IMG/VR virus record: IMGVR_UViG_3300049919_000118 | Span: 1,262 to 65,261 of that record | Direction: 5' to 3' (one strand) | From: a virus | Taxonomy: Duplodnaviria; Caudoviricetes | Length of the DNA: 64,000 bases | In this document: piece by piece, positions 1-64,000 of the stretch | Layout of the letters: each line of letters begins with the position of its first letter | Position numbering within the stretch: the stretch's first letter is position 1 | Position numbers and translations under genes: made by a program | The notes under the pieces: generated by a model | The model's input: only the letters and a program-made list of their open reading frames with translations | Told to the model about the DNA's origin: nothing | Database searches by the model: none

Positions 1-1007
1 GGGAGCAATGCAATAAGAGGGGACTAGGTAGAGTTAGGTTTTTTTTGAGCAATCGCCGAAAGGATGAAATGAGTCAGGCGGAAACATGAGTGGAGACAAA
101 CCCTCATGGCTGGTCGTATCGGACAATCGCAGGCATTAGCGAGAGCTAACGCCGCGCAACCAGCATGGTTGCGATGGCAACGATTGACGGCACGGTATTA
201 GTCGCGATGCGCGCGAAATTGACAAGGTCATTATTAACACCATGCAATAGCATGGCTAAAACAGCACACTGACAACGGTCATCAGGCTAGGTGATAGGAT
301 CAAAAAAACAAATCAAAACCTCATGAAGGCGGATGGTAAACATGGGGCGGATAAATAATATTATCCATCGCATTAGTAGCTATTGCGCGTCACCTATTGG
401 CCGCCGTAAAATTAACCCGTCAATCTAATTAGTGGGTTAATGAGTAACGGACAAAGCGGCCATTAGCTCGAAATTGCGTTGTGATTTTGTAATTAGGTTT
501 TTGTTTAGATCTTTGAAACACAAATTAAAATCTCAGGTAGAGATGAAAACGTGATGGACCTAAAGAGCGCAACAATTTTGGCAATCGTGCTAATTAGCGA
601 GTCGGTTACCCTGTAAACACGTCTAGTCAAAACAATCTGAGTTTGAATCAAATCACTCTGGTAATCATGCCGGGGTTGTCATGGCGATAGCTGATTGTGC
701 GCCCTGCGCAGCAGGGCGGGGCAAGCAAAGCTTGCTGCAAGCGGTATTTCGAGTTTGGCCTTTTTGGTCAATGGGACTCTTTACTGATTGCATCGTTGTG
801 CGCGTCACGCGTTGCTTATATACTCTCTAGGTATAGTATATGAGTTAGGTTTGATTTATACCTATCTTCTCGAGCAGGCAAGCAGGCTGACGCCCGCGCT
901 CGCTTCGCTCGTAAGAGATACCGCGTAACCTGTTCAACGGGGTGGGTTACGCGGTGTTAATTTTGGGTTAGGCGGGGATTGTGCAAACAGTCCCCGCCAT
1001 GCTCTAA

Positions 1008-1108
1008 GCGTTTCAACTCAGCGGTCAACAATATGACCGTTGGATTGTGCCGCTGTCGGTTGCAATGACGCAACCGACTGAACAAATTAGGCACTTCTTG
1101 AGATTATG
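1008..1108 (+). promoter_or_regulatory. Structured leader element, copy 1 (two adjacent stem-loops before ATG)
   Basis: gcgtttcaactcagcggtca-acaata-tgaccgttggattg, then gtgcc..gtcggttgc-aatgac-gcaaccgac..ggcac, then ttcttgagattATG; homologous to copies at ~1524 and ~2151. Confidence 0.75.
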
Positions 1109-1477
1109 ATAAAATTTATAAATTTAACCCCTCTCGCGCTGACTTGCGTTGGCGGGAGGTATATTCAAACCTTCCCCCCGAGCGGTGGGGTAGCTAGGGT
1201 GATTAACTCACCCGGAGTTTCCAGCTTCGTTGACGGCATGCCCGTTGAAGAGGCTGGAACCTCACTGTCTATTGACGGACTTCCATGCCCGCAGGAAGGT
1301 GTAATCCTTCTTGTGTCGGCGCAAGTCCGACAGGCCTTACCGCTTCGCACGGACCTTTACAGTCCGGGGGAGTTATTTAGAGATGATCAAGGGCAACTTA
1401 TTGGCTGTCGTGGATGGATAAGAAATCCATTCAGTCGCGATGCGACCGGTTTCAGCGAAGCTGAATCCACAATTTGA
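1106..1477 (+). CDS. Conserved phage hypothetical protein (NLTP..GLP..RxDL..RD.G.lIGC family)
   Basis: 123-aa ORF directly after leader copy 1; motif pattern recalled from phage hypotheticals. Confidence 0.75.
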   Translation: MIKFINLTPLALTCVGGRYIQTFPPSGGVARVINSPGVSSFVDGMPVEEAGTSLSIDGLPCPQEGVILLVSAQVRQALPLRTDLYSPGELFRDDQGQLIGCRGWIRNPFSRDATGFSEAESTI

Positions 1478-1523
1478 TTGACATTCCCCCGCCAACCTGC
1501 TTAACGGCGAGTTGGTGGGGGTA

Positions 1524-1623
1524 GCGTTTCAATTCAGCCGTCAATATTATGACGGCTGAATTGTGCCGCTGTCAGTTGCAATAACGCGACCAGCTTAACA
1601 AATTGGCACTTCTTGGAATTATG
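1524..1623 (+). promoter_or_regulatory. Structured leader element, copy 2
   Basis: caattcagccgtca-atatta-tgacggctgaattg perfect stem, then gtgcc..ggcac stem, then ATG 1621. Confidence 0.75.
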
Positions 1624-1791
1624 GTGAAGAAGATGAATGAGAAGCGGGTGGAAGCCGCTGAAAAGATAGCGGCCTTCATGGCTGAGGTTCTTGGCGCTTC
1701 TTGGGAAGTCCAAGAGGGAGACCTTGGAGACGGAATCCAAGGCGAGCCCCCGCCGCCCGCCTTGGATTTAATGGAGACAACCCCGGAATGA
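1621..1791 (+). CDS. Small acidic hypothetical protein
   Basis: ATG sits at the same position after the leader as in copies 1 and 3. Confidence 0.55.
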   Translation: MVKKMNEKRVEAAEKIAAFMAEVLGASWEVQEGDLGDGIQGEPPPPALDLMETTPE

Positions 1792-1839
1792 GTCGCGATG
1801 AGCAATCGAAGATTGCCCGGCAAGCAGAGCTTGTTGAGT

Positions 1840-1878
1840 AAACCGCTAAGATAATATTATTTTATCTTAGTGGTTTTT
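1840..1878 (+). terminator. Hairpin with T-tract; loop contains TAATATTA
   Basis: aaaccgctaagataa-tattatt-ttatcttagtggttttt. Confidence 0.5.
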
Positions 1879-1894
1879 CGTATAGTCTTCTTCA

Positions 1895-2215
1895 ATGAAA
1901 ATTAAGTTTGCTGAAGAAGACGCGCTATCCCTATCCATTAATCCATACTGGGTAGGAGTGGCAGATATTCACAAGTTTGAAGCCTTCAGAATCATTAAAG
2001 TGCGGAGGCGGTTTTTGTTGGACATGTCCAGCATGACTCCAAGCTATGTTTACTTTTCCGGTAAAGAAAAGGGGCTTAGGGTTCCTTTTGTAGGTAGGTT
2101 CCGCAAGGTGAAAGCAGTCGATCAAGCCTTTGTCGATAAGTGGTTTAAAGGCGTTTCAATTCAGTTGCCAGGCAACCGGGTTCAGCTAAGCTCAACCCGG
2201 CCGTCAACAATCTGA
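1895..2215 (+). CDS. Hypothetical protein
   Basis: 106-aa ORF in early gene run. Confidence 0.55.
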   Translation: MKIKFAEEDALSLSINPYWVGVADIHKFEAFRIIKVRRRFLLDMSSMTPSYVYFSGKEKGLRVPFVGRFRKVKAVDQAFVDKWFKGVSIQLPGNRVQLSSTRPSTI

Positions 2216-2284
2216 CAGTTGAATTGTGCCGCTTGCTTGGCAATTACGCCAAGCCTGAACAGTAAGGCACTGTCTTAGATTATG
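2151..2284 (+). promoter_or_regulatory. Structured leader element, copy 3, interrupted by a mini-hairpin insert (~2165-2199)
   Basis: gcgtttcaattcag|ttgccaggcaaccgggttcagctaagctcaacccg|gccgtca...gtgcc..gcttggc-aattac-gccaagc..ggcac..ttATG. Confidence 0.7.
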
Positions 2285-2491
2285 GTAAAATACAAAAAGG
2301 ACCAAATCGCTTACAGGATTGAATACGTAACCTATTGCATTGCTTGCGTAATGAGAAACTACCGTCGCTTGATAAAGACGGAATCTCTCTCGTTGGTGGT
2401 GAACTTCATGACCAAGCGGACTTCAGATGAAATGTCGGAAATGCTTTGGGAGCTAAGGGAACTTAAAGCTAGTCTAAAAAATGAAAGGTAA
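2282..2491 (+). CDS. Hypothetical protein
   Basis: 69-aa ORF after leader copy 3, overlapping the helicase start. Confidence 0.6.
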   Translation: MVKYKKDQIAYRIEYVTYCIACVMRNYRRLIKTESLSLVVNFMTKRTSDEMSEMLWELRELKASLKNER

Positions 2492-3902
2492 ATACAAAAA
2501 GGAACCGGAGGTGGTGAGGAATCCAAAGCTTCCCACCTATCCGCCAAGCGACGAACAAGATGCTTTCTTTTCGTCGCTTTCCCGTGGTGGAAGTCGATTG
2601 CTTTCCGCTTCTCCGGGTAGTGGAAAATCCACCACCCTAACTTGGGCAATGCAGTTAATTGGCCAAGAGAAAGCGGCCATGGTAACGTTCGGAAAAGACA
2701 TTGCGAGGGATATCGAGCCGCGTTGCCCTTCGTGGCTTGACGTTGGTACATGTTGTTCATTTGGGTATAAAGCCCTTGCGAAAAAGCACGGTAGGCTGTT
2801 CCTAAGGTTCAATCTAGTTCAGGATTCCATCATTGAGCTTTTCCCTTATCTAAACCCTTTCGAGGCGGAAGATGGAGATCGCTCCGAGATGTTCCAATCC
2901 ATGAGGGATTCAATCACCCTTATCGACAGATTGAGACTTGGCATGTTTCCCCTATCCGAATCAATCTCGTTGGTGGAAAGCTTGTCACTATCCCCATTCA
3001 ATGAAGTTCTTGGGAACTTAGATAAGATTATTTCTCTTATCCGAAAGGACCCTTCCAAGCCAGACTTTACTGGCATGATTGAGCTTCCTATTTTGCTTGG
3101 CTATGAACTCCCAAGATACGACACAGTTTATACGGATGAGTGTCAGGATTTTTCACCTTTGATGATTAAGTTTATCGAAGGCCTAAGCCCCAAGCGAGTA
3201 ATCGCAGCGGGAGATGAAGATCAAGCGATATACGGGTGGGCAGGGGCTTCCCCCACCGCAATGCAAGACATATCTTCACTTTTCGGAGCGGAGGTCATGC
3301 AGCTTAATGTATGCTACCGTTGCGGCACTGACATAGTTGCCAAGGCAAAGGAGGTGGTCGATAAGATCATTCCCTTTTCCGGTAACGGCAAGGGCGTTGT
3401 CGAGACGGTCAATAGCATTGATCTATCTATGCCAGATGGCTCAATGATCCTTTCCCGTCGGAATGCTAGGCTTGTCGCACCGTGCCTCAAGCTTATACGA
3501 AATGGCCGCAAGGCTATCATCAAAGGGCGAGATATTGGGGAGCAGATGATCCAATCTATCGGCAAACCCAAGAGCCTAGATGATCTCGTTGCCAAGTTCT
3601 CCAACCCGAAGAAAGGGCGAGAAGATGAGGCTGAATGCATCATTGAGTTTGCAAATAACTCCCCTTCCGTCACTGAGGTGATTGACAAGATCAAGGCGAT
3701 CTTCTCAGATAGCACGAAAGGTATCATCTGCTCTTCCATTCACCGTGCTAAGGGTAAGGAGGCTTCCCATATTACCATAGTTGACTACTCCAACGTCAGG
3801 ATGAAGAGAGATGGTATGTCTGAACTTGATAAGCATCAAGAGCGATGCCTTGAGTTTGTTGCTCTTACTCGACCTAAGGATAAGCTATCCCTAATCCCGT
3901 GA
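2481..3902 (+). CDS. UvrD/Rep-like SF1 DNA helicase
   Basis: Walker A PGSGKST, DECQD, GDEDQAIYGW, CYRC, SIHRAKGKE and VALTR motifs. Confidence 0.92.
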   Translation: MKGKYKKEPEVVRNPKLPTYPPSDEQDAFFSSLSRGGSRLLSASPGSGKSTTLTWAMQLIGQEKAAMVTFGKDIARDIEPRCPSWLDVGTCCSFGYKALAKKHGRLFLRFNLVQDSIIELFPYLNPFEAEDGDRSEMFQSMRDSITLIDRLRLGMFPLSESISLVESLSLSPFNEVLGNLDKIISLIRKDPSKPDFTGMIELPILLGYELPRYDTVYTDECQDFSPLMIKFIEGLSPKRVIAAGDEDQAIYGWAGASPTAMQDISSLFGAEVMQLNVCYRCGTDIVAKAKEVVDKIIPFSGNGKGVVETVNSIDLSMPDGSMILSRRNARLVAPCLKLIRNGRKAIIKGRDIGEQMIQSIGKPKSLDDLVAKFSNPKKGREDEAECIIEFANNSPSVTEVIDKIKAIFSDSTKGIICSSIHRAKGKEASHITIVDYSNVRMKRDGMSELDKHQERCLEFVALTRPKDKLSLIP

Positions 3903-4129
3903 TAATTAAAGTAAACGAACCGGGTACCTTCCCTATATCTGACTCACTCATGGCTTCTGCTGTGGATGAATCTTTATGGGTGCATGGGTATGGGCTTATA
4001 GATGGTCACTCCGTAAGGGTGGATCGTAAGGTTGTGAATAATATTATTTCTTACAGGGTAGTTGGATCTTTAATGGTCTACTCTTGTTGTGAGTTATGGT
4101 ATCCTATAGAGTATATGGACTGGCGTTAG
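3899..4129 (+). CDS. Hypothetical protein
   Basis: GTGA overlap with the helicase stop. Confidence 0.55.
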   Translation: MIIKVNEPGTFPISDSLMASAVDESLWVHGYGLIDGHSVRVDRKVVNNIISYRVVGSLMVYSCCELWYPIEYMDWR

Positions 4130-4250
4130 CCAGCCCGGTTGCGTAGTTAAGGGCAAGCCCTTGACCCGGTTGCTTAGCAACCTAGCAACTGTATTGGCGG
4201 TAGTTGGTAGGTGGGTGGGCAGGGGCTTGCGCCCCTGCTCGCTTCGCTCG
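4129..4250. repeat. Mini-hairpin cluster (GTT..AAC / AAGGGC..GCCCTT family)
   Basis: ttaagggcaagcccttga-cccg-gttgcttagcaac; gctcgcttcgctcg. Confidence 0.7.
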
Positions 4251-4323
4251 GAAGAGCATTCGGTTGAGGCTCTAGGTTTCCTAGGGCTTCGATTGTGTGC
4301 TACAACAAGCACGCTATACAAAC

Positions 4324-4785
4324 ATGAAAATCGAAAAGAGTGACTTGAAATTGGGTGAGTTGAGAGCAATGTTCCCAACTGTATGTCTTGACACGATAGC
4401 TGAAGCTATCCTCAGAGAGCTTGCTGATAAGTATGTGGATAGTAAGTATAAGTTCGATTGCGGATCATACAAAGTTCATCGAACTAACGCATGGTATATC
4501 GAAAAGGATAATTTGGAGAACCTTGTATCAGTCGAGGTTAATATCTCAGTCGAAGATAAGAAAGCCGTATACAAGAAAGCTAAAGAGCTTGGCGTCAAGC
4601 TTGGAGGTAGCTGGGAAAAGTATGGCTACGTTATGGGTGACGGATCACCGCGAACAAGTTACTCTCAGAAGGTTGAGCTTGAGGAGAACGTAATCATTAA
4701 GCTCTCCTACACAAAGAAAGAGCTTCCATCTTCAAAGTGCCGGGTAGTTGACCAAGTGAACAAGACCTTGGTGTGTGATATATAA
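4324..4785 (+). CDS. Hypothetical protein
   Basis: ORF from ATG 4324 (MKIEKSDL). Confidence 0.7.
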   Translation: MKIEKSDLKLGELRAMFPTVCLDTIAEAILRELADKYVDSKYKFDCGSYKVHRTNAWYIEKDNLENLVSVEVNISVEDKKAVYKKAKELGVKLGGSWEKYGYVMGDGSPRTSYSQKVELEENVIIKLSYTKKELPSSKCRVVDQVNKTLVCDI

Positions 4786-4958
4786 ATAGTTCTTGCTCTT
4801 CTGCCACATATATGGTAGAAGAGTGGTCGCCGCCTTCAGTTCGCCTTGGCGAGCCGGGGTTTGCGCTCGCCAACTTCACGGGTGGCGCGGATTGAAACAA
4901 ACGATTGTTTTTATTGGCGGTCCTTGGCCAAGAAAATAAAATTAACTAAAAATAGTTC

Positions 4959-4986
4959 TTGCGCTTTGCTGAATCCGTGTTAAGGT
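4959..4986 (+). promoter_or_regulatory. Sigma70-like promoter
   Basis: TTGCGC-16nt-TAAGGT with extended TG and an A-rich UP element; same aaatagttcttgc prefix at ~4784. Confidence 0.5.
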
Positions 4987-4989
4987 CTT

Positions 4990-5520
4990 CACATGTTCCG
5001 CGATACCACTGGCAATGCTGAGATGCTATCAATGGAACCGACTATCGGTTGTCATAAACCGTCGAAACAGCACCTAACTGTCCGATATTGCTTTGGTCAA
5101 AGGTGTTCCTCCGGGGGGGCTAAGCCCTGGACAATCTATAAGGCGCAGATGAAAATGAAGCCTCAGACAGTGGGAGAGCTTGGAGCTAAAAGGCCAACAT
5201 GCGTCCCGCCCCTAAGTGGAGCTAAACCACCGACAGAAAAAATAGAAGTAAATTCTTAAAAGTTTGAACCGGAATCGCCGTGGATCAAGAACCAGCGGTG
5301 GTAGAGGGTGCAGAGAAGCACTCGAAGTGACACGCTAGTAATAGCGGGCTTGGTGGAAATGAACAGTAGGGTGCGTGGGTCACTCCGGCTACTAACATTT
5401 CCAATTCCCCGAAAGGGGTGCTTGGTACTGCATCGTAAACCTCTCTTTATACGGACGGACCAATCAAGACCACTCCCAAAAGGAGTGGACTTGTGCCTGG
5501 ATGCTTCGATAACATCATTA
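4990..5520 (+). ncRNA. Candidate large structured ncRNA (family unassigned)
   Basis: Follows the promoter; no convincing CDS; many hairpins (cccc-gaaa-gggg, ccactcc-caaaa-ggagtgg, cgcta-gtaa-tagcg). Confidence 0.4.
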
Positions 5521-5569
5521 CCGGATCTACTGCCAGCCCAACCCAACCCAACCCCACCCACCCCAGCCA

Positions 5570-5760
5570 ACTCAGCGAGGCTGAACTGAGTTAGCGAAGC
5601 TAACCCGGTTGCGCAGCAACTGAGGGGAGCGGAGCGACCGAGCGAGCGGAGCGAGTGAGGGAGCGGTCCTTGACCAATTTAAATAATAGGTATAAGTTAC
5701 TTTGTAACTGGGTCAAGGGCTTGCCCTTAACTAGGTTACTTCACAACCGGGTTTCAACTT
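5570..5760. repeat. Mini-hairpin cluster and GAGC-rich repeat
   Basis: gttagc-gaa-gctaac-ccg-gttgc-gca-gcaac-tga; gagcggagcgaccgagcgagcggagcgag; gtcaagggcttgcccttaac. Confidence 0.7.
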
Positions 5761-5814
5761 AATCAAGTTGTTCACCAATCATGGTCCCCGAACCCAGAAA
5801 CCGAAAATAATATT

Positions 5815-6144
5815 ATGCTCAAGGATAGATCTCAAGTAATGGAAACTATGGACATGTTCATTCAGTTTACTTCGTCAACCGGGGCACCTTCGGTGCTTCA
5901 GTTCTCCGAGGCGAACCCGATTGAATTGGAGTTGCTAATCCTGACTGAGGACATGATAGAGAAAGCCAAAGCTTCCTGCAAAGCAAGCGGGGCCTTCACC
6001 AACTATCAATTAAGCGCGGTTGGATTGAGTTACAAGGCTCTTCCAAAAGGATGGATGAGGGGTCTTGTTGGAACACAAATAACAAGAGGGAACTACGAGA
6101 AGTTCTGCACCCCAAAAAAGAAATTCAAGCACAAGCTAAACTAA
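5815..6144 (+). CDS. Hypothetical protein with FTxxQLSxxG..KGW repeat domain
   Basis: Domain is shared with the downstream ORF. Confidence 0.75.
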   Translation: MLKDRSQVMETMDMFIQFTSSTGAPSVLQFSEANPIELELLILTEDMIEKAKASCKASGAFTNYQLSAVGLSYKALPKGWMRGLVGTQITRGNYEKFCTPKKKFKHKLN

Positions 6145-6146
6145 CC

Positions 6147-6695
6147 ATGCCCAAGATCAAATTCAACCAAGACGGCCAACCAATCGAAAATAATATTAAC
6201 CATCGGGAGCAGGCCTCATTGATTAAGCTAACTCATAAGCACGTCAACGAGATGATGAAGAATTCACGTGATGGCGGATTCTCTAGCGGGCAACTGTCAG
6301 TATTAGGGTTGACCTTCAAGGATCTAAAGAAAAAAGGATGGAGACAAATGCTTGTTGGTAAGATGGTTTCTCAGCAGGATCTTAACTTCCTGACTAAAAA
6401 GAACACGCCAAAGGTAATCCATCATAAAGAGAAAGACAACTCCCCTCTGATTGAAATGACCGCTGAACGCATTGCCTTTGCGCTCAAGTGCTGCAAAGGC
6501 AGAGCATTCACTGATCGTCAACTATCTGCCACTGCCGGAATCATTACTGATAGGCAAGGCAACAGGGGAATCCTAGGTGCATACATAACTGAAAAGAATT
6601 ATGAAATCCTATGCACACCAAAGACTTTTGCTCAATTCCGGATGGAATCCATCCGGGCGGGGGCGAACATAAAGAAAGAACCAACACCGTTCTGA
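6147..6695 (+). CDS. Hypothetical protein with two copies of the same domain
   Basis: GGFSSGQLSVLGL..KGW and AFTDRQLSA..ITEKNYEILCTPK. Confidence 0.75.
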   Translation: MPKIKFNQDGQPIENNINHREQASLIKLTHKHVNEMMKNSRDGGFSSGQLSVLGLTFKDLKKKGWRQMLVGKMVSQQDLNFLTKKNTPKVIHHKEKDNSPLIEMTAERIAFALKCCKGRAFTDRQLSATAGIITDRQGNRGILGAYITEKNYEILCTPKTFAQFRMESIRAGANIKKEPTPF

Positions 6696-6769
6696 GTTCA
6701 GCTTCGCTGAACCCGGTTCGCCTTGGCGAACTGAGCTCAGCGAAGCTGAGCCCGGTTACGAAGTAACTG
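6694..6769. repeat. Four concatenated mini-hairpins with 3-nt linkers
   Basis: gttcagc-ttc-gctgaac ccg gttcgcc-tt-ggcgaac tga gctcagc-gaa-gctgagc ccg gttac-gaa-gtaac tga. Confidence 0.85.
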
Positions 6770-6787
6770 AACAACAATAACAACAAC

Positions 6788-7108
6788 ATGAAATACAAAT
6801 GGCCTAAGAGAATAGAAGAGATCAACAGTAAGCGCCAAGGAGACGTGTTCTCTTGGCCGCCGGAAACAACAACGCAAACACTGAGTCAAGGGCAAGCCCT
6901 TGATCCGGTTGCGCAGCAACTGAAGGGGCGAAGGCTCCTTTCAGAGAAGAACGTTGAGACGTTATGCAAAGCAAGGGGAATGGTTGATGACCTCATTGAC
7001 GTGTCAGCGGTAGCGCTGATGGTAATTGTGTTCTGCGTGATTACATCATGCATAGCGGCCTTCTGCTTAACAGCAGTCAACTGGTTTGTAACCCAAATCC
7101 TACAATAA
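6788..7108 (+). CDS. Hypothetical membrane protein containing an in-frame hairpin insert (6883-6923)
   Basis: C-terminal hydrophobic helix; hairpin pair translated as LSQGQALDPVAQQL. Confidence 0.6.
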   Translation: MKYKWPKRIEEINSKRQGDVFSWPPETTTQTLSQGQALDPVAQQLKGRRLLSEKNVETLCKARGMVDDLIDVSAVALMVIVFCVITSCIAAFCLTAVNWFVTQILQ

Positions 7109-7112
7109 AATT

Positions 7113-7310
7113 ATGCAAGACGACAGCGAGGTTGAAGAGGAACCGAGATACAGCATCAAAAGATTCTACCATCCCGACCTAGATAGAAGGAACAGGATAA
7201 TTAAGCGCGGCCTCACGCTCGAGGAAGCTCAAGAGCATTGCTCCGATCCAAAGACCGCAAAGGAAGGGGTATACTTCGATGGCTATGAAAAACAATCAAC
7301 TAACATTTGA
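7113..7310 (+). CDS. Conserved small phage protein
   Basis: GLTLEEAQEHCSDP..FDGY motif. Confidence 0.75.
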   Translation: MQDDSEVEEEPRYSIKRFYHPDLDRRNRIIKRGLTLEEAQEHCSDPKTAKEGVYFDGYEKQSTNI

Positions 7311-7557
7311 AGAGGCTAAGAGACAGTATATCCACCGCTTCACCATGGAACACGTTCCTCAGTGGGCAAGGGAGCCAGCGCCCAACGGCCTATACTACAA
7401 GCCCCAACACGCATCGGATCAAGAGTGGTATGACTCTATCTGGTATGACGAATTCTCATACTCACAAATCAACACATCTCCAACTTGGCCTTTAGGAAAA
7501 GGCTTCTCAGAAACACCCTATGAAAACTGCAATACCATTGTTCCCCGGATTCTATGA
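7285..7557 (+). CDS. Conserved small phage protein
   Basis: HRFTMEHVPQWA..PQHASDQEW motif. Confidence 0.75.
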   Translation: MKNNQLTFEEAKRQYIHRFTMEHVPQWAREPAPNGLYYKPQHASDQEWYDSIWYDEFSYSQINTSPTWPLGKGFSETPYENCNTIVPRIL

Positions 7558-7969
7558 GACTCAACTCAGTGAATTTGCCGATGATAACGAGCTTACCAAG
7601 GCTGAAGCGTCACGAAAGTGGCTGAACGAATTATCAGGCTTGATTGAAGTGGACCTCAAGTTCATTGAGGTTATCTCCCCAAGGGAATATAACTTCATGA
7701 CTGACACTTTGATTGCTGAGATTGATCCTGCTGATTTGCATAAGATGATGAGGGAGGTTTCAGTGCCGGTCCTTGAGGGCGTTCTTGATAAGAACTTCAC
7801 ACCTCGAAGTGGATTCGTTCCATTCTTCTCCAATGACATTGAAGATTGGATTGGTATGGATATCAATGAATTGGATGATAACGAGGCGATGATATTCATT
7901 GAGGCATACATCGAAGAGCTTGACCTCACCGATGATGTTCGAGAAATTGAATACGAATTAACCTCTTGA
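7520..7969 (+). CDS. Acidic conserved phage early protein
   Basis: FPGFYET, SPREYNFMTD and FTPRSGFVPFFSND motifs; very acidic. Confidence 0.75.
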   Translation: MKTAIPLFPGFYETQLSEFADDNELTKAEASRKWLNELSGLIEVDLKFIEVISPREYNFMTDTLIAEIDPADLHKMMREVSVPVLEGVLDKNFTPRSGFVPFFSNDIEDWIGMDINELDDNEAMIFIEAYIEELDLTDDVREIEYELTS

Positions 7970-8236
7970 CAAATAAGATTATCTATGCTCCTCGAATGTG
8001 AGGCGGCCATCCCTACCATAGAGAAGGCTTGGCGATACAAGCCAAGCCTGAGCAATCCTCGTGCGATTAAACGATGGTTGCCAATAATTAACTTTGTTAA
8101 TTTCAGTCGCCTTGCGACTAATAGCTATCGAAACACGCCTCGCCTTCCAAGAAGCGGAAATACCAAGACTTGCTTGGCGAGGCATTGCGTTTAAAAATCT
8201 AACTGAAATACTTCAAACATCTATCAGAAATCTATC

Positions 8237-8917
8237 ATGAAAATTTTATTAAAATTCACAAGAAGCAAGCAAGGCGTAGCTGAAAGCGGCTACACCATCG
8301 AAGATGGCGGGGCAAGTAAAGCTTGCTACACCAAGCAAGCTTTCTCTTGCTACATGCACACAGAGGTTGAGTCCGTTGACTCATACGTCACAGACGAGCA
8401 CCGCCCCATCCTCGAGGCTATCGCCTACCCGATATACGTTCACAAATCAACGGTGTATCACAGAATGTGGGTGTGCTCAGACTCCAAAGGGGGGCTGAGT
8501 ATTCCGGGGTCTTTGGCGACAAGTAAAGAACAGTCAGTATATCAGGCGATCAAGCGAATCCTTGGTGTAGGGATTGAAAAGTATAACTCATTGACAGCCA
8601 ATCTGTTACCAATTCCTGAAGGGGAATACGAAACATTTGAATTCAAGACTGAAAAAGAAGAGTCGGTAAACGAAATAGTAAAGCGCTACGACATCCCCAA
8701 TCTGAGGGATGAGATAAATAATATTATCGACGATGAGGGGCATCTAATCGAGAACCCGGAAAAGTTGAAAGGTGTTTCACTTGCGGTATGGTGTGCCTTG
8801 AATTTGGGTGATAGGGCGAAGGCAGCATCACTGCTTATGCAAATGAGTCCAAAGGAAAGAGACATCGCCTTAGCGATTGCTGAAATAGAACCAATAGAAG
8901 GGATACACAGACAATGA
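8237..8917 (+). CDS. Hypothetical protein
   Basis: 226-aa ORF. Confidence 0.75.
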   Translation: MKILLKFTRSKQGVAESGYTIEDGGASKACYTKQAFSCYMHTEVESVDSYVTDEHRPILEAIAYPIYVHKSTVYHRMWVCSDSKGGLSIPGSLATSKEQSVYQAIKRILGVGIEKYNSLTANLLPIPEGEYETFEFKTEKEESVNEIVKRYDIPNLRDEINNIIDDEGHLIENPEKLKGVSLAVWCALNLGDRAKAASLLMQMSPKERDIALAIAEIEPIEGIHRQ

Positions 8918-9213
8918 TAAAATCAAAATCAAAAAGAGTTAAGGTTGGATATGTCCACACTGAACATGATGGAAAACAAAGAATCCAAGAACTCAGATTC
9001 GATAGGCCTACGTGCTACGAAGGAGAGCTACTTGGCTTCGGAGTCCAAGGCGAAGATTCAGAAATGTTCTGCTTCGCATTAGTAAGGAAGGATGATGGGA
9101 CTTACGATACTCCGTCAGTATGTTGTGTTGAGGACTTGTCCTTGACCTGCCAAGAGCAGCTTGGTGCATTAAAGACTCTATACGGTATAGTCCTTAACCC
9201 GCCCTACGCTTAA
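8914..9213 (+). CDS. Hypothetical protein
   Basis: ATGA-coupled 99-aa ORF. Confidence 0.7.
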   Translation: MIKSKSKRVKVGYVHTEHDGKQRIQELRFDRPTCYEGELLGFGVQGEDSEMFCFALVRKDDGTYDTPSVCCVEDLSLTCQEQLGALKTLYGIVLNPPYA

Positions 9214-9390
9214 TGGTTCAAGGGCTTGCCCTTGACGGATAACGATAAACAGTTAAACATAATCACATGAAGAAACATTAACATGAGAAACGAGGCGTGC
9301 ATAGTAACGCCTACAATCTATCCGCTGACACACCGGTTAAAGTGTGTCACCACATTTGCCACCGTAAGTGGCTCAACAATAACAAACAAA

Positions 9391-9840
9391 ATGACAGCAA
9401 CAGTATTAAAAAGAAACGGTGATAAGATTCAAGTTGAACTACCATACTCATCATGGGAGGGTCATGAGCCATACGCAGCAGGCGTATTCATAAAATCAAT
9501 ATACATAGGAAAGATTGCAAAGAGGTGTATCATAAGGCTGTATTCCACATGGGGTAATGGTAAGGGTGAATGCAAAGGTGAATACTACTCTCTCATAGAA
9601 AGCCAGCATGAGCTTGAGGGACTTGCTAAGAACTTCCCTAAGGTTGGCTGGCAGATGGAAAAGCTTGGCATGATTAGAACCCGTGAACAGACGGCTAGAG
9701 ACAATGCCCTTCAAGACTTAAAGCTTGAGGCTGCAACGGGAGGATCGAACCTCAGCGTCATAGTGTGCGAGTTCCTTACAGCCATAGGTCACGCCGATGT
9801 TGCCAACCTATACGCAGATTGCCTGCTGAATCATAAATAA
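9391..9840 (+). CDS. Hypothetical protein
   Basis: ATG after A-rich leader aacaaacaaa. Confidence 0.7.
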   Translation: MTATVLKRNGDKIQVELPYSSWEGHEPYAAGVFIKSIYIGKIAKRCIIRLYSTWGNGKGECKGEYYSLIESQHELEGLAKNFPKVGWQMEKLGMIRTREQTARDNALQDLKLEAATGGSNLSVIVCEFLTAIGHADVANLYADCLLNHK

Positions 9841-9935
9841 TATTATTTAATTCCAAACCGCCAAACGACTATGGAAACTTCGACACACGCCGCCCCGCCC
9901 GCTGTGGTGATCGTCTTTTTCGACATCTTACTATT

Positions 9936-10262
9936 ATGATAACCACAGGAGATAAAGTAACACCGATCAAAGCCACTTGGATGAGGCTTATGGGGGGCGA
10001 GCCCACCGATCATGCAGTCAACCACCCGGATGGATCGCCCCAGCTTGGACACGTTTACTTGGTTACAGGCACCGCGCACCCAAGCGGCGGCGAGCCGGGG
10101 ATATTCTTGGCCGGGTGCCGGAGTATAGGGACACGAGGTCAAGAAATCTCGTTTGTAGCCAGAGCGTTTCGCAAAGTGGTGCCTCGCACCGAGCGAATCA
10201 AGAAGAGCTTAGGGATTCCCCTGTCGAACACTGAGCCCATCCGCGCAGGAAAAAATCTATGA
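9936..10262 (+). CDS. Cassette ORF, hypothetical
   Basis: Lies between a degenerate R box (TTTcgac 9918) and gtcgAAC 10223-10229. Confidence 0.7.
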   Translation: MITTGDKVTPIKATWMRLMGGEPTDHAVNHPDGSPQLGHVYLVTGTAHPSGGEPGIFLAGCRSIGTRGQEISFVARAFRKVVPRTERIKKSLGIPLSNTEPIRAGKNL

Positions 10263-10323
10263 AACCAAACAACATCGAGAACACACAGGCTGGCAGCGAT
10301 TGCTCAGGAGTGTCTTGTTGTGC
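10223..10323 (-). other. attC site (chimeric arms) containing ATG 10259
   Basis: gtcgAAC...gagtgtcttGTTgtgc; GTTgtgc is complementary to the next gcacAAC (10543-10549). Confidence 0.7.
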
Positions 10324-10606
10324 CTCTTCTAGGCCGCGACTCCGTTGCACCGAAAAATGGTCGAATGGCTTCTACATCACCTACAAAGGGCATCGAGCCG
10401 TCATCGAGAGAGACAGCGATAAATCTCCATGGGCGTTCCTCGTGATGGCTCCCGACGGAGGTATACTTGCAGATGGATACACTAAGCGTCCGATGTCGAT
10501 GCAGGAAGCTATCATCCACGCGCTGACCAGTGCATGTCTCTTGCACAACGCCAATGTGAAGGCATCCGTCCCGATGACGCGCTCCGATACTCTCAAACAT
10601 CAATAA
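10259..10606 (+). CDS. Cassette ORF, hypothetical; N-terminus encoded by attC
   Basis: Starts inside attC; C-terminus NANVKAS reads through the next attC half-site. Confidence 0.7.
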   Translation: MKPNNIENTQAGSDCSGVSCCASSRPRLRCTEKWSNGFYITYKGHRAVIERDSDKSPWAFLVMAPDGGILADGYTKRPMSMQEAIIHALTSACLLHNANVKASVPMTRSDTLKHQ

Positions 10607-10611
10607 TCACC

Positions 10612-10821
10612 ATGGAAACCGACGAACAAAAAATACACTACGCGCTCAATCTTTGGGCGAACTACATTGAAACCGGAAATATCGTGCTTTGTGCGCTAGA
10701 TGCACAAAGGCAGGGAGAAAAGGTGAGAGTGTTGAGCGTCTCGCAAATGAAGATGGTCATCCGGCTGCGGGAGCTAGCGCAGATGGCGGCGACCGGTAAA
10801 ATCTCCGTGCAGAACGTCTAG
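10612..10821 (+). CDS. Cassette ORF, hypothetical
   Basis: METDEQK..; ends AAC-GTC-TAG in the next attC. Confidence 0.7.
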   Translation: METDEQKIHYALNLWANYIETGNIVLCALDAQRQGEKVRVLSVSQMKMVIRLRELAQMAATGKISVQNV

Positions 10822-10878
10822 CTATGGCATCCTCAAACTCACCGGCTGTATCCGGTTGGGTCTAGCGCCTTGTTCGCT
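10809..10878 (-). other. attC site (chimeric)
   Basis: gcagAACgtctagctatgg..ggtctagcgccttGTTcgct; GTTcgct matches agcgAAC 11282-11288. Confidence 0.75.
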
Positions 10879-10943
10879 TTCTTAATTTTCTTTGGGCGCA
10901 ACCTGCCCTTGAGTGGTTGCTGGCCGGTGGCCGTTAAAAAAAT

Positions 10944-11294
10944 ATGAATACGATTACGATACCATGCAAAACAGGGGAAATCTCTGACGGCTACCATACA
11001 TTTGACGAACTTTACGACCACCGATGCACGCTATTCCTCGCACTCATGAAATCGCATCCTGAGATGTCATGGATTAGCACAACACACCACGATGGAAGTG
11101 AATGGGAGGGATGGTTTATAGCCGGAATGCGTCTTCCCACGAAAGATGTGACATACCACCTGCCATCCGAAATGTGGGTATCTGCATTGGCAACTGGAGC
11201 AGACGTGTTGGCATGTGGGTTAGAGTGGGATGGTCACACATCAGCGGATGTGGTGCAGCGCATTAAAGCCTGGGTATCCCAAGCGAACGTCTAG
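10944..11294 (+). CDS. WDGH-motif phage protein (cassette)
   Basis: SDGYHTFDELYDHR, WFIAG, TYHLP and EWDGHT motifs. Confidence 0.8.
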   Translation: MNTITIPCKTGEISDGYHTFDELYDHRCTLFLALMKSHPEMSWISTTHHDGSEWEGWFIAGMRLPTKDVTYHLPSEMWVSALATGADVLACGLEWDGHTSADVVQRIKAWVSQANV

Positions 11295-11410
11295 CTCTGG
11301 CATCCCAACCAAATACGACCATGACACACTCATACGATAATCCAGAGCCGGAAACCGCACCCCAAGAAGAGACTAGCGGGACTCTGTTGAAGCCCACCGC
11401 CCTGTTAGCG
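11282..11410 (-). other. attC site containing ATG 11321
   Basis: agcgAACgtctagctctgg...cgccctGTTagcg. Confidence 0.6.
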
Positions 11411-11563
11411 ATTTTGAAGAAGTATCGCTGCCAGCACACATGCGAAAAGGGCGGAGCCGGCTCCCGCCTGGTGGACGTTTTAACGCCGCCAGATGAGGAA
11501 AACATCAGTCTCGGGGAGGATGAGCTTTATCTGCTTGCCGACTTCATCGCTGGAGAAATGTGA
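11321..11563 (+). CDS. Cassette ORF, hypothetical
   Basis: N-terminus MTHSYDNPEPE is shared with ORF 14230. Confidence 0.65.
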   Translation: MTHSYDNPEPETAPQEETSGTLLKPTALLAILKKYRCQHTCEKGGAGSRLVDVLTPPDEENISLGEDELYLLADFIAGEM

Positions 11564-11641
11564 AGGTTTACGCTCATTCTATGGTGTAAACCTTCACGAT
11601 AAAAAATAATATTATTCCTCACATCGAGAAACAACAAAATG
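11558..11641 (+). repeat. 84-bp direct repeat, copy 1 (hairpin + TAATATTA + translation start)
   Basis: Identical to 14584-14667: atgtgaaggtttac..gtaaaccttcacgataaaaaataatattattcctcacatcgagaaacaacaaaatg. Confidence 0.9.
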
Positions 11642-11995
11642 GAAACAAATACAAATACCAAGGCGGCGGAAACCGTCCAAACTACGAGCAATCCGGCGGT
11701 TGCTCAGGAGCGCCTTGTTCGTCGTTCTTCGACGGCGTGCAAACATGGAGATTACGGATGCGGGCAATACTACGACTGCGGGAAATGCGCCCGTGAGAAG
11801 CGAGCCGCAGCCTACAAGCGACTCACGCCGAAACAGAAAGCGTATGATCGCATGATTGATCCGCTCGGAGCTTATCACACGGACTTCCCGCAAGGATGCT
11901 CCTGCCACATCTGCGCCCCGTGCTCCTTCTGCGTCTTGATGACCGAAGAAGAGCCCGACGCCTACGCGAAGTCTTTTTCTTCGACGAACGCCTAG
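11639..11995 (+). CDS. Cys-rich cassette ORF (GCSCHICAPCSFC motif)
   Basis: N-terminus runs through an attC half-site (GTTcgtcg 11717) that matches cgacgAAC 11982-11989. Confidence 0.75.
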   Translation: METNTNTKAAETVQTTSNPAVAQERLVRRSSTACKHGDYGCGQYYDCGKCAREKRAAAYKRLTPKQKAYDRMIDPLGAYHTDFPQGCSCHICAPCSFCVLMTEEEPDAYAKSFSSTNA

Positions 11996-12112
11996 CTCTG
12001 GCACCGCCGGAGACGGCACGAAAAATCATGAAACTACAATCAAATACCAAGGCGGCGGAAACCGTCCAAACTACGAGCAATCCGGCGGTTGCTCAGGAGC
12101 GTCTTGTTAGGC
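11983..12112 (-). other. Intact attC site containing ATG 12028
   Basis: Arms gctctggcaccgccgga / tccggcggttgctcaggagc pair with three extrahelical bases; 5-nt spacers to AAC and GTT. Confidence 0.88.
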
Positions 12113-12279
12113 GTCTTCGGGATTATCACCGGCAGCTCGACACTCACCAGAAAAAAAGAGAAGCGGGGATGCTGATCCTTGAAGCTGCTGATGAGATCGA
12201 CCGCTTGGAATCCGCCGACCCACAACTCTACAACACCAAAAAACTTTATGAAACCAGAAAACTTGAACGAAGAAAGTGA
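12028..12279 (+). CDS. Cassette ORF, hypothetical
   Basis: MKLQSNTKAAETVQTTSNPAVAQERLVRR, same attC-encoded leader as ORF 11639. Confidence 0.7.
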   Translation: MKLQSNTKAAETVQTTSNPAVAQERLVRRLRDYHRQLDTHQKKREAGMLILEAADEIDRLESADPQLYNTKKLYETRKLERRK

Positions 12280-12310
12280 AGGCGGATTGTCCATCCGCGG
12301 TTTGTTGGGC
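12195..12310 (-). other. Degenerate attC (AAC box lost) containing ATG 12248
   Basis: tggaatccgcc / ggcggattgtcca stem; ends tttGTTgggc. Confidence 0.55.
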
Positions 12311-12460
12311 GATCTTGATTCCGAGGTCGAGCAAGCACGCGAAAGGCAAAAAAGCATCATCCGAGAAATCGAAATCAACCAAGCGAGGCAGCAAGTCGTC
12401 GGGGAATACCGAGTCAAATTCATGGACTTGCGGGACAAGCTCCGAGCTAAAGTCTCTTAG
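12248..12460 (+). CDS. Cassette ORF, coiled-coil hypothetical
   Basis: MKPENLNEE.. Confidence 0.7.
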   Translation: MKPENLNEESEGGLSIRGLLGDLDSEVEQARERQKSIIREIEINQARQQVVGEYRVKFMDLRDKLRAKVS

Positions 12461-12589
12461 GCTAACGCCTAGCTCATCCGTGGAAGGAAATAATCATCAA
12501 AACTTTATGTCACAAGAAAACGAAATCGAAGCAGAAAAACTCAGCCCAACAATAGACTTCCTTCCATCGGATGAGACGCCTTGTTGTGT
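12460..12589 (-). other. attC site containing ATG 12507
   Basis: ggctAAC..ctcatccgtggaaggaa / ttccttccatcggatgag..cttGTTgtgt. Confidence 0.82.
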
Positions 12590-12827
12590 CTCCCGATTCT
12601 TTCGGATGCAACTCGTCAAGTTCCCGATCGGGGGTGGGGCATACCAGCAATGCACGTTCATCGGTGTGGATTCTCACGGCGTGGCTACCGTCAAAACGCA
12701 GGGCGGCAGATACCGCACGGTGTGGGACTGCAATTTGTATTCTGTGCATAACGCCAATGTGGACCTGCCGGATACAGCCGCGCAGGACTCCGCTTCAAAA
12801 TCAAACTCACCGGCTGTATCCGGTTAG
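12507..12827 (+). CDS. Cassette ORF, small SH3-like hypothetical; C-terminus encoded by attC
   Basis: Ends NANVDLPDTAAQDSASKSNSPAVSG. Confidence 0.65.
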   Translation: MSQENEIEAEKLSPTIDFLPSDETPCCVSRFFRMQLVKFPIGGGAYQQCTFIGVDSHGVATVKTQGGRYRTVWDCNLYSVHNANVDLPDTAAQDSASKSNSPAVSG

Positions 12828-12846
12828 GTCTCACGACTTGTTAGCC
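12746..12846 (-). other. Intact attC site
   Basis: gtggacctgccggatacagccg / cggctgtatccggttaggtctcac with bulges; GTTagcc matches the next ggctAAC. Confidence 0.88.
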
Positions 12847-12857
12847 TCTTTGAAATT

Positions 12858-13238
12858 ATGAACGACCTTGAATGCCCATACTGTGATGCCCCAAACGAAG
12901 TCTGCCACGACGATGGCCAAGGCTACGAAGAGGGGAAAGCCCATGAAATGACCTGCGGCGACTGCGGGAAAAACTTCGTCTTCCAAACGTCGATCAGCTT
13001 CTACTACTCACCCGAAAAAGCGGACTGCCTGAATGGCTCGCCGCACCGATTCGGGGAATGGCGGAAGCTGTGGCTCAACGCCAAGATGGAGGAAATTCAG
13101 GATCGCCGCTGCAAGGACTGCGACCACACCGAGCGCCGGACGGTTCCAAATTCTCGGGCTAACGCCAATGTGGACCTGCCGGATACAGCCGTGCATGACT
13201 CTGATTCAAAACCAAACAATCCGGCTGTATCCGGTTAG
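12858..13238 (+). CDS. Zinc-ribbon cassette protein
   Basis: CPYC, CGDC and CKDC motifs. Confidence 0.8.
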   Translation: MNDLECPYCDAPNEVCHDDGQGYEEGKAHEMTCGDCGKNFVFQTSISFYYSPEKADCLNGSPHRFGEWRKLWLNAKMEEIQDRRCKDCDHTERRTVPNSRANANVDLPDTAVHDSDSKPNNPAVSG

Positions 13239-13257
13239 GTCTCACGACTTGCTCATC
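13157..13257 (-). other. attC site (GTT mutated to GCT), near-copy of the 12746 site
   Basis: Same arms as 12746-12846. Confidence 0.8.
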
Positions 13258-13262
13258 CTATT

Positions 13263-13604
13263 ATGAATTACCAAAAGACAGCGAAAAAAATGGAAACCGA
13301 AACTATCGACCGTCTATTCCTGGAACTCTCACAAGTCACCCAGGCTACCACCGAAAAAGAAATCCGACTCAAGGAGCAAAATCAAATGCTATCAAAGCAC
13401 GTCGTCAGCCTAACGAAAGAAAGGGAAGACCTCCTAGACCTGCTGACATCTGCCAGAGCTATCGCAATCCGTCACGGGGAAGATACTGCGTGGGAGCACT
13501 TCGGCGAACGCTTGAGGCTTGCTGGCGCTGGTTCTGTGACGCCAAAGACGTTCCGAGTTCTGCCGAACGACGCAGAAAACAGCTTGGATTCACAGAACGC
13601 CTAG
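13263..13604 (+). CDS. Cassette ORF, hypothetical
   Basis: TIDRLFLELSQVT motif; ends AAC-GCC-TAG. Confidence 0.75.
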   Translation: MNYQKTAKKMETETIDRLFLELSQVTQATTEKEIRLKEQNQMLSKHVVSLTKEREDLLDLLTSARAIAIRHGEDTAWEHFGERLRLAGAGSVTPKTFRVLPNDAENSLDSQNA

Positions 13605-13650
13605 CTGATCCACGGCGCTTGTCGCCGTGGGGTCTAGCGCCTTATTCTGA
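13592..13650 (-). other. Short attC site (GTT mutated to ATT)
   Basis: gctgatccacggcg-cttgt-cgccgtggggtctagc; ATTctga matches the next tcagAAC. Confidence 0.8.
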
Positions 13651-13655
13651 CTCTT

Positions 13656-13976
13656 ATGACACACTCCGAAAAACTAAAACGAATCGAAACACTCATGGCT
13701 TCGCCGGATGTGATCGAACTGGATGCAATCTTCGCCGAGGTGGAAGCCTTTGAAAAGTTGGCATACCCGATCCCACTGCCCACCATCCCAGAAGCGATGA
13801 AGTCCCGCCGCGAGCAAATGGGGGAGAATCAACGCGAAATCTCGATGCGGGCAGGCATGTCGCTGAACCGATGGAAACACCTCGAAAGCGGCAAGAACGA
13901 ACCATCCATCGCTGACGCTAGAAAGCTCTACTCAGTCGGAATCTCCGCCTATGTAATTCTTGGTCAGAACGCCTAG
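13656..13976 (+). CDS. HigA-like XRE HTH protein (orphan antitoxin-like) in a cassette
   Basis: ELDAIFAEVEAFEKLAYPIPLPTIPEAMKSRREQMG followed by an HTH. Confidence 0.75.
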   Translation: MTHSEKLKRIETLMASPDVIELDAIFAEVEAFEKLAYPIPLPTIPEAMKSRREQMGENQREISMRAGMSLNRWKHLESGKNEPSIADARKLYSVGISAYVILGQNA

Positions 13977-14009
13977 CTATGGAATCCACACCACTTACCA
14001 AATACGACC

Positions 14010-14189
14010 ATGAACCAAGACACACTACAGCAAATCGCCCAAGTAGATGAAAAACTGACGATCCTCCGCGAAAGCTGGATGGACTCCAAGACCGAGAAGA
14101 GATCGACGTGGATGGCCAAGATCGACGACGCGCTCGATGAGCGCTCAAAGATGATGAAAATCCGCGACGGGAAACCTGCCTCTGCATAA
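14010..14189 (+). CDS. Cassette ORF, 59 aa (below the ORF-track cutoff)
   Basis: MNQDTLQQIAQVDEKL..; stop TAA overlaps the next AAC box. Confidence 0.65.
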   Translation: MNQDTLQQIAQVDEKLTILRESWMDSKTEKRSTWMAKIDDALDERSKMMKIRDGKPASA

Positions 14190-14314
14190 CGTCTAGCGAT
14201 GGCATCGCTGCCACTTACCACATACAACTATGCCACACTCATACGATAATCCGGAGCCGGAAGCCGAACCTCAACAGGAGACTGGTGGGGATTGCCAGAC
14301 ACGACCTGTGCGAC
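14184..14314 (-). other. Degenerate attC (GTT mutated to GTG) containing ATG 14230
   Basis: gcatAACgtctagcgatggcatc..gattgccagacacgacctGTGcgac. Confidence 0.6.
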
Positions 14315-14520
14315 TCTTCCGCAATGATAACGAATTCGAGGGCGGTCAATACACCGCGGAAGGAATCGAGCTGAATCTCCCATGTGGGAAACTCCGCATC
14401 GGCAGAATGATCATGCTGCCACCGACTAAGCTGCCGTCCATCGCCTACATCGGGCGGCGGAACACATGGACATGGACAATCCGCGTGTGGACAGTGGCCA
14501 TTTCATTTAAGCCGAACTGA
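14230..14520 (+). CDS. Cassette ORF, hypothetical
   Basis: Ends gccgAAC-TGA. Confidence 0.65.
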   Translation: MPHSYDNPEPEAEPQQETGGDCQTRPVRLFRNDNEFEGGQYTAEGIELNLPCGKLRIGRMIMLPPTKLPSIAYIGRRNTWTWTIRVWTVAISFKPN

Positions 14521-14583
14521 CAACTGGATCGACGCCTACCACTGGACGCCGGATTCTGAGGCTAGCTAGTGGATGGCCTACAC

Positions 14584-14667
14584 ATGTGAAGGTTTACGCT
14601 CATTCTATGGTGTAAACCTTCACGATAAAAAATAATATTATTCCTCACATCGAGAAACAACAAAATG
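14584..14667 (+). repeat. 84-bp direct repeat, copy 2
   Basis: Identical to 11558-11641. Confidence 0.9.
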
Positions 14668-15150
14668 AATATAAAAACAGCAAAGAGAAACAGGCATAGC
14701 ACATACAGGTTCATCGTAACCAGTGTTGTGTCCGAGGGATCTGGGAACTACAAAAACAATATGACTGTCGATACACCGGAAGCCGTTGTCGATTTCTGGA
14801 ACAAGGAAATAAAAAGCCAGCCGTCGTTCGAGAACGACAAGGAGAACCTAGTCGTGGTTCTACTCAATGCTAGGCTCAGAGCTTTTGCTTGGAACATTGT
14901 TTCAATCGGAGCTTTGTCGGAAACGACTGCTCATCCGAGAGAGATCCTTAGGCCTTGCATAGCTGGTGCCGCTCACTCATTCGTGTTGATTCACAACCAT
15001 CCGTCTGGATTCCCTGAGCCAAGCTGGGCTGACGAGCTTCTGACCAAGAGAATTAAGGAGGCATCTGAACTAATGCAGATAAAAATCGTAGATCATATCA
15101 TCATTGGTAACGATTCACACTATTCATTCAGAGAGTCAGGATTGCTATGA
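14665..15150 (+). CDS. radC: RadC-like JAB domain protein
   Basis: HPREI, HNHPSG..PS.AD, DHIIIG and YSFRESGLL motifs. Confidence 0.9.
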   Translation: MNIKTAKRNRHSTYRFIVTSVVSEGSGNYKNNMTVDTPEAVVDFWNKEIKSQPSFENDKENLVVVLLNARLRAFAWNIVSIGALSETTAHPREILRPCIAGAAHSFVLIHNHPSGFPEPSWADELLTKRIKEASELMQIKIVDHIIIGNDSHYSFRESGLL

Positions 15151-16526
15151 AGGAAATAAACTTGTTTGGCTTTCAGGGAGAATTCAAGGAGCGTATAGCA
15201 ACAGCCATGCGTAAGCATAAGCGCGTCCTTGGCGTAGCAGCCACGGGTTTTGGTAAGGGCGTGGTCATTGCTGACATAGCGAAGAGCGCGATTATCAAAG
15301 GGTCGGTGACATGTATTGCAGTTCACAGGATCGAGATCTTCAAACAAGTCTTCAACAACTTGGTCTCTTATGGTATAACTCCAAGCCTCATAGCGGCGGG
15401 ATCAAAGATTTCACCCGGCTCCAAGTGCTATCTCGCTATGGTTGACACTCTCAACTCTAGGATAAAAAAGGGAATGATAGAGATGCTTAATATTAATTTC
15501 TTTATCATGGATGAGGCGCACTATGCATCTCACTTCAAAGTTATAAATGGAGTTGACTGCTTTGTTCTTGGCCTTACCGCCTCACCCAAGAGCACTGGAA
15601 ATCCAGAGCTTAACAAATACTTTGGCGTCATGGTGGAAGGTAAGCCAGTCAAAGAGCTGATACAGATTGGAAGGCTTGTGAGGGCTAGAACTTTCAGTGT
15701 GGACTGGGACTTCTCAAAAGTTAAACTCAACTCCAAAGGAACTGAGTTTGATGAGAAGTCTCTCAAGGAAGAATTCCAAAAGCCAATGCTTTGGGATGGT
15801 GCCGTGAACTCATACCTCAAGCACGCCAATGGATTACAAGCGTTGTGCTTCTCAGCCAATATAGAGAGATCTCTTTCAGTGACGGAGCAATTCAATACGC
15901 ATGGAATAAAGGCGGCTCATGTTAATGGCTCAACAAAGGAATCAGAAAGGGATGCGATCTTTGATAGGTATAGGCGCGGTGACGTACAGGTGATATGCAA
16001 TGTCGGCATCGCGACAACGGGGACTGATTTGCCTAATACGAAGTGTGTGATACTAGACCTAGCAACAATGTCCATCGTCAAGTATGTCCAAATGGTTGGT
16101 CGTGGAGCTAGGTGCGCGCCTGACAAAGACCACTTCATCGTCATAGATATGGGGAGAAATTACTCTAGGTTTGGGGAGTTCGGGGACTATATAGATTGGA
16201 AGGCAATCTTTGATAAGCCGTCCCTTGCTGCTGTTAAAAGAGAGAAAAGAAACAAGAGGGAGTGCAGTAATTGCGGGGTTGTGATGGAGTTCCATACCTC
16301 GAAATGTCCATACTGCGATCATGAAACAGCAAGGGCGAAGCTTGACAGTATGGCTGAAAAGCAAATGACAGCTGAAGAGCTTATGAATTACAGGCATAAG
16401 ATGCTGCCTGACAGGCTGAAAGTTCCAATCTCAAGCATGAGTTACAGTATGCTAAGGGAATACGCCGCTGCCGTTGGTCATAACTACCGATGGGCAAACA
16501 TCGTCCATGCAAAAAGAAGGCATTGA
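15147..16526 (+). CDS. SF2 DEAH helicase with C-terminal Zn finger (RadD/YejH-like)
   Basis: ATGFGKG, DEAH, LTASP, QMVGRGAR and CSNC..CPYC motifs. Confidence 0.92.
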   Translation: MKEINLFGFQGEFKERIATAMRKHKRVLGVAATGFGKGVVIADIAKSAIIKGSVTCIAVHRIEIFKQVFNNLVSYGITPSLIAAGSKISPGSKCYLAMVDTLNSRIKKGMIEMLNINFFIMDEAHYASHFKVINGVDCFVLGLTASPKSTGNPELNKYFGVMVEGKPVKELIQIGRLVRARTFSVDWDFSKVKLNSKGTEFDEKSLKEEFQKPMLWDGAVNSYLKHANGLQALCFSANIERSLSVTEQFNTHGIKAAHVNGSTKESERDAIFDRYRRGDVQVICNVGIATTGTDLPNTKCVILDLATMSIVKYVQMVGRGARCAPDKDHFIVIDMGRNYSRFGEFGDYIDWKAIFDKPSLAAVKREKRNKRECSNCGVVMEFHTSKCPYCDHETARAKLDSMAEKQMTAEELMNYRHKMLPDRLKVPISSMSYSMLREYAAAVGHNYRWANIVHAKRRH

Positions 16527-16555
16527 CCAAATCAAACCAAGGAATATCATAAGTT

Positions 16556-16774
16556 ATGATAACAATCCAACCGACTGACATAGTTAATTCATTCGCTTCG
16601 CCAGTCCTATTCAATAGGACTGGTAATATCAGGGATAAGATTTCCCAATGCTCAAGAGAAGAGCTTCTCGATTACTCAATCTATCTTGTTTGCCACCTTG
16701 AGAAGTATCAAGCTTACTCGGAGAGGACAAACAGAGATCTTGAAGACATCTTAGGATGGAACGAGAAGTTGTGA
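16556..16774 (+). CDS. Hypothetical protein
   Basis: 72-aa ORF just after TTGACC-16nt-TATCAT. Confidence 0.6.
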   Translation: MITIQPTDIVNSFASPVLFNRTGNIRDKISQCSREELLDYSIYLVCHLEKYQAYSERTNRDLEDILGWNEKL

Positions 16775-16835
16775 ACATGGATAGGCGAAAATAATATTAA
16801 CCATAAAAGGGCGTGAACCTTCACCCCCAAATAAA

Positions 16836-17480
16836 ATGAAAGCAGAAGACTCATACTTTATATGTGAGGTTGAAGTCTATCCAGTGATGGATGGAAGATT
16901 CATAATGTATCCTCACGTTATGAATAATCGCAAATACTACAAGGCTGGACCAATAGAAACTAGGTATGTAATACGCAGACCTCTAGGCATTGCTAATGAA
17001 CATGTGTATAAGAGCCAGATACAAACAACGTGCTGCATGTTCGAGTCTAAACTAGCGCCAACGAATAGATACATTAGGACCATAGATGCTTCATACTTTA
17101 AGTATTACGATGACGCTGAAGAGGTGTTAAATAATATTATTCTTTTCATACTATGGATAAAGGAGATAGCGGTGACGAGGAAGTGGGAAAAACAGTTCGT
17201 GAAGATAGCGAAAGAGAACGAATTCCTAGTGAGGGACACGGACGATTCTCCAGAGGAAGCATTGATTCGAGCATCTCAAATTGGATTGAAAGTAAAGAGG
17301 CGAAGCGAACAGGATCAAAGCGTAAACATCCTAGATATAAAGGACTGGCTAAAGTCAGCGGAAAGCAAAGAAAAAGAAATTCAGAATACACTGAAGCCAA
17401 AAGAAGTTTTCTCTCAAGAGAAGAAAACAGAGAGTGCTCCATCTGCAAAACTAGAGACGGGCTTTCTATTCACCATGTAG
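16836..17480 (+). CDS. Hypothetical protein (3' half overlaps the next gene)
   Basis: 214-aa ORF. Confidence 0.55.
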   Translation: MKAEDSYFICEVEVYPVMDGRFIMYPHVMNNRKYYKAGPIETRYVIRRPLGIANEHVYKSQIQTTCCMFESKLAPTNRYIRTIDASYFKYYDDAEEVLNNIILFILWIKEIAVTRKWEKQFVKIAKENEFLVRDTDDSPEEALIRASQIGLKVKRRSEQDQSVNILDIKDWLKSAESKEKEIQNTLKPKEVFSQEKKTESAPSAKLETGFLFTM

Positions 17481-17650
17481 GTAAAAGACTTGGCGAGATA
17501 GCCAATGAAGAATTATTCATGACCCTATGTATGACAAGTTCATACCTAGATAATAAGCACCCACACCTGAATCATTCCCATTCGGGTGGCTGTCATGGAT
17601 TTGTTGAAGGGAATAAACAATGGGCAAGAACAAATGGATACCTCAAATAA
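17153..17650 (+). CDS. HNH-like nuclease (start uncertain)
   Basis: CSIC..IHH..LC..GCH..WARTNGYL. Confidence 0.7.
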   Translation: MDKGDSGDEEVGKTVREDSERERIPSEGHGRFSRGSIDSSISNWIESKEAKRTGSKRKHPRYKGLAKVSGKQRKRNSEYTEAKRSFLSREENRECSICKTRDGLSIHHVGKRLGEIANEELFMTLCMTSSYLDNKHPHLNHSHSGGCHGFVEGNKQWARTNGYLK

Positions 17651-18173
17651 AATAAAAAAACACTTCAATAAAAACCCTGAAGACGTGAATGCCGTGATGA
17701 AGGCTTATCACGCCTATCACGTAGACCACTTCAGATCACACCGCAAAGCACACAATTTCCTATCATCATCAAGGATAAGTGAATGTGAATGGTGCGGAAG
17801 GACAAGGGAAGATGTGAGATGGGACACCCTTCCGCCGGAATGCCAGATGCGACCTGCTTACGCAGACATTCCAATAGGTGATGCGCTCACTGAAGAGGAA
17901 GCCAAGGCTCACGCTGTATATGATAGAGCAAAGGGCGATGTCCCAAGGCTTGTAAAGAAAATGGGCATGAGCGGCAACACGCTAGCCAAGCTTCATCACA
18001 CTCATGGCTATGATCCTGAAACTGTAAGCGGTATAGTGGATGTCCCTCAAGACGTCATGGAGGAATACCACTCCAGCATGGAGATCGAGCGCGATACATC
18101 ACGCAAGGCAATAGTTCGTGAAGTCGTAACCTGTGTATTTGACGAGACTGCAAAACAAGCTGAAGATAAATAA
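17634..18173 (+). CDS. Hypothetical protein with AlaRS-like C-terminal helical segment
   Basis: GNTLAKLHHTHGYDPE..MEEYHSSMEIERDTSR. Confidence 0.65.
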   Translation: MDTSNKIKKHFNKNPEDVNAVMKAYHAYHVDHFRSHRKAHNFLSSSRISECEWCGRTREDVRWDTLPPECQMRPAYADIPIGDALTEEEAKAHAVYDRAKGDVPRLVKKMGMSGNTLAKLHHTHGYDPETVSGIVDVPQDVMEEYHSSMEIERDTSRKAIVREVVTCVFDETAKQAEDK

Positions 18174-18193
18174 AATTATTTCTGACATGATCC
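18155..18193 (+). repeat. Direct repeat, copy 1 (copy 2 at 19328-19366)
   Basis: acaagctgaagataaataaaattatttc-nnnn-ATGatcc. Confidence 0.8.
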
Positions 18194-18393
18194 ACGTAAT
18201 ACCAATCAATGACAAAATAACCCACACCGCAGACTGTGAATGCTGCAATGCTTACCTTGATCCCGATGGATTCTGGATACACCATTCCGCCGATAAGCGG
18301 GAGCAATACGAGAGGCGGGGTGAAAAAGGAGAGCCGTGGCAACTATTTGCCGAAGACGATGCCACGGGATTACTCGTCCCCATTGATGGCTAA
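18187..18393 (+). CDS. Small phage protein (HVIPIND..H..CxC..HH motif)
   Basis: Ends ggcTAAc at the attC. Confidence 0.75.
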   Translation: MIHVIPINDKITHTADCECCNAYLDPDGFWIHHSADKREQYERRGEKGEPWQLFAEDDATGLLVPIDG

Positions 18394-18488
18394 CGTCAAA
18401 GAGCACCCAACCACATGAGCGAAAACCAAGCAAAAATTCAGAACGAAGCAACCCGCTCATGTGGGTTGGGTGGCTCGTCTTGTTCGCT
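18388..18488 (-). other. Intact attC site containing the MTase start
   Basis: gagcacccaaccacatgagcg / cgctcatgtgggttgggtggctc with 2 extrahelical bases; GTTcgct matches agcgAAC 19271-19277. Confidence 0.88.
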
Positions 18489-19260
18489 TTTGCGCGTCTT
18501 GGTGGCTTGTGAGTATTCAGGCACGGTGAGAGATGCTTTTGTCGCACTTGGGCATGATGCTATGAGCTGCGATATCCTGCCAACGGATAGCCCCGGCAAT
18601 CACTACCAAGGAGACGTTCGGGACGTAATGAATGATGGATGGGATATGATGATCTGCCATCCACCATGCACCTACCTGAGTGTGTCGGGTATCCACTGGA
18701 ACAATCGCGGGCGCGGATGGGGAGAAACCGAAAAAGCGCTAGACTTCGTGCGGCTGCTGATGGGCGCGAACATCCCGCGCATAGCGCTGGAAAACCCGGT
18801 ATCGATCATCTCCAGCAAGATCCGCAAACCGGATCAAATCATCCAGCCTCACCAATACGGCCATGACGCCAGCAAGGCTACATGCCTATGGCTCAAGAAT
18901 CTCCCAAAGCTCACAGCAACAGAATCAATCCAGCCCAGGATCGTGAATGGGAAGACCCGTTGGGCCAATCAGACGGACGGCGGGCAAAACAAACTCCCGC
19001 CCAGCAAAGACCGATGGAAACTCAGATCAACGACGTACAAAGGCATTGCGGAAGCCATGGCCAATCAGTGGAGCGCATACGCATTGTTGCAGCGTGCGAA
19101 CTCCCAGAGTGTGAATGCTGCGGGGAACCTTGGTGCCCTATTTGCTTGGAACACTATAGCGACTGCGAATGCGTCGGACCATGCAACGACGAAGATGAAG
19201 GATGGCAACTCGAAGAACGAGGCGGAATCCTCTACGGAATACGAGCTTGCACACCGATGA
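18415..19260 (+). CDS. Phage-type C5 DNA cytosine methyltransferase (cassette-borne)
   Basis: VLVACEYSG, SCD, HPPCT, ENP, KATCLWL and IAEAMANQW motifs. Confidence 0.88.
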   Translation: MSENQAKIQNEATRSCGLGGSSCSLLRVLVACEYSGTVRDAFVALGHDAMSCDILPTDSPGNHYQGDVRDVMNDGWDMMICHPPCTYLSVSGIHWNNRGRGWGETEKALDFVRLLMGANIPRIALENPVSIISSKIRKPDQIIQPHQYGHDASKATCLWLKNLPKLTATESIQPRIVNGKTRWANQTDGGQNKLPPSKDRWKLRSTTYKGIAEAMANQWSAYALLQRANSQSVNAAGNLGALFAWNTIATANASDHATTKMKDGNSKNEAESSTEYELAHR

Positions 19261-19298
19261 ACCAACTCGAAGCGAACAGCGGAGTTAGTATCTCTTAA
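19068..19298 (+). CDS. Cys-rich small protein overlapping the MTase tail
   Basis: GTG start; CECCGEPWCPICLEHYSDCECVGP. Confidence 0.6.
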   Translation: MERIRIVAACELPECECCGEPWCPICLEHYSDCECVGPCNDEDEGWQLEERGGILYGIRACTPMNQLEANSGVSIS

Positions 19299-19359
19299 AT
19301 TAAAATAACAAAAAATGAACCTACTAGACAAGCTGAAGATAAATAAAATTATTTCCGGT

Positions 19360-19764
19360 ATGATCCTGATCGAGGTCAATGAGAATCAAGGGGTCGAGGA
19401 TATGATGCACTCAATGGGAGACCAAGACGCAATCATATACACTCCGACTGAAGTTGAATTCGGGAGATTGGATAAATACTTTTGCAATCTGCAAAACAAA
19501 GTTGCCATTGATTGCGGGTCAATCAAAACAGCAATGAGAATCATGGGCGAAATCAAACATACGCCAGACTTTCACATCATCAATCGAATAGATATGATGG
19601 ACATTGACTTGCCAAAGAGAAAGAGGGGAACTAAGATAATCGCCTCCTTAGCAAGAATGATGTCAGAGAAAATTCTGAGAGGCTCATGCCTCATAGTTAT
19701 AAGCGGTAGGTCTGAATACCGTATCAGAGAAATGGCAGACAAAATTATAGACGCAAAAATATGA
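19360..19764 (+). CDS. Hypothetical protein
   Basis: ATG inside direct repeat copy 2. Confidence 0.7.
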   Translation: MILIEVNENQGVEDMMHSMGDQDAIIYTPTEVEFGRLDKYFCNLQNKVAIDCGSIKTAMRIMGEIKHTPDFHIINRIDMMDIDLPKRKRGTKIIASLARMMSEKILRGSCLIVISGRSEYRIREMADKIIDAKI

Positions 19765-20744
19765 GCATTAGTAAACCACAAGAGCAAAGAAAAAAGAACC
19801 CAGCGGTTAAATTCATCACATGGAAATCGGGAATGGACCAGGGCTATGCCGTATATTTCGACAAGGATTCTAAAGAAAATATCAAGGTTGACATGAGTGA
19901 GTTCGCCGTCCTTGACCAAGATCTATTCTGCCTGTCAGGGTATGACGAGGCGAACAAAAGAAACCTGAAATCAAATGAAGTCAGAGGCAATAATGACTTA
20001 CTTACAGTTAGGTGGCATAAGGATGGCAAATCGTATACACATCTATCTGGAACATACAATGAGCTAAAGGAACAGGTTCTATCAAGCCGCGAACTCTCAA
20101 GGGCGAAGTGCATGTATATCCTGCTAGATGGGGAAGTCTGTCGCTTGTCCATATCTGGCTCTACATACGCCGCTTGGATCAATCACATCGAAAAGGCGAA
20201 GCACGCAGACAATGGATGGGTTGGCATCACTGGGACTGAGGCAGGCAAGAAGGGTGCCGTTCATTGGTTGGCTCCGGTGTTCTCCCCTGTGAGGAGGTTC
20301 CTCCAGACAGACCTTGATATGCTAGTCAAGGTTGACGCTGAAATAATTCAGCCATATCTTGATTCGTATTTAAAGAGCAAGGCGGATGGCGCAGAGGATC
20401 ATTCGGATGATGAGCATGTCAGCACTGACAACTGGCAAAGCTTTAAGTCTGGCTCAACTCAGCTTGGTCTCCTTAGCGTTAAGGAGATCAACGAGCTGGC
20501 TTCATCCCTAATCAATGATGGGATGGTAGAGTCCGCTGAGTATGCAAACGTGTCAGCCGCAATGACGGAATACCAGAAGGCTGAATTAACATGGGCGGAC
20601 AAGACTGATAAGGCTGGACGAAAGATCTCCGACTACTCAGGGGTTGAGCTGAATCACATCCTATCAAAGATTCCGATCGACAGCCCAACGAGGATTCTAG
20701 TCAATGTCGCATTGAACAATCTTGATGACGAGATCCCATTCTAA
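19761..20744 (+). CDS. Putative ssDNA-binding protein
   Basis: Acidic C-terminal DDEIPF tip; replication-gene context. Confidence 0.55.
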   Translation: MSISKPQEQRKKNPAVKFITWKSGMDQGYAVYFDKDSKENIKVDMSEFAVLDQDLFCLSGYDEANKRNLKSNEVRGNNDLLTVRWHKDGKSYTHLSGTYNELKEQVLSSRELSRAKCMYILLDGEVCRLSISGSTYAAWINHIEKAKHADNGWVGITGTEAGKKGAVHWLAPVFSPVRRFLQTDLDMLVKVDAEIIQPYLDSYLKSKADGAEDHSDDEHVSTDNWQSFKSGSTQLGLLSVKEINELASSLINDGMVESAEYANVSAAMTEYQKAELTWADKTDKAGRKISDYSGVELNHILSKIPIDSPTRILVNVALNNLDDEIPF

Positions 20745-20839
20745 ATAAAATTATTTGTTGACTCTCGCCCACTAACGGGCAAGCTGCTTGCAGGGTTCGG
20801 GCAGCATAAAGAAGTGAACCCTACCTAAAAATTAAATAT

Positions 20840-22201
20840 ATGAATAAAATTACTATCGAAAACGAAGCAGGCGAAACAGCAACCTTGACCATCAAGGAGT
20901 ATTACACACACCTAGTTAAGGAGTGTAACATCGAAGACTTTGAAGCTGAAGAGAATCAGGTCGTCCCGGCTATTAAGGTGGCAAAGCATATTGTCTCAGC
21001 GATTATTGAAGGTCGTGATATTGACGCTGCAATCAAGTCCGCTTACGTTGACGCTTGCGTGACAGCTGAAGAAGACATCGCATCATCCAAGGATGATAGC
21101 GAGATTAAAGCCGCTGAAGCAAAGGAGGCTAAAAAAGCCAAAGAAAAAGAAAAGGATGATAAGGATGCTGCCGACGATGCAAAACGAAAGCTGGCAATCG
21201 CAACCAGAGATGAATTCGTCGCAAGCGTGGCATCTGGAGCGAGTGAGGCAACGTCATCCTTTGCCGAAGAACTCAAAGAGCTTGCTCTCGATCTACCAGA
21301 TGGAGTGTCGTTATCACAAGACGGCTCAGGGTTTGGTCTGAAGTTTGCTGACGGCTCATCCAAGGAAGTTGTGGGAAAAGCTCTTGGTTATCTCATCCAA
21401 AAAGAAATGAACTCGTCGTTCATTGGCAATCAGATATCATTTTGGATCGGGGATACCATCTCAAATGCAGTCGAGCGCGGTATCTATGGCACGGCGAAGG
21501 AAGCCTCGGAGCACATCTCTTCCGTCTTGTCTGAAAGCCTTGGTCGAAACATTGAAGCTAGTTCCCTCCCGCAATATCAACGCATGGCAGAGCGCACCCC
21601 GATTGCATTGCGCAATCCAAAGGCAGACCCAACTGCTTACCTCGCCATCTCTTCAATGGCCATGCCGAAAAAGGCTAGCAATGAAACCGATGATGGGTTC
21701 AAGGCTCGGACTGAAGAGTTCATTAAGGACCGCACAGAGATCCAAGCCAAGCTTGGTAATGGTGAAGTCTCTAAGCGTAAGGATGTGCTTCCGCTTGTTG
21801 ACTCGGCGCTAATCAAGCACGGCTTACGCCAAGCTCCATCCACCGAAGTGACGGTTAGTCTAACGGAAAACCTGAAAAGTTTCTTCCATGCCAGCTTTGG
21901 ATTGGATGATCTTCTCAACGTCCACTCTGAGGGTATCGCGCAGTATGGGCACGGCGGCCAAGTTTACAGCTTAACCAAGGATCAACTTGAAACAATTCGT
22001 GATGAGGCATTCGACAATCTTGTTCTTACTTACTACTCTGACAAAGCCAGAGGAATCAAACCTGAAGATTACATCCGTGGGTTTACGAACAAGACAACCA
22101 AGGTGGAATCCAAAGACGATGACGGCAAGGTGACGAGCAAGGATGCAGTAACGAAAGCTAAAGTTTACCCAAAAGCATTCTTCACTCCTGAAGTCGCGTA
22201 A
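20840..22201 (+). CDS. Hypothetical protein (453 aa)
   Basis: Long ORF with a charged coiled-coil segment. Confidence 0.85.
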   Translation: MNKITIENEAGETATLTIKEYYTHLVKECNIEDFEAEENQVVPAIKVAKHIVSAIIEGRDIDAAIKSAYVDACVTAEEDIASSKDDSEIKAAEAKEAKKAKEKEKDDKDAADDAKRKLAIATRDEFVASVASGASEATSSFAEELKELALDLPDGVSLSQDGSGFGLKFADGSSKEVVGKALGYLIQKEMNSSFIGNQISFWIGDTISNAVERGIYGTAKEASEHISSVLSESLGRNIEASSLPQYQRMAERTPIALRNPKADPTAYLAISSMAMPKKASNETDDGFKARTEEFIKDRTEIQAKLGNGEVSKRKDVLPLVDSALIKHGLRQAPSTEVTVSLTENLKSFFHASFGLDDLLNVHSEGIAQYGHGGQVYSLTKDQLETIRDEAFDNLVLTYYSDKARGIKPEDYIRGFTNKTTKVESKDDDGKVTSKDAVTKAKVYPKAFFTPEVA

Positions 22202-22269
22202 GCAATAGGCTAGGCAGCTTGTGGTTGAGGGTGGGTGAGAAATTGCCCGCCCTCTTACTTTTCATACCA

Positions 22270-22725
22270 ATGAACACATGTATAAAATGCGGCGTATCAT
22301 ACGAATATAATTCATCATGCCCTAAAGGGTGCGATTCATTTCACTGCACATCTTGCAGAAAGAAGAACAGCGATCGAAACAAAAAAATAAAATTATTTAA
22401 TATAGCGGGAAATGGAGTTGCAGCATGTAGAAAATGTGGGTATCGTAAGTGTGTCGATGCTCTTAATCTTATTGATGGGGTTACTAGTATTATTAGTAAT
22501 CCAACGAAAGAGCAAAAAGAAAAGATTGCGGAGAAGCAATTCATGCTCTGCAATAATTGTAACTCAGAAGCGAAAGCCAATGAGTTTGAATATAGGGTCA
22601 CGAACTCTAGTTGTTACCCGATCGAGGTAAAGTTCTACGAGGTAAAAGTCGTGATACAGAAAAGCGAAATGGAAGTTGAATACAACTACGGACCAGATTT
22701 AATTATACCAGAAATTGTCAATTAG
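22270..22725 (+). CDS. Zn-binding, degenerate HNH-like protein
   Basis: CIKC, CTSC, CRKCGY and LCNNC motifs. Confidence 0.7.
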   Translation: MNTCIKCGVSYEYNSSCPKGCDSFHCTSCRKKNSDRNKKIKLFNIAGNGVAACRKCGYRKCVDALNLIDGVTSIISNPTKEQKEKIAEKQFMLCNNCNSEAKANEFEYRVTNSSCYPIEVKFYEVKVVIQKSEMEVEYNYGPDLIIPEIVN

Positions 22726-22807
22726 TAAAAACTGGAATGAAATAATCCTCTGTAAGAAATAGAATCCATGAGCAAGAAAAAGGAAGGTAACGAGAATAAA
22801 TAGCATT

Positions 22808-23035
22808 ATGACAAGACAGGAACTTATAGAAACCCTAACCGGAAATCTAAATCACGAGAAAACAAACACTCACGAAGTTGGCCTGAAGGCTAGGTTCAAA
22901 GATGCGCACTTAAACACGGTTCGGTTCGTGATGCAATCCATCAAGTCGATTGACTTTGACGGATGGGAATTCAGTGGAATTAGAAAGATAAATAAGAACC
23001 AAGACGATGATGTCTTAATCTTCAAAAGAAAATAA
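22808..23035 (+). CDS. Hypothetical protein
   Basis: 75-aa ORF. Confidence 0.65.
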   Translation: MTRQELIETLTGNLNHEKTNTHEVGLKARFKDAHLNTVRFVMQSIKSIDFDGWEFSGIRKINKNQDDDVLIFKRK

Positions 23036-23036
23036 T

Positions 23037-23891
23037 ATGAGCAGAAGAGATAGTAATATAAAATCAAAAGTCATACTTGATTCGGTTAATAGGCACAACA
23101 ATAGACTGACGACAATGGTTGTGACTATGCCGAAGATCATTCTAGCTGAGTTTAATACTCACAGAATGTTCTCACGGAACACCTCTAGTAGCAGGGCCAT
23201 GCCAACCAAAAAGGTTAGGGATAGCGTCGTGAATAATACATTCATCCCGTCATCAATAGGAGCGAACTGCAAGGGAATGCAAAGCAATGTTGATCTCAAT
23301 GAAGATATGAGGCTTCGCTTCCTTGACAACTGGATGCTCGCAGCAAATACCATGGCGTCAATTCACGAAGTCATGGAGAAGATCGGGGCGCACAAGCAGG
23401 TATGTAACAGAATCCTTGAGCCTTGGATGTATTGCACAGTCATTGTTACGGCTACTCATTGGGCGAACTTCTTTGCCCAAAGATGCCATAAGGATGCAGA
23501 TCCATCAATGATGGCAACAGCATTCAAAATGCTGAAGGCTTACGTCGAATCAACACCCGTAAGAAGAAGCGCTCACATCCCATTCATTGAGTCAATACCT
23601 TCATGGATGCCGGGAGAGGATAAGATTAAAGTGTCAGTAGCAAGGTGTGCTAGAGTGTCATACACGAAGCATGATTATGAGCATGATATAGACGGTGATA
23701 TTGAGCTGTATGATAAGCTCATAGCAAATAAGCACATGAGTCCATGCGAGCACGTAGCGAAAGAATTCATCAATGATGTATTCATTGGTAACTTCAGGGG
23801 GTGGGTTCAACATCGAAAGACTATTGATGGTGAGTGCATAAATAATATTAACTACGAAGAACTACTAGATTCAAAACCAGAATGGGTGTGA
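23037..23891 (+). CDS. thyX: FAD-dependent thymidylate synthase
   Basis: AEFNTHRMFSRNTSSSRA, NRILEP, ARCARVSY and HMSPCEH motifs. Confidence 0.9.
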   Translation: MSRRDSNIKSKVILDSVNRHNNRLTTMVVTMPKIILAEFNTHRMFSRNTSSSRAMPTKKVRDSVVNNTFIPSSIGANCKGMQSNVDLNEDMRLRFLDNWMLAANTMASIHEVMEKIGAHKQVCNRILEPWMYCTVIVTATHWANFFAQRCHKDADPSMMATAFKMLKAYVESTPVRRSAHIPFIESIPSWMPGEDKIKVSVARCARVSYTKHDYEHDIDGDIELYDKLIANKHMSPCEHVAKEFINDVFIGNFRGWVQHRKTIDGECINNINYEELLDSKPEWV

Positions 23892-24238
23892 TGTCTTACA
23901 GTAAGTGCTTCAGTATAGGGGTTCTTGCTAGTAACGAATTGAAAATCCCCTGGGAATCTTTCGCTGAAAGCGATGAATGGATCTCCTTCTCATCAACGCT
24001 AAACGAAATCCAAATCCACTACCTCAAGAGGGGCTACACGGGACTTGAGTTCAAGCACGAAAAGTGTGAAAGCGAAGATGTAATTATGCCATTCGGCAAG
24101 AAGCGTGGGCAGTTAATGTCCACGCTTCCAATAAAATATCTTGAGTATCTAAACTCGCAAGAGTGGATACATGAGTGGCCATGCGTTTACTCATGGCTAG
24201 CTAGAAACAAAATACAAAACCAAACAGACGGAAGTTAA
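23891..24238 (+). CDS. MPFGK-motif (DUF3820-like) protein
   Basis: MPFGKKRGQLMSTLPIKYLEYL. Confidence 0.7.
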   Translation: MSYSKCFSIGVLASNELKIPWESFAESDEWISFSSTLNEIQIHYLKRGYTGLEFKHEKCESEDVIMPFGKKRGQLMSTLPIKYLEYLNSQEWIHEWPCVYSWLARNKIQNQTDGS

Positions 24239-24242
24239 AATT

Positions 24243-24458
24243 ATGCACAATAATTCTTACGAGGAGGGGTGCCATGCACCCGCCCCCCTTCAGAGGGTTG
24301 AGCTATGCAGCAATGGGCATGGATGGCTAAACATTGATGGATCATGCGCCGCATGTCTTAATATAGAGGCTATGGATAGCGAGTCAAATAATCGGCCTGA
24401 AGATGGCCGAGTGTGCAACTGTGAGGACGCCCCATGTTGCGGGCATTATCAAATCTAA
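24243..24458 (+). CDS. Small Cys-rich protein
   Basis: CEDAPCCG motif. Confidence 0.65.
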   Translation: MHNNSYEEGCHAPAPLQRVELCSNGHGWLNIDGSCAACLNIEAMDSESNNRPEDGRVCNCEDAPCCGHYQI

Positions 24459-24475
24459 AGCTAATAAATAAAATT

Positions 24476-25243
24476 ATGTCAGAAGAATTCAAACAAGATA
24501 ACGGGATCTTTATCCCGCACTTATCACCATCAACAGTTAATAGCTTTATCACAAGCAGGCACCAGTTCTACCGAAGCAAAGTCGGAAGAGCGCCGTTCTC
24601 TGGAAATCAATTCACAGCAAGGGGAACAGCCGTTGAGCACGGAGTGAACACTTGGATTGATAGCTGTGAAAATCCACTCGATGCAGCACTTAGAAAGTTC
24701 GATGATGAAATAGAAAAAAGCAGTGTAACCAAGCTTAACGCTGAAGATGCAAGATCATCAATAAAAGGATTGCTTGAAGTTGCCCTTGGATTCTATAAAG
24801 GCGAGTTCTCTTCTCGACCAGCCAAGACACAGCAGAAGATGGAAATCCAAATCCCAGGAGTTCAGAGAACCATCGTCGGATATTATGACTACCTGCAAGA
24901 GAAGGCAGTGAGAGACTGCAAAGTCGTCGGAAAGACGCCATCAGGACTAAGCCAGTCATACGTAATTCAAGGCGCTGTATATGCACACGCGACAAACCTC
25001 CCGGTTCACTTTGACTTCTTCATCCCAAACCAAAAGCCGATACACAAGCAAATAACCCTGTCAGAATCTCAGTATAAGTTTGGGATGTCTTACTTCACAA
25101 GGGCATGTGAAGTAATCGAAGAGCTTCAGGAGTGCGACCAACCGAAGCAAATGCTGAAGCTTATGTCATTCCCTGATCTAAGCTCAATGTATTCATTCAA
25201 CGAAAAGCTTGATGCCGCAAAGCTTTGGGGAATCAATTTATGA
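24476..25243 (+). CDS. PD-(D/E)XK exonuclease (RecB/Cas4-like)
   Basis: HLSPS, RGTAVEH, GYYD..DCK and Q..Y motifs. Confidence 0.8.
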   Translation: MSEEFKQDNGIFIPHLSPSTVNSFITSRHQFYRSKVGRAPFSGNQFTARGTAVEHGVNTWIDSCENPLDAALRKFDDEIEKSSVTKLNAEDARSSIKGLLEVALGFYKGEFSSRPAKTQQKMEIQIPGVQRTIVGYYDYLQEKAVRDCKVVGKTPSGLSQSYVIQGAVYAHATNLPVHFDFFIPNQKPIHKQITLSESQYKFGMSYFTRACEVIEELQECDQPKQMLKLMSFPDLSSMYSFNEKLDAAKLWGINL

Positions 25244-25443
25244 AAACTCATTCAAGTAAAGAGCTATACGAGGTTAGTTTTGACTACCAAATGGATGACG
25301 GGTATTGGTCATGCGGAAATAAAGAACTCGTATCGGTTCAAGTGATGAATAGCGATGATGAGAAAAACAATCATTCAGAAGCGGCGTCAATCATAAGTAA
25401 TAGGTATGAAAATTGCGAGATAACAAAAGTTGAATACTGCTAA
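25240..25443 (+). CDS. Hypothetical protein
   Basis: ATGA-coupled ORF. Confidence 0.6.
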   Translation: MKTHSSKELYEVSFDYQMDDGYWSCGNKELVSVQVMNSDDEKNNHSEAASIISNRYENCEITKVEYC

Positions 25444-25455
25444 CTCACTCACCTA

Positions 25456-26283
25456 ATGAAACACTCAAGGCTCTTAATAGACTCCACCTTCGATGATATT
25501 TTTGAGTCTTGGCCAAACCAAACTGGCGAGGCTCAGTCAAAGAAAGCCTTCATCGTGGCGCTGAACAATGGCGCTGATCTCAATGAAATAAAGAAAGCGT
25601 CTGAAGTATACCTTCTGGATAATATAGGCACTGATCCAGAGTTTATAAAAAACTTTGGCAACTTTATCAGGGAAGATGTATGGAAAGATTATCTTTCCCT
25701 TGGTGATAAGATGCTAAAGAAAAAGTCGGCATCAATAGATGTAATCAATGCTTGGAACGGTGCTTGTAAATCGCACTGGGTCAAGTCTTCAGACGTTGAA
25801 GCCGCCCTTCCAATAGCGATGAAAGCTATGGGTGATAAGTCATTCAGGAGCAACTGGCTGAACGCGCTAGGCAAAGCTCAACTCATATTCAAGTATGAGT
25901 TGAGTAGCTCTGACATGAAGTCAAAAATAATATTATCTTTACGGTGGTTCTGCAACACCTCTCCCGGCAAGCACACCGTAATGAAGATAGAAGATGGTGA
26001 ATACGGTAAGGCCGTAAGGGAAAGAACATTCTCATCCAAGGTGGAAAAGATTGAGCCAATCAATACAGAGGCAAGGGGAGAGGCAGCTAATGCGTTCAAG
26101 CAAATGATAAATGAATCTCTGCCTGATATTAAATTCAGGAAGAGGCGAGAAGCAAAAACAACAAGTAAACCAAATGAAGAAATCAAGCAAATTGCCAACA
26201 AGATCCTTGACCAGTTCGGAGCTGGGATTCAGGCAGATGGCAAATCAAATGAAGAAGAAGATAATGGAGAATGGTTCAGTTAA
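25456..26283 (+). CDS. Putative replication initiator / replisome-organiser-like protein
   Basis: FDDIFESWP..KKAF..FIKNFGNFIREDVWKD resembles phage replication protein domains. Confidence 0.5.
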   Translation: MKHSRLLIDSTFDDIFESWPNQTGEAQSKKAFIVALNNGADLNEIKKASEVYLLDNIGTDPEFIKNFGNFIREDVWKDYLSLGDKMLKKKSASIDVINAWNGACKSHWVKSSDVEAALPIAMKAMGDKSFRSNWLNALGKAQLIFKYELSSSDMKSKIILSLRWFCNTSPGKHTVMKIEDGEYGKAVRERTFSSKVEKIEPINTEARGEAANAFKQMINESLPDIKFRKRREAKTTSKPNEEIKQIANKILDQFGAGIQADGKSNEEEDNGEWFS

Positions 26284-26803
26284 TGTCCTAGCTATCGACC
26301 TGTCATACAGGTCAACTGGATACTCTATGACAAAAATCGAAGATGAGAAAGCCAGCGTTGATAATTATGGATTGCTGAAAAACTCAGAGCTTGGACTTGT
26401 ATCTTTCGGCAATCTAAAAGAGGCATCACTAAAGATGCACATCACATGCTCTGAGATAATCAAGATGGCAAAGGGTTCCGACCTGACCATAGTGGAGGTT
26501 CCTGCATTCCCTCAAAGTGCAAAGTCAGCAATCCTGATTGGAATCATGTGGGGATGCGCTGCTAGGTTAATGGCCGAAGTGAATAATATTATTTTAATTG
26601 AGCCGTCAGCGCTCAAGTATTGGAGTAAGTCGGACAGTGGTGACGGTAAGTGTAAGGTGAAAGAGATTGTGCTCAATAGGGTTCCGCTAGGCAAGAGGTG
26701 GTCATCAAGCACAGATGTGGTCGATGCGATAGCAATAGGCTTGATGATGCACGACGAAATAAATAAAAGAGATGGGCAGCTAGAATTTAAAAATATATTA
26801 TGA
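26264..26803 (+). CDS. ruvC: RuvC-like Holliday junction resolvase
   Basis: VLAIDLSYRSTG, IVE and VDAIAIG motifs. Confidence 0.8.
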   Translation: MENGSVNVLAIDLSYRSTGYSMTKIEDEKASVDNYGLLKNSELGLVSFGNLKEASLKMHITCSEIIKMAKGSDLTIVEVPAFPQSAKSAILIGIMWGCAARLMAEVNNIILIEPSALKYWSKSDSGDGKCKVKEIVLNRVPLGKRWSSSTDVVDAIAIGLMMHDEINKRDGQLEFKNIL

Positions 26804-27351
26804 AATTACCAAAACCAATCGGAGACAGAGTTATACTTGGACCAAACGCAAGTAGATCAAGGGGAATCATTGAGGTTCCAGAAACATATAGAGATGGATC
26901 AACGTCTTGCCTAGTCCTTGAGAAGGGCAATCTCGTGTCTCCGCAAATTAAAATAGGAAGCGTTGTTCTGTGTGAAGCTGGGTTCGGAGACAGGAAGAAC
27001 CTGACCATAAACGGAACCACATCGTTCTGGGCCAGAGAGAATAACATATACGCGGTTATTGAAAACAGAAAGATCTACCCGATAGGGAGAAAGGTATTGA
27101 TCCGAAGAGATATTGAAGACACTCACATAGGTGGGATTCTCATACCGGCAAACAGAAGATTCCAATCGTTGTGCGGGTCCGTCGTAAGACTTGGCCTAAC
27201 GAGGAAGCCATTCAAAACGATTGGAATAAAAGTGAACTCGAGAGTCATGCTAACTGAGTGGCAGGCCCACTACGCAAACGTGGAGCTTGAAGACGGCGGT
27301 TATGGAGTAATAGTAAACGAAGAAGACATATTATACATTGAACAAGATTAA
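26800..27351 (+). CDS. Tandem two-domain GroES-like co-chaperonin
   Basis: KPIGDRVIL..IIEVP..; YPIGRKVLI..GGILIP..G.VV..VNEEDIL. Confidence 0.8.
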   Translation: MKLPKPIGDRVILGPNASRSRGIIEVPETYRDGSTSCLVLEKGNLVSPQIKIGSVVLCEAGFGDRKNLTINGTTSFWARENNIYAVIENRKIYPIGRKVLIRRDIEDTHIGGILIPANRRFQSLCGSVVRLGLTRKPFKTIGIKVNSRVMLTEWQAHYANVELEDGGYGVIVNEEDILYIEQD

Positions 27352-27353
27352 TT

Positions 27354-27641
27354 ATGATAACAATAAAATCAAAATGGAATAGAGATAACAGAAATGAAAT
27401 AGTGTCTGAGATCCTTGCGCACAATACAGAAATCAGAATAAAGATTAGTGGCAAGAAATTGATCTTAAGGGACAATAACGTTGATTACTATTCATGCGTT
27501 CCTCCCGGTGGCTCAATAGAGATACCAATATATGAAGGGTGCATGAGTGAAGATGACCTAGAAAAGATTGAAGAGGAAATCCTAATCAATCCAATATGTG
27601 AATGCGTAACACCCCAAGAGTGGGAATCACCAATAATCTAA
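27354..27641 (+). CDS. Hypothetical protein
   Basis: 95-aa ORF. Confidence 0.65.
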   Translation: MITIKSKWNRDNRNEIVSEILAHNTEIRIKISGKKLILRDNNVDYYSCVPPGGSIEIPIYEGCMSEDDLEKIEEEILINPICECVTPQEWESPII

Positions 27642-27653
27642 AAAAATAATATT

Positions 27654-27947
27654 ATGAAAAAAATAGATTCTGAAGCAGCGAAAGCTCTTATGTCTTTCGG
27701 TAAATACAAAAGAGACAACACAGAAGTCACATCTTCTGGCGTAGTGTCCCAAATGAAGCTATATGGAAATCTGATAGCTATCCATGATGATGGGAAGCTA
27801 TCAGTGTCACTAGCTGGATACAATACGGTGACGACAAAAAGCAGGCTAAACGGATTGCCGGGTGTAAGCATCTGTAATATAAAGGGCGATCCATACCTTA
27901 ACGGAATTAAAATTGAAACTGATAAGTTCTACCAAATACAATTATGA
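27654..27947 (+). CDS. Conserved phage protein
   Basis: LYGNLIA..GYNTVTTKSRLN motif. Confidence 0.75.
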   Translation: MKKIDSEAAKALMSFGKYKRDNTEVTSSGVVSQMKLYGNLIAIHDDGKLSVSLAGYNTVTTKSRLNGLPGVSICNIKGDPYLNGIKIETDKFYQIQL

Positions 27948-28303
27948 ACCAAGACGAATACGACTCACTAGAAAAGATGGAATCACTTGGGTTTGAGGGC
28001 GTTGACGCCTCTCTCGAAATATCATTGATGGAATATGGCCTGGCATGGAAAAAGCTGTATGATGGAGAATACATATTCGTGTATCAAGCAGACCGAGGCG
28101 ACGAATTCGATGCTATTATATTAAATAGCAAAGATGACCTCATCGAAAGCTGGATGGACCTTGATTTGATTTTATCTTTCACCGGATATAGCGAAGAAGA
28201 GTTCCTAAGTAGGCCGTATCCAAACAGAGTTCAAGATCTATATGTTTATTACGGACATGAGAATCTATTCGGGTGCCGACACGGCGAAGGCTTTATTCTT
28301 TGA
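27944..28303 (+). CDS. Conserved acidic phage protein
   Basis: GVDASLEISLMEYG..YYGHENLFG. Confidence 0.75.
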   Translation: MNQDEYDSLEKMESLGFEGVDASLEISLMEYGLAWKKLYDGEYIFVYQADRGDEFDAIILNSKDDLIESWMDLDLILSFTGYSEEEFLSRPYPNRVQDLYVYYGHENLFGCRHGEGFIL

Positions 28304-28427
28304 CTAACTAACGATGCCCGCGCATCATTGATAGTGATGCGCGGCATATACCTAGAAGTGGAAAACATGATCTTTATTATCATAGCAATAATATACATCT
28401 CATTTGACATAGTAAGAGCATACATAG

Positions 28428-28748
28428 ATGGAAAAAAATAAATCAGACCCAAAGCATTTTCACGCCTTAATAAAGCCGCAGCTGCAACTCATACCACCAG
28501 CTTTAAACGTAGAGACATCTAAGGCTTTATTACATGGAGCAAATAAATACGGCGCATGGAATTGGAGATCAAACGAAATAGAAATGATGACATACATTGG
28601 CGCAATGAAACGTCACATAGATGCAATCATTGATGGACAAGACATAGATCCCGATAGTGGGGTAAATCACCTTGGTCATATTGCCGCGACATGCGGAATC
28701 ATTCTAGACGCAGAAGAGCGCAGAACACTAATAGATGACAGGCCTTGA
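28428..28748 (+). CDS. dATP/dGTP diphosphohydrolase-domain protein (DUF5664-like)
   Basis: GANKYGAWNWR, AMKRH and DPDSGVNHLGH motifs. Confidence 0.85.
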   Translation: MEKNKSDPKHFHALIKPQLQLIPPALNVETSKALLHGANKYGAWNWRSNEIEMMTYIGAMKRHIDAIIDGQDIDPDSGVNHLGHIAATCGIILDAEERRTLIDDRP

Positions 28749-29086
28749 AAAAAGCACACAAAATATCACTCAAGCCGTATCCTGGGGAGCTATACTTCAC
28801 CAACACGAAAGAGCTTCTAATAAAAACACAGAAGAAAATATCAGGTGAAGACATGATTGTGGATGATGGTAATGATGGATTGTGCGTATCCCTTCAGTCA
28901 AGCGGGAGAGAAACAATATACATAGTCTATGCAAGCCATATCCAAGCGCTGGTTCATGAGATGGGCCACGTGGCTCTTAGGGTATTCCTTGAAATATCAA
29001 GCGACCCAAGAGCGGGTAATGGTGAGCCTTTCTGCTATCTCCTTGATGACATAACATACGAGGCAAGCAAGTTCCTTAATAAATAA
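28745..29086 (+). CDS. HExxH small metallopeptidase-like protein
   Basis: LVHEMGH..EPFCYL. Confidence 0.7.
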   Translation: MKKAHKISLKPYPGELYFTNTKELLIKTQKKISGEDMIVDDGNDGLCVSLQSSGRETIYIVYASHIQALVHEMGHVALRVFLEISSDPRAGNGEPFCYLLDDITYEASKFLNK

Positions 29087-29090
29087 TATT

Positions 29091-29261
29091 ATGCAAAACC
29101 ATATAATTGAATGTCCTGAATGTAAATTCCTAGTTAATAGGAATGAATTTGAATGCGTCCATTGCGGACACGTGATGAGAGAGTCTGCGACAGACTGGTA
29201 TCTAGTAATAGTCTTCATCTGCTCGCTATGTATCGTAGCGGCAGTTGTGATATTACTGTAA
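29091..29261 (+). CDS. Zn-ribbon + transmembrane small protein
   Basis: CPEC..CVHCG then a hydrophobic helix; 56 aa. Confidence 0.6.
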   Translation: MQNHIIECPECKFLVNRNEFECVHCGHVMRESATDWYLVIVFICSLCIVAAVVILL

Positions 29262-29265
29262 CCCG

Positions 29266-29302
29266 AAAGCCCGCTATCCAAATCTGGGTAGCGGGCTTTT
29301 TT
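29266..29302. terminator. Bidirectional intrinsic terminator at the convergence of the two arms
   Basis: aaagcccgctatcca-aatc-tgggtagcgggctttttt. Confidence 0.85.
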
Positions 29303-29304
29303 GT

Positions 29305-32300
29305 TTATCTATTTTTCTTCCGATCTTCAGAAAGCTTCTTCTGGTATGAGTCGTTCTCTTTCCAGAATTCATTCTGCACTTTGTCGAATGCCTTCATGGT
29401 CTTACTTATGTCGGCCTGCCCGAGTCCAGCGGCAGTCATGGCGATAGCGAGATCATTCCATGAATACTCAGAAACCCCCATTGCCCCACGGTTTGCCTCA
29501 GACAATCCGCGCCCAGCTATATCAGCAACAGCGCCGTAAGCTCCGCCCATCCCCATGCCGGAAGCATTGTCGTATGCAAATGGAATATAAACGGCTGAAG
29601 ATAAAATCTCCTTCTGCTGGACCAGACTTGCCGCCTTGCGGTAGTCACCAATCTCTTTTGCCTTTTTGATTTTAATATCAAGCCTTGTTGACTCAGCCTC
29701 AATTCCAGCCTTTGTCATCTCTCCCATCCATCCGTCAGGAACCATGAAGATCGCCTTCTGGACCAAGCCATTGTTAAATGCGATATTGAATGCGCCTGTT
29801 CCATCACGGATGATTTGCTTGAATAGCGAATCGGCTGATTGGGTATTGTTACGCATCTTAGATGTAACAGAGAAAACATTCTTAGCGTTTGCCAATTCAT
29901 GCTCCGCCCTAATGACAGCATTCCTATTTCCAGACTGCTGAGCTTCATACAGCCTAGCCTGCTTCTTGGCGATGTCGTCGTCGTCATACCCAAACATAGA
30001 CTGAATCAATCCGATGGTTGCGGTTGTGGCTAGACCGCCAAGATAAAATCTAGCAGAAGTGAATGTGATCTGCTGAGCCAAGATCGAAGCGATCAACCTA
30101 TACTCAGCCGCGATCTCTTCTTTTGGAGCACCCATAGCCTTCAGGTCTTTTGCGTTTCTGTATGACTGAGCAACCTGAGAAGCGAGCGATGCAGAGTGAG
30201 AGGCAAACGCGACCAGCATACTACGGATCACGGTTGTCGAAACTTCACGGTCTGAAAACAAGGCGCTACGAAGGGCTTTGTTTGACGTGTTAATAATCTT
30301 CTCCGACTCAAGAATCGCAGTCGTCATAAGCTCAGAGTCAATGTTGTCAAGATCGAGATTGTCAAGACTTCCAAAGTCACCCCTCTTCTCCTTCATCAAT
30401 CTGGCATACTCAGCAATAAGAGTTGCCTTTGCAGAGTAGTCGTCACCATGCCTCATTGAGAATGTCATGATGTCACCAGCCACCTCATAAACTTTCTTTG
30501 CGCCAGTCATCAACTTACTGTCAACCTTGCCAGAAGTATCAGGAACTCTGCCAGCAACCAATCCGTCAACCTCAAGGATGGACCTATCGGAAACCCAAGA
30601 GGCATTATCGGCAAGCCACTTGTCAAGCTTCGAGCTATTTGCAGTGTAGTATCTAAGGGCCGACAACCATCCTTTCACATCACCAGTTCTGGAAGCGTAG
30701 TCAACAAAGGCAGCGATCGGCTGAGTGACGATGTGGTGAATAGAACTAAGCTGCGGTTTTGCAACTGCGCTGGTAATGTGACGCAATGCTCCAACCAGAT
30801 CTCCGGCAGGTGGGTTCACAGAAATGGCATTGTTGATTAACTTAACGGCCATGCCCTCAATGAAATCAACTCTGTCTTGGTGGTGCTCTCCAAGCTCATC
30901 CAAAGAAATAATATTATTCAAATCAGATCCCTCCTTGAGTCTTTCGGAAAGGATCATCTTTTCAGCAGCGACGGCATGATCTACTGATAGCCTGCGAACT
31001 CCAGAGCTTAGTATTTCTTCGCTGTTGTATGAATACCTTTGGCTTCCAGTTAGGGCAACTTGCCTATCATCATAATGGCCAGCTCTATTGTTGAGATTCT
31101 TAACGCCCCTCTTTACATTGGTTGTGTTTATTTCCTCGTTAAGCCTGAATGGCATTTCAGCCTCATCCGACTTAGACGAGATGACCTGATTCGGGATATA
31201 CAAAACCTGCCCCTCAAACAGCTTCCCGTAAAACCCTTCAGAGATCATCTTGGACGTTGAAGTGAATCTTGAGAAAATCTCTTGCTGCTTCGCTAAGACC
31301 ATCTTGCGATTCCGACCTTCGACGGCACCGCCAGTTCCGCGCATTCTGTTGTCTAGCGTTGAAACAAAATGATCCATTGCGCCATCACCATACTCCTCAA
31401 TGTCCTTAACGGCATCCTCAAAGATTGGTGTGATAACTTCATTGAAGTATTGAGCGCCCTGCTTGGTCTTGGAATACTTGGCTGAGTTCGCTAGGGACAC
31501 GCGCTCCTTGTTAATGTTTACAAGAAGCTGCGCGTCGGCATTAGAGCCGTATTGATATTGAGTGAGGCGACCGAATATAGCCATTAAGATAACATCTTCA
31601 GATGTTGGATTGTCTCCAAGGATCTCTTTCCTGTATGCTAGATACTCAGTCTCATAAGCCTTAATCTGGTTGGTGGCAACTTTGATTACACCGTGATACA
31701 TTGGGCCTATCAGGTAATCCTGAACGAATGACCTCACGTCCTTAGATGCTGAGACCCTTTGAAGTTCAACTTGATGAAGCTCAGTCTTGCGGTTTGCCCA
31801 GTCAAGAACGGCAAGCATCTTGCCGCCTCTCCAGACTGGATCTCTAAATCTTTTAGCGAAACTCCTAACGTCTTGATCTTTGTTGCGCTGCTTCGCAATA
31901 TGATTGCTCGTAAGGGCAAAGTATCCAAATGAACCATCAAGGAGATTCCTCAAAGCGTATGAATGCTGATACAGCTCAAGCCCTTCCATCTTTGAAACGT
32001 CAGCCTTGGTTAGATAATTGAAATGCTCAACAAGGAAGTCTGCGTTCGCTTTAATGTAATCAACATTCCCTTCAGACGCGATCAACTCACTAAGATAATT
32101 CTTCGCGTCACCAAAGCGAGACTTAACTAATGATATGGTGTTTGGGTATTCATCTCTCCAATTCTCGCATTTCTTTTGAAGCTCCGCCTCTTTGTCAGCG
32201 GCCCTAGCGGCAATGTTCACAAAATTGTTTGCTCTCACGGAATCGTTGACAGCCTTCTCAATCGAAGCTCTGTCAGTCATATCTATTCCCAAGGAATTAA

Positions 32301-35300
32301 AGTCAATGATTCCATCATAAGCCGCAATGGTATCAGCAATGAATCTCGCATCCATCACTTCACGAATCTTCTTGATTAGCTTTATGACTTCAGTTGTATT
32401 ATTTCTGGACTGCGGAGTTACCACCGCGCTCTTCCTTGATTCGTAAACATTATCAATGAGCTGAGAGAACTTCTTTAAATTAGGCGATGACAATCTGGAC
32501 ACATCTGAAAGCTTCAGTGACGCCAAAGCCTTTGCAATCTGAGAAGTGTTCGAGTCGTGCTTATCATTGATGTTACCCTTGGCAATATCCCTAGCTCTGC
32601 TGTATGTAAGCTTCGCGCGCTTTGCCATCTTCTGCTTCTCAGTAAGAGCTGGCTCGCTGGCAAACGATGGGAGAAAACTAATATTATTTTCCATCTCTGT
32701 GAACCCTTTGAATAAAGCCTTGCCGGCTTCAGTCTCAGGAAGAATGTAGACATATCCACCATCCTTGAAGTGTGATAAAGACTCTTCAGAAACATCAATC
32801 CTTGATCCATGCTTTGCGCCAGAAATTAAATCAGCGCCATTAACCCTAATAAAATTTGACGATGGGTTGCCCGTCTTAATTACACCGAAGGATGCTGACT
32901 CAGCAAGCCTTGGGCTTCCATCCTTGTTGAAATAGTGGATTACGCCAGACGACTTATCAGCAATGGCAAATGGCATCCCATCATTATCGTGAGTGGATGT
33001 GATCCAATCAAGCATACTTGACGTTAAGGCGGATGGGGATGAATTTGATCGGAATGAATCTATACCTCCGCGAATAGAACTTGCAGCCACATCTAATGCG
33101 CTCCTTCTCGACTTAGCGTTTTGACTTGTCGGATCTTTACTTTCGACCATCCACCTATATGTCTTTTTGAGGATGGCTAAGATCCTGTCCCACACGCCTG
33201 TCTTTAGCTTTTCGTCAGATGCGCCATCTTCATTACCCATAAATACGGTTGATAGCTTATCACGGAATGTATCACTTGATCTTGACTCGGCTATGAACTC
33301 ATCAAGCGATGTAAACCCGTAGCTCTCCAAAAGCTCAACTCCGCTAAGTCGGCTTGCGGACACTCCAATTAGAGCGCTCCTCCCAAGAGAATTGGCTGAG
33401 TGAAGGTAAATGTCGATCAAGTTCTTTATGTAAGCGGGTGTCTTCACATCTTCCCTTGCTGCATTTATCTTATCCAAGTATGTCCCCGAATTCCTGCTTT
33501 TGACATGGGTGTAAACGTCATTGCTTGTTAATGCGTGAGCAATCTCATGAGTTAGTATATACGGATTCCTGCCACTCATGTGTATTACGTTTGACTCAGA
33601 ATCATGCAGACCAGCAAAGCCGTAAACTTTTTGATCTACGATCCTGAGTGATGCGCTTTTCTTTGAGATGTCATCAATCAGTTCTTTGAATTTGTCAGAA
33701 TATTCCGGGAATTCCTTAATCATTCCGTTGATGTAATCGCCATAAGTTATAGCTGCATCCTGACCTGCCTTCAGGGCTTTTGGCCCAGTATTCCCATTAT
33801 AAGTATCTATCGGCGGCAGGACGGCAGATTGATCCATGTCACCAACCGTGCTTGCGGTTTCCGATTTTTCGATTGGCTCAACATCGGAGATCAAATCCGA
33901 AATATAGTTAAGCGCGTTACGTCCATCGTAAGTCAGCGTGTTTACGTATTCTCTGAAGTGCTTGTTTGTTGCTAGCCTATTGATCAGCTCATCAATTTCA
34001 AGATCCCATATATTCCCAAGCCCATCAAATGCTTTGGGATCTATTGATTTATCCATCTGGCCAATCACAGTTCCAGACTTTGGATACATAGCATCATGAA
34101 TGAATGCTCTAAATTTAAAAATCTTATCCAAAAGCGGATCTTTCCTAACGCCTTCATTTAACGCTAAGATAGTAAGATTCCAACTTGCGGGATTCGCTGT
34201 TCCATCATCGACAGAAATCTGCCTAAGCCTCTCTATCAGATCTTTTGATGTCATGGAGTTCCCATCACCATCGCTGAATGAAGGGAGCTTTCTCATGCTG
34301 TCATCTATTTTGGTTTCAGAAACCTCATAATTTTGGGGATTACTTATCGGCTTTGATTCCGAATCAAAGTATGCAGACCTCTCAGCCGGAAGCACTACGC
34401 TTTCGCTGTATTCATGCTTTGCGTTAATGCGCTGATTGGATTGGTTAATCAATGGCGATGTGCTTATTATCGTTCCTGATAACAGCAATGAGTAATCGCT
34501 TATGATTTTCTTGAAATACTTTATCAATCCTTTAATTGAGGAAACGCCTGACGATATGTAATCAGCAAGCCTTTCAGAGAATTCCTTAGCTACTTCAGTT
34601 GACCACTTCTTGAATCCCATAAGCCTAGCCGCTGACTGACGCTCATTAACATCAAGCGAAGATTCAGCCATGACCATTGATGCCTGTTGAGCTGGCGAGA
34701 TGCCGGGAATCCTAGTTCCGGGGCTTGTGGTTAAAATAGTTGATCCAGCATTACTGTTGCTCAAATTGGATTGCTTGACAGCCGCCAATGCCTTGGCCAT
34801 GTCAGAGCTTTGATAAATAATATTATGCGCGGCTGACAAAGCTGCGTTGAGAGAGTTATTGCCCTTGCTTCTCATCACGTATTCTGGCGCAGCGATGGAC
34901 TGAATCCAATCGTATGTATCCGTGAATATCTTTACGATCTTATCCCACAAGGTAGATCCCTCATACGGTATCGACGATAGCTTGTCTTGGAACTCACCGT
35001 TTGACATGGCTTCAGCAAGGAACTCATCCAAGCTAGTGAATGAGTATTGCTCTATCGTCATGCGCCCATCGTAGGAACGGCCAATGAAGCCACTTGCCTT
35101 AAGATGGCCAGATGCATATTTATAAACCTTGATTAGGTCAACGATGTGAAGAGGCGTTCCAGGATCAGCTAATGCTGACTCAAGCTTTTTAGAATAGCTG
35201 GATTCGCGCCTACTTGTGACATACTTATATAAATCCTTTTGCGTCAAAGCGTGAGAAACTTCATGACCGATCACCCTAAGCGTCCTAGTATCAATGTGAA

Positions 35301-38300
35301 TCGTGTCGGTAAACATGTTGTATAAACCATCACACCCAACCAAGCCTTGATCCACAATTCTGAGAGATGGATTTTTTTCGATGATGTCGCGAATCATTCT
35401 ATCAATAGAGCTCTCTGAGCTTTTTGATGACCTAATGAAATCCTCAAGATACTGGGTGAATGACAATGATGCATCAGCGCCACGGGCAAGTGATGTCATA
35501 AAGCCCCCAGAATTCACGTCAACAATCGGAAGCGATGCTGCCTCAATAGTTGGCGTTACACTTGGGTCAAGGGTCGCCATCCCAACGTCAGCCAAAATAA
35601 GATCCGACGAAACAATCTCTTCTGCCGGAATAGATAATTCAGTCTCGTCATTGTTTAATTCCTTCTCAGCTATTTCAGCGTTATTGTTCGCGGTGATAAC
35701 CTCAGGACTGCTTGCCTGAACGCCATTACCCTGAACCTCAACATCCTCAATGCCATTAAGGTCAATATCAATAATCATAGCTGAGCCATCAGGAGATGAT
35801 TCACTTTGATTGGGTGATGACGACATGTTTACATACGCCAATGGCGGAGTGGTGCTGCCGCCAGTAACTTCAACATTTGTAGAGATGCTATCGTTTGTCG
35901 TGGCGTCAAGAACCTGCGCCGCTTGGTCAACGCTAATGGCGTATCCAACAGCCTCAATATAATCAATGGCATCGCTCTCAATTTGATCCAAAGATTCCTG
36001 GGTATCATCGTGCGCCTTTAGGGAATCGGAAAGAACATCAATAGATCTCGTTCTGTCAGCAACGGCTTGAAGATAATCATCCTTCAGCTCAGACTCGGAA
36101 ATAATATTATTTACCTCGGTGATGCCAAGAGATGAATTCAGATCCAAGATCAGAGACTGAAGCTCTATGTTCTCACTGATTAAGTCATTAAGGTATGGAA
36201 CCTCATCATTTGAGATTCCATCTTTAAGCAAAACATTAACAGCTCTAATGTTGTCGCTTATCAGCTTCTTAAAATTGATGATGGAAATGAGGCCATTGTA
36301 TCTCGCCTTACTCAACAATGCCGAAGCCTTTGCCTTAGAGTTGGCGATAGCTTCAGGCGCGCTGGATTCAATTTCAGATATACGGGCATTAGCTTTTGAC
36401 GAAGCCTCATCAGACTTAGCCTTCGCCTCCAAAGCTTTCTTTCTTTCAGTGTTCAGCCTTTTAGCTTCGACCTTGGAAGATTTACCGCCAGACTTGACTG
36501 CCTCCTTGGCATTCCTAAGCTCTTCCTTCTTTTTTTCAATCTCCGCTTTGTGGGATTCCGTAAGAATGCCAAGCCTCTCTTTTGCGTTAGACATCTCAGC
36601 CTCACGCTCTTGGCCGATCTTCGCCTTCTTTACCCTTGATACCTCCCCAGAGATTAGCTTCTGATACTTGTCGGCAATTACGTTTATCTCTTCATTGATT
36701 GGCAGAAGGGCTTCCCTTTGAGCCTTGTCAGCCTGATCCCTCCAAGCCTTGTATTCATCATCAAGTGATTTTGTGGTTATTGATGAATCAGGCTTTGTAT
36801 TTAAAGCCAAATCAATATCATCAATTATTTTCTGCTGGGCTTTCGATTCATCATCTGCAAGCAGAGATTCGCCCCTAAGCTTTTCAATGCCTGATTCCGG
36901 GTTAGCCTCCTCAGCGAGAGTATTAATTTTTGAGCCAACGTCAGAAACGATCCCCTTAGATTTCGCCTTCTGCTTATTGCCCTCAATCGTGGCTTCGTCC
37001 AGCTTCGCCTTGGCCTTGTCTAATACTTTCTGAGCTGACTCAGCGGCTTCTGGTGACGTTGCTTTTTGCAGATTTCTATTAGCGCGGATAACATCCCTGC
37101 GAATAGAGTTAATATTATCTTTCGCGTCGTATATGGCCGCGCTCTCAACTTTAGCTTGGAGCTTTTGGGCGTCATCAAGATTGGACTCATCTATGAGTCT
37201 TCGCTTTGCCTCGCTCTCAGCCTTTAGGCGCGCGACAGCATTGGCCGCCTCTATCTTCTTTTGCTCTTCAGAAGCATCTCTGGTAACTTTAGCCTTTTCC
37301 TTTTCGATGGAGTCAGCATCAGCTTGCGCCTGTGCATCCTTGGCTGCCTGAGCTGCCAAAGCTGCATCGCTAGCCTCTTTGATCTTAGCGTCTCTATTTG
37401 CACCTTCAGATTTCAGGAGACCAACAGACGCAATTCTAGCGTCTTTATATTTTCCAGCAGCGATCAAATCATATACAACATTCTGATTGATGGGATCTTG
37501 CATTGCCTCAGCATCCTTGGCTGATTCAGCAATGTTCATTTGAGACTTTGTTCCATACTTCGTCGTCTCGGTGACGGGAAGCATTGGGGCTTGAGCCGTC
37601 GTTCTGGTGGCGGCCTTGTTACCAACCGTGTCAGCGATCAATGGCGGTGCTGAAATTCCTCCACCAAGGATTCCGCCGATAGTGAAAGCCATCAATGCCT
37701 CCTTGTCAGTCTGCAAGAATTCCTTATTGTCGGTAGTGAGGAATGGCATTAAGCCAGCGTAGTAATCGCCGACAGCCTCAGTAGATCCCTCTATCAACGC
37801 TCCGCTAGCAAGCCTTGTGACTTGATTGCGTATCGAATTATTAGCCATTGCCTCAGCGACCATGGCCGCTCTGCCAGAAGCGGATGCCGCATCATAAGCG
37901 GCAGCACCAGCCTTGCTGAAAACCTTCCCGCCAAGCAGAAACTTATCAGCCACAGTATCAATCACCGCTGCTGGCATCGCGGACCATCCAGCCGCTGAAG
38001 CGGTCTCATCATCAAGCCCAGCATTAACAGCCTTTCTGTAAGCCTCGTTGTATCTCATCCCCGAGTTATGAGCTAGCGATGCAGTTAACCCAGCGCCAGC
38101 TGCTAATGCTCCAGATCCGCCAGCGAATGATGTTGCTCCAGCGGCAGCGGCCATAACGGTAGCCGCCGAAAGAATGCTCCCCGCCCCACCAGACAGTTGC
38201 GACATAAATGTCTCATCATATTCAGGATTCTCAGTAACGTATCTACGGACTTCATCAGCCGCATCCGGCATGTTGAGCCCGTCAAAAAATGTTGCACCAG

Positions 38301-38766
38301 CACCCTCAAGGAATCGCTTTGCCTTATCGGCTACGGGGCCAGTGTCTTCACCGTAAGCCCTACGCTCAACTTGATCTATTCTCTGATTGAGAAAGTATTC
38401 CGTATCATCTTTCTGAGATGGGTTCTTACTGGCGATCCCCTTAATGTTCTCCCTGAACATTTTAATCTCATCCTCTTTCTCTGATAGGCTGAGATCTTCA
38501 TAGCCCTTCTTTTGTGATGGGAGAATAATATTATTTTCCTGAAGGAATTGCTCAGGCATAGCGCGGCCCAATCCTAACGCCTGACGGTATTGCCTATTGC
38601 GATCATTAGATATAGCGTTTACTTCATCTGGATTAGCATCTGGATTTCTACGAAGATACTCTTCGCGATGCAATGAAATCTCTTTTTGCTGCTCACTATC
38701 AGACATATTATGAAACACTGGGTTTGCATATATGTTTCTATTCGCCTGACTTAGATAGTCTTCCAT
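29305..38766 (-). CDS. Giant internal virion/ejection (polyvalent) protein, 3153 aa
   Basis: Two HExxH zincin units each followed by SLDEF.AE; YkuD-like segment; Ala/Gly hydrophobic N-terminal region; last gene of the structural operon. Confidence 0.8.
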   Translation of the reverse strand: MEDYLSQANRNIYANPVFHNMSDSEQQKEISLHREEYLRRNPDANPDEVNAISNDRNRQYRQALGLGRAMPEQFLQENNIILPSQKKGYEDLSLSEKEDEIKMFRENIKGIASKNPSQKDDTEYFLNQRIDQVERRAYGEDTGPVADKAKRFLEGAGATFFDGLNMPDAADEVRRYVTENPEYDETFMSQLSGGAGSILSAATVMAAAAGATSFAGGSGALAAGAGLTASLAHNSGMRYNEAYRKAVNAGLDDETASAAGWSAMPAAVIDTVADKFLLGGKVFSKAGAAAYDAASASGRAAMVAEAMANNSIRNQVTRLASGALIEGSTEAVGDYYAGLMPFLTTDNKEFLQTDKEALMAFTIGGILGGGISAPPLIADTVGNKAATRTTAQAPMLPVTETTKYGTKSQMNIAESAKDAEAMQDPINQNVVYDLIAAGKYKDARIASVGLLKSEGANRDAKIKEASDAALAAQAAKDAQAQADADSIEKEKAKVTRDASEEQKKIEAANAVARLKAESEAKRRLIDESNLDDAQKLQAKVESAAIYDAKDNINSIRRDVIRANRNLQKATSPEAAESAQKVLDKAKAKLDEATIEGNKQKAKSKGIVSDVGSKINTLAEEANPESGIEKLRGESLLADDESKAQQKIIDDIDLALNTKPDSSITTKSLDDEYKAWRDQADKAQREALLPINEEINVIADKYQKLISGEVSRVKKAKIGQEREAEMSNAKERLGILTESHKAEIEKKKEELRNAKEAVKSGGKSSKVEAKRLNTERKKALEAKAKSDEASSKANARISEIESSAPEAIANSKAKASALLSKARYNGLISIINFKKLISDNIRAVNVLLKDGISNDEVPYLNDLISENIELQSLILDLNSSLGITEVNNIISESELKDDYLQAVADRTRSIDVLSDSLKAHDDTQESLDQIESDAIDYIEAVGYAISVDQAAQVLDATTNDSISTNVEVTGGSTTPPLAYVNMSSSPNQSESSPDGSAMIIDIDLNGIEDVEVQGNGVQASSPEVITANNNAEIAEKELNNDETELSIPAEEIVSSDLILADVGMATLDPSVTPTIEAASLPIVDVNSGGFMTSLARGADASLSFTQYLEDFIRSSKSSESSIDRMIRDIIEKNPSLRIVDQGLVGCDGLYNMFTDTIHIDTRTLRVIGHEVSHALTQKDLYKYVTSRRESSYSKKLESALADPGTPLHIVDLIKVYKYASGHLKASGFIGRSYDGRMTIEQYSFTSLDEFLAEAMSNGEFQDKLSSIPYEGSTLWDKIVKIFTDTYDWIQSIAAPEYVMRSKGNNSLNAALSAAHNIIYQSSDMAKALAAVKQSNLSNSNAGSTILTTSPGTRIPGISPAQQASMVMAESSLDVNERQSAARLMGFKKWSTEVAKEFSERLADYISSGVSSIKGLIKYFKKIISDYSLLLSGTIISTSPLINQSNQRINAKHEYSESVVLPAERSAYFDSESKPISNPQNYEVSETKIDDSMRKLPSFSDGDGNSMTSKDLIERLRQISVDDGTANPASWNLTILALNEGVRKDPLLDKIFKFRAFIHDAMYPKSGTVIGQMDKSIDPKAFDGLGNIWDLEIDELINRLATNKHFREYVNTLTYDGRNALNYISDLISDVEPIEKSETASTVGDMDQSAVLPPIDTYNGNTGPKALKAGQDAAITYGDYINGMIKEFPEYSDKFKELIDDISKKSASLRIVDQKVYGFAGLHDSESNVIHMSGRNPYILTHEIAHALTSNDVYTHVKSRNSGTYLDKINAAREDVKTPAYIKNLIDIYLHSANSLGRSALIGVSASRLSGVELLESYGFTSLDEFIAESRSSDTFRDKLSTVFMGNEDGASDEKLKTGVWDRILAILKKTYRWMVESKDPTSQNAKSRRSALDVAASSIRGGIDSFRSNSSPSALTSSMLDWITSTHDNDGMPFAIADKSSGVIHYFNKDGSPRLAESASFGVIKTGNPSSNFIRVNGADLISGAKHGSRIDVSEESLSHFKDGGYVYILPETEAGKALFKGFTEMENNISFLPSFASEPALTEKQKMAKRAKLTYSRARDIAKGNINDKHDSNTSQIAKALASLKLSDVSRLSSPNLKKFSQLIDNVYESRKSAVVTPQSRNNTTEVIKLIKKIREVMDARFIADTIAAYDGIIDFNSLGIDMTDRASIEKAVNDSVRANNFVNIAARAADKEAELQKKCENWRDEYPNTISLVKSRFGDAKNYLSELIASEGNVDYIKANADFLVEHFNYLTKADVSKMEGLELYQHSYALRNLLDGSFGYFALTSNHIAKQRNKDQDVRSFAKRFRDPVWRGGKMLAVLDWANRKTELHQVELQRVSASKDVRSFVQDYLIGPMYHGVIKVATNQIKAYETEYLAYRKEILGDNPTSEDVILMAIFGRLTQYQYGSNADAQLLVNINKERVSLANSAKYSKTKQGAQYFNEVITPIFEDAVKDIEEYGDGAMDHFVSTLDNRMRGTGGAVEGRNRKMVLAKQQEIFSRFTSTSKMISEGFYGKLFEGQVLYIPNQVISSKSDEAEMPFRLNEEINTTNVKRGVKNLNNRAGHYDDRQVALTGSQRYSYNSEEILSSGVRRLSVDHAVAAEKMILSERLKEGSDLNNIISLDELGEHHQDRVDFIEGMAVKLINNAISVNPPAGDLVGALRHITSAVAKPQLSSIHHIVTQPIAAFVDYASRTGDVKGWLSALRYYTANSSKLDKWLADNASWVSDRSILEVDGLVAGRVPDTSGKVDSKLMTGAKKVYEVAGDIMTFSMRHGDDYSAKATLIAEYARLMKEKRGDFGSLDNLDLDNIDSELMTTAILESEKIINTSNKALRSALFSDREVSTTVIRSMLVAFASHSASLASQVAQSYRNAKDLKAMGAPKEEIAAEYRLIASILAQQITFTSARFYLGGLATTATIGLIQSMFGYDDDDIAKKQARLYEAQQSGNRNAVIRAEHELANAKNVFSVTSKMRNNTQSADSLFKQIIRDGTGAFNIAFNNGLVQKAIFMVPDGWMGEMTKAGIEAESTRLDIKIKKAKEIGDYRKAASLVQQKEILSSAVYIPFAYDNASGMGMGGAYGAVADIAGRGLSEANRGAMGVSEYSWNDLAIAMTAAGLGQADISKTMKAFDKVQNEFWKENDSYQKKLSEDRKKNR

Positions 38767-38774
38767 AATTTAAA

Positions 38775-40604
38775 TTATTTTTTATCCCGCAATGCACTAA
38801 CGATTGAAGCTACAACCAACTGAGCGTTTAAGTCCAGAACCTTTTCCGCTCCATTCTCAGACCTTAACAGACTCCTAGCTTTTGAGTTGAACTCGCCTGA
38901 GTCCCTAACGCCTCCTCCGTCATTGTTAAAAATGCTATCAAGAAATGACTGCTCTTGGCCGCCAAAATTATTAGGAACATCAATGGAAGTTGGGCCAAGC
39001 ATAGGGTCATTGTAGGTTTCCCTTTCCGGTCTACCTACGGTTACGGCCCTTGGTATAGACCTAATGATTGCGTTCTTGTCATCATCTCCAAGCAGGTCGG
39101 CAATCTCGTCGCCCTCAAGCCCTAACGATGAAATCTTTTTCTTTACAACATCGGTAAGCCTGGCGACAAATTCATCGCTCACGGTCCCGTTATATCCAAG
39201 CTCAGTGAGCTTCACGCCCTGAAGGATTTCTTTAACCGGACCTATCTTGCTCAACGAGTCAATCCTATCAACTTTTGACTGAGCGATTAAATCAACTTCA
39301 CCGTCTGGCGTTTTAGGATTCCTATCCAATCCAAGCAAGGCTCCCTTGTCGTTTCTTTCTGACAAGATTCTTTTAGCCTCTTGCTTATAAATCTCTTTGA
39401 ACTTATTCCTATCGGCATCACTATCGAATTTACCAAGAGCTGCGTCCGGAGGTATAATGTATTCACCTGCTTCGCCGATTACATTATTAGCTAATGATTT
39501 CGCTTTGGGTGTTATCGCCATCCCTTTTATAACTCCAGAATCGGAGGTGGAATATTCTCCTGCATCAGCAACCTTTGGCTCAAATTCTCGATATGTCTTT
39601 GATCTTTCATCATCCCTTGTTGGCGTTTTGACATCTGGTATATCCTGCCAGTTGCCAGCGGACCTATTGGAGATAATATTATTTATCTTAGCGCTCGCCT
39701 CAATGATGTCAGCGTCGGCCTTATCGAGCATTGGCTGAAGCTCCGGGTCAATGCCGCCGCCTTTTGAGGTGGCTATGGCCCTAGACCTCATATCGTGGGC
39801 GGACCTCTGCTTCATGAGAAGGTCATTCCGAAGCAGTTGTATCCTCTGCCTATCCGCTATCATATTCCTTTTGGTGTCATCACCATAAAGAGGCATTATC
39901 TTTGGTGCCACCTTAGCGAATTCCTCATCACTAATCGTAAGTAATGAAGCTGCGTTTGCGTTGGCTTCTTCTTTGGTGAATGGGTTTTTATCTAGGTAGC
40001 TCTTTGCCGCCGCTGGATTAACTAACTGAAGAGCGTTATAAAGCTCATCGTTTCTACCATCTGCGATATTGAGAGTGTTGCCTTTATTCTTCTCAACGAG
40101 AGAATCCAGATCTCTATTGTATTTTGCAGCATCAACATAACCATTGTTGAACATGTCGCCCATCCACTTTGATGTGATTTCAGCGTAGTCCTTAACTAGA
40201 CCTAGGCTCGGATTGGATGAGAACTCAGCCTGAAACCTGTCATCAATAGGTTTAATCAAAGCGCTGAACTTCGCTCTATTGTCCGCGTCAATAGAATTAG
40301 CCAAGCTCTTTTTTCTTAGCTCCAACTCAAGAGCTTCGTTCTTCATCTTTAAAGGGCGAATCTCAGCTTCAGCTTGATTTCTCTTCATCTCAAAGAAGTT
40401 CCTGTCCTTGCTAGCTTGAATGCTCGCATTGCTCATCCGCTCTTGTTGAGCAAAGTCAGCCGCCTTTGCTGTCATGTTTGCCTCAAACTGAGAGCTGCTC
40501 GCAAGGTTATTAAGGTTATCGGACATGGCCTTGTCCATCTGGGCATAGACATCCCTTGATACCTGTTGCTGATTATTCAGCAAATTCATATATGATTCAG
40601 CCAT
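38775..40604 (-). CDS. Internal virion/ejection protein
   Basis: 609 aa, helical, lies between the pilot-like and giant proteins. Confidence 0.6.
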   Translation of the reverse strand: MAESYMNLLNNQQQVSRDVYAQMDKAMSDNLNNLASSSQFEANMTAKAADFAQQERMSNASIQASKDRNFFEMKRNQAEAEIRPLKMKNEALELELRKKSLANSIDADNRAKFSALIKPIDDRFQAEFSSNPSLGLVKDYAEITSKWMGDMFNNGYVDAAKYNRDLDSLVEKNKGNTLNIADGRNDELYNALQLVNPAAAKSYLDKNPFTKEEANANAASLLTISDEEFAKVAPKIMPLYGDDTKRNMIADRQRIQLLRNDLLMKQRSAHDMRSRAIATSKGGGIDPELQPMLDKADADIIEASAKINNIISNRSAGNWQDIPDVKTPTRDDERSKTYREFEPKVADAGEYSTSDSGVIKGMAITPKAKSLANNVIGEAGEYIIPPDAALGKFDSDADRNKFKEIYKQEAKRILSERNDKGALLGLDRNPKTPDGEVDLIAQSKVDRIDSLSKIGPVKEILQGVKLTELGYNGTVSDEFVARLTDVVKKKISSLGLEGDEIADLLGDDDKNAIIRSIPRAVTVGRPERETYNDPMLGPTSIDVPNNFGGQEQSFLDSIFNNDGGGVRDSGEFNSKARSLLRSENGAEKVLDLNAQLVVASIVSALRDKK

Positions 40605-40629
40605 GATTCAAAGTGGTTGGTAAATAAAA

Positions 40630-41595
40630 TTATGCGTAGTTGAACGGATTGCGGTATCCATTGTTCGTTTGCCTCTGAGGCAATACTCCCGGTGCCGATT
40701 CCCATCCACCATAAGGCGTCACCGGGATTCCAACATTAGGAGACCCAAGCGGGGAATCGGTAGTTGATCTGAAACCGCTCATGTAATCAGTATCATTTCT
40801 GGCTGGCTCGGTGTATCCACTTGGAATATCTGTTGGGACGAATGGTTTTCCGCCACCCATTTCTCCGGCCTTGCCTAAAGAGCTTGCATACTTCTGGGCT
40901 ACCAAATCATAAGCGTCTTGATGTTGACCATAAGAAAAAGCCGAGCCGCCAGCCTGCTGGAACGCTGTTCCAAAAGCCTGCTGAGGAACACCCTGAGTTG
41001 CGGCTGCTGCTGAACGACCAGCGTTCACCCCTTGAACCCTATCCTTATCAAGTTGATACCTTGTATTAAAGCTCTGATCCAAGATGCCGAACTCATTCCC
41101 GAGCAGGGATTGACTCTCACGACTTAGATAGTCAGAGATGCTTAGAGCTTGACCAATTCCCTCTTTCCTAAAATTCATTTGCTGGTCTGCCGCAAGTCCA
41201 GCGAACGCGCCAATGGGCGACCCGCTTCCGACAGTGTTAATCAAAGCGTCAGACATTCCCTTTCTGAGTTGGGCCTCAAAGCCAGTGAAGTCACCAGCCG
41301 CCAAGGATGAGAAGTCAGACTGCGCCTGCCTCAAATTGCGCAGAGTATCAGTGTCCCCGAAAGCGCCAGTGCTTTCAAAGCGATCAAAGATTCCTCCAAG
41401 GTTATACAGCTTTTCTTTCTTCTCGTTAATTAACCCATCAAGCGAAAGAGACTGCCTTGAGTATAGCTCTTCATTCGCCTTCGCGTTAGCCTTGGCCGCT
41501 TTGTTAGCGGCCTTGGCACTCTTCGCTGTTCCAATGGCTGATCCTATCGCGCCAATTCCAGCAAGACCTAATCCTATTGCGCCTATCGGAATCAT
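40630..41595 (-). CDS. DNA pilot/ejection protein
   Basis: Gly/Ala-rich hydrophobic N-terminus followed by AAKAANKAAKA. Confidence 0.65.
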   Translation of the reverse strand: MIPIGAIGLGLAGIGAIGSAIGTAKSAKAANKAAKANAKANEELYSRQSLSLDGLINEKKEKLYNLGGIFDRFESTGAFGDTDTLRNLRQAQSDFSSLAAGDFTGFEAQLRKGMSDALINTVGSGSPIGAFAGLAADQQMNFRKEGIGQALSISDYLSRESQSLLGNEFGILDQSFNTRYQLDKDRVQGVNAGRSAAAATQGVPQQAFGTAFQQAGGSAFSYGQHQDAYDLVAQKYASSLGKAGEMGGGKPFVPTDIPSGYTEPARNDTDYMSGFRSTTDSPLGSPNVGIPVTPYGGWESAPGVLPQRQTNNGYRNPFNYA

Positions 41596-41596
41596 A

Positions 41597-42643
41597 TTAT
41601 TTGTAGTATCTTAATGCGTTTGGTAGATCCTCATACATTGAGACATCTACTTGAATCGGGCTTTGGGATGGGGATTCCTCTTCTCTCTTTTCTTTTTCAA
41701 GAACAGATATTCCCTGAGAGATGAATGACATCCCGACATCCTGTTGTTCTTTATAATAAAAGAAGTATATCCCTTTGCAAAGGGATATCAATGCTTCTTC
41801 ATTGGATATAATTAAACTGTCAGTCGGATGAACTAGGTCGTCTTGCTGTCCAATCTTGAACAGGCAGTGAAGTGCGCTCAATCCACATAGCTGCTCAGGA
41901 ACAAGATACTTCCTATACTTGGAAAATCTTTGATTAGGCTCAAGCCTTCCTATTGGATACCCAGTGTGCTTGTAATCAATAGCGACAATCTCAATAGGCG
42001 ATCTGGTTGCCGTCTTGGTTATAGAGAGGATCTCGGAAAACTTAATATTATTTATATAGTTGAATCCGGGTATGACATCAATCTCTACGCCGTTGACCGT
42101 ATCAACTCCGGTCGCTTCGCACTTACACCCAGATGGCGAGCCGAACTCGCTGTTCTTGTAGGTATAGACGGATGCTCCATCTTTATACCTGCCGGATATT
42201 GTAACCTTTTCGTTAGCACCTATCGGACCAAGAGACCTTACACCAACAAGAACGCCGCTAGCAAAATCAACATTGCCAGCATCAAAGTATGGGACTTCAC
42301 CTATATCATAAACGTCAGTGTTCCACTTGCACGTAGAGGTATCACGAATATCTCCATAGCCATTCTTATGAAACATGAAATACTTATCACGTATCGAAGA
42401 TGAATTGCTCAGGCTGTTTATTGCTAATAGAATTGGATGGCTGACAGGTGCCATTATGTATGACTGACCTGAAGCGTCCTTATGGATTGGCACAGTGAAC
42501 TCAGACTCCATGCCCAACCACTTGCCTTCCTGCCAAGCCTTGTTCATTCCAAGCTTTAGGATTTCATATATCTCACCCTTATCTTGAGGCCAACGCTTCT
42601 CGATAAATTTCGATACTAACTTTCCTGCTATCTCTGCGTTCAT
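41597..42643 (-). CDS. Putative tail adaptor / tubular protein A
   Basis: Position and size; C-terminal helical ALISLCKG..LEKE. Confidence 0.5.
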   Translation of the reverse strand: MNAEIAGKLVSKFIEKRWPQDKGEIYEILKLGMNKAWQEGKWLGMESEFTVPIHKDASGQSYIMAPVSHPILLAINSLSNSSSIRDKYFMFHKNGYGDIRDTSTCKWNTDVYDIGEVPYFDAGNVDFASGVLVGVRSLGPIGANEKVTISGRYKDGASVYTYKNSEFGSPSGCKCEATGVDTVNGVEIDVIPGFNYINNIKFSEILSITKTATRSPIEIVAIDYKHTGYPIGRLEPNQRFSKYRKYLVPEQLCGLSALHCLFKIGQQDDLVHPTDSLIISNEEALISLCKGIYFFYYKEQQDVGMSFISQGISVLEKEKREEESPSQSPIQVDVSMYEDLPNALRYYK

Positions 42644-44376
42644 ATAATTCTTACGATTGAATAGCCGTAGTCAGGACGCATCTCATAAGTTAATATTATG
42701 CAGCAAGTCTCTGGCTGACTAATGGTCAAGTCGTTATTGGATACAGTAGCAACTGTGATAATCGAATCAAGGTTTAATGGGCCAACAAATTCAATTCGAT
42801 ATTGTAGAACGGAGAATTTGCGCCCGAACTCATAACATGGGCTGAACTTGGCTTCAGGAAGCATTACGAATGGTCGCGTTTGACCACGGCTGTTCTCACC
42901 ATCCCTGCATATTAAGTGGGTCAACGAAGACACTTCTGCCCATTCACCTTGAACTTCAGGCCTAGCGAAGACGTTCATCGTTATGGTCCTGTCGGTTAGG
43001 TTGAGGCGATAGAACCTTCTGTCTGGATTCTTTAGAAGTAGTGGCGCATCAAAAGAATACGCTCTAGTCTCAATGAATCCCTCAATCTCTCTCACGACTC
43101 CATGCTCGTCAATGTCATGATTGGAGCTTTCATTCATGAAATACATTCTGTTGATCCCGTCAATATCATGCGAATGAATGTATAAGGCATCTCGATCATC
43201 GCTTGTGATTGATGTCATGCACCAAGGCTGAACTCCAGTAAACACTGATTCAAATCTTCTTGGTGTATTATCACCACCAGAATAAATAGTAGCCGGGTTA
43301 AATGATAGGATGCCATTCCATATAACTCTATCACCCTTAGCCTTTGGGGAAACAGTGGTGAACATCCTCTTGTTACACGCCCTACTATAACAATACTTCA
43401 GCATGGAGGTATCGTCAGAATCAAGATAGTAGTCAGCTTCAGATGATTGATTGCCAACAGCATCAAGATTAACAAACTGATACTCCGACTGCTTCATGTC
43501 AGCAATGCCAATCTTAGAACTCCTGAAGTAGATGTTTGTGTTGAACACCTCAAAAGAATACGGACTAGCAGCAGAGAATCCTGGGACGGTTTCGCTAACC
43601 TTCCCAACGGCAGACCCTAAGTTTGCCCACTCAGATCTAGTCCCACGAACGTCTGCTGAATAGATGTCCTTGTTTGATGACCAGATCAAATTACCACCCT
43701 CGACAGTTCCCGTGATTGACTTCTGCTTTGCTATTGCAGTTATATACTCAGTATCGTCAGGACACATGAAGCCAAATATATTCGTGTCTTCAAGAGTGTT
43801 CTTCGTTGGTTGCATGAAGTCAGAGGCAAGAATCCTCTTACCATCAGCATCGACATAGAAGAATCTGAACTGAACATACACACCCATCTTGCCCGGACCT
43901 ATACCACCATTGCTTGGATTAGTCCTTACCGCTGAAGTTGCTGTTACATGAAATGGATTACTGATCCCGTCATTGACAATGCACCCACCCGGTATCTGGG
44001 AAACCCAAATGCTCTTTGCATTGACATCATTAAGAGATTGGCGGTTGAGAGCCTCAACGGAAAAAGTAACATTGCTAGTTCTTGTGAACCTAAGGATCAA
44101 TCCATCAACAACGCAAATAATATAAACTTTTCCATCCACCAAGAAGTAACCCTCACCTTGTATCCTTCCTGTTCTGTAAGCTTCTTTGGTTTGCTTGGTA
44201 TCAAACGAAAGCTTACAGCAATGCAAACCAAAGCGCACACCTACACCTCCCAATGAATTGGGGATGATTACATTGCACGCCTTGGAATACTGCGATGGAT
44301 TGATGTCAGCTGGACTTCTCGAAGTGTCCATGCCTCCAATCCATTTCGTGGTTCCGTCTGATACAAGCTCGGGCAT
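42640..44376 (-). CDS. Putative tail tubular protein B / nozzle
   Basis: N-terminal GGMD..P..N motif, beta-rich, 578 aa. Confidence 0.6.
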   Translation of the reverse strand: MPELVSDGTTKWIGGMDTSRSPADINPSQYSKACNVIIPNSLGGVGVRFGLHCCKLSFDTKQTKEAYRTGRIQGEGYFLVDGKVYIICVVDGLILRFTRTSNVTFSVEALNRQSLNDVNAKSIWVSQIPGGCIVNDGISNPFHVTATSAVRTNPSNGGIGPGKMGVYVQFRFFYVDADGKRILASDFMQPTKNTLEDTNIFGFMCPDDTEYITAIAKQKSITGTVEGGNLIWSSNKDIYSADVRGTRSEWANLGSAVGKVSETVPGFSAASPYSFEVFNTNIYFRSSKIGIADMKQSEYQFVNLDAVGNQSSEADYYLDSDDTSMLKYCYSRACNKRMFTTVSPKAKGDRVIWNGILSFNPATIYSGGDNTPRRFESVFTGVQPWCMTSITSDDRDALYIHSHDIDGINRMYFMNESSNHDIDEHGVVREIEGFIETRAYSFDAPLLLKNPDRRFYRLNLTDRTITMNVFARPEVQGEWAEVSSLTHLICRDGENSRGQTRPFVMLPEAKFSPCYEFGRKFSVLQYRIEFVGPLNLDSIITVATVSNNDLTISQPETCCIILTYEMRPDYGYSIVRII

Positions 44377-44419
44377 AATTTTATTTCATCAAATTGAGGG
44401 CAAAGCCCTATAATATTAT

Positions 44420-45607
44420 TTAGAGAAAAACTCCATCAACGAAGATTGAGTAATTATACTTAGCTGTTCCAGCAGTTCCGGTTACTTGAAGATTCAGCCT
44501 AACGGTGTGGTTTGATCTACTTACCAATATCGGGAACGATACTGAAACATTGTTTGGGCTATCGTTAGCATAAAGCCTAGCCTTCTCTTGCCCTTGCATA
44601 CTTATAACCATTGCTACGTATCCAGCCGTTGGAGCTTGAAGCGCAACCTCCAATCTGACCATCGCGTAATAATCACCATGGATAAATGAAAACTGATTAA
44701 GCTGGGCGTCGTAAAGAGAGTGATCAAAATCAGCGGCTTGAGGAACAAGCAATGCTGGCCAGTCTGCCGGCGATAAAGAGTTGTGGGCGCGAGCCGCTTG
44801 AGATGGAACGCTGTAAAATGCTGGAAACCTAGATGGCCCGATTGGAGTTTCCACTCCTTGAGCAATAGCTAGTGAATATGTGTTGCCGGGGCCTACATTG
44901 GAATGCTCGGCGTAACTCTGCATCTGAGCAAACTCGCCACTAGATAATACAATACCAATTCTTCTTGCTGTTGATACGTATGGCGGAAGCGTTCCCGACA
45001 AAGGGAAGTATAGCTTTCCAGCGCTCCATACTGCGCCGGGTATTCTTTTAATTCCGACACACGATGATGGGTCGCTTGGGTTGTTGCTAAACCATCCAAC
45101 CAGCTCCGCGCTCGCATCACCCAATGCTTGACCTAATGTCGGAAGACACAGGGTCGTTGCATCATCAAGAGTGCCATTCAATTCCTCAAGGCTTAGATTG
45201 TAATCGAATGGAGCATCACAAACAACAAACCGCTCACCTTGGTTTACTATGAATCCAACGGTAGGATTGCTGGAAACAATAGAGCCATCATCATTCCGGT
45301 TGATTAGTGTTAGCGTATTATTGGTGATTGCCGCAATCTTAAGTGTCGCCTTGCTAGTCAACATCTGGAGCCACATTCCAATCGAATATACTTCAGCGTT
45401 ACAAACAAGCATTGACGTTTGGCCAGCCGCCACCGGAATAGCAAAGTCACTAAGAGACTCATCAAACATCTCTTCGCTCTTTGAGCAAATAGTCGATGAC
45501 GTTGAAGAAGATGGATCACACGTTGGAGCTTGGCTAGAGGTGGCCTTGACCAATAGATATTCACCAGTGCTATCGGGTGATTCGCACCCACAGTTGTTGT
45601 TTGACAT
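44420..45607 (-). CDS. Putative tail-associated structural protein
   Basis: 395-aa beta-rich ORF in the structural operon. Confidence 0.55.
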   Translation of the reverse strand: MSNNNCGCESPDSTGEYLLVKATSSQAPTCDPSSSTSSTICSKSEEMFDESLSDFAIPVAAGQTSMLVCNAEVYSIGMWLQMLTSKATLKIAAITNNTLTLINRNDDGSIVSSNPTVGFIVNQGERFVVCDAPFDYNLSLEELNGTLDDATTLCLPTLGQALGDASAELVGWFSNNPSDPSSCVGIKRIPGAVWSAGKLYFPLSGTLPPYVSTARRIGIVLSSGEFAQMQSYAEHSNVGPGNTYSLAIAQGVETPIGPSRFPAFYSVPSQAARAHNSLSPADWPALLVPQAADFDHSLYDAQLNQFSFIHGDYYAMVRLEVALQAPTAGYVAMVISMQGQEKARLYANDSPNNVSVSFPILVSRSNHTVRLNLQVTGTAGTAKYNYSIFVDGVFL

Positions 45608-45616
45608 GATTTTGTT

Positions 45617-45886
45617 TTATCTATCTTCCCTGATCTTTTTGATTTCACTTATGATGTTGCGCTCACGAAGGGAGCCAGCATTATGGATGACGCTGAGCTG
45701 CTCCTTGGTTAAGGTTGACAGCTGATTTATATCCAGCCTGTCCTGCTCTCTATCAAGCCTGTCCTGCTCTCTCTCGGAAATATCATTCGACTTCTTGATA
45801 AGATCGAGGATCACCTTCCCTATGAATGCTCCAACAAATATAACATTTGATGTTATTAACGCTGATACCTGATCGTTTAGTTCCAT
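45617..45886 (-). CDS. Holin-like membrane protein
   Basis: One TM helix plus coiled coil, next to the endolysin. Confidence 0.5.
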   Translation of the reverse strand: MELNDQVSALITSNVIFVGAFIGKVILDLIKKSNDISEREQDRLDREQDRLDINQLSTLTKEQLSVIHNAGSLRERNIISEIKKIREDR

Positions 45887-45888
45887 GA

Positions 45889-46080
45889 TTATCTTCCGTT
45901 TTTATTTTCCACAAAGCTAAAGGATGTCGTCAACCTGCTTATGGATCTCGGCAGCAATAAGCAATTTGGTGAAGGCCTCTTGGTTGCTCTCTTAGAGGTC
46001 TTGCGATTCCTCCACTCAATTACCACCATCGAGTAGATGGCGACGAATAGGCAGATGTCAATAAATAAAATTATTTTCAT
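45889..46080 (-). CDS. Small membrane protein (lysis cassette)
   Basis: N-terminal TM helix, basic tail. Confidence 0.5.
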   Translation of the reverse strand: MKIILFIDICLFVAIYSMVVIEWRNRKTSKRATKRPSPNCLLLPRSISRLTTSFSFVENKNGR

Positions 46081-46084
46081 GCAA

Positions 46085-46681
46085 TCAAAAAGCATCAATT
46101 AAAGTGTATGTGAATGAATTCCCAAAGACAGCCCTTGACCTACGACAGAAGGTCATGAAGTCATCGAAGTCTTCACCATTGGCAAAGACTTGGCAGCCTG
46201 CGGAATGAGCACCAACCCTCAAGGTTGTTTGGCTGTCGCTTGACTTGTGAATAGCTATGCCAAAATTCCCAGACATGATAGTATCGGGATCAAGGTCGAA
46301 CTGCTCATCCCTATCTCTATCTCTGTAAACATTGACTGGTCCAAGCTTTTGGCATAAGGCCTCATACTTTCCGCGATGGAGGCCTATGGCGTATGTATCA
46401 AGGTATTGGCCGGGCGCAAGTATAGCGCATCCCTTTGGATTAAGGAGCTTCTCAACCAAGTATCTCTTACCGGGATACGTTGTGATCGGGAAGCTGTAAT
46501 CGGTCCACCTTCCATTATACTTCCAAGCAACCATAAGTTGGCATCCGAACTCATCTAGCTTTGCAGTTCTTGATCGGATGCCAATTATGTTGAGGTTGTT
46601 ATTCTTGGAATCCTCACTAAAGACCTTGTGGCCTATGCTGGATACCCTATCAAGAACACGGTCTCTAGTGTAGAATTTCAT
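46085..46681 (-). CDS. Endolysin, L,D-transpeptidase-like Cys peptidase fold
   Basis: NIIGIR, TTYPG, PGQY and GIAIH..HSAGCQV motifs. Confidence 0.75.
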   Translation of the reverse strand: MKFYTRDRVLDRVSSIGHKVFSEDSKNNNLNIIGIRSRTAKLDEFGCQLMVAWKYNGRWTDYSFPITTYPGKRYLVEKLLNPKGCAILAPGQYLDTYAIGLHRGKYEALCQKLGPVNVYRDRDRDEQFDLDPDTIMSGNFGIAIHKSSDSQTTLRVGAHSAGCQVFANGEDFDDFMTFCRRSRAVFGNSFTYTLIDAF

Positions 46682-46682
46682 A

Positions 46683-46970
46683 TTAGTTTGCAGCTATTAC
46701 TCCATCAAATGTTGTGTCGCAGTTGCACACGTTTGGAATCGTTGCTGGATCGACATCAAGAGCTAATGCGTGAAGATAGTAATCAATCCAGCCGCACTTG
46801 CGCCTCTCCACATTTACCAAGTTGGTGTAACACTCAGGACTTAGGCATGAATAGTAATCGGCATCATGGCCACGGAGAACCAATGCGAATTGAAGTAAGG
46901 CATACTTTGCCTTTAATAAAATGCGCTCGCTCTCATCGTAAGACTTATTCGTTGTTAGGACGTTATTCAT
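46683..46970 (-). CDS. Small Cys-containing structural hypothetical protein
   Basis: ORF just downstream of the capsid terminator. Confidence 0.6.
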   Translation of the reverse strand: MNNVLTTNKSYDESERILLKAKYALLQFALVLRGHDADYYSCLSPECYTNLVNVERRKCGWIDYYLHALALDVDPATIPNVCNCDTTFDGVIAAN

Positions 46971-46990
46971 AATATTATTTTTATACAAGA

Positions 46991-47020
46991 AAGGGCTTGA
47001 GCGATTAAGCCCAAGCCCTT
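46991..47020 (-). terminator. Intrinsic terminator after the major capsid gene
   Basis: aagggcttg-agcgattaagcc-caagccctt with a T-run on the - strand. Confidence 0.7.
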
Positions 47021-47031
47021 CCGGTTATACA

Positions 47032-49059
47032 TTATGGCTCTGTGCAGGTTACGGTGACTGAGGCAGTTCCGGCATAAGCATCATTCTTGAATGCCACGTT
47101 GACACTAGTGATCTGATAGTAGAAACGATCAAGATCAACAGCCTGAATGGTTCCAGCGATTGTTCCAAGCGGTGCTCCAGCAGCGTTTTTGTAAACCACG
47201 GAAACATCATCTGTAACATCACAGTTGGCGAGCGAATCGTCCAACAGGAATCCAACAACACGCTGAAGCGCACCATTAGAGTCAAGGATGTCGAACGAAT
47301 CAATGACGTTGCCTTGCAGCGGATTTGCGTCAGCACAAGCGATACCCTTGATGCACTCACCGGCGGCAAGAGCCGTAGTGGTTTGCACGAAGTATTTCGC
47401 GTATGGGAACGACTGGACATCCGAGGTGTAGATACCTTGGATCTGACGAAGATACAATCCTGTTGGACCATACACATACAGATTGACGGCAGAGCCACAA
47501 GCGCATCCAAGCGAATTGAAGTCTGGCATATTGGGCTTGCGCTCAATAGACACAGTATAACGGAATGGCGCGGTCAATGTATTGCCACAGCTTGCGGCTG
47601 TGCATGTCACATAGGTCGGACCTTCAGGCATTGTGATGTCATCAGTCTCGCGGCGCTTATTATCTCCACAGCCGACGCCTGTGATTGCACAGTCAACACC
47701 GTTAGCTTCAACGGTAAAGATTGGCGCAAGGTCACACTCGTTGATTGGGCGCATCGGGAAGATCCGACGGCGGAACAAGAACATGGTAGCAGCAGCAGGG
47801 TCATCCATGCGCACACCCATTTCATAATCCTTCTGAGAGAAGGGCTTATTAAGATCTTTGTTACACGTTGCATCATAATCATTTCGGATTCTCCATCCAC
47901 TGTCGCCAGTGATTGGAAGGATTGGGAAGCCAGCGCCAGACTCAGTTAGCGGTGGGCGAGTAAGGATCGTTCCTTGCTTGCCTGACACGCATCCAGCAAT
48001 GCCGAACGGAGCGTTCTCAAACTCAACAGATCCCATGTATTCCTTGCCAACCTCGATGTCAACACCAACGTGGGAATCGACAGGGACGATACGACCATCA
48101 GTGGTAGGTGCATAGCGTGGAAGCCACGGCATGATACGCGGAGCAAAGTTGCCAACGACTTCACGTTCGCCTTCAGCATATAGAGTTCCAGCAAACAGTT
48201 TATTAGGCATGGTGAGCTTTAGCTTCTCCATGTAATCTGGGTCGCGAATTGCCTCAGCATCATACCAGTCATCTGGATACCAGAACTCATAGATGTTTTC
48301 ACCGCGAGGGCCTTTCGCAGCTTCGTTACCTTTCGGGAATTGACCCCAATAACGAGCAAGCCCTTGCATCGTATCGACTGTAAGCGGAGCGATGAGGTTG
48401 AGATTGTCCGGTGCAGGGAAGCGCTCTTCCATATAGTTGAACAATCCAGCGCGCAGAGGGTTGCGAGGATCAGAGCTTCCAACAAGCTTAAGCTGTCCAT
48501 TAGAATCACGATAGCCTTGCATGGTAATCTTATTACCAGCGGTTTGAATTCCGGCCATGGTGTAGAACATATTCATGATCTGCTCGTCAGCCAATTCACG
48601 GGCGCGAATCACGCGAGATGCCCACCATTTGAAATCACGGATGTGGCGGATGTTAGCAATACAATCACGCTGAGTCTCAAGGCCATGCTTGTAAAACACG
48701 AATGGCTTCATGGTTCCTCGGCCACCTTCAGGAATCTGGCAACGGTCTCGGTCGCACTCATTCGCAAGGTTAGGGTCGCAGATCGCGGATTGGCGAACAA
48801 AGTGCGAGAAGGTGAATGGGATGTGTGGATCTGTGTGATACTCACGGATCTGATCCATACCTTGGCCATCTGGCCAAACCTCTTTACCAAGCAGGCCACC
48901 AAAGTAATTGTATGCCCCGAGTGGATTATGGACCATGCGCTCTTCAACCTTTTCGTTGAACATCACATTTGTGTAAGAAGCCGTTACAAGTTCTGAGACT
49001 TGGTTAGGCTGGCGGAAATCGCATCCCGCTAGGATTGCGGCGTATTCTTCGTTTGTCAT
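47032..49059 (-). CDS. Major capsid protein with C-terminal extension
   Basis: Follows portal and scaffold, followed by a terminator; 675 aa. Confidence 0.7.
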   Translation of the reverse strand: MTNEEYAAILAGCDFRQPNQVSELVTASYTNVMFNEKVEERMVHNPLGAYNYFGGLLGKEVWPDGQGMDQIREYHTDPHIPFTFSHFVRQSAICDPNLANECDRDRCQIPEGGRGTMKPFVFYKHGLETQRDCIANIRHIRDFKWWASRVIRARELADEQIMNMFYTMAGIQTAGNKITMQGYRDSNGQLKLVGSSDPRNPLRAGLFNYMEERFPAPDNLNLIAPLTVDTMQGLARYWGQFPKGNEAAKGPRGENIYEFWYPDDWYDAEAIRDPDYMEKLKLTMPNKLFAGTLYAEGEREVVGNFAPRIMPWLPRYAPTTDGRIVPVDSHVGVDIEVGKEYMGSVEFENAPFGIAGCVSGKQGTILTRPPLTESGAGFPILPITGDSGWRIRNDYDATCNKDLNKPFSQKDYEMGVRMDDPAAATMFLFRRRIFPMRPINECDLAPIFTVEANGVDCAITGVGCGDNKRRETDDITMPEGPTYVTCTAASCGNTLTAPFRYTVSIERKPNMPDFNSLGCACGSAVNLYVYGPTGLYLRQIQGIYTSDVQSFPYAKYFVQTTTALAAGECIKGIACADANPLQGNVIDSFDILDSNGALQRVVGFLLDDSLANCDVTDDVSVVYKNAAGAPLGTIAGTIQAVDLDRFYYQITSVNVAFKNDAYAGTASVTVTCTEP

Positions 49060-49257
49060 TTGTTTATTCCTTTAAAGCTGATCTACCGTATCGGTAAATA
49101 ATATTATCTATTCATGATGTTCGCCAGTCCATCAAAAGTGATAAGGCATTCTTCAAAGAAGGAACCAAGCCATGGTTCACAGATGCGTAGGCACGCTTCT
49201 TACTTCACTATTGACACACCCTAGACTCAGATTAAGGGTGTGTCAATTATTATTTCA

Positions 49258-50409
49258 CTACAAATAGTAGTCGGCACCATACTTGCCGGTAACTTTATCT
49301 TTCTCTGGAAACCTATCATTCTTCGTTAGGCCATTCCGCTCACCCTTTTCATGGCTAGCCTTGAATTGCCTCAGCTCTGCAAGCTCATCTTTGTATAGAT
49401 CCCACAATCGAGACTTAACTCCGCGCTGAAGAATCTTGTCGTATGTCGGAACATCTTTGCCTTCACGCAGATCCTCGCCGAACTTGAACTCTTCACTGAA
49501 CATCTTACTGACATCATCATCCTCAATGAAATCTGGTGACTCGAACTCTTGGAACGCCTTGGATGCAAGCTCAACGCGCTTGCGCTTCATTGCCTTCGAT
49601 TGAGTCGCGCTGGTCTCTTCATTTTCCCTAGCCCTTGATTCTTCAATCTCTTTCTTCTTAGTCTTCCAGTTCGTGTAAGCATCCTTCAGGCCATCACGCT
49701 TTGAGTTGAACTCACGTATAGACTTCATCAGATCAGTGACACTAGGCAAGATCGGCTCTTCACCTGACTCCTCCCTGAATGCCTTGGCGAACTTGAACAA
49801 CGCCGACTTAACCTCAATGCCATTAAGCTCAGCCTCACCAGTTAGATACTCATTGAATGCCTTGGTTGAGTTAGGAGCTATCACCTTATCGCCATCAAGG
49901 TTCGCGAACTCAAGATACAATGATTGTAGCGCATCACCGTAAGGCTTTTCAAAGCTGGCCTTAAAGTCATCGCTGTATCTAATATCAATCTCTGATACCT
50001 TCTTCTCTTTTTCTTCAAGCTCCTTGGCCAATAAGTTAATCTTATTTTCCGAGTCCTTGTAGGAGGATAGAAACTCTTCGATGAACTCCTTGGTTACTGG
50101 GCCGTTAGCCTTCTCGATAATCAAATCAAAGATTGGCTTTACGGCGTCAGGGTCGCTCTCTCCAAAGATTGAAGATAGCCGCTTGTTTTTCTCGCGCTCT
50201 TCATCTCTTTGCTTTCTAAGTATCCCAAGGGACTCTTCTGGCGTGGCTCCCTTTTTCTTTTTATCCCTTTGAAATATAGGGGACTCTTCCTCTTTTGGCT
50301 TTGTGTCATCGGGCTTATCTTTGATTGGCTCATCTTCGACAGCAGGCGGCCTAGGCGTAACATTGCCAAGATCCTCAAAAAACCTTGATGCTTCTTCTTC
50401 TTGATTCAT
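49258..50409 (-). CDS. Capsid scaffolding protein
   Basis: Highly charged coiled-coil protein between portal and capsid. Confidence 0.65.
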   Translation of the reverse strand: MNQEEEASRFFEDLGNVTPRPPAVEDEPIKDKPDDTKPKEEESPIFQRDKKKKGATPEESLGILRKQRDEEREKNKRLSSIFGESDPDAVKPIFDLIIEKANGPVTKEFIEEFLSSYKDSENKINLLAKELEEKEKKVSEIDIRYSDDFKASFEKPYGDALQSLYLEFANLDGDKVIAPNSTKAFNEYLTGEAELNGIEVKSALFKFAKAFREESGEEPILPSVTDLMKSIREFNSKRDGLKDAYTNWKTKKKEIEESRARENEETSATQSKAMKRKRVELASKAFQEFESPDFIEDDDVSKMFSEEFKFGEDLREGKDVPTYDKILQRGVKSRLWDLYKDELAELRQFKASHEKGERNGLTKNDRFPEKDKVTGKYGADYYL

Positions 50410-50672
50410 AATTCACCTCCCGACAAGTCTTCATCTTCGACAGCTTCACATCTCGTAATCGAGAAATCAATAGCATCCTGATACGCCTTGATCTTGGCTA
50501 GCTGAGTTCTACATTGCTGGTCATTCAATGTCTCAGGATTATACCTCCTGATTTCATTAAAGATCAGAAGACTCATCACCCTCTTAAACTCAGCACCACC
50601 TAATGTTTGCCAAAACTTCGGATCAGCTTCCTCAGTTGGTATCCCTCTTTCGTTGTATATATTATTGTCCAT
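50406..50672 (-). CDS. Hypothetical protein
   Basis: Small gene between portal and scaffold. Confidence 0.7.
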   Translation of the reverse strand: MDNNIYNERGIPTEEADPKFWQTLGGAEFKRVMSLLIFNEIRRYNPETLNDQQCRTQLAKIKAYQDAIDFSITRCEAVEDEDLSGGEL

Positions 50673-52983
50673 CTGTCATTGATTTTAATTCTATCTCTCT
50701 CAGCCTTGCTTGGTGATTGAGATCCATTTGCTTATACCGTTGCTCAGTTCTTTGCTGGGCAATCCAATCTTTTCTCTGTGTATCTGAGAGTGTCTTAGCA
50801 TTGTTGTTGGCTATTTCAGCTTCAGTCTTAGGATCAAGAACAAGCTTCTGCTGCTCTTCCTGAGCCGCTTGCATCTCTTGTTCAGCGGCAGACTTAATAT
50901 TATTTTTAGCTGTATTGATTTCAGACAGCGCGACCTCATACTCTTTAGCCTTTGAGTTGTAGATTGGATCTTCCATTAACATCTGCCAATGCTGCAAACA
51001 ATGAGGCAGTATGTTCTCAAGATACTTGAATGCGTCAATGGTTCTAATCGCACCCTGCTGAACACCCCGTATAACACGTGCAGACTTAGTGATATGAGAA
51101 TCAAGGTGAACGATATGATCGTCAGTCCCAGATACTATGACTTCATTTGTGGTGAAGAACATGTCATTCTCGAATGCAGCAACACGCTCATCCTGAAGGT
51201 TCGTGTTCTTATCAGCTGTCAATGGAACGGCCAAGTTCACCTCTTCTATCGGAAGACCCTTGGCAACTAAGAACATTCTTTTCAGTCTGTTGCGGGCGAA
51301 TGGGGTCTCAGCCATTTGCATCGCGATGGTAAGGGTTTCCATATTACCAACGATTGGCTCCATAGAGAAAGAATCAATAGCTCCAAGAACTTTATTAACG
51401 TCAGCGTCAGTCTCGATAAAGGATACAGCCTTCTTGACTGCATCATAGAACATCTTCTTTCCATCATACCCAGGATCAGACTCAATCGTCTTTACAGATG
51501 GAAGCCTTTTCAGCACGGAAAGGAATGTATTGGAATAATCCCTGAACTTGATGGCGTTCTTGGCAGAGTCAGTCATTTCAATCTCTGACGTAACTCTATT
51601 AACCTCGCTCTTGTTTGGCCTAGTGGTCAACCTTCCCTGAATACTGGGGTCAAATTGCTGGGTATCTCTACCGAATTCATTCTCCTCAAACTGAAGAACA
51701 CTTATGTGGGAGCCGATATCAAACGACGGCTGCTTCTCGATTAGGTTGTGAGACGCTGGCAGCAATACAAATCCCTGACTGACTGTGACCTTGAACTTAT
51801 CACCGGAACCCGTATTGCTCTGCTCGAACATCGGCGCACCAATGAATTGCATCTTGTTTCCTATGCCATTCCTAAGCCTGTTATACCTAATAGAATCCTC
51901 AACGGAATACTTAGCTATCCCCCTAAGATCTTGAATGCTTGGGCTATCAACGGTAAACCCCGAATCTCTTATAAGAGTGATATGCTTTGATTGATTATAC
52001 TTACCATGGCTCTTGGTATAAATAATATTATTTACCTCAGAGATCGAGTTGGTCTTTTGATTGGCCCATGAGTTATCATAGGTGATGTATGTTTCTGTTA
52101 GGGTCCCATCTATCTCCTTGTTGAAGATCTTGGCTATATTAACACTGTCAGTCTGAGATATTACTGACGATGAATCGCTAACATAATCAGGTATAACTTG
52201 CTCCCATGACTCAGCGATGTTTCCATTTGAAAGCTTTCCCCTGTAAGCTTTGAGCAATACTTCCTCTAGCGCCGCAATGTTCCACCCTGACGATGCTATC
52301 GCATGGACTTCACCATCCTCATCCGTCGATTTGATCTTTTCATTGCGACCTGTAATCCACCTATCATATAGATCCATTGCGTCAACAGTCTGGAACGTGA
52401 TCCATGTATTGATTGAGTCCGGCCTAGTCTTTGGTCTGAATACAATACTAAGCGGAGGCGTAGGTGTGGGCATCCAATCGAATTCGCTGAACACTAATGC
52501 GCAATAACCGAAAGCGTAAGTAGGGTATTCAATCTCATTGAGCCATCCTGTAAGCCTTGGCTCTTTGGCCATGGTTGAGTAGAGCGCGTATCCAATGGCA
52601 CCAGCCACAATCCCTCTAAGCTCATTGTTGTCAAGGAACTTTAAGATGCCGTCCTTCAAGTCTGAATCCTTACCCTCTCTGAATGTGACATAACCAAGAG
52701 CTAAAGACGCTGAGATCTTAGCTGTCGAATCAGCAACTCCCTTCTCGATCTTGGCTGAAGCCTTGTTGTAGTTATAATTATACGACCAAGCCATACCCAT
52801 CTTCTTAAGCTTGTCAGGCGGAAGCGGCTTCTCTCCTGAGATATGCTTCTGGCAAGCGCGTATTACACTGTGATACTCAGCATGTGATTCAAGCGCATTA
52901 TCAACCAAGCTTCTAGCTATGGTGCTATTGCTGATATAGTTTGATGTTGGAAGCTTTAGAAGCTCTTTAGATAAATTACTCAT
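50662..52983 (-). CDS. Portal protein
   Basis: 773 aa after terminase; DDHIVHLDSH motif and Gln-rich helical C-terminal barrel. Confidence 0.75.
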   Translation of the reverse strand: MSNLSKELLKLPTSNYISNSTIARSLVDNALESHAEYHSVIRACQKHISGEKPLPPDKLKKMGMAWSYNYNYNKASAKIEKGVADSTAKISASLALGYVTFREGKDSDLKDGILKFLDNNELRGIVAGAIGYALYSTMAKEPRLTGWLNEIEYPTYAFGYCALVFSEFDWMPTPTPPLSIVFRPKTRPDSINTWITFQTVDAMDLYDRWITGRNEKIKSTDEDGEVHAIASSGWNIAALEEVLLKAYRGKLSNGNIAESWEQVIPDYVSDSSSVISQTDSVNIAKIFNKEIDGTLTETYITYDNSWANQKTNSISEVNNIIYTKSHGKYNQSKHITLIRDSGFTVDSPSIQDLRGIAKYSVEDSIRYNRLRNGIGNKMQFIGAPMFEQSNTGSGDKFKVTVSQGFVLLPASHNLIEKQPSFDIGSHISVLQFEENEFGRDTQQFDPSIQGRLTTRPNKSEVNRVTSEIEMTDSAKNAIKFRDYSNTFLSVLKRLPSVKTIESDPGYDGKKMFYDAVKKAVSFIETDADVNKVLGAIDSFSMEPIVGNMETLTIAMQMAETPFARNRLKRMFLVAKGLPIEEVNLAVPLTADKNTNLQDERVAAFENDMFFTTNEVIVSGTDDHIVHLDSHITKSARVIRGVQQGAIRTIDAFKYLENILPHCLQHWQMLMEDPIYNSKAKEYEVALSEINTAKNNIKSAAEQEMQAAQEEQQKLVLDPKTEAEIANNNAKTLSDTQRKDWIAQQRTEQRYKQMDLNHQARLREIELKSMTDGQ

Positions 52984-53536
52984 TTGTGTAGTTAGTTGAA
53001 CTTCTATTTAACCAGCAAACATCTGGACGCCTACTGTTCTCCTTGTCAGATTCATCATGGAAGTCAGCTCTTTTTGTTACAACCATCAAGGCTAATGCGC
53101 AACTGCATACACCGCAATACGATTGTGACACAGTGCTTGGTATGGCAACCTGAAGTCCCTTGCTTGATCTTATCGAATTGGCCCAGTTGGAAATCTTGCC
53201 AGCAGCGCCACATGACGAGCATCCACCTATCAGAGAGATAAGCGGACAGCCTTCACATATAGCAGACCGCCTCATCAACTCCTCATTGCTGACAGATGAT
53301 CCAGCTATGCTCTTAATTAAAGCCATAGCGCCAGTGGCGGCTTGACCTAGTGTTAGCTTCTTTGGTTTACTCAGCAACTTGGATTGCCTATCAATGCTAT
53401 TCGATATAGATTGCCTATCAAAACTAAAATTATTTTCACGGTAGAATGCTTCTATCCTTGATAGCATAACAGCCTTATCAGAAGAATCAAACTTCTGAAG
53501 CTTTCCGTTTAGGACTACTGCATAAATGTATTTCAT
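52976..53536 (-). CDS. Cys-rich hypothetical protein
   Basis: R..ICEGCP, CSSC, CGVCSC and CW motifs. Confidence 0.75.
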   Translation of the reverse strand: MKYIYAVVLNGKLQKFDSSDKAVMLSRIEAFYRENNFSFDRQSISNSIDRQSKLLSKPKKLTLGQAATGAMALIKSIAGSSVSNEELMRRSAICEGCPLISLIGGCSSCGAAGKISNWANSIRSSKGLQVAIPSTVSQSYCGVCSCALALMVVTKRADFHDESDKENSRRPDVCWLNRSSTNYTNE

Positions 53537-55656
53537 GAAATCATATCTAACTCCCATAAAGAACTATGATCCTCGTGATCCTCGTTCTTCTCTTCTCCTG
53601 AGATGAAGCTATCATCGCCATCTAGCGGGGTCAATGGCAATCTCCTAAACATCAACATATACCAAGCCATCTCGAATAGGCAATCGAGGAGATCTGGTGA
53701 AAATCCATACTGCTTCTTGAAGTCTTGCTTGCTCTCCAAGTGGAACCTTGAACCATAGGTGGCGGAGTTCTTCATCCTATACCTGCGATAGTAAAGCTCT
53801 TCCTCGAGAGATCGCTCCCCGTTCATGAACTTAACCAATGATTCATTGATACCCCTCACCCTGCCAGCCTTGATGTATTGCTGTAATGCCCATGCACCAA
53901 GGCTAATCATATTCTCTGCAACATGATGAGCGCAGACCTTCCCCTTTGGCAGGTCATTCTTAAAGTCTAGATCTATGTCAAGCTTTATGACCTTCTCCAC
54001 CCTACCCGTATGCTTATCCCTTCTGGTTCCATCAGGAACCCCAACATTGTATATCAACTTCCTAACCAAGAAGCCCTTACTAAGCAACATCTCTGCGTGC
54101 GCAGGCCTCCCAGTCCAGTCAACAACGGCATTGCCAGATGTCACACCGTTCTTCTTTGCTATCTCAAGCAACTGATTTGAAGACTCAGTGTAATACTTAA
54201 TGCTCTCAGTTGACTTGACCAGCGGTATAACCGAGTGCGGACCAAACACCCTTTGCTTAGTGATTGAGCATATACCCTCCTTACCTATGACGCACAGATT
54301 TCTATCCAACTCAGCCTGAGCTGAGTCAAAGGCGAACATGGTATGAGTAACTCTATCCAATACCAATGGTGAATCAGCTAGGTTCTCCTTAACCAAGGTC
54401 TCGAAAATAACATTATTTTCTCCGGTCTCTGGGACTCTGAAGCCAACCCAGAAGCGCCTATATGATATGTTGGCATTAGTCCTGTTCTTCTTTTCGGGGT
54501 AGTTCTTATCAAGGGTCTTTTGGCTTGGTAAATGAGGGAATCTTTTATGCCCCTCATCCGTCATGCCCGGACTTAGATTGTTGTTGAAGTGCAGGACTAT
54601 TGCTTTTGAACCATTCTCGGTAGTGGAGACCCACTCTCCTGTTGATTCATCCACGGAATCCCATCCACCATCTGGCTTAATGTTGCTGGCCAGAGTATCA
54701 TTGTTTTCACCGTAGTTGCCCGCACCAATAATACGGTAATCCTTGGCGTGCATCGTGTAGTTTGGCGCAGCAAGGATTGGAGGATTGGGCGTTGATTGTA
54801 ATTCGTCCAGAATATACAGAACAAACGGGTGCCCGTGCGAACCAGTCAGCTTATCAATGATGGATTGGTTGTTCATCTGGTTTCCAATCAGGATTCCCTT
54901 GAACACACCACCTTTATCCTTGTTTCCCGGCCTAGCAAGGGTGTGATCCCCGGCAATCCTAGCTCTTCCAGCGTATAAAGACACACCGCCCTGGGTTGAA
55001 GAGTTCAAATTACACAGATACGCCCAGCCAACAGAGTCAAGCTTGTCCCTGTTGACCGTTGATAGCATACACCTCGCGCCCTTCTGGGTAAATATGAAGT
55101 AATCAAAGATCATCAGGCTAACAGCCAGACAAACAAGGGTCTTTCCCTGCCCTCCACCACCAAAAAGCATGACATACTTCTTGGTTTCGTTGGAAATAGC
55201 AGCAACTCTGCGCTCTGCCCACGGATCTCTTATGAATAATCCACGATGTTGGCCATCTTCCCCTATAATTGTGGGCCATCGCAGCTCTCCAGCGGCAAAC
55301 ATGAAGTCAGTTCGCGTGATTCCATATAATTCCCTAGTAGCAGCAAGATCATTCGCTAGAAAGTCATGCCCAGCTAGCGGCTCTTTCACATGAAGCTCTC
55401 TAAGAATGGAGATCTCCATGTCCAAAAGCTTATAATAGTTAAGCCAAATGAAAATAGTTAGGTCATATTGATACCTGAATGGATTCGGAACGTATTCGGT
55501 TGAGTATGGCTTGCTGTTATGTGCGCCAGAGGCGTAGAAATCAGCGTGATACTTAACCAAGCACTTCAATCCATACAGGTATATCGTATCTATCCCAGAA
55601 GAGTGGGCCTCTAGCGCCTTATTGAACCATGTAGATCCTATGTGATTATGGTTCAT
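53533..55656 (-). CDS. terL: Terminase large subunit
   Basis: Walker A GGGGQGKT, Walker B YILDE, GAGN coupling motif, nuclease FAFD..SPDLLD. Confidence 0.85.
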   Translation of the reverse strand: MNHNHIGSTWFNKALEAHSSGIDTIYLYGLKCLVKYHADFYASGAHNSKPYSTEYVPNPFRYQYDLTIFIWLNYYKLLDMEISILRELHVKEPLAGHDFLANDLAATRELYGITRTDFMFAAGELRWPTIIGEDGQHRGLFIRDPWAERRVAAISNETKKYVMLFGGGGQGKTLVCLAVSLMIFDYFIFTQKGARCMLSTVNRDKLDSVGWAYLCNLNSSTQGGVSLYAGRARIAGDHTLARPGNKDKGGVFKGILIGNQMNNQSIIDKLTGSHGHPFVLYILDELQSTPNPPILAAPNYTMHAKDYRIIGAGNYGENNDTLASNIKPDGGWDSVDESTGEWVSTTENGSKAIVLHFNNNLSPGMTDEGHKRFPHLPSQKTLDKNYPEKKNRTNANISYRRFWVGFRVPETGENNVIFETLVKENLADSPLVLDRVTHTMFAFDSAQAELDRNLCVIGKEGICSITKQRVFGPHSVIPLVKSTESIKYYTESSNQLLEIAKKNGVTSGNAVVDWTGRPAHAEMLLSKGFLVRKLIYNVGVPDGTRRDKHTGRVEKVIKLDIDLDFKNDLPKGKVCAHHVAENMISLGAWALQQYIKAGRVRGINESLVKFMNGERSLEEELYYRRYRMKNSATYGSRFHLESKQDFKKQYGFSPDLLDCLFEMAWYMLMFRRLPLTPLDGDDSFISGEEKNEDHEDHSSLWELDMIS

Positions 55657-55666
55657 GCGAATAATA

Positions 55667-56104
55667 TTATTTAATGTCGCTGTGCTTGATGGGCGATTCG
55701 CTGTAAGGCATATTATTTTGATAGCCGGTTCTTTCCATGCTTTCTAAATATCTTGTGAATTCACTTAATGTTATCGCGCCCTTTGGCTCATTCATGCGAG
55801 TCCTGCCTTCTGATTCTCTGTGAGCCTTGCCCTCTGCCGCATCTTCTTCTTTCTGCCTAGCGTCACATTCGCGGCATGAAGCTTCGCTTCCGCCGGGCTT
55901 CGTCTGGCAACCCTTAAGCCTTGCGATCTCATCTTGGATATACCAAGCGGCTTTCTGAAGATCTTCAATCGGACAGCCTTTTTCTCCGCGCCTCCAAATA
56001 TACTTGATCGCGTTACCGCAATTGAAGTTTTCGTGGCGCGTGATTTCAATGCACTCAACCTTGGACGGATGAGACTTATAGTGATCTGGATTAATTTTAC
56101 TCAT
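55667..56104 (-). CDS. DUF3310 (T7 gp1.7-like) protein
   Basis: NPDHY..ECIE..GNAIKYIWR..K..EDLQKAAWY. Confidence 0.85.
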   Translation of the reverse strand: MSKINPDHYKSHPSKVECIEITRHENFNCGNAIKYIWRRGEKGCPIEDLQKAAWYIQDEIARLKGCQTKPGGSEASCRECDARQKEEDAAEGKAHRESEGRTRMNEPKGAITLSEFTRYLESMERTGYQNNMPYSESPIKHSDIK

Positions 56105-57162
56105 GATGATATTTTTACTAGCGCAAGCCATCGCCCGCTTCCTTCGCAGTTCCCAACATTCACCTTTAGGTGGCCATTGTTGTGATCCGCCGTAACAGAA
56201 ACTGTCGGTGGCCCAACTGATAAGAACGCTATATTATCAAACGTCTTTGTCAACACCTCTTGCGAAAAGAATGTGGAGCCGGGAGTTGTCCAGTGACTCT
56301 TGTAACAAATGGAAGAGTATCTCCATGACGCAACCTGATCGCCTGAAGAACGCAAAATAATATTAATTTCTATGAGAGATGAATTGATCGGCAGCTTGAT
56401 CGTTCCGTCTGGCGGCGTGAGCGATGGGTTAATTGCCATCGTCACGACAGTAGATCCGAATGACTCAGCCTGAAGGATGAATTGACCGACCTGCTTACCA
56501 CCGTTGCCGGAGCCTGAATTAATGCTGTCGCCGCCATGAATGAATGAAGCCGGAGCGCCAAGATCTTCAGCGGTGTGGCCAATCCCCGATGAGCATTCAC
56601 CTGACATTATTACACCGCCTCCGCCAATGCACGATGATGACCTCCCGGAAGACACGGCGTTTTCACCAATAGAGCACGAGTATTCTCCAGATGCTCGATT
56701 CTGAGATGATGCGCATGAGAACGAATATGAGCCATTTGTTACGTTTGCAGATCCAGAGTTCAGGGCTTTCAGGTCAACCGAGAATGGCCCTCTCACATTA
56801 TCCGTGAATGGGGGTTTCTGACCAACGGTCGGTATCGACATGGCGATACTAGCTATGCCTTTTGGATAAAGAACAAAGTGAACGTCATCCTCGCCAGCAA
56901 GCTTTGCCTCAAATTTGCAAGATGTCTTGCTGTTAAAGATTACCACAGCAAGGCTGATTGACTCAGAAAAGTAGGTCATTGACGGCGCTGCCGGAACAAC
57001 CGTATCCCACTGAGATGTATCTGTTGGAAGTGTCGATGTAGAGTTCTTGGATACATACACCAAGTTGTTATACTTAACCATGGAATTTGCCGGGTATGCC
57101 CCAGCACTCCACGCTCCCTTCCATACCAACGGCGCAAATCCTTTAATGTCGCTCAGTATCAT
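56101..57162 (-). CDS. Tail fibre / receptor-binding protein (paralog 3)
   Basis: Shared N-terminus LSD.K.F.P.VW.G.W.AG.Y; Ser/Gly beta-roll repeats. Confidence 0.7.
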   Translation of the reverse strand: MILSDIKGFAPLVWKGAWSAGAYPANSMVKYNNLVYVSKNSTSTLPTDTSQWDTVVPAAPSMTYFSESISLAVVIFNSKTSCKFEAKLAGEDDVHFVLYPKGIASIAMSIPTVGQKPPFTDNVRGPFSVDLKALNSGSANVTNGSYSFSCASSQNRASGEYSCSIGENAVSSGRSSSCIGGGGVIMSGECSSGIGHTAEDLGAPASFIHGGDSINSGSGNGGKQVGQFILQAESFGSTVVTMAINPSLTPPDGTIKLPINSSLIEINIILRSSGDQVASWRYSSICYKSHWTTPGSTFFSQEVLTKTFDNIAFLSVGPPTVSVTADHNNGHLKVNVGNCEGSGRWLALVKISS

Positions 57163-58283
57163 GGGGCCATCTCTAGGGTGTTGAGCCTTCCTGTGTAGTA
57201 GGTGTACGTTCCGCCATTAGCGGTTTGGGCCATGAACTTTAACCTGCCATTGGAAGGGTCAATGGAAATAGCCAAGCATACCTGATTTGTTATGATTGAT
57301 GTTTCACCTGTTGTTTCTGGATACCTGAATGTCAGACCGTGTATTGTAGTGCTTGCCGGAGTGGGGCCAGTTTTAAGTATCATACCAGAAAATGACCATC
57401 TGGAAAATACCTCACCGTAAGGCGACACCGGAGAATTCCCCTTGGTCATAAACTCCCCAGAAAATTGAGTAAGCCCAATAGGCGGAAGGTAAGTGTCAAA
57501 CGTTGTCACGGCGTCCCCTCCAATCGTAAGCTCTCTGGAGACATTCGTAACCATCGAATTCCCCGAATGATAAATCAACTGCATGGCCTGACTGGCTCCA
57601 ACGGCATTTGAAAGCATTGACGATGAAGAGTGGACAAACGCATTCGCTAATGTTCTTGCCGTTCCATTCTTTCCAATGACAAGAGATCTCGTCCCGTTTG
57701 CCAAGTTATACTCTCCGAAGCACGTCGATGAAGCACCAGAAGCAATGTTCTTATATCCACCAATACACGCGGAACCAGTTCCAGATGCCGTGTTTGATCT
57801 GCCACCAAGAAGGGTTGCGTATGTCGCTGACGCCACCTCAGTCGCAATCTCTCTAGAAAGCTGAAGATCAACACACGCCTGCCCGCGAACATTACCACCA
57901 ACTGGCGTCTGATCTGGCACACTTGCCATCAAACTGCCAAATCCCTTTGGCTTAAGAACCAAATGAACGTCAGCCTCCGGCGCATACTTTGGAGTGATCT
58001 GGCACGACGGATGATCGTCAATACCTGAAACGTAATTCCCGTTAATATCCACCACAACCGGAGCTGGAATAGAAAGTGATTCCGTGAAGTATAGCAACGA
58101 ACTTGGCGTAACATGCGCAACGTCCCACTGAGATGAATCAGTCGGAATCGTGGCTGTGTTATTCTTCGAGACATAAGCAAGGCCATTGTAGGAAACCATT
58201 GAGTTTGCCGAGTATGTCCCGGCAACCCACGCACCCCTCCACACAGAGGGGTCAAATCTTTTAGTGTCGCTAAGGTTTGACAT
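57159..58283 (-). CDS. Tail fibre / receptor-binding protein (paralog 2)
   Basis: GGNVRG..VDLQ..QVAS-type motif and NTASG repeats. Confidence 0.75.
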   Translation of the reverse strand: MSNLSDTKRFDPSVWRGAWVAGTYSANSMVSYNGLAYVSKNNTATIPTDSSQWDVAHVTPSSLLYFTESLSIPAPVVVDINGNYVSGIDDHPSCQITPKYAPEADVHLVLKPKGFGSLMASVPDQTPVGGNVRGQACVDLQLSREIATEVASATYATLLGGRSNTASGTGSACIGGYKNIASGASSTCFGEYNLANGTRSLVIGKNGTARTLANAFVHSSSSMLSNAVGASQAMQLIYHSGNSMVTNVSRELTIGGDAVTTFDTYLPPIGLTQFSGEFMTKGNSPVSPYGEVFSRWSFSGMILKTGPTPASTTIHGLTFRYPETTGETSIITNQVCLAISIDPSNGRLKFMAQTANGGTYTYYTGRLNTLEMAP

Positions 58284-58297
58284 AATTTTATTTTATA

Positions 58298-58360
58298 AAA
58301 TTTGTTGCGAAGCAACTATAATTAAACTTTGTTTAAATTTGTTGCAAAGCAACTATAATT
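58298..58360. repeat. 26-bp direct repeat containing a GTTGC-(G/A)AA-GCAAC hairpin
   Basis: aaatttgttgcgaagcaactataatt / aaatttgttgcaaagcaactataatt. Confidence 0.75.
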
Positions 58361-58382
58361 TTATTTATTGGAATGCGCGGCC

Positions 58383-58829
58383 TTACATGTTATATGAAAC
58401 CCACCCTTGCGCGCCACCATTGAATAACATCCTAAGATGTGAAACATTGATGTCCAATACTAGATCTTCAGCCAAGCCATTTATCAACTGACCGTTGCGA
58501 CCAAGTGTAACATTATTTGTTTGGAACGTTCCTTGAGCATCATAGATGTCAACATAGCTATTGATCGCCGGAATGATTGGAAGAGTAACCGTGAATGGCC
58601 CTGCTGTGCTATTGCATATAACACTCTCCTTATTGTTCGCTTGGTAGTTTGATGATACATTCACTGGATTGAATTCTATACAAGGTGTGTCTGGTCCCGG
58701 CGGATCTCCACAACAATTATCAAGATCAACATTAAGCGATGCTGTCACATCCTCAATGTCCGATACCGCATCTCTCATGCACTGGATTCTATCCAAGAGC
58801 ATCTCTGTTGTTCCTGCTACTATTCTCAT
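58383..58829 (-). CDS. Tail fibre-associated protein (T4 proximal-fibre-like repeat)
   Basis: FTVTLP..P..VDIYD..TF.TNN.T..RNG..ING; paralog of 61753-62211. Confidence 0.7.
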   Translation of the reverse strand: MRIVAGTTEMLLDRIQCMRDAVSDIEDVTASLNVDLDNCCGDPPGPDTPCIEFNPVNVSSNYQANNKESVICNSTAGPFTVTLPIIPAINSYVDIYDAQGTFQTNNVTLGRNGQLINGLAEDLVLDINVSHLRMLFNGGAQGWVSYNM

Positions 58830-59209
58830 GGTTCAGAGCAACCTACGTTGCGGGCTTCAAGTTCTTTGAGTTCTGCATTCGCCGCACAAGCCTCCTGCTC
58901 AAGCAGAAGTAGCGCATCATACACATCATCACTCAATTCATTCACTGATATTAGATACTGTAACTCAGGGATGTATGGAGCGCAAGCGGGTAGGCAGAAT
59001 GCTTCAACCGGAACAACCGGGACTGGGTGATCTGGCGGCGGAGGGCTAGTGCAATACAAGGTCATTTGATACTTAACCTTCTTTTGCCTGCGAGCCAACT
59101 CGCAAATCAAAGCATCAACATTCTGGATACGCTCCATCACAGCCGATGCTTGGCAATCTTTTCCTATGAGCGTTAATCCGCTTGAATCTATACATGCTTG
59201 TGTTGCCAT
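58826..59209 (-). CDS. Cys-rich structural hypothetical protein
   Basis: 127-aa ORF. Confidence 0.65.
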   Translation of the reverse strand: MATQACIDSSGLTLIGKDCQASAVMERIQNVDALICELARRQKKVKYQMTLYCTSPPPPDHPVPVVPVEAFCLPACAPYIPELQYLISVNELSDDVYDALLLLEQEACAANAELKELEARNVGCSEP

Positions 59210-59247
59210 TGCGTGTGAAAGTTAAAATTATTTATTCTTCGTGTCGA

Positions 59248-59472
59248 TCAAGGATCTCCACGACCACCGGGGGTGTGCTGATCGCTTCTGGTCGCTCCCG
59301 ATATGAATCCTATAATCCCTGAGATGATCGCCTCAATCTTAGACACCCCCTCAGACGACAGCAGTGGGCGACCATAGTATAAGGAGCTAATCACAGAACA
59401 CACCACTACCACCAAGATTGATACACAGATCATCTGGGTGAATAGCAGTAGTATTCTGTCCTTGGTTGTCAT
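59248..59472 (-). CDS. Two-TM small membrane protein (holin-like)
   Basis: Two hydrophobic helices. Confidence 0.55.
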   Translation of the reverse strand: MTTKDRILLLFTQMICVSILVVVVCSVISSLYYGRPLLSSEGVSKIEAIISGIIGFISGATRSDQHTPGGRGDP

Positions 59473-59831
59473 TAAGTTTCCGGCCCTTCAATGATTGAGG
59501 TGCAGATAAACTTCTCACCATCAAATGCAATATCAGATCTCCCTGGCTCAGTTGGTGCCCTTACGCCAAATTCTTTTATGCCCATGAAGTCTAGTGACCT
59601 GTTGATCTGGGTGTTTGTTTCTTCACTCATATTGAGTATCGACAGGGATCTATCGACATCATCATTCAAAACATCAAGCAGCCTATCAGTTGGAAGATCA
59701 TTCCAAAATGAATAGTTTACAGAGGTGCTGTTTGATGCGTGATGATGGAGAGACTCCCCACTTCGGAAAATCAATAGGTCAAGCCATTGAAGATCTCTCT
59801 CTAGTTGTGTTAGTTGGCGTTGTATACTCAT
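59472..59831 (-). CDS. Hypothetical protein (possible fibre chaperone)
   Basis: Coupled to the fibre gene. Confidence 0.6.
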   Translation of the reverse strand: MSIQRQLTQLERDLQWLDLLIFRSGESLHHHASNSTSVNYSFWNDLPTDRLLDVLNDDVDRSLSILNMSEETNTQINRSLDFMGIKEFGVRAPTEPGRSDIAFDGEKFICTSIIEGPET

Positions 59832-61690
59832 AAGATTGGATCAATTACTCTCGCGTGATAAATCGCTGATCTGATTTGTAATCCCCTATTCCCAGAAACG
59901 GTTCCGGTAGCGACGTTGGCGACATTCCAAAAATTGCCGTTTGCAACAGCATTAGTCGGGACTGACGTTCCTGTGTGGGTTCCGATTAGAGTCCATCTCC
60001 CGACAGATGTTTGTGGTGCCCGCGTCTTCGCATAAAGTTTCAGCACTCCATTATTCCATGTTATCATCAAGCGAGATAGGCTTTGAAAGGTAATTGATAT
60101 CGTTAGTGATGACGATTCCGTGAGACTGCTCCCCCATACTTGCAGTTTTGCCGTAGTGTCACTTGTGATGATAACGGAAAAACCTGCGCCTGTAAGCTCT
60201 GTCGCCGTCGCGCTCGTCACCCCGTAGAGGAGACGATACTCGTTATTGTTCACCCCCTGGGTATAGATGTCATAAACGACGCTAAACCTAGCGTCACCAA
60301 GCCGCATTGTTTGCCCAGATCCAATAGACGTATCAAGCGGGTTACGATACGCGACTGATGCAACCCTGTTGTTAGTCACCACAGCACCAGAGCTAAGCGA
60401 AACTTCCGCCCTGATTGATTCAGAAGCGGAGCCTGTGCTGTTAGCAGAACCCGTTGACGGCAAAAACGCAAGCTGGTATGTATCATCCTGTATGGTGTCG
60501 TCGTATTTGATAAGGCTCGCCGCAACAGGGAAACCCGTGCCGCTAGACGTTGGCCGGGTGGTCGAGGAAAATGCTTGCGCACCCGTGATGGTCGATCCGT
60601 TCCATGTGTTTGCCCCAACTGTTATATTCCCAGAAAATGCACCACCACCAGAACTGTCTCGAAGAACAAGGGTATCCGGAGCCGGGCTAACCGAAGATGC
60701 TTGCGCTGATCCAACAGCGGTAGGATACGACAGAATCGCCCAATCGGCAGAAACCTCAACGCGTTGCGCCTTAACATCAACGGCATACGCATTGGTATTC
60801 AAAACCTTGTTAGCATAACCAGTGGTGGACAGGAATCCTTGAATGTTTGGATTACTAGCAAAGTGTGCCGCAACAGAGCGATACGGATTAGCAACCGCAC
60901 CATAAGAATTAAACGTAACAGCAACACCATTTCCATCATTAGCTTGAGATGTCCCAACAATAGGAATCTTCCAGTATGCACCCATGTCAGCCCCAACACC
61001 GGAAACGGTAAACGCAATCCCTCCAATAGTAATCGTATCTCCAGACTTCAATGATGTCAGAACCGCCAGAGTGTTCACCGCTGACAGCGCAATCTCATTG
61101 ATATAAAGAAACCCAGAATCATCATTCGGCTGCATGATCTGCCCAACACCCGGAACGGTAACATTGTTAGGCGTCGAGTAATCGTAAGTCCTATTGCTCG
61201 TTGTGAGAGTTGTTGTATCAACCCTTGAAAGAGCAATATCAAGAATCTCCCCGCTCCTAACCAATAACTGGGAGACCGGATAAATAATATTAATTCCGAC
61301 GGCTTGGGGATACACCCTGCGACTCACCGAGACTTGAGTTGGACCGGGATTGAGGATGTATGCAACAGACCATTGGATGTTTGATGCAATAGAATCAGCG
61401 TAGTATTCCATGCTCTGAACAAACCCATTGACGGTCGAGGTGTAACGCTGTCCGGTGATTACCTCAGAAGCACTCGGGGAAGTGGTCGCAAACGCGGCAT
61501 TCAAATCCATGAACTCAACAGGGACGCCAACATTGATTGGCCCCGGCTGCTCTGAAGTATCCTTCAACGCAACACATGAGTATCCACCCGTAGTAACAAT
61601 CGAGCTCTCTGGGTAAGTCCCAGCGGACCACTCGCCCCTGAACACTGTCGGGTCGAATCTATTAACGTCTGATAAAAGTTTGTCTGGCAT
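59828..61690 (-). CDS. Tail fibre / receptor-binding protein (paralog 1)
   Basis: Same N-terminal module; TLVLRDSSG motif; C-terminal lectin-like beta domain. Confidence 0.75.
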   Translation of the reverse strand: MPDKLLSDVNRFDPTVFRGEWSAGTYPESSIVTTGGYSCVALKDTSEQPGPINVGVPVEFMDLNAAFATTSPSASEVITGQRYTSTVNGFVQSMEYYADSIASNIQWSVAYILNPGPTQVSVSRRVYPQAVGINIIYPVSQLLVRSGEILDIALSRVDTTTLTTSNRTYDYSTPNNVTVPGVGQIMQPNDDSGFLYINEIALSAVNTLAVLTSLKSGDTITIGGIAFTVSGVGADMGAYWKIPIVGTSQANDGNGVAVTFNSYGAVANPYRSVAAHFASNPNIQGFLSTTGYANKVLNTNAYAVDVKAQRVEVSADWAILSYPTAVGSAQASSVSPAPDTLVLRDSSGGGAFSGNITVGANTWNGSTITGAQAFSSTTRPTSSGTGFPVAASLIKYDDTIQDDTYQLAFLPSTGSANSTGSASESIRAEVSLSSGAVVTNNRVASVAYRNPLDTSIGSGQTMRLGDARFSVVYDIYTQGVNNNEYRLLYGVTSATATELTGAGFSVIITSDTTAKLQVWGSSLTESSSLTISITFQSLSRLMITWNNGVLKLYAKTRAPQTSVGRWTLIGTHTGTSVPTNAVANGNFWNVANVATGTVSGNRGLQIRSAIYHARVIDPIL

Positions 61691-61752
61691 TTCGTGTGGA
61701 AGTTAAAATTATTTCTTAGAGTCGGCAAAGCCGACCCTGGTTGCGAAGCCAA

Positions 61753-62211
61753 TTAGAGGTTGTAAACAGACCAACCCTGCGCACCACCAACAAACACCAA
61801 CCTCAAATGCGCTCCAGATATGTTGCAGATCAGATTCCCTGCATTCGCATTTATAAGTTGACCATTTCGATTAACTGTTAAATTATTAACAAAGAACGTT
61901 GACTGAGAATCATAGATGTCAACATACTCACCCTCGGTTGGACTGGCTGGCAATGTAATGGAAAATGAACCTAACGTAGTGTCAGCCAAAACATCATCAC
62001 CACTACTCATTAAGTATGGCCCAGAAACATCAACAGGATTAAAACTACTACCACCACTACTGCCACCAAGGATACTGTTGGCTGTCAACACCAACAACAG
62101 CTCCCCAACAGTAGTCGGCAACTGGATCATCACATCCTTCAGGGAGTCACCACGGCCCGCCGAGATAACCCCAGCAGTAACCATACAATCAATCTGAGAG
62201 AAAGCATTCAT
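61753..62211 (-). CDS. Tail fibre-associated protein, paralog of 58383-58829
   Basis: FNPVDVS..ITLP..VDIYD..RNGQLIN..GGAQGW. Confidence 0.7.
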   Translation of the reverse strand: MNAFSQIDCMVTAGVISAGRGDSLKDVMIQLPTTVGELLLVLTANSILGGSSGGSSFNPVDVSGPYLMSSGDDVLADTTLGSFSITLPASPTEGEYVDIYDSQSTFFVNNLTVNRNGQLINANAGNLICNISGAHLRLVFVGGAQGWSVYNL

Positions 62212-62242
62212 TTAACTGGAAGGGTAATAGAAAAATAAAATT

Positions 62243-62749
62243 ATGTCAACAGAAAAAAAAGAGGAAACAAGAGCGGAAAGGAAGCTCCGAGAGGAGGGGC
62301 CAAAGAATCACACCGTAACAAGAAAGTCTCACGAGGCTGGATTGGGGGCCATCCTATACAAGCAACTCCTACACAAACAACTCAACACAATCAGGGGAGA
62401 GATCATCAAATCAAATGAAGAAATTACCATCGCCTTTATCAGACCCAAAACCATCACTCACTCACCTACCATAGCCAACCAAATACTCATCAAATACAAA
62501 GACGGGTCATACGAACTACTCAGAAGGGGAATCTCCGGGGACGCAATCAAACACTATCTTGGACTGTCCTTCGCTAACATCGAATCATACGCCTTCCTCC
62601 CAACCCAAAAGATTTGCGGAGATAAGTGGCCAACAGTATCGGTAGAGTCGGCTTTGCCGACCCTGGTTGCTTCGCAACTAGGTTGCTGCACAACCGGGTT
62701 GATCAAAGATCAACTAGAAGGACGCGGGCTCAACGAATACCAACCATGA
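62243..62749 (+). CDS. Hypothetical protein
   Basis: 168-aa ORF; C-terminus runs through hairpin repeats at 62647-62702. Confidence 0.6.
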   Translation: MSTEKKEETRAERKLREEGPKNHTVTRKSHEAGLGAILYKQLLHKQLNTIRGEIIKSNEEITIAFIRPKTITHSPTIANQILIKYKDGSYELLRRGISGDAIKHYLGLSFANIESYAFLPTQKICGDKWPTVSVESALPTLVASQLGCCTTGLIKDQLEGRGLNEYQP

Positions 62750-63333
62750 GAGGATACGAAAAAGAAAGGTCTGCCGAAACAATCAGACTCGCCGCACCAA
62801 TAGAAGAACGGATACTACAACTCCTAGCTCTAGGCCTAAGACTCCCCACAATCGTATCAACCATCAATGACGAATTCAAAGAAATGCTAGTCAAACCAAT
62901 GAACAGCTCAACAGCACAAGCATTCATCCACGAAAATAAAGAAAGAGCAAACAATGTGAGGGAAAACATTACCAAACACTGCCGGGAAGAACTATCCCTA
63001 CACGCAGCCGAACTGTTCAGGCGCGTTGCCAAAGCTGAACAATCCATAATAGATGTCTTCTCATCCAAACTCACAGAAGCCCTCACAACCCTATCATCAC
63101 TAGACATCGACGAACAAGGCAATAACGGGAAATTCATCAACATATCACGAACATTCCAACTCCTAGAACTCATCGACAAATACCACACCAAGGCAGCCAA
63201 ACTCGTCGGAACAGAAGCAATGCGCGACATCGAAACATTCAGAGCTAAAGCCCAAATCAAAAAGACAGAAGAAGAAAAAACATCCGGCTTAATGCCCGCC
63301 ATCAAAGTAGATTCTTCAACCCGGTTTCTATGA
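62746..63333 (+). CDS. HTH protein, possible terminase small subunit
   Basis: N-terminal HTH-like LLALGLRLPTIVSTI, helical body, AAKLVG. Confidence 0.45.
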   Translation: MRGYEKERSAETIRLAAPIEERILQLLALGLRLPTIVSTINDEFKEMLVKPMNSSTAQAFIHENKERANNVRENITKHCREELSLHAAELFRRVAKAEQSIIDVFSSKLTEALTTLSSLDIDEQGNNGKFINISRTFQLLELIDKYHTKAAKLVGTEAMRDIETFRAKAQIKKTEEEKTSGLMPAIKVDSSTRFL

Positions 63334-63590
63334 AACCGGGCCGGGTTCACCTATGGTGAACCCGGTTCGCCATAGGTGAACCGGGTTAGCTTCGCTAACC
63401 CGACGAGATTCTTATAGTTTGCTTCGCTGGAAGGGCGTTTGCTTCGCTGAGTTAAGGGCGAGCCCTTAACCCGGTTGCGCAGCAACTGAAGTTAAATAAT
63501 ATTATTTATTAATCATGTTGCGGCAACCGCATTCAAGCAACTCCGTTCAGTTCACCTTGGTGAACCGGGTTCAGCTTGGCTGAACTCAAG
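63318..63590. repeat. Mini-hairpin cluster
   Basis: gttcacc-tat-ggtgaac ccg gttcgcc..; gttagc-ttc-gctaac; ttaagggcgagcccttaa ccg gttgcgcagcaac. Confidence 0.85.
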
Positions 63591-63815
63591 CAGCTCCGTT
63601 TTCCCAAATATGAGAAAAAATTTAGAATGGGGATACATACCACACAGCGCGGCTCATCTGCGCATTTGCAGATTTCATGTTGTGAATTTCGTGGCGATAA
63701 GGGATTCCTTTGCCCGATTGTAGGCATAGCTAAAATTTGTTACTATACCTTGGCTTTGTAGGTATGAATGCAGTTTGTTGCTATGCCGTTAGGTTGTTGG
63801 CGCGGCTTACTTTGT

Positions 63816-64000
63816 GCATCACCTGAACGGCATCACCTGAACGGCATCACTGAAACGCCACACCTGAAACGGCATCACCTGAACGGCATCACCTGAACGG
63901 CATCACTGAAACGGCATCACCTGAACGGCATCACTGAAACGGCATCACTGAAACGGCATCACTGAAACGCCACACCTGAACGGCATCACTGAAACGGCAT
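63816..64000 (+). repeat. 14-bp tandem repeat (about 13 units, runs off the window end)
   Basis: Unit variants GGCATCACCTGAAC, GGCATCACTGAAAC and GCCACACCTGAAAC. Confidence 0.92.

Follow-up and report, generated by a model that had tools for sequence, protein, structure and literature searches.

A dispersed, evenly spaced palindrome in a freshwater phage genome: possible recognition sites for a DNA-binding protein

The recurrence of the palindrome TAATATTA throughout the genome of an uncultured freshwater phage, both between and inside genes, raises the question of how such a dispersed word is read, and by what. The stretch analysed, hereafter the window, comprises 64,000 nt of a 65,261 bp record.

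Enrichment and extent of the element

Dozens of copies of the palindrome are present in this phage and in its relatives. The window holds 35, whereas 100 dinucleotide-preserving shuffles average 0.96 and never exceed three, and with 36 copies TAATATTA tops the 8-mer counts of the whole record; the 10-mer ATAATATTAT occurs 24 times (0.07 expected), while the reversed control ATTATAAT does not occur. A preliminary description, made by eye, had counted at least 33 copies: every position it listed is an exact match, and the two it overlooked, at 42691 and 44411, complete the 35. The AATAAAATTATT variants it mentioned are also real, TAAAATTA being found at 18171, 19344, 20746, 24469 and 46066. Among 12 pairs of single-base variants compared, TAAAATTA/TAATTTTA is the only one enriched (16 + 4 copies, against about two expected per orientation), with zero to three copies of each of the others. 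These variants are the same element as TAATATTA, a point missed in that description, and the combined site set for the window comprises 35 exact and 20 variant copies, or 55 sites.

The 8 bp core is strict, with a central base free to vary. In this phage the element extends to a palindrome of 14-16 bp, (A)AA-TAA[T/A]ATTA-TT(T), and in a sister lineage it takes the form TAAT-TAATATTA-ATTA. Information content peaks at the centre of the element and not in covarying arms, no further conserved sequence is found from -50 to +30 around the sites, and GNRAAC lies upstream of just five of the 55. A hairpin is an implausible reading: four of eight sites fold at 0 kcal/mol and the others at -0.5 to -3.5, with no z-score below -1.6. 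In the window, the three upstream A positions are kept in 32, 29 and 29 of 35 copies, and the mirror-image TTT in 26, 19 and 21. This imbalance hints at a directionality that a symmetric binder would not need; alternatively, constraints on coding sequence and start codons may produce it, and the L013-type lineage lacks it.

Sites at gene junctions

About half of the copies are joined to stops or starts, an arrangement that the earlier inspection had passed over. The TAA of the motif is the stop codon of the upstream gene at eight of the 55 sites, and its last A is the first base of the next ATG at nine. Both fusions occur at 7106-7113 (TAAAATTA, + strand; stop of 6788-7108, start of 7113-7310), 24236-24243 (TAAAATTA, +; stop of 23882-24238, ATG at 24243) and 29084-29091 (TAATATTA; stop of 28745-29086, ATG at 29091). 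The stop is shared at 4937-4944 (TAAAATTA, +; ORF 4793-4939), 9838-9845 (TAATATTA; ORF 9283-9840), 18171-18178 (TAAAATTA, +; ORF 17586-18173, with an in-frame ATG 8 nt on), 40625-40632 (+, a variant reading TAATTTTA in gene direction; ORF 40630-41595, with ATG 40604 20 nt on) and 55662-55669 (TAATATTA; ORF 55667-56131, with the ATG of a terminase-like gene 5 nt on). The start is shared by TAATATTA at 5808-5815 (ORF 5815-6144) and 27647-27654 (ATG 27654, a stop lying 8 nt before), by TAAAATTA at 24469-24476 (+; ATG 24476), by TAAAATTA in gene direction on the - strand at 44376-44383 (gene 42640-44376) and 58283-58290 (gene 57159-58283), and by a variant at 62236-62243 (+). The last lies in a 31 bp divergent junction of which the motif is the sole notable element; its final A opens ATG 62243 on the + arm, and 24 nt off, on the - arm, lies ATG 62211. 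At 46970-46977 the last A of TAATATTA belongs to an in-frame ATG, probably where gene 46683-46988 really begins, and L013 and L017 also carry a site upstream of this gene. At the terminase-like gene junction, a site lies 3-5 nt upstream of the start in L006, L007, L010, L013, L015 and L017, and over the relatives 29 of 71 sites fall between -2 and +9 nt of an ORF start, compared with 15% of random positions.

Other copies stand further from a start. TAATATTA at 16792-16799 lies between a stop 20 nt before and ATG 16836, 36 nt after; that at 49099-49106 is intergenic, 39 nt from ATG 49059, at a junction with sites in L009, L013 and L017 too; and the variants at 59223-59230 and 61704-61711 (both +, TAATTTTA in gene direction) each precede an ATG (59209 and 61690) by 13 nt. 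Two TAATATTA copies are found in 96-nt repeats: at 11607-11614 (repeat 11558-11653), a hairpin with a 12 bp stem and an A run are followed by the motif and, after a 24-nt leader, by ATG 11639, and at 14633-14640 (second copy, 14584-14679) the motif lies 24 nt from ATG 14665 of a RadC-like gene. The TAAAATTA variant at 19344-19351 (+) has an ATG 8 nt on, the start call of ORF 19315-19764 being doubtful; that at 20746-20753 (+) is intergenic, with the stop of 19761-20744 4 nt before; and the variant at 46066-46073 (+, TAATTTTA in gene direction) follows a stop by 14 nt, the start call of the next ORF again being doubtful. Further intergenic copies are TAATATTA at 356-363, in a long non-coding stretch at the window start, and at 63497-63504, and TAAAATTA at 407-414 (+). 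Three further copies are associated with hairpins: TAATATTA at 1852-1859 is intergenic and lies inside one, CTAAGATAA...TTATCTTAG (identified by eye), followed by a T run, with ATG 1895 lying 35 nt from the motif; intergenic TAATATTA at 44411-44418, which the stop of 44420-45607 precedes by 4 nt, is followed by the hairpin AGGGC-TTT-GCCCT; and the intergenic variant at 58356-58363 (-), 22 nt after a stop, is followed by two GTTGC...GCAAC hairpins.

The clustering at starts, the divergent junction and the order of hairpin, motif, 24-nt leader and ATG also fit a role in expression. One such explanation, which we regard as unlikely, is a stand-alone promoter, used by a host RNA polymerase redirected by a phage factor or by a very divergent phage polymerase; many genes would then have very short or leaderless mRNAs, and the palindrome would reflect an element of the -10/-7 type working in both directions. 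It would account for the copies fused to ATGs and for a divergent junction that holds this motif alone, and the several intergenic copies 13-39 nt upstream of an ATG lie at distances resembling leader lengths reported for F. johnsoniae (PMC6847099). In gene direction TAATTTTA, found upstream of six - arm genes including the first, agrees with the Bacteroidetes -7 box TAHHTTTG at five of its six nearly invariant positions, whereas TAATATTA fails at two of the six. Against a promoter, the interval between motif and ATG varies between -1 and over 40 nt, which no single transcription start fits; some copies lie just upstream of terminator-like hairpins (44411, 58356) or within one (1852); and neither an RNA polymerase nor a sigma factor that could read a private promoter was detected in the phage.

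A signal at the level of mRNA, either for translation (re-)initiation in place of a Shine-Dalgarno sequence, the host making no use of one, or as an endoribonuclease site trimming polycistronic RNA where genes meet, seems very unlikely. The genes here, like those of Bacteroidetes (PMC6847099), lack Shine-Dalgarno sequences and show peaks of A at -3 (33 of 55), -6 (32 of 55) and -13 (30 of 55). Such a signal would suit the many copies that adjoin an ATG or overlap a stop codon, in which they resemble sequences that Cluster K mycobacteriophages carry at their gene starts (PMC3203893). The predicted hairpin is nevertheless unstable, and 24 of the 55 copies are intragenic, mostly without an adjacent in-frame start.

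Copies inside genes

TAATATTA is intragenic at 4039-4046 (ORF 3899-4129), 6191-6198 (6051-6695), 8719-8726 (8237-8917), 15488-15495 (helicase gene 15147-16526), 39674-39681 (38775-40604), 42043-42050 (41597-42643), 56358-56365 (56101-57162) and 61285-61292 (59828-61690), and at codons 694 (50895-50902) and 318 (52023-52030) of the portal-like gene 50662-52983, the latter also being the site of a copy in L009. It is found in the 3' end regions of the ThyX gene 23037-23891 (23843-23850, 31 nt from ATG 23882) and of 42640-44376 (42691-42698, 47 nt from ATG 42643). The copy at 17132-17139 is intragenic by the call of ORF 16836-17480, and lies 13 nt before the ATG of an alternative ORF, 17153-17650; that at 26584-26591 lies inside a RuvC-like ORF, 26111-26803, outside the crude gene set. 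Intragenic variants occur at 20845-20852 (TAAAATTA, +; codons 2-4 of ORF 20840-22201), 22388-22395 (TAAAATTA, +; HNH-like ORF 22219-22725), 53425-53432 (+; codon 42 of gene 52976-53557) and 56092-56099 (-; at the point where ORFs 55667-56131 and 56101-57162 overlap). Six further copies of TAATATTA, at 30909-30916, 32679-32686, 34818-34825, 36102-36109, 37110-37117 and 38526-38533, lie within the gene for a 3153-aa protein, as the preliminary description had stated.

Codon-preserving shuffles, which that description had named as a possible refutation, do not explain these counts: the 21 intragenic copies compare with 3.76 +/- 1.84 (maximum 10) in 300 synonymous-codon shuffles and with 1.63 +/- 1.30 when codon order is shuffled. 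For the 3153-aa gene, six copies compare with 1.28 +/- 1.04, and none of 1000 synonymous shuffles reaches six. The reported Asn-Asn-Ile-Ile-like peptides are borne out, with the frame xxT-AAT-ATT-Axx used by 19 of the 21 copies (that at 25928-25935, in ORF 25456-26283, is one of the two exceptions) and NNII occurring eight times against 0.27 expected. Selection acts on the nucleotides and not on the peptide, as had been proposed, given the excess over synonymous shuffles and the synonymous conservation at codon 42 of gene 52976-53557, where AAT-ATT is kept at synonymous positions in seven of ten aligned relatives while adjacent codons vary; TAATATTA itself is present there in L006, L007, L009, L010, L011, L012 and L013. 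Conservation of intragenic copies in relatives is partial: some are at the identical codon in up to eight genomes, and the position of many others is not conserved.

Both expression-level explanations are weakened by these copies. An internal sense promoter in the 3153-aa gene, the last gene of its arm, would have no downstream gene, and evenly spaced intragenic copies are not a promoter trait; for an RNA signal, intragenic copies are enriched and evenly spaced rather than avoided.

Spacing along the chromosome

The 56 sites on the circular genome are evenly spaced (mean 1165 bp, coefficient of variation 0.56), none of 20,000 random placements giving so low a variation. The largest gap is 3026 bp (P = 0.001) and corresponds to the cassette, whose ORFs had previously been described as motif-free and which has no copy from 11615 to 14632. 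Gaps between junction copies are filled by intragenic ones: when junction sites were kept in place and the 24 intragenic ones redistributed over coding DNA, none of 20,000 simulations reached the observed coefficient of variation, and the largest gap had P = 0.007. This regularity was not among the features first noticed by eye.

Regular spacing is what might be expected of a site needed on both strands at short intervals for a DNA transaction, such as lagging-strand priming, site-specific nicking, entry of a recombination protein or binding of a packaging or condensation protein. Bacterial Okazaki fragments are close to the 1165-3026 bp scale, a palindrome presents the same word on either strand, and intragenic copies occupy the gaps left by junctions. 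The phage encodes two helicases, a RuvC-like resolvase and a PD-(D/E)XK nuclease, with no recognisable polymerase or primase and no nickase identified, and the last two absences count against priming and nicking. Known primase sites are mostly trinucleotides, pairs 35-73 nt apart in one intergenic region (44376/44411, 58283/58356) would be redundant for spacing, and the strong tie to stops and starts requires the additional argument that these are the cheapest places. We consider a role of this kind quite improbable.

Symmetry of the element in relatives

The same core is found in relatives at 33-69% terminase identity, with flanks that vary by lineage yet remain mirror-symmetric. At flank position 1, five relatives carry T (upstream in 29 of 33, downstream in 30 of 33), the window and another four relatives carry A/A, and position 3 is switched in L025; on a quick tree, these types only partly track terminase phylogeny (three changes for type A, equalled in 12 of 500 shuffles). 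More distant relatives have different inverted repeats with free centres at equivalent places in the genome: AACTTAT-CA-ATAAGTT (six copies, L019), TAGTA-AAAA-TACTA (seven, L027), AATA-AAAA-TATT (six, L029) and TTAA-CA-TTAA (six, L006). Because the flanks switch symmetrically and distant relatives use other inverted repeats, palindromy itself is under selection. The palindrome is also retained although the genome otherwise purges palindromic hexamers: nine of 53 with an expectation of at least eight are absent, the median observed/expected ratio is 0.37 compared with 0.96 for non-palindromes, and AATATT occurs three times outside the motif against 23 expected. Neither the symmetric flank changes nor the substitution of other inverted repeats would be expected of a sigma -10 element, and mirror-symmetric flanks are superfluous for an RNA word.

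These comparisons also bear on the idea, which we judge most improbable, that the sites are decoys or hijacked sites through which replicating phage DNA titrates a protein of the host, either a regulator (Fur/PerR-like, for example) or a nucleoid protein, whose box is palindromic and AT-rich. The half-site AATAAT matches the Fur hexamer NAT(A/T)AT, and the high copy number suits titration. However, the resemblance to Fur/PerR boxes raised in the preliminary description breaks down on spacing, the element being 7-0-7 and the Fur/PerR/Zur consensus 7-1-7; relatives have half-sites (AACTTAT and TAGTA, for instance) that do not match one conserved host regulator; and titration does not require even spacing. 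As half-sites are lineage-specific, a fixed host factor is disfavoured.

A candidate chromosome-wide binding site

The reading we prefer, with a probability of roughly 45%, is that the copies are recognised by a DNA-binding protein of two-fold symmetry, probably encoded by the phage and acting on the whole chromosome. The preliminary description had already suggested that a dimeric protein binds at dispersed sites, with organiser, repressor or decoy, ejection or packaging signal and self-marking as candidate roles, and the strict core, the symmetric flanks and the implausibility of a hairpin favour such a protein. No reader was recognised among the phage proteins, of which the sole recognisable helix-turn-helix protein (13656-13976) is encoded in the cassette that lacks the motif and is bounded by the repeats, and is perhaps not conserved. 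The loose fit of the flank types to the terminase tree and the many intragenic sites without a conserved position also weigh against this reading. The element would be read as double-stranded DNA by a sequence-specific, presumably homodimeric protein, most likely encoded by the phage, and selection would maintain about one site per 1.2 kb, without long gaps. Sites would be placed where they cost least: in stop codons, the motif starting with TAA; in start codons, its last A opening an ATG; and in Asn-Asn-Ile-Ile-type codons within long genes. The bound protein would work chromosome-wide rather than at individual promoters, its likeliest role being that of a global transcription silencer or roadblock, or of a genome organiser or coat nucleating at the sites. 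The closest known parallel is the 17 bp palindrome of Cluster O mycobacteriophages.

Copy number and strictness of the repeat

The 8-bp palindrome TAATATTA occurs 35 times in the window, against 0.96 copies expected from 100 dinucleotide shuffles (maximum 3), and is the commonest 8-mer of the genome; the 10-mer form is found 24 times, where 0.07 copies are expected, and the reversed control word has no copies. Such an excess rules out chance or base composition as the cause. The 33 coordinates given in a preliminary description of this sequence were all correct, two further copies making up the total. Among twelve pairs of single-base variants, only the change of the central base, TAAAATTA/TAATTTTA, is enriched (16 + 4 copies), the others being present 0-3 times each. 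These 20 variant copies have the same aaa...ttt flanks and contexts as the main form, and hence are real instances of the repeat, as had been suggested; 55 sites are therefore counted in all. The arms of the core, TAA...TTA, are invariant in 55/55 sites, with variation only at the central base.

On the + strand, 16 variant copies read TAAAATTA and four read TAATTTTA. Relative to the direction of the genes, 10/10 copies on the + arm are TAAAATTA and those on the - arm are mixed (4 vs 6); with 14 vs 6 overall and 4 vs 6 on the - arm, this bias in gene direction is inconsistent.

In five unrelated, similarly sized viral contigs containing the 14-mer, the core is about as frequent as its reversed control (12/13, 19/17, 12/7, 3/16 and 20/9). 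The 14-mer scan of the viral contig collection returned scattered single matches among the matches listed.

Selection on the element within genes

According to the crude gene set, which comprises 86 ORFs over 92% of the window and is least reliable in its start calls, 21 copies of TAATATTA are intragenic, of which 19 are in the frame xxT-AAT-ATT-Axx. Shuffling synonymous codons within genes yields 3.76 +/- 1.84 copies (maximum 10 in 300), and shuffling codon order yields 1.63 +/- 1.30, which excludes codon usage as the cause. The earlier suggestion of selection at the DNA level was open to the objection that codon-preserving shuffles might account for the counts; they fail to do so. The giant 3153-aa ORF alone contains six copies, against 1.28 +/- 1.04 expected, a number reached in 0/1000 synonymous shuffles. 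A repeated peptide is likewise ruled out, because the genes are unrelated and enrichment is confined to the NNI, NII and NNII contexts: the tetrapeptide NNII is found eight times rather than the expected 0.27, the NI dipeptide being unenriched (75 vs 72 expected). The excess over shuffled sequences and the excess of NNII together imply that the proteins have adapted to carry the word. The element is thus under positive selection at the DNA level.

This selection operates in a genome that is otherwise depleted of palindromes. Of 53 palindromic hexamers expected eight or more times, nine are absent (CATATG, CTGCAG, GGATCC, TTCGAA and others), and the median ratio of observed to expected counts is 0.37 for palindromic hexamers and 0.96 for non-palindromes; GTAC is found six times against 106 expected. 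The inner hexamer of the motif, AATATT, has 38 copies, of which 35 lie within the full motif, and masking the motif leaves three where 23 are expected. The same avoidance is seen in the related loci L013 and L017, and was noted for L025 and L019. Palindrome avoidance is the classic signature of type II restriction pressure, and a phage under strong pressure of this kind can evidently still maintain a single palindrome in many copies. Avoidance, not enrichment, is the rule for restriction sites, and this genome does avoid other palindromic hexamers; a reading of the element as a restriction site was set aside on these grounds.

Placement in the genome and even spacing

The 55 sites are divided by the crude gene calls into 24 intragenic, 15 intergenic, 14 fused to a stop and/or start codon and two doubtful instances, at which the ORF start calls over-extend. 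The copy at 26584, counted as intergenic, sits in a RuvC-like ORF dropped from the crude set. In eight sites the preceding gene ends with the TAA of the motif as its stop codon (chance 0.1%), and in nine the following ATG begins with the last A of the motif; at three junctions, reading TAAWATTATG, both are fused. Sites also fall preferentially 0-30 nt past a stop codon (17/55 vs 5% by chance). The 31-bp divergent junction contains one copy and nothing else notable, and long intergenic regions sometimes have two, at the stop and at the start respectively, around terminator-like hairpins (44411/44376 and 58356/58283). The element is placed where its cost is least. This cheapest-place logic would explain why sites are fused to stops and starts, lie at variable distances from the ATG and occur in terminator hairpins and long genes.

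No other conserved sequence is found between -50 and +30 around the sites. A -35-like partner, GTAAAC/GNRAAC, about 20 nt upstream was considered and rejected, being present at only 5/55 sites, two of which are a duplicated repeat. The 58284-58382 intergenic region contains two near-identical hairpins, GTTGC-TTT-GCAAC and GTTGC-TTC-GCAAC, between two variant copies, and the order motif, hairpin, motif is also observed at 44376-44418 and after the capsid-like gene of the related locus L017 (16594/16808).

The sites are evenly spaced. For 56 sites on a circular genome, the coefficient of variation of the spacing is 0.56, and 0/20,000 random placements are as low; the largest gap is 3026 bp (P = 0.001). 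None of 20,000 simulations combining random junctions with random coding positions reaches the observed value, nor does any of 20,000 in which the 31 junction-class sites are fixed and the 24 intragenic ones re-placed (largest gap P = 0.007). The intragenic copies thus occupy the intervals that the junction copies leave open, and even spacing is not a by-product of gene boundaries.

The sole long motif-free stretch is bracketed by two 96-nt repeats, 3026 bp apart, each with a motif copy. It corresponds to the cassette, from whose ORFs the motif had already been described as absent, an observation borne out here. The cassette region (10780-14680) consists of small ORFs between recurring boundary modules, grouped into families D1-D14 (e.g. 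AACGTCTAGC...GGCATC and CCGGTTAGGTCTCACGACTTG), with paralogous 5' ends at 11639 and 12028 and an XRE-type HTH gene at 13656-13976. It looks like a recombination-shuffled accessory module.

Distribution and divergence among related phages

The terminase-like protein has at least 120 metagenomic relatives among the matches listed (32-87% identity), on contigs of 60-73 kb, and one metagenome scan yielded 29 loci around its gene, L006-L034. Relatives are visible only over the approximately 22 kb surrounding this gene. Searches of named phages gave no matches, either by megablast for the giant gene or by tblastn for the terminase-like protein, and the viral contig collection yielded no useful relatives in single-protein or alignment scans. 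Four DNA runs covering 29001-49000 contain the same strain in fragmented contigs, with five differences in 20 kb and none in motifs, and being the same strain are uninformative on conservation, starts or ends; no RNA run containing the phage was among those listed.

When all 30 loci are counted, TAATATTA is present at 0.3-1.1 copies per kb in most nearer-clade loci and in L025, and absent from L018-L021, L024, L032 and L034; it is the top 8-mer in L009, L013 and L016. Genes and sites were mapped in 10/29 loci, the larger or site-rich ones. Sites lie at gene boundaries in 15/17 cases in L013 and in essentially all ten in L017, and an ORF start is found within -2 to +9 nt of 29/71 sites in the ten loci, compared with 15% of random positions. 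In L006, L007, L010, L013, L015, L017 and the window, the junction ahead of the terminase-like gene has a site located 3-5 nt upstream of the start.

The sequences flanking the core differ between these phages and are mirror-symmetric in each. In L006, L007, L010, L013 and L015 (33 sites) the arrangement is TAAT|core|ATTA, with T at position 1 in 29 of the upstream and 30 of the downstream flanks; both flanks are equally kept in this group and no directional bias is apparent. The window, L009, L012, L016 and L017 have AAA|core|TTT, and L025 has TAA|core|TTA. The flanks of the window are slightly asymmetric, AAA upstream being retained rather more often than TTT downstream; this may reflect codon and start-codon constraints. 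Nine further loci were examined for over-represented words of their own. Six copies of AACTTAT-CA-ATAAGTT are present in L019, seven of TAGTA-AAAA-TACTA in L027 (several abutting an ATG) and six of AATA-AAAA-TATT in L029; L006 has an extra word, TTAA-CA-TTAA, in six copies, five of which lie 4-13 nt before an ATG, the copy at 258 having no ATG nearby. The form in L023 is TAAAATTA, and no over-represented words were found in the short loci L021, L024 and L033. Mirror arms that differ by lineage, together with these other inverted repeats, indicate that the half-sites covary and that the central 2-4 nt are free. As an aside, L022 contains a local tandem repeat of TAAGTTCC at 387-460 (at least five units), unrelated to the dispersed palindromes, and nothing else.

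Complementary arms might also be read as the stem of a hairpin. This reading is weak: of eight representative sites, four gave no fold at all and the rest gave -0.5 to -3.5 kcal/mol, none with a significant z-score, and conservation is highest at the centre of the motif, not in the arms. That the copies act as RNA-level signals is considered very improbable.

A quick, not final, tree of the terminase-like protein was built from 18 near-full-length sequences, with 12 partial loci left out. In it the TAAT/ATTA type clusters, L006, L007, L010 and L013 being united in one clade (support 100%); sequences of the AAA/TTT type occupy basal branches and both sides of the deepest split, and label clustering is only moderate. 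The element is ancient in this phage family, and its arms are lineage-specific.

Evidence on the conservation of intragenic copies, to which the preliminary description had looked for support, is divided. Copies recur at the same codons among the relatives, but those of the window are mostly not position-matched, with only one of the four mappable intragenic sites having a near match (in L009). The recurrent positions are codon 42 of gene 52976 (an ORF at 52976-53557; the window, in the variant form, and seven relatives), codon 503 of the terminase-like gene (six relatives, three with TAATATTA and three with TAACATTA), codon 476 of the portal-like gene (four relatives) and codon 473 of gene 47032 (three distant relatives). 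At codon 42 of gene 52976, AAT-ATT is found at synonymous positions in 7/10 aligned relatives, amid variable surrounding codons, and the site is missing from L008, L017 and L029 in the codon alignment. These sites are located where residues of the K/N-N-I type are tolerated. Conservation of the peptide therefore contributes at such codons, but the frozen synonymous positions point to a constraint on the nucleotides.

Genome layout and predicted host

The window covers positions 1262-65261 of a viral contig that is 65,261 bp long and has a given CheckV completeness of 38. The contig ends have 28 bp in common, equivalent to two units of a 14-bp tandem array reaching the window end; this is an unresolved tandem array, rather than proof of true genome termini. 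A + strand arm (1-29261) carries genes for helicases and RadC-like, ThyX, GroES-like and MazG-like proteins. The - strand arm (29305-62211) contains the structural genes and the 707-aa terminase-like gene, with the 3153-aa gene at its end, and genes resume on the + strand from 62243. Exactly where the two arms converge there is a bidirectional intrinsic hairpin terminator, AAAGCCCGCTA...TAGCGGGCTTTTTT (29262-29304).

No Shine-Dalgarno sequences were found in the regions upstream of 55 window genes, in which A peaks at -3 (33/55), -6 (32/55) and -13 (30/55). An A-rich, SD-less pattern with these positions has been described for Bacteroidetes (PMC6847099). This resemblance suggests a Bacteroidota-like host for the phage, which comes from freshwater runs. 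Searches against Pfam, PHROGs, NCBIfam and PDB sequences recognised no RNA polymerase, sigma factor, DNA polymerase, primase or integrase, and thus no sign of lysogeny was seen, profile searches of the window proteins having found no integrase.

Candidate functions and comparison with known systems

The element is strict, stand-alone, symmetric, 14-16 bp long and evenly spaced. These properties are best accommodated, with a probability of about 0.45, by recognition of duplex DNA by a protein of two-fold symmetry, probably encoded by the phage, whose role along the entire chromosome would be that of a silencer or roadblock, an organiser or a coat. A phage origin for the predicted reader is favoured by the divergence of the arms with lineage. 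The proposal in the preliminary description of a site for a dimeric protein is favoured by the selection on the DNA and the mirror symmetry of the arms, but no reader protein was recognised. The strict 8-bp core, selected spacing, stop/start fusion and coding copies at conserved codons make the function testable, and the lineage-specific, mirror-symmetric arms provide a ready series of specificities through which the reader might be traced by covariation. Were it a chromosome-wide silencer, coat or organiser, this would represent a new layer of phage genome biology.

The closest known parallel is the 17-bp palindrome 5'-TGTTCGGNNNCCGAACA of Cluster O mycobacteriophages, which is present in 34 copies (>30 per genome) and has invariant inverted arms around a free centre (PMC4351075). 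Its copies occupy short intergenic regions and positions near the 5' ends of genes, with about one third clearly within genes, and related genomes have most of them at matching locations; insertions and deletions have been tied to recombination between copies, and a dimeric regulator was suggested (PMC4351075). Both repeats thus have invariant arms with a variable centre, the arms here differing by lineage yet remaining complementary, and both number more than 30 dispersed copies, intergenic and intragenic (55 here). The indels linked to copies in Cluster O also resemble the 3026-bp stretch between two repeat copies in the cassette. By contrast, the Cluster O element is a GC-rich 7-3-7 palindrome and that described here an AT-only 7-0-7; the two words differ, and the phages, here an uncultured family, and their hosts are unrelated. 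The element is therefore unrelated to the Cluster O palindrome in sequence and host, and adds even spacing, fusion with stop and start codons, and half-sites that diverge between lineages; the relevant passages of the Cluster O paper do not report even spacing or codon fusion.

Silencing along the whole chromosome has a precedent in the stoperators of Cluster A phages, more than 20 copies of a 13-bp site in promoters and short intergenic spaces, through which a phage repressor of the L5 gp71 type silences transcription genome-wide by blocking elongation (PMC9283540). The element resembles these in being distributed genome-wide, on both arms, in short intergenic spaces, as by the 17/55 sites just past a stop codon. 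Stoperators are asymmetric, however, function in only a single orientation with respect to transcription and are recognised by a monomeric protein that has two DNA-binding domains (PMC9283540), whereas the element is a palindrome whose variant has no consistent direction. The one HTH protein identified in a check of Pfam, PHROGs and NCBIfam for a stoperator-type immunity repressor is short and of the XRE type (13656-13976); no integrase was found, and most small proteins are unannotated. The start-associated sequences of Cluster K (SAS/ESAS) are conserved across subclusters, typically 3-7 bp before starts, and sometimes include the stop codon of the upstream gene (PMC3203893). Placement a few bases before starts applies to part of the sites here (29/71 sites in the relatives; nine ATG-overlapping sites and a few more in the window, where 24/55 are nonetheless intragenic). 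SAS are asymmetric, in one orientation, contain the SD-like AGGAG and are limited to the non-structural half of the genome (PMC3203893); the element, in contrast, is palindromic, composed of A and T only, lacks an SD, is found on both arms and is nearly half intragenic.

The association with starts could alternatively indicate a stand-alone promoter, and the motif at the divergent junction and the order of hairpin, motif and leader would fit this. The -7 element of Bacteroidetes, TAHHTTTG, is nearly invariant at T-12, A-11, T-8, T-7, T-6 and G-5, with transcription starting 4-5 nt downstream (PMC6847099). Like it, the element is an AT-rich 8-mer beginning with TA, and several intergenic copies are at leader-compatible distances from an ATG. 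Judged against this Bacteroidetes consensus, the host group itself being predicted, TAATTTTA has 5/6 of the nearly invariant positions, missing only G-5; TAATATTA has 4/6, with A at -8 and -5, a mismatch to the box. The element is also directionless, its offset from the ATG varies, and many copies abutting an ATG leave no room for a transcription start and leader. Furthermore, copies are located within the terminal giant gene and upstream of terminators, and no polymerase or sigma factor that might read them was recognised. A promoter is consequently regarded as unlikely; if true, it would define, in phages that lack a recognisable polymerase, a compact transcription signal.

A dispersed decoy for a host regulator is highly improbable. 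The preliminary description had pointed to Fur/PerR-like boxes, and the consensus of Fur, PerR and Zur boxes is a 7-1-7 inverted repeat around TAAT-N-ATTA; the half-sites here abut (TAAT|ATTA) without a central base, so the comparison fails. It is doubtful, too, that the copies are sites for DNA transactions. A Chi-like reading of this symmetric, AT-only element was set aside in view of the asymmetry and G-richness of known Chi sites. The rolling-circle origin nonanucleotide TAATATTAC of the geminivirus type lies in the loop of a GC-rich stem, once per replicon, and is served by an HUH Rep protein; in the window, 0/35 copies are followed by C, the 35 copies lack GC stems on either side, and the profile searches identified no Rep family.

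A specific version of recognition by a dimer is a phage 'self' system, a tentative and rather improbable proposal. In this, the sites would nucleate a phage-encoded dimer, with no gap greater than about 3 kb, and spreading or bridging would coat or fold the chromosome, shielding it from host nucleases or silencing it on command. Half-sites would diversify between lineages (TAATATTA with AAA/TTT or TAAT/ATTA; AACTTAT-CA-ATAAGTT; TAGTA-AAAA-TACTA), as immunity specificities do. The marking of 'self' would be the reason that 55 copies are kept, and protein sequences rewritten, in a palindrome-purging genome.

Genome-wide short repeats are known from few actinobacteriophage clusters, and a mechanism has been demonstrated only for stoperators; no literature on a motif such as this was found among the matches listed. 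Such a repeat system is now seen in freshwater and soil phages of a large, uncultured family, whose hosts are probably SD-less and Bacteroidota-like. The motif offers a simple marker for this family in metagenomes and for mending gene-start calls.

Other features of the genome

The giant protein (29305-38766, - strand) is unmatched in Pfam and PHROGs and among PDB sequences at E <= 1, and hence an N4-like or crAss-like virion RNA polymerase in this gene is unsupported. Its nearest ESM-Atlas clusters are LPD38/LPD39 'large polyvalent protein' domains (scores 0.92-0.95, a lead only), and it is probably an ejected multi-domain virion protein, not a polymerase. A search of protein representatives with the 382-aa capsid-region protein returned 101 relatives.

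A set of nucleotide-metabolism and accessory genes is formed by a MazZ-like dATP/dGTP diphosphohydrolase N-terminal domain (28428-28748), ThyX (23037-23891), a GroES-like domain with an N-terminal extension (26800-27351) and a match to a PHROG 'DNA methyltransferase' family (18415-19260), the last without Pfam or NCBIfam support. The array of 14-bp units (AACGGCATCACTGA...) at 63840-63995 extends into the contig end and start; a 17-mer is matched six times in these 156 bp, against 0.02 expected, and the array possibly represents the iterons of an origin.

Follow-up and report, generated by a model that had tools for sequence, protein, structure and literature searches.

Integrase-less integron-type attC sites placed ahead of their genes in a tailed freshwater phage

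Introduction

In a tailed freshwater phage, whose 65,261 bp virus record has direct terminal repeats, the early arm carries a series of small genes separated by hairpins with AAC and GTT boxes at their ends. This locus raises the question of whether a phage without an integrase holds an integron cassette array, and of how such an array would work with its genes antisense to the recombination sites. The original prediction, made from the letters of the window (the 64,000 nt stretch of the record analyzed here), described a phage-borne cassette array. This description is confirmed for site structure, strand, insertion scars and gene strand: positions 9871–14520 are a CALIN, a cluster of integron attC sites without integrase.

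Materials and Methods

Two home-made covariance models with shortened calibration were used. The training set of model R2 comprises the top strands of 36 attC sites adjoining IntI in seven Verrucomicrobiota genomes. Model R1, independent of R2 and weaker, comes from 39 gammaproteobacterial sites. When applied to 16 gammaproteobacterial integron loci on which it had not been trained, R2 placed 83 of 83 matches on the strand expected from the position of intI. The published phage P12002L, whose attC sites were recombined experimentally, gave no significant R2 match, and the sensitivity of R2 is therefore incomplete. The TIGR02249 integrase search also picks up generic tyrosine recombinases, as seen in all 14 control genomes.

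Organization of the Cassette Region

About 14 small accessory genes are held in integron-type cassettes between 9871 and 14520, and a single methyltransferase cassette is found 4 kb further downstream. The ORFs of the segment were described as GC-richer, and the GC content of the segment is 0.524, compared to 0.458 and 0.440 in the flanks. An assembly chimera was rejected: contigs from other runs span both array borders without differences (X2, 8500–11587; X5, 8500–10706; X6, 14407–15077). AAC/GTT elements are present as predicted, but the count of about 13 sites was too generous. Five array sites are full and foldable, one is a hybrid and roughly eight are orphan half-sites, with 3′ arms at 9871–9924, 10259–10323 and 11639–11723 and 5′ arms starting at 10543, 11282, 13964 and 14184. 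Roughly half of the sites are halves, hybrids or carry a mutated GTT (GCT, ATT, TTT); the halves are unusable by any integrase. All sites described below are on the − strand, which is the classical attC top strand, and all ORFs on the + strand, as originally claimed, so the cassette order is attC, then gene. In bacterial integrons attC comes after the gene, whereas the phage array has the recombination hairpin ahead of it.

The array opens with an orphan half (9871–9924; loop with ATG and L″ arm) that aligns with the loop and 3′ arm of an intact site in the relative L035 (8024–8138). Its R″ triplet is TTT instead of GTT, showing that the site has decayed; in runs X5 and X7 an intact ...CCGCCTTGTT arm comes after piece 9871–9901. 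A 108 aa ORF without family (9936–10262) is followed by the second orphan half (10259–10323; loop ATG, L″ arm and R″ GTTgtgc, no 5′ arm), which shares 79–84% identity with the corresponding loop and 3′ arm portion of full sites in L034, L035, L081, L082 and L085. This loop provides the start of the 115 aa ORF 10259–10606, which reads across R″ and the following R′, found in the orphan R′-L′ arm (10543–10560; gcacAAC...) that closes the cassette opened by GTTgtgc. The next ORF (10612–10821; 69 aa) ends by ..QNV-TAG within the poorly folding hybrid site 10809–10878, whose arms are of two types and whose R″ is GTTcgct (R2 16.2 bits, E 0.12; fold z −0.7/−1.1). Between this GTTcgct and agcgAAC lies an ORF with a WDGH domain (10944–11294; PF25311, E 1.2e-32). 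The orphan R′-L′-loop half 11282–11320 (agcgAAC...ATG, no 3′ arm) precedes an 80 aa ORF (11321–11563) whose first ~22 codons are common to ORF 14230.

The array is split by a backbone terminator-promoter-start repeat (+ strand, 11558–11653), 96% identical to a second copy ahead of the RadC gene (+ strand, 14584–14679). The orphan half fused to this backbone start region (11639–11723; loop ATG, L″, R″ GTTcgtc) is 95% identical to 12041–12119. The Cys-rich 118 aa ORF 11639–11995 (phrog_8837, E 3.8e-4) ends by ..TNA-TAG in the intact attC 11983–12112 (130 nt; bulges G16/T20/T24 on the + strand GTT arm; R2 22.0 bits, E 0.0054), a type also present in L034 and L035. Two overlapping small ORFs follow in 12028–12460 (12028–12279, which starts in the loop, and 12248–12460), and then the 130 nt attC 12460–12589, with a single bulged T (R2 16.9 bits, E 0.082; fold z −2.7). 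From its loop starts a 106 aa ORF (12507–12827; 47% identity over 57 aa to an L088 ORF) that ends inside the next hairpin, the intact 101 nt attC 12746–12846 (R2 43.2 bits, E 7e-8; R1 19.2 bits), which is 90–94% identical to sites in L088–L092. ORF J (12858–13238; 126 aa) belongs to a Cys-rich zinc-ribbon-like family (phrog_6504; 361 homologues at E ≤ 1e-5). The attC 13157–13257 has GCT instead of GTT as R″ (R2 28.0 bits, E 2.3e-4; fold z −4.7/−5.6); the 113 aa ORF 13263–13604 ends by ..QNA-TAG, and the short 59 nt attC 13592–13650 has R″ ATT (R2 26.5 bits, E 5e-4; fold z −3.8). The segment finishes with a helix-turn-helix ORF (13656–13976; HTH_19, E 1.7e-5, below Pfam's cut-off), an orphan R′-L′-loop half (13964–14009; tcagAAC...ATG), a 59 aa ORF whose TAA stop overlaps the next AAC (14010–14189), another such half (14184–14229; gcatAAC...ATG) and the last ORF of the array (14230–14520; 96 aa). 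In several cassettes the loop ATG opens the ORF, and in five ORFs a conserved TAG two codons past the next AAC closes the frame.

The solo cassette begins with the intact attC 18388–18488, which has the top score in the window (R2 49.2 bits, E 3e-9; R1 20.8 bits) and is also found by our hairpin parser. The DNA methyltransferase ORF follows (18415–19260; phrog_757, E 2.9e-66, the match starting at residue 26, just past R″), and the cassette is closed by agcgAAC (19271–19277) with no hairpin behind it. It has the canonical ORF-then-attC order only when read on the − strand.

Structure and Strand of the attC Sites

The four sites singled out as best by the original prediction (11983–12112, 12460–12589, 12746–12846 and 13592–13650) form imperfect DNA hairpins, with a fold z of −1.8 to −3.9 relative to 200 shuffles, and are matched end to end by R2 on the − strand. 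R2 adds 13157–13257, the hybrid 10809–10878 and the solo site. These six array sites and the solo one are its seven best matches in the window, with scores of 49.2–16.2 bits and E from 3e-9 to 0.12. All seven are on the − strand, where a covariance-model search of both strands was expected to place them; two carry a triplet other than GTT, one fails to fold and E exceeds 0.05 in two. The best + strand match has 13.2 bits (E 0.58). The two best R1 matches in the window, the solo site and 12746–12846, are likewise on the − strand. On the + strand of the window the parser found eight sites scoring ≥10, compared to 0–2 in six dinucleotide shuffles. In five of them the extra bases are confined to the GTT arm. 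Four of these five belong to the array or the solo cassette, and the fifth (6679–6757) is confirmed by neither R1 nor R2. Elsewhere in the window, a 32 nt palindrome (61141–61172) has an R1 score that almost equals those of R1's two best sites.

Unpaired bases are found only on the + strand GTT arm, in agreement with the predicted one-arm asymmetry, but their number is 1–3 rather than 2–3, and the spacers are 4–7 nt long, mostly and not always 5. Their positions, 16/(20)/23–24, are the canonical bottom-strand geometry. According to Nivina 2016 (PMC5027507), the extrahelical bases of the bottom strand sit opposite the AAC arm at 16, sometimes 20, and 23/24, the last being usually T and the distance from first to last 6 bp. 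Among 59 parser sites beside IntI, extra bases occur only on the top-strand AAC arm in 46 (other arm only, 3; both, 2; neither, 8), most commonly at (16,20,24), (16,23) and (17,23). On the ORF-sense strand of the phage sites they are at (16,23), (17,20,24), (16,21,24) and (17,23), and the last one is T in 9 of the 10 sites listed, the tenth (L035:8721) having only a C at 16. Compensatory stem changes keep these positions among window, L034 and L035 sites. Spacer bases concur: in bona fide top strands the base after AAC is G in only 1/46 and 1/37 sites, and the base before GTT is C in 44/46 and 37/37. The − strand of the window sites has A after AAC (7/7) and C before GTT (7/7), and their + strand has G and T. 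The claim that the − strand reads like classical attC holds by model matches, bulge geometry and spacer bases alike, and every structural test run supports an integron-type attC identity.

It could be proposed that a different, unrecognized recombinase of phage or host acts on these hairpins, their likeness to attC being convergent. The absence of an integron integrase from 14 viral records with these sites and the gene orientation opposite to integrons would fit, and none of ten large late ORFs falls in a Pfam or PHROG family, which leaves room for such enzymes. Yet models whose training sets contained only IntI-associated attC recognize the sites, which feature IntI-specific bulge spacing and AAC/GTT boxes; the integrase search, sensitive to generic tyrosine recombinases, has no candidate in the record, and IntI1 recombined five of six phage attC sites (Qi 2023, PMC9892861). 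We give this explanation a slim chance.

Insertion Scars

The five GTTnnnn/nnnnAAC pairs quoted in the original prediction are all correct. Across cassettes, 30 of 36 positions of the 4 nt flanks are complementary, and the match is perfect in six of nine cassettes, against 3 of 72 non-partner flank pairs; 8 of 200,000 permutations reach the observed total. Complementarity in relatives is 33/36 (L034), 20/20 (L035) and 7/12 (L123). This pattern bears on the possibility that the hairpins work as signals in RNA or transcription, for termination, processing or translation control, with incidental AAC/GTT. They lie between genes on the transcribed strand and have start codons in their loops, and attC sites are thought to contain weak terminators (Qi 2023, PMC9892861). 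Flank complementarity across whole genes lacks an RNA explanation, though; no Rfam family matches in the window, the stems are without following T-runs, and the site models separate the strands by integrase-binding-specific features. We disfavor this possibility as extremely improbable.

The scars also weigh on a reading in which the hairpins are domesticated, portable gene-start/end modules (loop ATG plus leader; TAG stop), shuffled by homology or microhomology between repeats of ~100 nt with no integrase today. Several observations agree with it: the loop ATG is the breakpoint of orphan halves at six or seven places, one site is a hybrid with arms of two types, three R″ triplets are mutated, the same arm is read in two frames (ORFs 10259 and 11639), and both sub-arrays start with a loop ATG fused to the duplicated backbone promoter. 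Site homology between phages moreover extends 8–26 nt beyond the GTT box, via a common leader, to the ATG, which is unexplained by integrase crossover alone. Against this, flank complementarity is the mark of circular-cassette crossover in the AAC/GTT box and not of homologous exchange, and a mere start module needs no conserved integrase-binding bulges. Such modules account for erosion after insertion, not for the origin of the array, and as a full explanation they are unlikely.

Gene Strand and Comparison with Bacterial Integrons and Other Phages

The + strand ORFs include the WDGH, phrog_757, HTH and zinc-ribbon-like families; eight − strand ORFs have no Pfam match. The Dam cassette of L034 (PF05869, E 2e-28) runs antisense to the model matches. 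At least 160 viral stretches, most of them lacking attC, carry members of the ORF J family; attC matches occur in 5 of 80 viral loci with ORF J homologues, where 12 of 12 are antisense to the gene (8 distinct, L123 and L124 being duplicates). Bacterial integrons have the longer open frame on the top strand in 46/49 and 45/51 flanks. The published phage TJE1 also has the canonical order, its two R2 matches being at the 3′ ends of orf1 and orf2 and on the same strand as these genes, which is the reverse of the arrangement found here. At least 13 further viral records contain these attC types, and none of them encodes an integron integrase; unrelated ones repeat the reversed layout. CALINs in virulent phages were already published (Qi 2023, PMC9892861), which weakens the novelty of the array; the available excerpts of that article make no mention of reversed gene orientation.

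These data bear on whether the array is a passive fossil, a piece of bacterial chromosomal integron picked up once by illegitimate recombination, backwards by chance, and now being lost. The GC excess over the 0.44–0.46 of the backbone, the many decayed sites and the host integron fragments carried by Vibrio phages (Qi 2023, PMC9892861) speak for it. A backwards bacterial array would nevertheless have its genes on the − strand, as the 46/49 control flanks indicate, whereas here genes tile the cassettes on the strand transcribed by the phage. The recurrence of the layout in unrelated records, the wide spread of the ORF J family mostly without attC, the second independent insertion at 18388 and a bacterial source not found among species genomes and metagenome contigs also disagree with it, making a fossil very unlikely.

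Integrase Supply and Cassette Mobility

No tyrosine-recombinase candidate of any kind was found in the virus record, as the original prediction had it. IntI is common in candidate host groups, being present in 86 of 301 sampled Verrucomicrobiota and in 116 of 301 sampled Gammaproteobacteria. The commonest arm 20-mer had seven chance matches in 185,579 species genomes, and its 10 matches in metagenome contigs include only phage-like relatives. Neither collection yielded a bacterial integron with these site types, the sole verrucomicrobial resemblance being one 22 nt arm match. Contigs from four other freshwater runs have no clean joint of cassette gain or loss, only two weak ones: 12588>18392, one side of which is 21 letters long, and 12862>13151, which falls within a repeat. 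The integron-type interpretation is thus upheld for attC structure, strands and lack of integrase, but not by the predicted gain and loss of cassettes. Several junctions lie at the start codon within the hairpin loop and not at the AAC/GTT boxes, so some rearrangement is not of the integrase type.

We consider it likely that this is a genuine attC cassette array with a recombinogenic + strand, moved by a host integron integrase in trans and now partly eroded. Ordinary homologous or illegitimate recombination has also reshaped it, given that about half of the sites are eroded and joints fall at loop start codons. The recombinogenic bottom strand of the hairpins would be the phage coding (+) strand, which would place crossover at 5′-AA|C-3′ of the gene-distal arm and define the mobile unit, on the + strand, as attC hairpin–GTTnnnn–gene–nnnnAA. 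Because the phage has no integrase, that of the infected host would insert and exchange cassettes, some of which may still be mobile today. Cassettes would be expressed by read-through from the phage early promoters, and several would be translated from the loop ATG.

Phage Genome and Environmental Distribution

The 65,261 bp IMG/VR record (IMGVR_UViG_3300049919_000118) carries direct terminal repeats. Its assignment to a phage is based on these repeats in a virus record and on a 706-aa ORF whose likeness to large terminases in a protein atlas (score 0.98) is a lead only. Genes are encoded by the + strand in the first 29 kb of the window and by the − strand in the remainder, and those recognised code for a UvrD-like helicase, RadC, an SF2 helicase and ThyX. 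Ten large late ORFs (320–772 aa) belong to no Pfam and no PHROG family, which indicates a very divergent tailed phage; its virion module is essentially unannotatable by profile libraries. The 3,152-aa ORF at 29305–38766 (− strand) is likewise without Pfam or PHROG family, and an N4-like identity that had been suspected from it was dropped for want of Pfam support. A distant DNA search of GenBank phages with window 9000–16600 gave no match, and a search of IMG/VR for relatives of the downstream helicase found none.

The window, or part of it, is present in 24 public freshwater metagenome runs, at least half of the sampled words being found in 6 of them. Contigs from other runs span both borders of the array without difference, and the array is therefore not an assembly chimera. 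A ~100-nt repeat in three copies (1004–1115, 1523–1628 and 2186–2291; 74–84% identical) is found upstream of the first early genes, and tandem ~56-nt repeats (86–92% identical) occupy the right end of the window (63816–64000), near the terminal repeat.

Composition of the Array and Structure of Its Sites

The segment 9871–14520 has a GC content of 0.524, compared with 0.458 and 0.440 in its flanks, and is tiled by 14 small + strand ORFs. The original prediction counted about 13 attC-like sites between these ORFs. The elements exist, as a mixture in which five fold, one is a hybrid and a further seven or eight are only halves. The folding hairpins (11983–12112, 12460–12589, 12746–12846, 13157–13257 and 13592–13650), all on the − strand, have fold z-scores of −1.8 to −5.6 relative to shuffled sequences. 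The hybrid (10809–10878, − strand) combines arms of two types and is matched by R2, one of our two covariance models (see below), but folds no better than chance (z −0.7). Sequence comparison identified − strand half sites made of loop and 3′ arm (9871–9924, 10259–10323, 11639–11723) or of 5′ arm and loop (at 10543, 11282, 13964 and 14184). One site absent from the prediction, 18388–18488, was picked up by a hairpin parser; it belongs to a second locus, the solo element at 18388–19277. A scan of the window against Rfam found no family.

Sites of the attC type are bounded by inverse cores RYYYAAC/GTTRRRY. AAC and GTT boxes are found in five of the seven sites matched by the model, GTT being replaced by GCT in 13157–13257 and by ATT in 13592–13650, while the RRRY part of GTTRRRY is kept only loosely in the window sites (aggc, agcc, cgct, gtgc). 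An attC hairpin further has an unpaired spacer of ~5 nt, paired L boxes, a variable terminal loop and a total length of roughly 57–141 nt; the window sites have spacers of 4–7 nt and lengths of 59–130 nt, with the exception of the non-folding 10809–10878. At the site level the array thus shows the structure of attC in the tests run, except for two mutated triplets and one non-folding hybrid.

Six model matches lie within 2.9 kb (10809–13650) with no integron integrase nearby, which places the array among the CALINs, clusters of at least two close attC sites lacking an integrase. The absence of an integrase, already proposed from the sequence, was borne out by a TIGR02249 search of the whole 65,261 bp record, which returned 0 candidates; lacking intI, the record does not hold a complete integron (intI with adjacent attI and Pc). 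The predicted complementarity between the GTTnnnn that opens a cassette and the nnnnAAC that closes it holds at 30/36 positions and is perfect in 6/9 cassettes. A perfect match was found in only 3/72 non-partner pairs, and the observed total was reached by 8 of 200,000 permutations.

Two other elements were seen outside these loci. An AAC..GTT hairpin at 6679–6757 (parser score 12.2, one bulge per arm), in a region where mini-hairpins had been noted, is confirmed by neither covariance model. At 61141–61172, a 32-nt palindrome retains just the R-box-like ends (..TAAC... ...GTTGGGC) and lacks all of the stem and loop. Its − strand scores are 18.9 bits (R1) and 11.8 bits (R2), and it may be due to chance or be a minimal secondary site.

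Orientation of the attC Sites

The reference test for site orientation was built from bona fide integrons, in place of IntegronFinder's model. Integron integrases (IntI) above the NCBIfam cut-off were present in 116 of 301 sampled Gammaproteobacteria (112/297 without four unpublished genomes) and in 86/301 Verrucomicrobiota. In the latter, many of the matches lie in open frames of 420–570 aa, compared with the 315 positions of the family model. The cassette side was taken from 16 gammaproteobacterial and 20 verrucomicrobial control loci.

The extrahelical bases of attC are described as lying in the AAC arm of the top strand, that is, opposite the AAC on the recombined bottom strand, at positions 16 and 23/24 and sometimes also at 20, with 6 bp separating the first from the last, which is usually T (PMC5027507). 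Both control sets reproduce this rule. Read on the strand that leads away from intI, the 59 gammaproteobacterial sites have extra bases in the AAC arm only in 46 cases, in the other arm only in 3, in both in 2 and in neither in 8; the corresponding figures for the 50 verrucomicrobial sites are 39, 6, 0 and 5. The commonest bulge classes of the control bottom strands are (16,20,24), (16,23) and (17,23), and the last bulge is T in 33/46. The phage sites show the same classes when read on the ORF strand, with bulges (16,23), (17,20,24), (16,21,24) and (17,23), and the final bulge is T in nine of the ten phage sites listed, the remaining one (position 8721 of the related viral locus L035) having only C16. 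The spacer bases agree with the bulges: bona fide top strands have G after AAC in 1/46 and 1/37 cases and nearly always C before GTT, a rule that the window's seven sites obey on the − strand and break on the + strand.

Model R1 was built from 39 gammaproteobacterial sites (13 pairs) and model R2 from 36 verrucomicrobial sites (20 pairs), all located beside integron integrases. The best R1 matches in the window, both on the − strand, are 18388–18488 (20.8 bits, E 0.017) and 12746–12846 (19.2 bits, E 0.038), and in L034, a relative, R1 gives seven co-oriented matches. R2 was validated on the 16 gammaproteobacterial loci, unseen by the model, where all 83 matches at E ≤ 1 fell on the expected strand (83/83). 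Its seven best matches in the window are six array sites and 18388–18488, all on the − strand (49.2, 43.2, 28.0, 26.5, 22.0, 16.9 and 16.2 bits; E 3e-9 to 0.12), with no + strand score above 13.2 bits; a CALIN on the − strand is what had been forecast for a covariance-model search. R2 gave no significant match in P12002L, a published phage with attC sites.

Genes Run Antisense to Their Sites

Family matches identify the coding strand. Cassette ORFs of the + strand include one with a WDGH domain (Pfam, E 1.2e-32), one with a helix-turn-helix (E 1.7e-5, below the Pfam cut-off), the DNA methyltransferase of the solo cassette (PHROG, E 2.9e-66) and ORF J (12858–13238), whose Cys-rich family counts 361 homologues at E ≤ 1e-5. 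Eight − strand ORFs had no Pfam match. All seven model-matched sites (7/7) are opposite family-confirmed + strand genes, in accordance with the antisense arrangement originally claimed, and the window cassettes thus depart from canonical ones, in which ORF and attC top strand point the same way. All model matches in L034 are likewise antisense to its Dam methyltransferase cassette (E 1.9e-28) and its backbone helicase.

The length of open frames was considered as another guide to gene strand. In control integrons the longer open frame is on the top strand in 46/49 downstream and 45/51 upstream flanks. The test is noisy in GC-rich phage loci (18/27 and 20/28), so the gene strand was taken from family matches. 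R2 matches in loci found by pattern (L081–L092) are opposite the pattern strand by construction and were excluded from the orientation evidence.

The ORF J family provided a separate comparison. Among 80 viral loci with ORF J relatives, attC matches were found in 5, and 12/12 of these matches (8 distinct) are antisense to the gene, one of them directly upstream of the ORF J relative. Since only 5/80 family loci have attC nearby, the cassette here seems to derive from an ordinary phage gene. The ending ..A-N-A/V/E/T, seen in several database homologues of ORF J, is the product of reading into the AAC of R′ and then G or A. The family (~100 aa, Cys/His-rich) occurs in at least 160 IMG/VR stretches, of which the 80 loci examined are L114–L193, and the motifs CPYC, CHxDG and ADCLN are invariant in an alignment of 28 members.

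In the published phage TJE1, R2 matches twice, once at the 3′ end of orf1 and once at that of the orf2 methylase, each time in the orientation of the gene. TJE1 sites thus follow their genes in the canonical order, whereas the window's seven are antisense and ahead of the genes. Reversed polarity is a real difference from bacterial integrons and from TJE1, the one published phage case tested.

Cassette Architecture and the Solo Element

On the + strand, the solo element reads ggctAAC, hairpin, GTTcgct, methyltransferase and agcgAAC, followed by AT-rich backbone without a hairpin. The match to the methyltransferase family starts at residue 26, directly after R″. Read on the − strand, the same element is a textbook integrated cassette: TTcgct, gene and a complete attC ending in G. 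It settles the architecture with no reliance on bulges: on the + strand attC comes first and the gene second, with a predicted crossover between AA and C.

The ATG in the hairpin loop is the putative start codon of several cassette ORFs, as several array ORFs open there. Against such use, ORFs 10259 and 11639 read one arm in different frames, and the similarity to the methyltransferase family does not start until after R″. At the other end, five ORFs terminate in Asn-Ala/Val-stop (AAC GYC TAG), and their last two codons and stop therefore come from the next site. Immediately downstream of orphan 5′ arms, two unrelated ORFs, 11321 and 14230, have their first ~22 codons in common (11321–11380 and 14230–14289; DNA 84% identical), and the conserved module seems to reach into the beginning of the coding sequence there.

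Eroded Sites and Signs of Homologous Recombination

The R″ triplet is mutated in three cases (GCT, ATT, TTT), orphan halves break at the loop ATG, and both sub-arrays begin with a loop ATG fused to a backbone promoter. A 96-nt backbone repeat (11558–11653 and 14584–14679) brackets the second sub-array. When sites of different phages are compared, similarity has its left limit at AAC or at most about 10 nt upstream in every comparison, beginning exactly at AAC for site 12750 against the related viral loci L088, L091 and L092, and it extends 8–26 nt beyond GTT, into a common leader and ATG. The mutated triplets, the hybrid, the halves, the promoter joints and the shared leader point to homologous or microhomology recombination having acted on the array in addition to integrase-type insertion, and the chief alternative account of the array is founded on them. 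Two copies of a 39-nt backbone sequence (92% identical; 18155–18193 and 19328–19366) bracket ORF 18187–18394 and the methyltransferase cassette, an arrangement that parallels the 96-nt repeat around the second sub-array.

Where contigs of four runs cover the array, no clean event of cassette gain or loss was seen, the array being fragmented in Logan contigs, which offered two weak joints only and loose ends at attC core borders. A contig of the metagenome run X6 matches the window to 14559, where another attC-type 5′ arm then replaces the backbone terminator, and there may be a variant or relative that has an extra cassette at the right end of the array.

Related Viral Loci and Search for a Donor or Host

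Relatives were found by using the arms of three site types as exact patterns. At least 13 further viral records have hairpins of the same types (G001–G004 and G309–G317; loci L032–L035, L081, L082, L085, L086 and L088–L092), with a locus GC content of 0.43–0.64. Stems covary among the copies of one site type in the window, L034 and L035, and the flank scars are better kept in the relatives (33/36 in L034, 20/20 in L035). No integron integrase was found in the at least 13 related records, three of which are 92–100% complete. Between the window and the loci L033–L035, L045 and L046 no cassette is shared, only the sites being common, and comparison of their proteins gave one weak match, to the terminase-like ORF. 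L089 has a backbone gene 64% identical to that of the window; its synteny differs and it provides no usable empty site for comparison.

Searches beyond these relatives gave mostly chance matches. The type-A arm pattern had 31 single matches in IMG/VR, about the number expected by chance on a rough estimate, and 0 with a second motif. Locus L036 (record G005) was rejected as a chance match inside a capsid-like gene, and the integrase of G005 is an ordinary phage integrase. The commonest arm matched 7 times in 185,579 bacterial species representatives, always in coding sequence and attributable to chance, with no host integron among them. A metagenome arm scan returned 10 matches, four of them phage relatives or copies (L071, L076, L078, which is L034, and L080, which is L033) and the others due to chance.

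Assignment of a host phylum from site similarity was rejected, as the R2 scores of phage sites (about 17–49 bits) do not exceed those of gammaproteobacterial sites (15–53 bits). Two chromosomal integron arrays of Verrucomicrobiota, L101 (genome G581) and L105 (G485), contain 91-nt attC sites that are almost the same as one another and have a 5′ arm resembling the − strand of the window type-A sites, with one 22-nt match (E 1.7e-4). Verrucomicrobiota as host phylum would be a weak lead.

Comparison with Known Integrons and Implications

Integrons are regarded as a bacterial device. Chromosomal integrons also contain some inverted cassettes, toxin-antitoxin cassettes for instance, that have a promoter of their own and a gene antisense to its attC; these are a minority of bacterial cassettes. 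The window cassettes differ from them in being all inverted and in being, by prediction, read through from outside. To our knowledge, published phage integron examples are few, small and canonical in layout as described.

The window sites share with bacterial integrons the R boxes, the ~5-nt spacer, the L boxes, bulges at 16/20/23–24, a variable loop and a length of 59–130 nt; the array shares complementary R′/R″ scars, one small promoterless gene per cassette and site types that are alike within the pool. Unlike bacterial integrons, it has no intI and no recognised attI or Pc, its genes are on the bottom strand, and its ORFs are predicted to begin in the loop of one hairpin and to end inside the site that follows, with expression predicted to come from phage promoters. 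The original observation is confirmed: the identity of the sites as integron-type attC and the reversed polarity of their genes are shown.

A screen of 10,705 phage genomes by Qi, Rajabal, Ghaly, Tetu and Gillings (2023, Front Microbiol) yielded 17 CALINs of two or more attC sites each, and reported methyltransferase cassettes in phage CALINs; use of bacterial IntI was proposed, and IntI1 recombined 5/6 sites from three virulent phages with attI1 (PMC9892861). As described there, those arrays are like bacterial ones; the text covered makes no mention of reversed gene orientation, on which the supplementary tables of PMC9892861 may bear. The window has in common with the CALINs described in that text attC cassettes without an integrase, methyltransferase cassettes and a proposed use of bacterial IntI, and differs from them in the larger array (6 model matches and about 8 halves, 14 ORFs and a second locus) and in site types common to at least 13 other uncultured viral records. 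A full-text literature search found no paper on reversed phage cassette arrays. CALINs in virulent phages are thus known (PMC9892861), and reversed gene polarity is new as far as the literature covered goes.

The original interpretation holds in part, use of a host integrase and present activity of the system being inferred. We regard as tentative, and as somewhat more doubtful than probable, the reading that freshwater phages share their own back-to-front cassette pool (attC first, start codon in the loop, stop codon from the neighbour) and that a borrowed host IntI moves cassettes between unrelated phages. Apart from the sites, the four records whose proteins were compared have essentially nothing in common with this phage. 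The cassettes appear to have been made from ordinary phage genes, such as those of the ORF J family, which mostly occur without attC. Recurrence of the site types in at least 13 records would mean that phages use host integrases to exchange early and anti-defence genes, methyltransferases among them, with one another.

If this is true, the strand that recombines would, through the reversed polarity, be the non-template strand of early genes under heavy transcription. Phage cassettes would be silent when captured by a host integron and host cassettes silent in the phage, so that the phage and host pools would use one enzyme yet stay functionally insulated. The array also offers a natural case in which to ask what determines the polarity of cassettes and how they come into being.

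Follow-up and report, generated by a model that had tools for sequence, protein, structure and literature searches.

The phage DNA analyzed here carries an array of hairpin sites with attC architecture, lying in a block of plus-strand genes and lacking an integrase. We consider it probable (roughly 0.72) that this is an array of bottom-strand genes, each with its start codon in its own attC site and its stop in the next one. The window, i.e. the whole stretch of 64 kb that was analyzed, is part of a 65,261-bp record. The source of the array is a freshwater phage.

Textbook integron cassettes consist of promoterless top-strand genes which are expressed from Pc and have the attC site behind the gene. 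Relative to these, the proposed cassette would be turned around, with its gene on the bottom strand of its own attC. The variable terminal loop of this attC would hold both the ATG and an A/C-rich leader lacking a Shine-Dalgarno sequence, and the ORF would leave the site through the L''/spacer/R'' arm, giving a leader of about 21 residues. It would then cross the cassette body and usually end past the AA/C junction, in the AAC-GYC-TAG of the next attC. Each attC would form an intercistronic junction made of a stop, 20-45 nt and a loop-exposed start.

Composition of the array

The 64 kb were searched with the covariance model R1 (filters off). All 11 matches with E<0.01 were located on the + strand within 10219-14318 or 18384-18492, and the next match had E=0.25. 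Three of the 11 matched sites belong to the training set of the model, eight do not. In total, 11 attC-type hairpin sites and two half-sites were found, all on the + strand, at 10.2-14.3 kb and at 18.4 kb:

10227..10319, +, attC S1; 5-nt spacer of the 5' arm missing; R1 30.1 bits, E 1.8e-6; ATG 10259 in the loop opens ORF 10259..10606
10547..10606, +, decayed remnant of the 5' half of an S7/S8-type attC with AACGCCAATGTG box (motif match, repeat D20)
10813..10874, +, attC S2; short loop, no ATG; R1 34.9 bits, training-set site; provides the TAG stop of ORF 10612..10821; the following ORF opens at 10944
11286..11406, +, attC S3; 3' arm disrupted; loop ATG 11321; R1 27.2 bits, E 1.2e-5; provides the TAG stop of ORF 10944..11294
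11558..11653, +, module of phage hairpin, AATAATATTATT motif, leader and ATG, joined to an attC 3' half; 96-nt direct repeat (D5), 96% identical to 14584-14679
11652..11719, +, half-site, 3' half of an S5-type attC; R1 E 0.85; within an 87-nt repeat (D6), 90% identical to 12028-12114; translated as residues 5-27 of ORF 11639..11995
11987..12108, +, attC S5, intact; loop ATG 12028; R1 94.4 bits, training set; folds from AAC to GTT; provides the TAG stop of ORF 11639
12199..12306, +, attC S5b; AAC changed to GAC and TAG lost, therefore ORF 12028..12279 continues into it; loop ATG 12248; R1 26.5 bits, E 1.8e-5
12464..12585, +, attC S6, intact and folding; loop ATG 12507; R1 59.5 bits, training set
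12750..12842, +, attC S7; stems of 12 bp and 5 bp; R1 25.5 bits, E 3.6e-5; 5' box without TAG, so that ORF 12507 extends 26 codons into the site and stops in the 3' arm; the following ORF opens at 12858
13161..13253, +, attC S8, copy of S7 (102-nt repeat D3, 88% identical) with GTT changed to GCT; R1 17 bits, E 0.0098; encodes the C-terminus of ORF 12858..13238
13596..13646, +, attC S9, short; GTT changed to ATT; R1 34.3 bits; provides the TAG stop of ORF 13263..13604
13968..14012, +, half-site of 5' arm, leader and ATG 14010, 3' arm absent; 48-nt repeat (D16), 77% identical to 14185-14232; missed by R1; provides the TAG stop of ORF 13656..13976
14188..14310, +, attC S11; GTT changed to GTG; loop ATG 14230; R1 49 bits, E 7e-12
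14584..14679, +, second hairpin/motif/leader/ATG module, at the end of the array; opens the RadC-like gene 14665..15150 (RadC Pfam match, 4.3e-36)
18392..18484, +, attC S12, solitary, intact; R1 31.8 bits, E 5.6e-7; ATG 18415 in its upper stem precedes the DNA methyltransferase ORF 18415..19260 (phrog_757 match across residues 26-237)
10259..14520, + (attC bottom strand), 13 small cassette ORFs with starts at 10259, 10612, 10944, 11321, 11639, 12028, 12248, 12507, 12858, 13263, 13656, 14010 and 14230

Pfam matches were obtained for three of the cassette ORFs, namely WDGH (10944), HTH (13656) and a weak Lar match (12858); the Pfam search gave no family match for the other 10.

The 5' box AACGYCTAG occurred seven times on the + strand inside 3.4 kb, versus a single - strand occurrence at another place in the window. 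In an alignment of 37 related sites, the AAC and GTT of the R box (RYYYAAC / GTTRRRY) were invariant and each site had unpaired central spacers of 5+5 nt. Within the window AAC was kept in 10 and GTT in 8 of the 11 sites (one lacks AAC and three lack GTT). The 3' arm contained two to four extra letters in all 37 aligned sites (three in 26 of them), with T at position 24 in 36/37. Pairing across the aligned sites reached 86.9%, versus 32-56% when the partners were slid. The L-box helix was paired to 93%, with compensatory changes in 11 of its 16 pairs. The sites were 51-137 nt long with variable terminal structure. The length range used as a criterion for attC hairpins is 57-141 bp.

Start codons inside the attC sites

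Seven ATGs (10259, 11321, 12028, 12248, 12507, 14230 and 18415) had been placed inside attC loops in an earlier note on this DNA. All seven lie inside sites found by R1, six of them in the loop as described; ATG 18415 is instead part of the upper stem (arms 18406-18421 / 18454-18469). A lack of these ATGs in homologous attC sites had been named beforehand as refuting their use, and this condition does not hold. The unique sites collected from this window, phage records and MAGs numbered 130. In 103 of them an ATG inside the site begins an ORF which passes through the 3' arm and has 40 codons or more (window 7/11, viral records 75/93, MAGs 21/26), a share which overstates that in the whole attC family because R1 was built from sites containing a loop ATG. 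The ORFs had a median of 114 codons, used the three frames relative to GTT (52/38/13) and had bodies belonging to 85 unrelated protein clusters by BLASTP. A further 25 sites with short loops had an ATG 9-150 nt past the site, so the family marks where starts lie.

The leaders were A/C-rich and mostly without Shine-Dalgarno sequence, as had been noted before; of the 103 related sites, 18 contained an SD-like 4-mer. In the earlier note it was suggested that the hairpin may gate translation; by prediction, the surroundings of the start are mostly unpaired in any case (unpaired probability 0.68 vs 0.29 for the arms). We infer that ribosomes initiate at the in-site ATGs; a look through the listed sequencing runs gave no RNA run containing this stretch.

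It is rather improbable that the sites are real while their loop ATGs remain unused, with true ATG, GTG or TTG starts just past the GTT box and the open frame being functionless read-through. Such alternative in-frame starts exist not more than 7 codons past the site end in ORFs 12507, 14230 and 11321, and at the site end or within 7 codons of it in ORF 12248. For the methyltransferase, the initiator Met of 10/18 homologues falls on an in-frame TTG at 18490, just past S12; from this alignment TTG 18490 appears as plausible a start as ATG 18415. Additionally, no excess of third-position variation was found in the loop codons and therefore the leader itself has no coding signature. However, the in-frame ATG with its long ORF is retained in most related sites and in three frames, and the short-loop sites have their ATG a short distance downstream. 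In ORFs 10259, 11639 and 12028, the 21-45 codons that follow the site contain no further in-frame start. A downstream start would cost these proteins 41, 45 and 21 residues, respectively, in addition to the leader, and 11639 its Cys-rich part.

Stop codons and shared peptides

The use of AAC-GYC-TAG as a stop was confirmed for the ORFs ending at 10821, 11294, 11995, 13604 and 13976. In the ORF ending at 12460, the stop lies in the same frame, four codons ahead of this box, and a TAA stop overlapping T-AAC terminates the ORF ending at 14189. Among upstream ORFs, 84 of 98 end at or past the junction, 39 of the 98 at the AAC-GYC-TAG position.

The sites were also said to encode the N- and C-termini of proteins, with unrelated proteins sharing site-encoded peptides. 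BLASTP bears this out: similarity between paired ORFs was restricted to their site-encoded ends, i.e. residues 1-29 of 11639 and 12028, residues 1-20 of 11321 and 14230, and the last 25 residues of 12507 and 12858. The C-terminus of ORF 10259 is encoded by the decayed remnant 10547..10606. One protein body was found behind two different attC sites, with differing leader peptides. Since the same 3' arm is translated in three frames and third-position variation shows no excess, the shared peptides are, as judged from these patterns, by-products of structural constraint at the DNA level.

Related sites in Verrucomicrobiota integrons and viral records

Among genome contigs, the full-site pattern was found in four places, all of them Verrucomicrobiota MAGs. 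An IntI above the TIGR02249 cut-off was present in all four MAGs versus none of 14 control genomes. In L059, intI is directly preceded, on its own sense strand, by a site carrying an in-loop ATG ORF. At L064 two sites beside intI have canonical top-strand ORFs (355 and 373 aa) next to them. At least 35 viral records contain members of the same attC family, and none of the 35 encodes an IntI above the cut-off.

According to the published attC definition, each arm has an unpaired central spacer of 5-6 nt, and the bottom strand carries extrahelical bases (G16, an optional base 20 and T23/24) with a 6-bp stem between them, opposite AAC (PMC5027507). Because of their R box, spacers, extrahelical bases and covarying stems, and since the same family stands beside integron integrases, the phage repeats are identified as true integron attC sites of a family used by Verrucomicrobiota integrons.

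There is very little probability that the elements are an intercistronic RNA element of phages, a coupling or processing hairpin which resembles attC and is not a recombination site. They do lie on the sense strand with a stop and a start inside, in many phage records that lack IntI above the cut-off. However, the family is found beside bona fide IntI genes in 4/4 MAGs, relatives differ by whole cassettes with clean AAC junctions, the short-loop members have no start at all, and the extrahelical bases agree in position with the published definition (PMC5027507).

Orientation and cassette unit

[quoted passage not shown] Because of this, and following the published definition, the strand carrying the genes is assigned as the attC bottom strand. 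In all five MAG loci having both, the sites lie upstream of intI and their + orientation is that of its sense strand.

Blocks common to different arrays (L003/L052, L009/L021, L031/L039) span from one 5' AAC to the next. Two related records, both with an IntI-like gene, differ by whole cassettes whose junctions share only GAACGC. The cassette junctions in the relatives are thus located at the 5' AA/C, and therefore the start codon belongs to the attC of its own cassette. This contradicts a start codon lying in the site of the neighbouring cassette. The idea that an inserted cassette is given both a start and a stop holds for the stop, which comes with the last two codons from the next site, and fails for the start, which the cassette brings along in its own attC. 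The window cassettes were sought in other loci and none was found.

The least probable reading, with the + strand as attC top strand, classical gene-then-attC cassettes and the start in the site of the preceding cassette, draws on the symmetry of AAC...GTT, which leaves the orientation unfixed by motifs alone, and on some public-run contigs that switch to other sequence right after the 3' GTT (11723, 12840/12842), but is contradicted by the extrahelical bases, the intI orientation and the shared cassette blocks and cassette indels bounded by the 5' AAC.

State of the phage array

No tyrosine recombinase was found in the 65,261-bp record by TIGR02249 and PF00589 searches. A complete integron, with intI and attI beside the array, is absent from the phage and present in the Verrucomicrobiota MAG loci. 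A CALIN is defined as at least two attC sites without nearby intI (PMC9892861); the phage has 11 sites and no integrase. The textbook arrangement does not apply, as 13/13 array ORFs are on the bottom strand and 7/11 sites hold the ATG of an ORF.

Roughly half of the phage attC sites are decayed. Since there is also no integrase, the array is, as far as can be read from its sequence, a CALIN undergoing domestication, and for the same reasons the term "captured cassettes" suits it better than "active expression platform". The cassettes probably entered the phage by IntI action, and the decayed sites are presumably no longer recombined.

Comparison with known systems

Like classical attC sites with three extrahelical bases (Vibrio VCR2, attCoxa2), the phage sites have R'/R'' with AAC/GTT, 5-6-nt spacers and bases 16/20/24, as well as variable terminal structure in the range of 51-137 nt, arrays in one orientation and an AA/C crossover. 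Unlike in classical cassettes, the gene is on the bottom strand, the ORF has its own attC at its 5' end with the start inside it, and most cassettes do not themselves contain the stop of their ORF.

The promoter-stem-loop cassettes of T4-type phages are mobile regulatory cassettes whose promoter elements act through homologous recombination. They are similar in being repeated intergenic hairpin modules between small accessory genes that promote gene shuffling, but are not known to have the architecture of tyrosine-recombinase sites or encoded N-termini.

Phage attC arrays as such are already published. Qi et al. 2023 described 17 CALINs of two or more attC sites each in cultured phages of other phyla, and suggested acquisition from the host as their origin (PMC9892861). 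The present array resembles them as an integrase-less attC cluster, found there in virulent phages, and in its methyltransferase cassettes. It differs by having 11 sites in one phage and a family spread over at least 35 viral records; in-attC starts and bottom-strand genes set it apart from those CALINs as described in the passages considered. ORF-11 and ORF-18 of attI1 and short ORFs inside attC aid translation (PMC8876359). Common to both cases are a recombination site with translation signals, a TAG stop provided by the adjoining cassette's core site and a proposed translational coupling. However, those ORFs are short non-functional top-strand peptides helping a downstream gene, whereas the phage site would provide the start of the actual cassette protein, encoded by the bottom strand. 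A look through the literature gave no published example of bottom-strand starts inside attC.

Tentatively, Verrucomicrobiota phages and host integrons may share a pool of "inside-out" cassettes, with a host- or phage-encoded IntI (the latter as in record G029) exchanging phage genes for accessory and anti-defence functions, among them those for methyltransferase, Lar-like and HTH proteins; we would rate this as possible, though doubtful. Such a cassette, with a start lacking Shine-Dalgarno sequence in the attC loop and a stop borrowed from the next site, would be translated wherever it is inserted in a sense transcript and would be silent, antisense to Pc, in a host integron. Any sequence fused behind such an attC would be a route to new cassettes and proteins.

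In the attC family of these phages and of Verrucomicrobiota integrons, genes lie on the strand that is recombined, and the site includes their putative translation start. Provided that these starts are used, the recombination hairpin would double as a ribosome landing pad in bacteria which make little use of Shine-Dalgarno sequences, and cassette expression would be independent of Pc and of the position in the array. Phages would then trade ready-to-translate accessory genes by means of the integron machinery. The family may offer a handle on the birth of cassettes and on the expression of cassettes without translation signals.

The attC sites of the window

Seven copies of the 5' box AACGYCTAG stand on the + strand between 10813 and 14188; the only other copy in the window is on the - strand. 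The corresponding 3' boxes terminate in CTTGTT, and most sites fold as a single strand from AAC to GTT. A covariance model of the attC family (R1) was built from 37 sites (3 of the window, 30 of viral contigs and 4 of MAGs) and was run over the entire window with filters off. It returned 11 matches with E<0.01, all on the + strand and confined to 10219-14318 and 18384-18492, and the next-best match had E=0.25. The repeats that the earlier note had described are real and are located where it had placed them. Two half-sites and two remnants were found besides these 11 sites.

Variant boxes, half-sites and repeated module of the array
12750 and 13161: variant 5' box AACGCCAATGTG
11652-11719 and 13968-14012: half-sites
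11558-11653 and 14584-14679: 96-nt phage module, 96% identity between the copies

Seven ATGs had been assigned to attC loops. All of them fall within the 11 sites, but the one at 18415 is part of the upper stem and not of the loop. Peptides common to unrelated ORFs were, as proposed, restricted to the site-encoded ends.

Several sites are degenerate. GTT is lost in three of the 11 (13161, 13596 and 14188) and AAC in one (12199); one spacer is missing in site 10227, and the 3' arm of site 11286 is disrupted. The ATG at 10259 overlaps the TGA of a possible upstream ORF (9936..10262) as ATGA (10256-10262). This putative ORF would run through the 5' arm of the site at 10227.

Identity and distribution of the sites

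With a 19-nt pattern taken from the 5' arm, 51 stretches were recovered in viral contigs. In a regular-expression census of the viral loci and the window, 42 elements with 35 distinct sequences had the full architecture, from box and stem through the long A/C-rich loop to the 3' arm and CTTGTT. In an alignment of 37 sequences 86.9% of the cells were paired, compared to 77% with shuffled 3' partners (none of 500 shuffles reached 86.9%) and only 32-56% with slid partners. The inner helix was 93% paired, with compensatory changes at 11 of 16 pairs. Both unpaired spacers measured 5 nt in all 37 sites, and the 3' arm carried two to four extra letters in each of them, exactly three in 26. These features fit the published definition (PMC5027507); judged by sequence and pairing, the repeats are integron attC sites.

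When one genome per prokaryote species was scanned with the full-site pattern, four matches were obtained, all in Verrucomicrobiota MAGs. An integron integrase above the NCBIfam cut-off was present in all four of these MAGs and in none of 14 control genomes. In all five MAG loci that had intI together with a 3' box, the site was located upstream of intI and along its sense strand, as is canonical for attC bottom strands. R1 matched in nine of 151 sampled Verrucomicrobiota genomes, a count that includes G004 itself. Verrucomicrobia are listed among the integron-bearing phyla (PMC4889954).

The family was also present in 35 viral records, five of them estimated to be at least 90% complete, and none of the 35 carried an IntI above the cut-off. 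In a 70.6-kb record (G015) the sites are, as in the window, on the sense strand of a densely packed block of genes. An IntI-like gene accompanies the array of another record:

Array with an IntI-like gene
L069, 10129-16320 (from viral record G029, 46,282 bp): nine attC sites on one strand and the genes that follow them

Downstream of these nine sites and on the same strand follow an ORF for a PAPS reductase and a tyrosine recombinase of IntI-like type, for which integron integrase was the best family (194 bits, under the cut-off of 265). Terminase-like, DnaB-like and phage-integrase-like genes are carried by the record as well. This array may be a phage-borne integron. The sister record G011/G037 differs from G029 by whole cassettes. 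A further viral record of 4,068 bp (G006, locus L003), assigned to the class with direct terminal repeats, is an attC array from end to end, the model matching 8 times within 4 kb. Its 'terminal repeat' is probably the attC repeat, and the record is therefore possibly not a virus.

Putative start codons within the sites

In total, 147 covariance-model matches were entered: 134 and 2, plus 11 of the window. The 134 were drawn from 141 matches, with seven excluded: five were truncated at the end of a locus, one matched the model only in part, and one was full-length but at a locus edge. Collapsing identical sequences left 130 unique sites.

The proposal that the sites double as start modules encoding N-termini was borne out: in 103 of the 130 an internal ATG begins an ORF that continues through the 3' arm and is at least 40 codons long, a share inflated by the training of R1 on ATG-bearing loops. 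The window contributed 7 of its 11 sites to this number, the viral records 75 of 93 and the MAGs 21 of 26. A comparable start was found at most 150 nt downstream of 25 more sites and in neither of the remaining two. The 103 ORFs had a median length of 114 codons and a median site-encoded leader of 21 residues, and their bodies fell into 85 BLASTP clusters. Relative to GTT, the ATG was in frame 1 in 52 cases, in frame 0 in 38 and in frame 2 in 13. Where the middle extrahelical base is lost the frame changes, and one and the same arm is read as QERLV or SGASC depending on the site. One body (loci L031/L039 versus L035) was found behind two different attCs, with unrelated leaders.

For the ORFs starting at 10259, 11639 and 12028 no alternative in-frame ATG, GTG or TTG was present for 21-45 codons past the site. 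Against starts in the loop, a codon-position test gave no excess of third-position variation in the loop codons and thus no coding signal. Also against them, two sites beside intI at one locus (L064) adjoin ordinary genes on the top strand, 355 and 373 residues long. Antisense ORFs of at least 60 codons were counted as well, but in such G+C-rich DNA their number carried no information. On the reading favoured here, translation would start at the loop ATGs.

On a Chthoniobacterales MAG contig (L059, 139-1634) a Lar-like, Cys-rich protein of 142 aa is encoded by a cassette whose ATG is in the loop. This cassette is on the strand of intI, ends 47 nt ahead of the intI start codon, and would be transcribed toward intI and not away from it.

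Stop codons and predicted RNA structure

An upstream frame of at least 40 codons ended near 98 of the 130 sites. The sites also act as stop modules, as had been suggested: 39 of these frames stop at the AAC-GYC-TAG position, in 35 cases with TAG. Another 10 stops overlap T-AAC, 35 are located deeper in the next site and 14 before the junction. In the sites of the 12750 and 13161 type, which are without the TAG, the upstream ORF reads 26 codons through the site, and this accounts for the shared C-terminal tail.

The 20 nt preceding the loop ATG consist of 41% A, 32% C, 13% G and 14% T, and 18 of the 103 sites had a Shine-Dalgarno-like 4-mer. From -15 to +5 an unpaired probability of 0.68 was predicted, compared to 0.29 for either arm, and in the window the gap between upstream stop and loop ATG was 21-46 nt. 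Given this predicted unpairing and spacing, a sense transcript would present the start in a large open loop. The G+C-rich stem would close this loop, with the preceding stop placed in its 5' arm. Coupling to the upstream ORF would be possible, yet not needed for access to the start.

Strand, crossover and the cassette unit

Two independent lines, the side of the extrahelical bases and the orientation to intI, identify the + strand of the phage as the attC bottom strand. Crossover on this strand takes place at AA|C of the 5' box (PMC5027507). In agreement with this position, blocks common to otherwise different arrays extend between the AACs of successive sites:

Shared cassette blocks
L003 and L052: 361 nt
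L009 and L021: 324 nt
L031 and L039: 360 nt

Two related records with an IntI-like gene also differed by whole cassettes. Here, the junction A|B of one record and the junctions A|X and X|B of the other had only GAACGC in common. Crossover at AA|C together with these comparisons defines the cassette on the coding strand as C followed by what remains of its own attC, the body and a final ...AA. The loop ATG and the body it opens are therefore parts of the same cassette. According to the earlier note, an inserted cassette would get its start from the site beside it. This has to be rejected, since the junctions are located at the 5' AAC and the start is in the cassette's own attC. What the neighbour supplies is the end only, namely a split AAC codon, one codon and TAG.

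Cassette mobility was seen in relatives only; the cassettes of the window had no copy with at least 88% identity in any fetched locus. In four DNA runs the Logan contigs were broken at attC repeats, with other neighbours joined at the 5' AAC (11986, 12746/12750, 13164 and 18392) or past the 3' GTT (11723 and 12840/12842). Such alternative joins are what any repeat would produce. One Logan contig had a single 288-nt skip, from 12862 to 13151.

The methyltransferase behind the solitary site

A cytosine methyltransferase follows the solitary site at 18.4 kb. Directly past the attC an in-frame TTG (18490-18492) is aligned with the initiator Met of 10 of 18 methyltransferase homologues, which counts against a start within the site. 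Seven of the 18 carry variable N-terminal extensions of about 14-70 residues before this point, like the phage gene. The similarity to the methyltransferase PHROG starts at residue 26. The ending of some homologue extensions is S-C-S-like, such as would be read from an attC arm.

The array within the phage record

The 65,261-bp IMG/VR record has direct terminal repeats. From 1 to approximately 28 kb all ORFs of at least 150 codons are on the + strand except 7561..8055. The G+C content is 52% at 10-14 kb and 43-47% on either side. Within 10-14 kb, 13 small + strand ORFs are crowded, with imperfect inverted repeats between or overlapping them. Few array functions were recognised, namely a WDGH domain, an HTH and a weak Lar-like match. 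Neither an integron integrase model nor a general tyrosine recombinase family matched in the phage record.

The 96-nt module is composed of a 13-bp hairpin, the genome-wide motif AATAATATTATT, a leader and an ATG. Its first copy takes the place of the 5' half of one attC and is fused in frame to the 3' half; the second copy closes the array and starts the RadC-like gene. We take the array as captured cassettes under domestication, which would have entered the phage by IntI action. A hairpin related to that of the module is located at 16806-16828.

Among the viral contigs searched with the neighbouring helicase (15147..16526) no relatives of the backbone were found. Two of 10 window proteins tested matched PHROGs (E<=1e-5), the helicase 2481..3902 and the methyltransferase. 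The other eight, seven large - strand ORFs and the 453-aa + strand ORF 20840..22201, had no match at this threshold, and the 3153-aa ORF at 29305-38766 (-) had no Pfam match. The phage is very divergent. An N4-like identity was dropped because only general features (giant ORF, terminal repeats and size) spoke for it.

The + strand block outside the array encodes a ThyX-type thymidylate synthase (23037-23891; Thy1, 8e-15) and a RadC-like JAB protein (14665-15150; 4e-36). The palindromic motif AAATAATATTATT occurs in 59 copies in the whole window (at most one mismatch, both strands) compared to 0.13 expected from shuffles, for instance at 9835-9847, 11604-11616, 14630-14642, 17129-17141, 36099-36111 and 63494-63506. 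As it often stands immediately 5' of genes, it may be a promoter or operator of the phage's own. Scans for promoters (11 versus 9.9) and terminators (16 versus 10.6) were judged no better than shuffles. The listed runs holding the window stretch were DNA runs only, with no RNA run among them, and all came from freshwater or freshwater-sediment metagenomes.

Relation to known systems

Clusters of attC sites and even integrons have been reported in temperate and virulent phages, with methyltransferase cassettes among the clusters (PMC9892861). Recombination sites are known to carry translation signals of two kinds (PMC8876359). [quoted passage not shown] In the main articles of the open full-text literature we found no description of bottom-strand cassette genes that start inside their own attC. 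The first reading was right on start and stop modules and on encoded protein ends, and wrong on the cassette that owns the start. The observation itself is confirmed and reaches well beyond the phage of the window.
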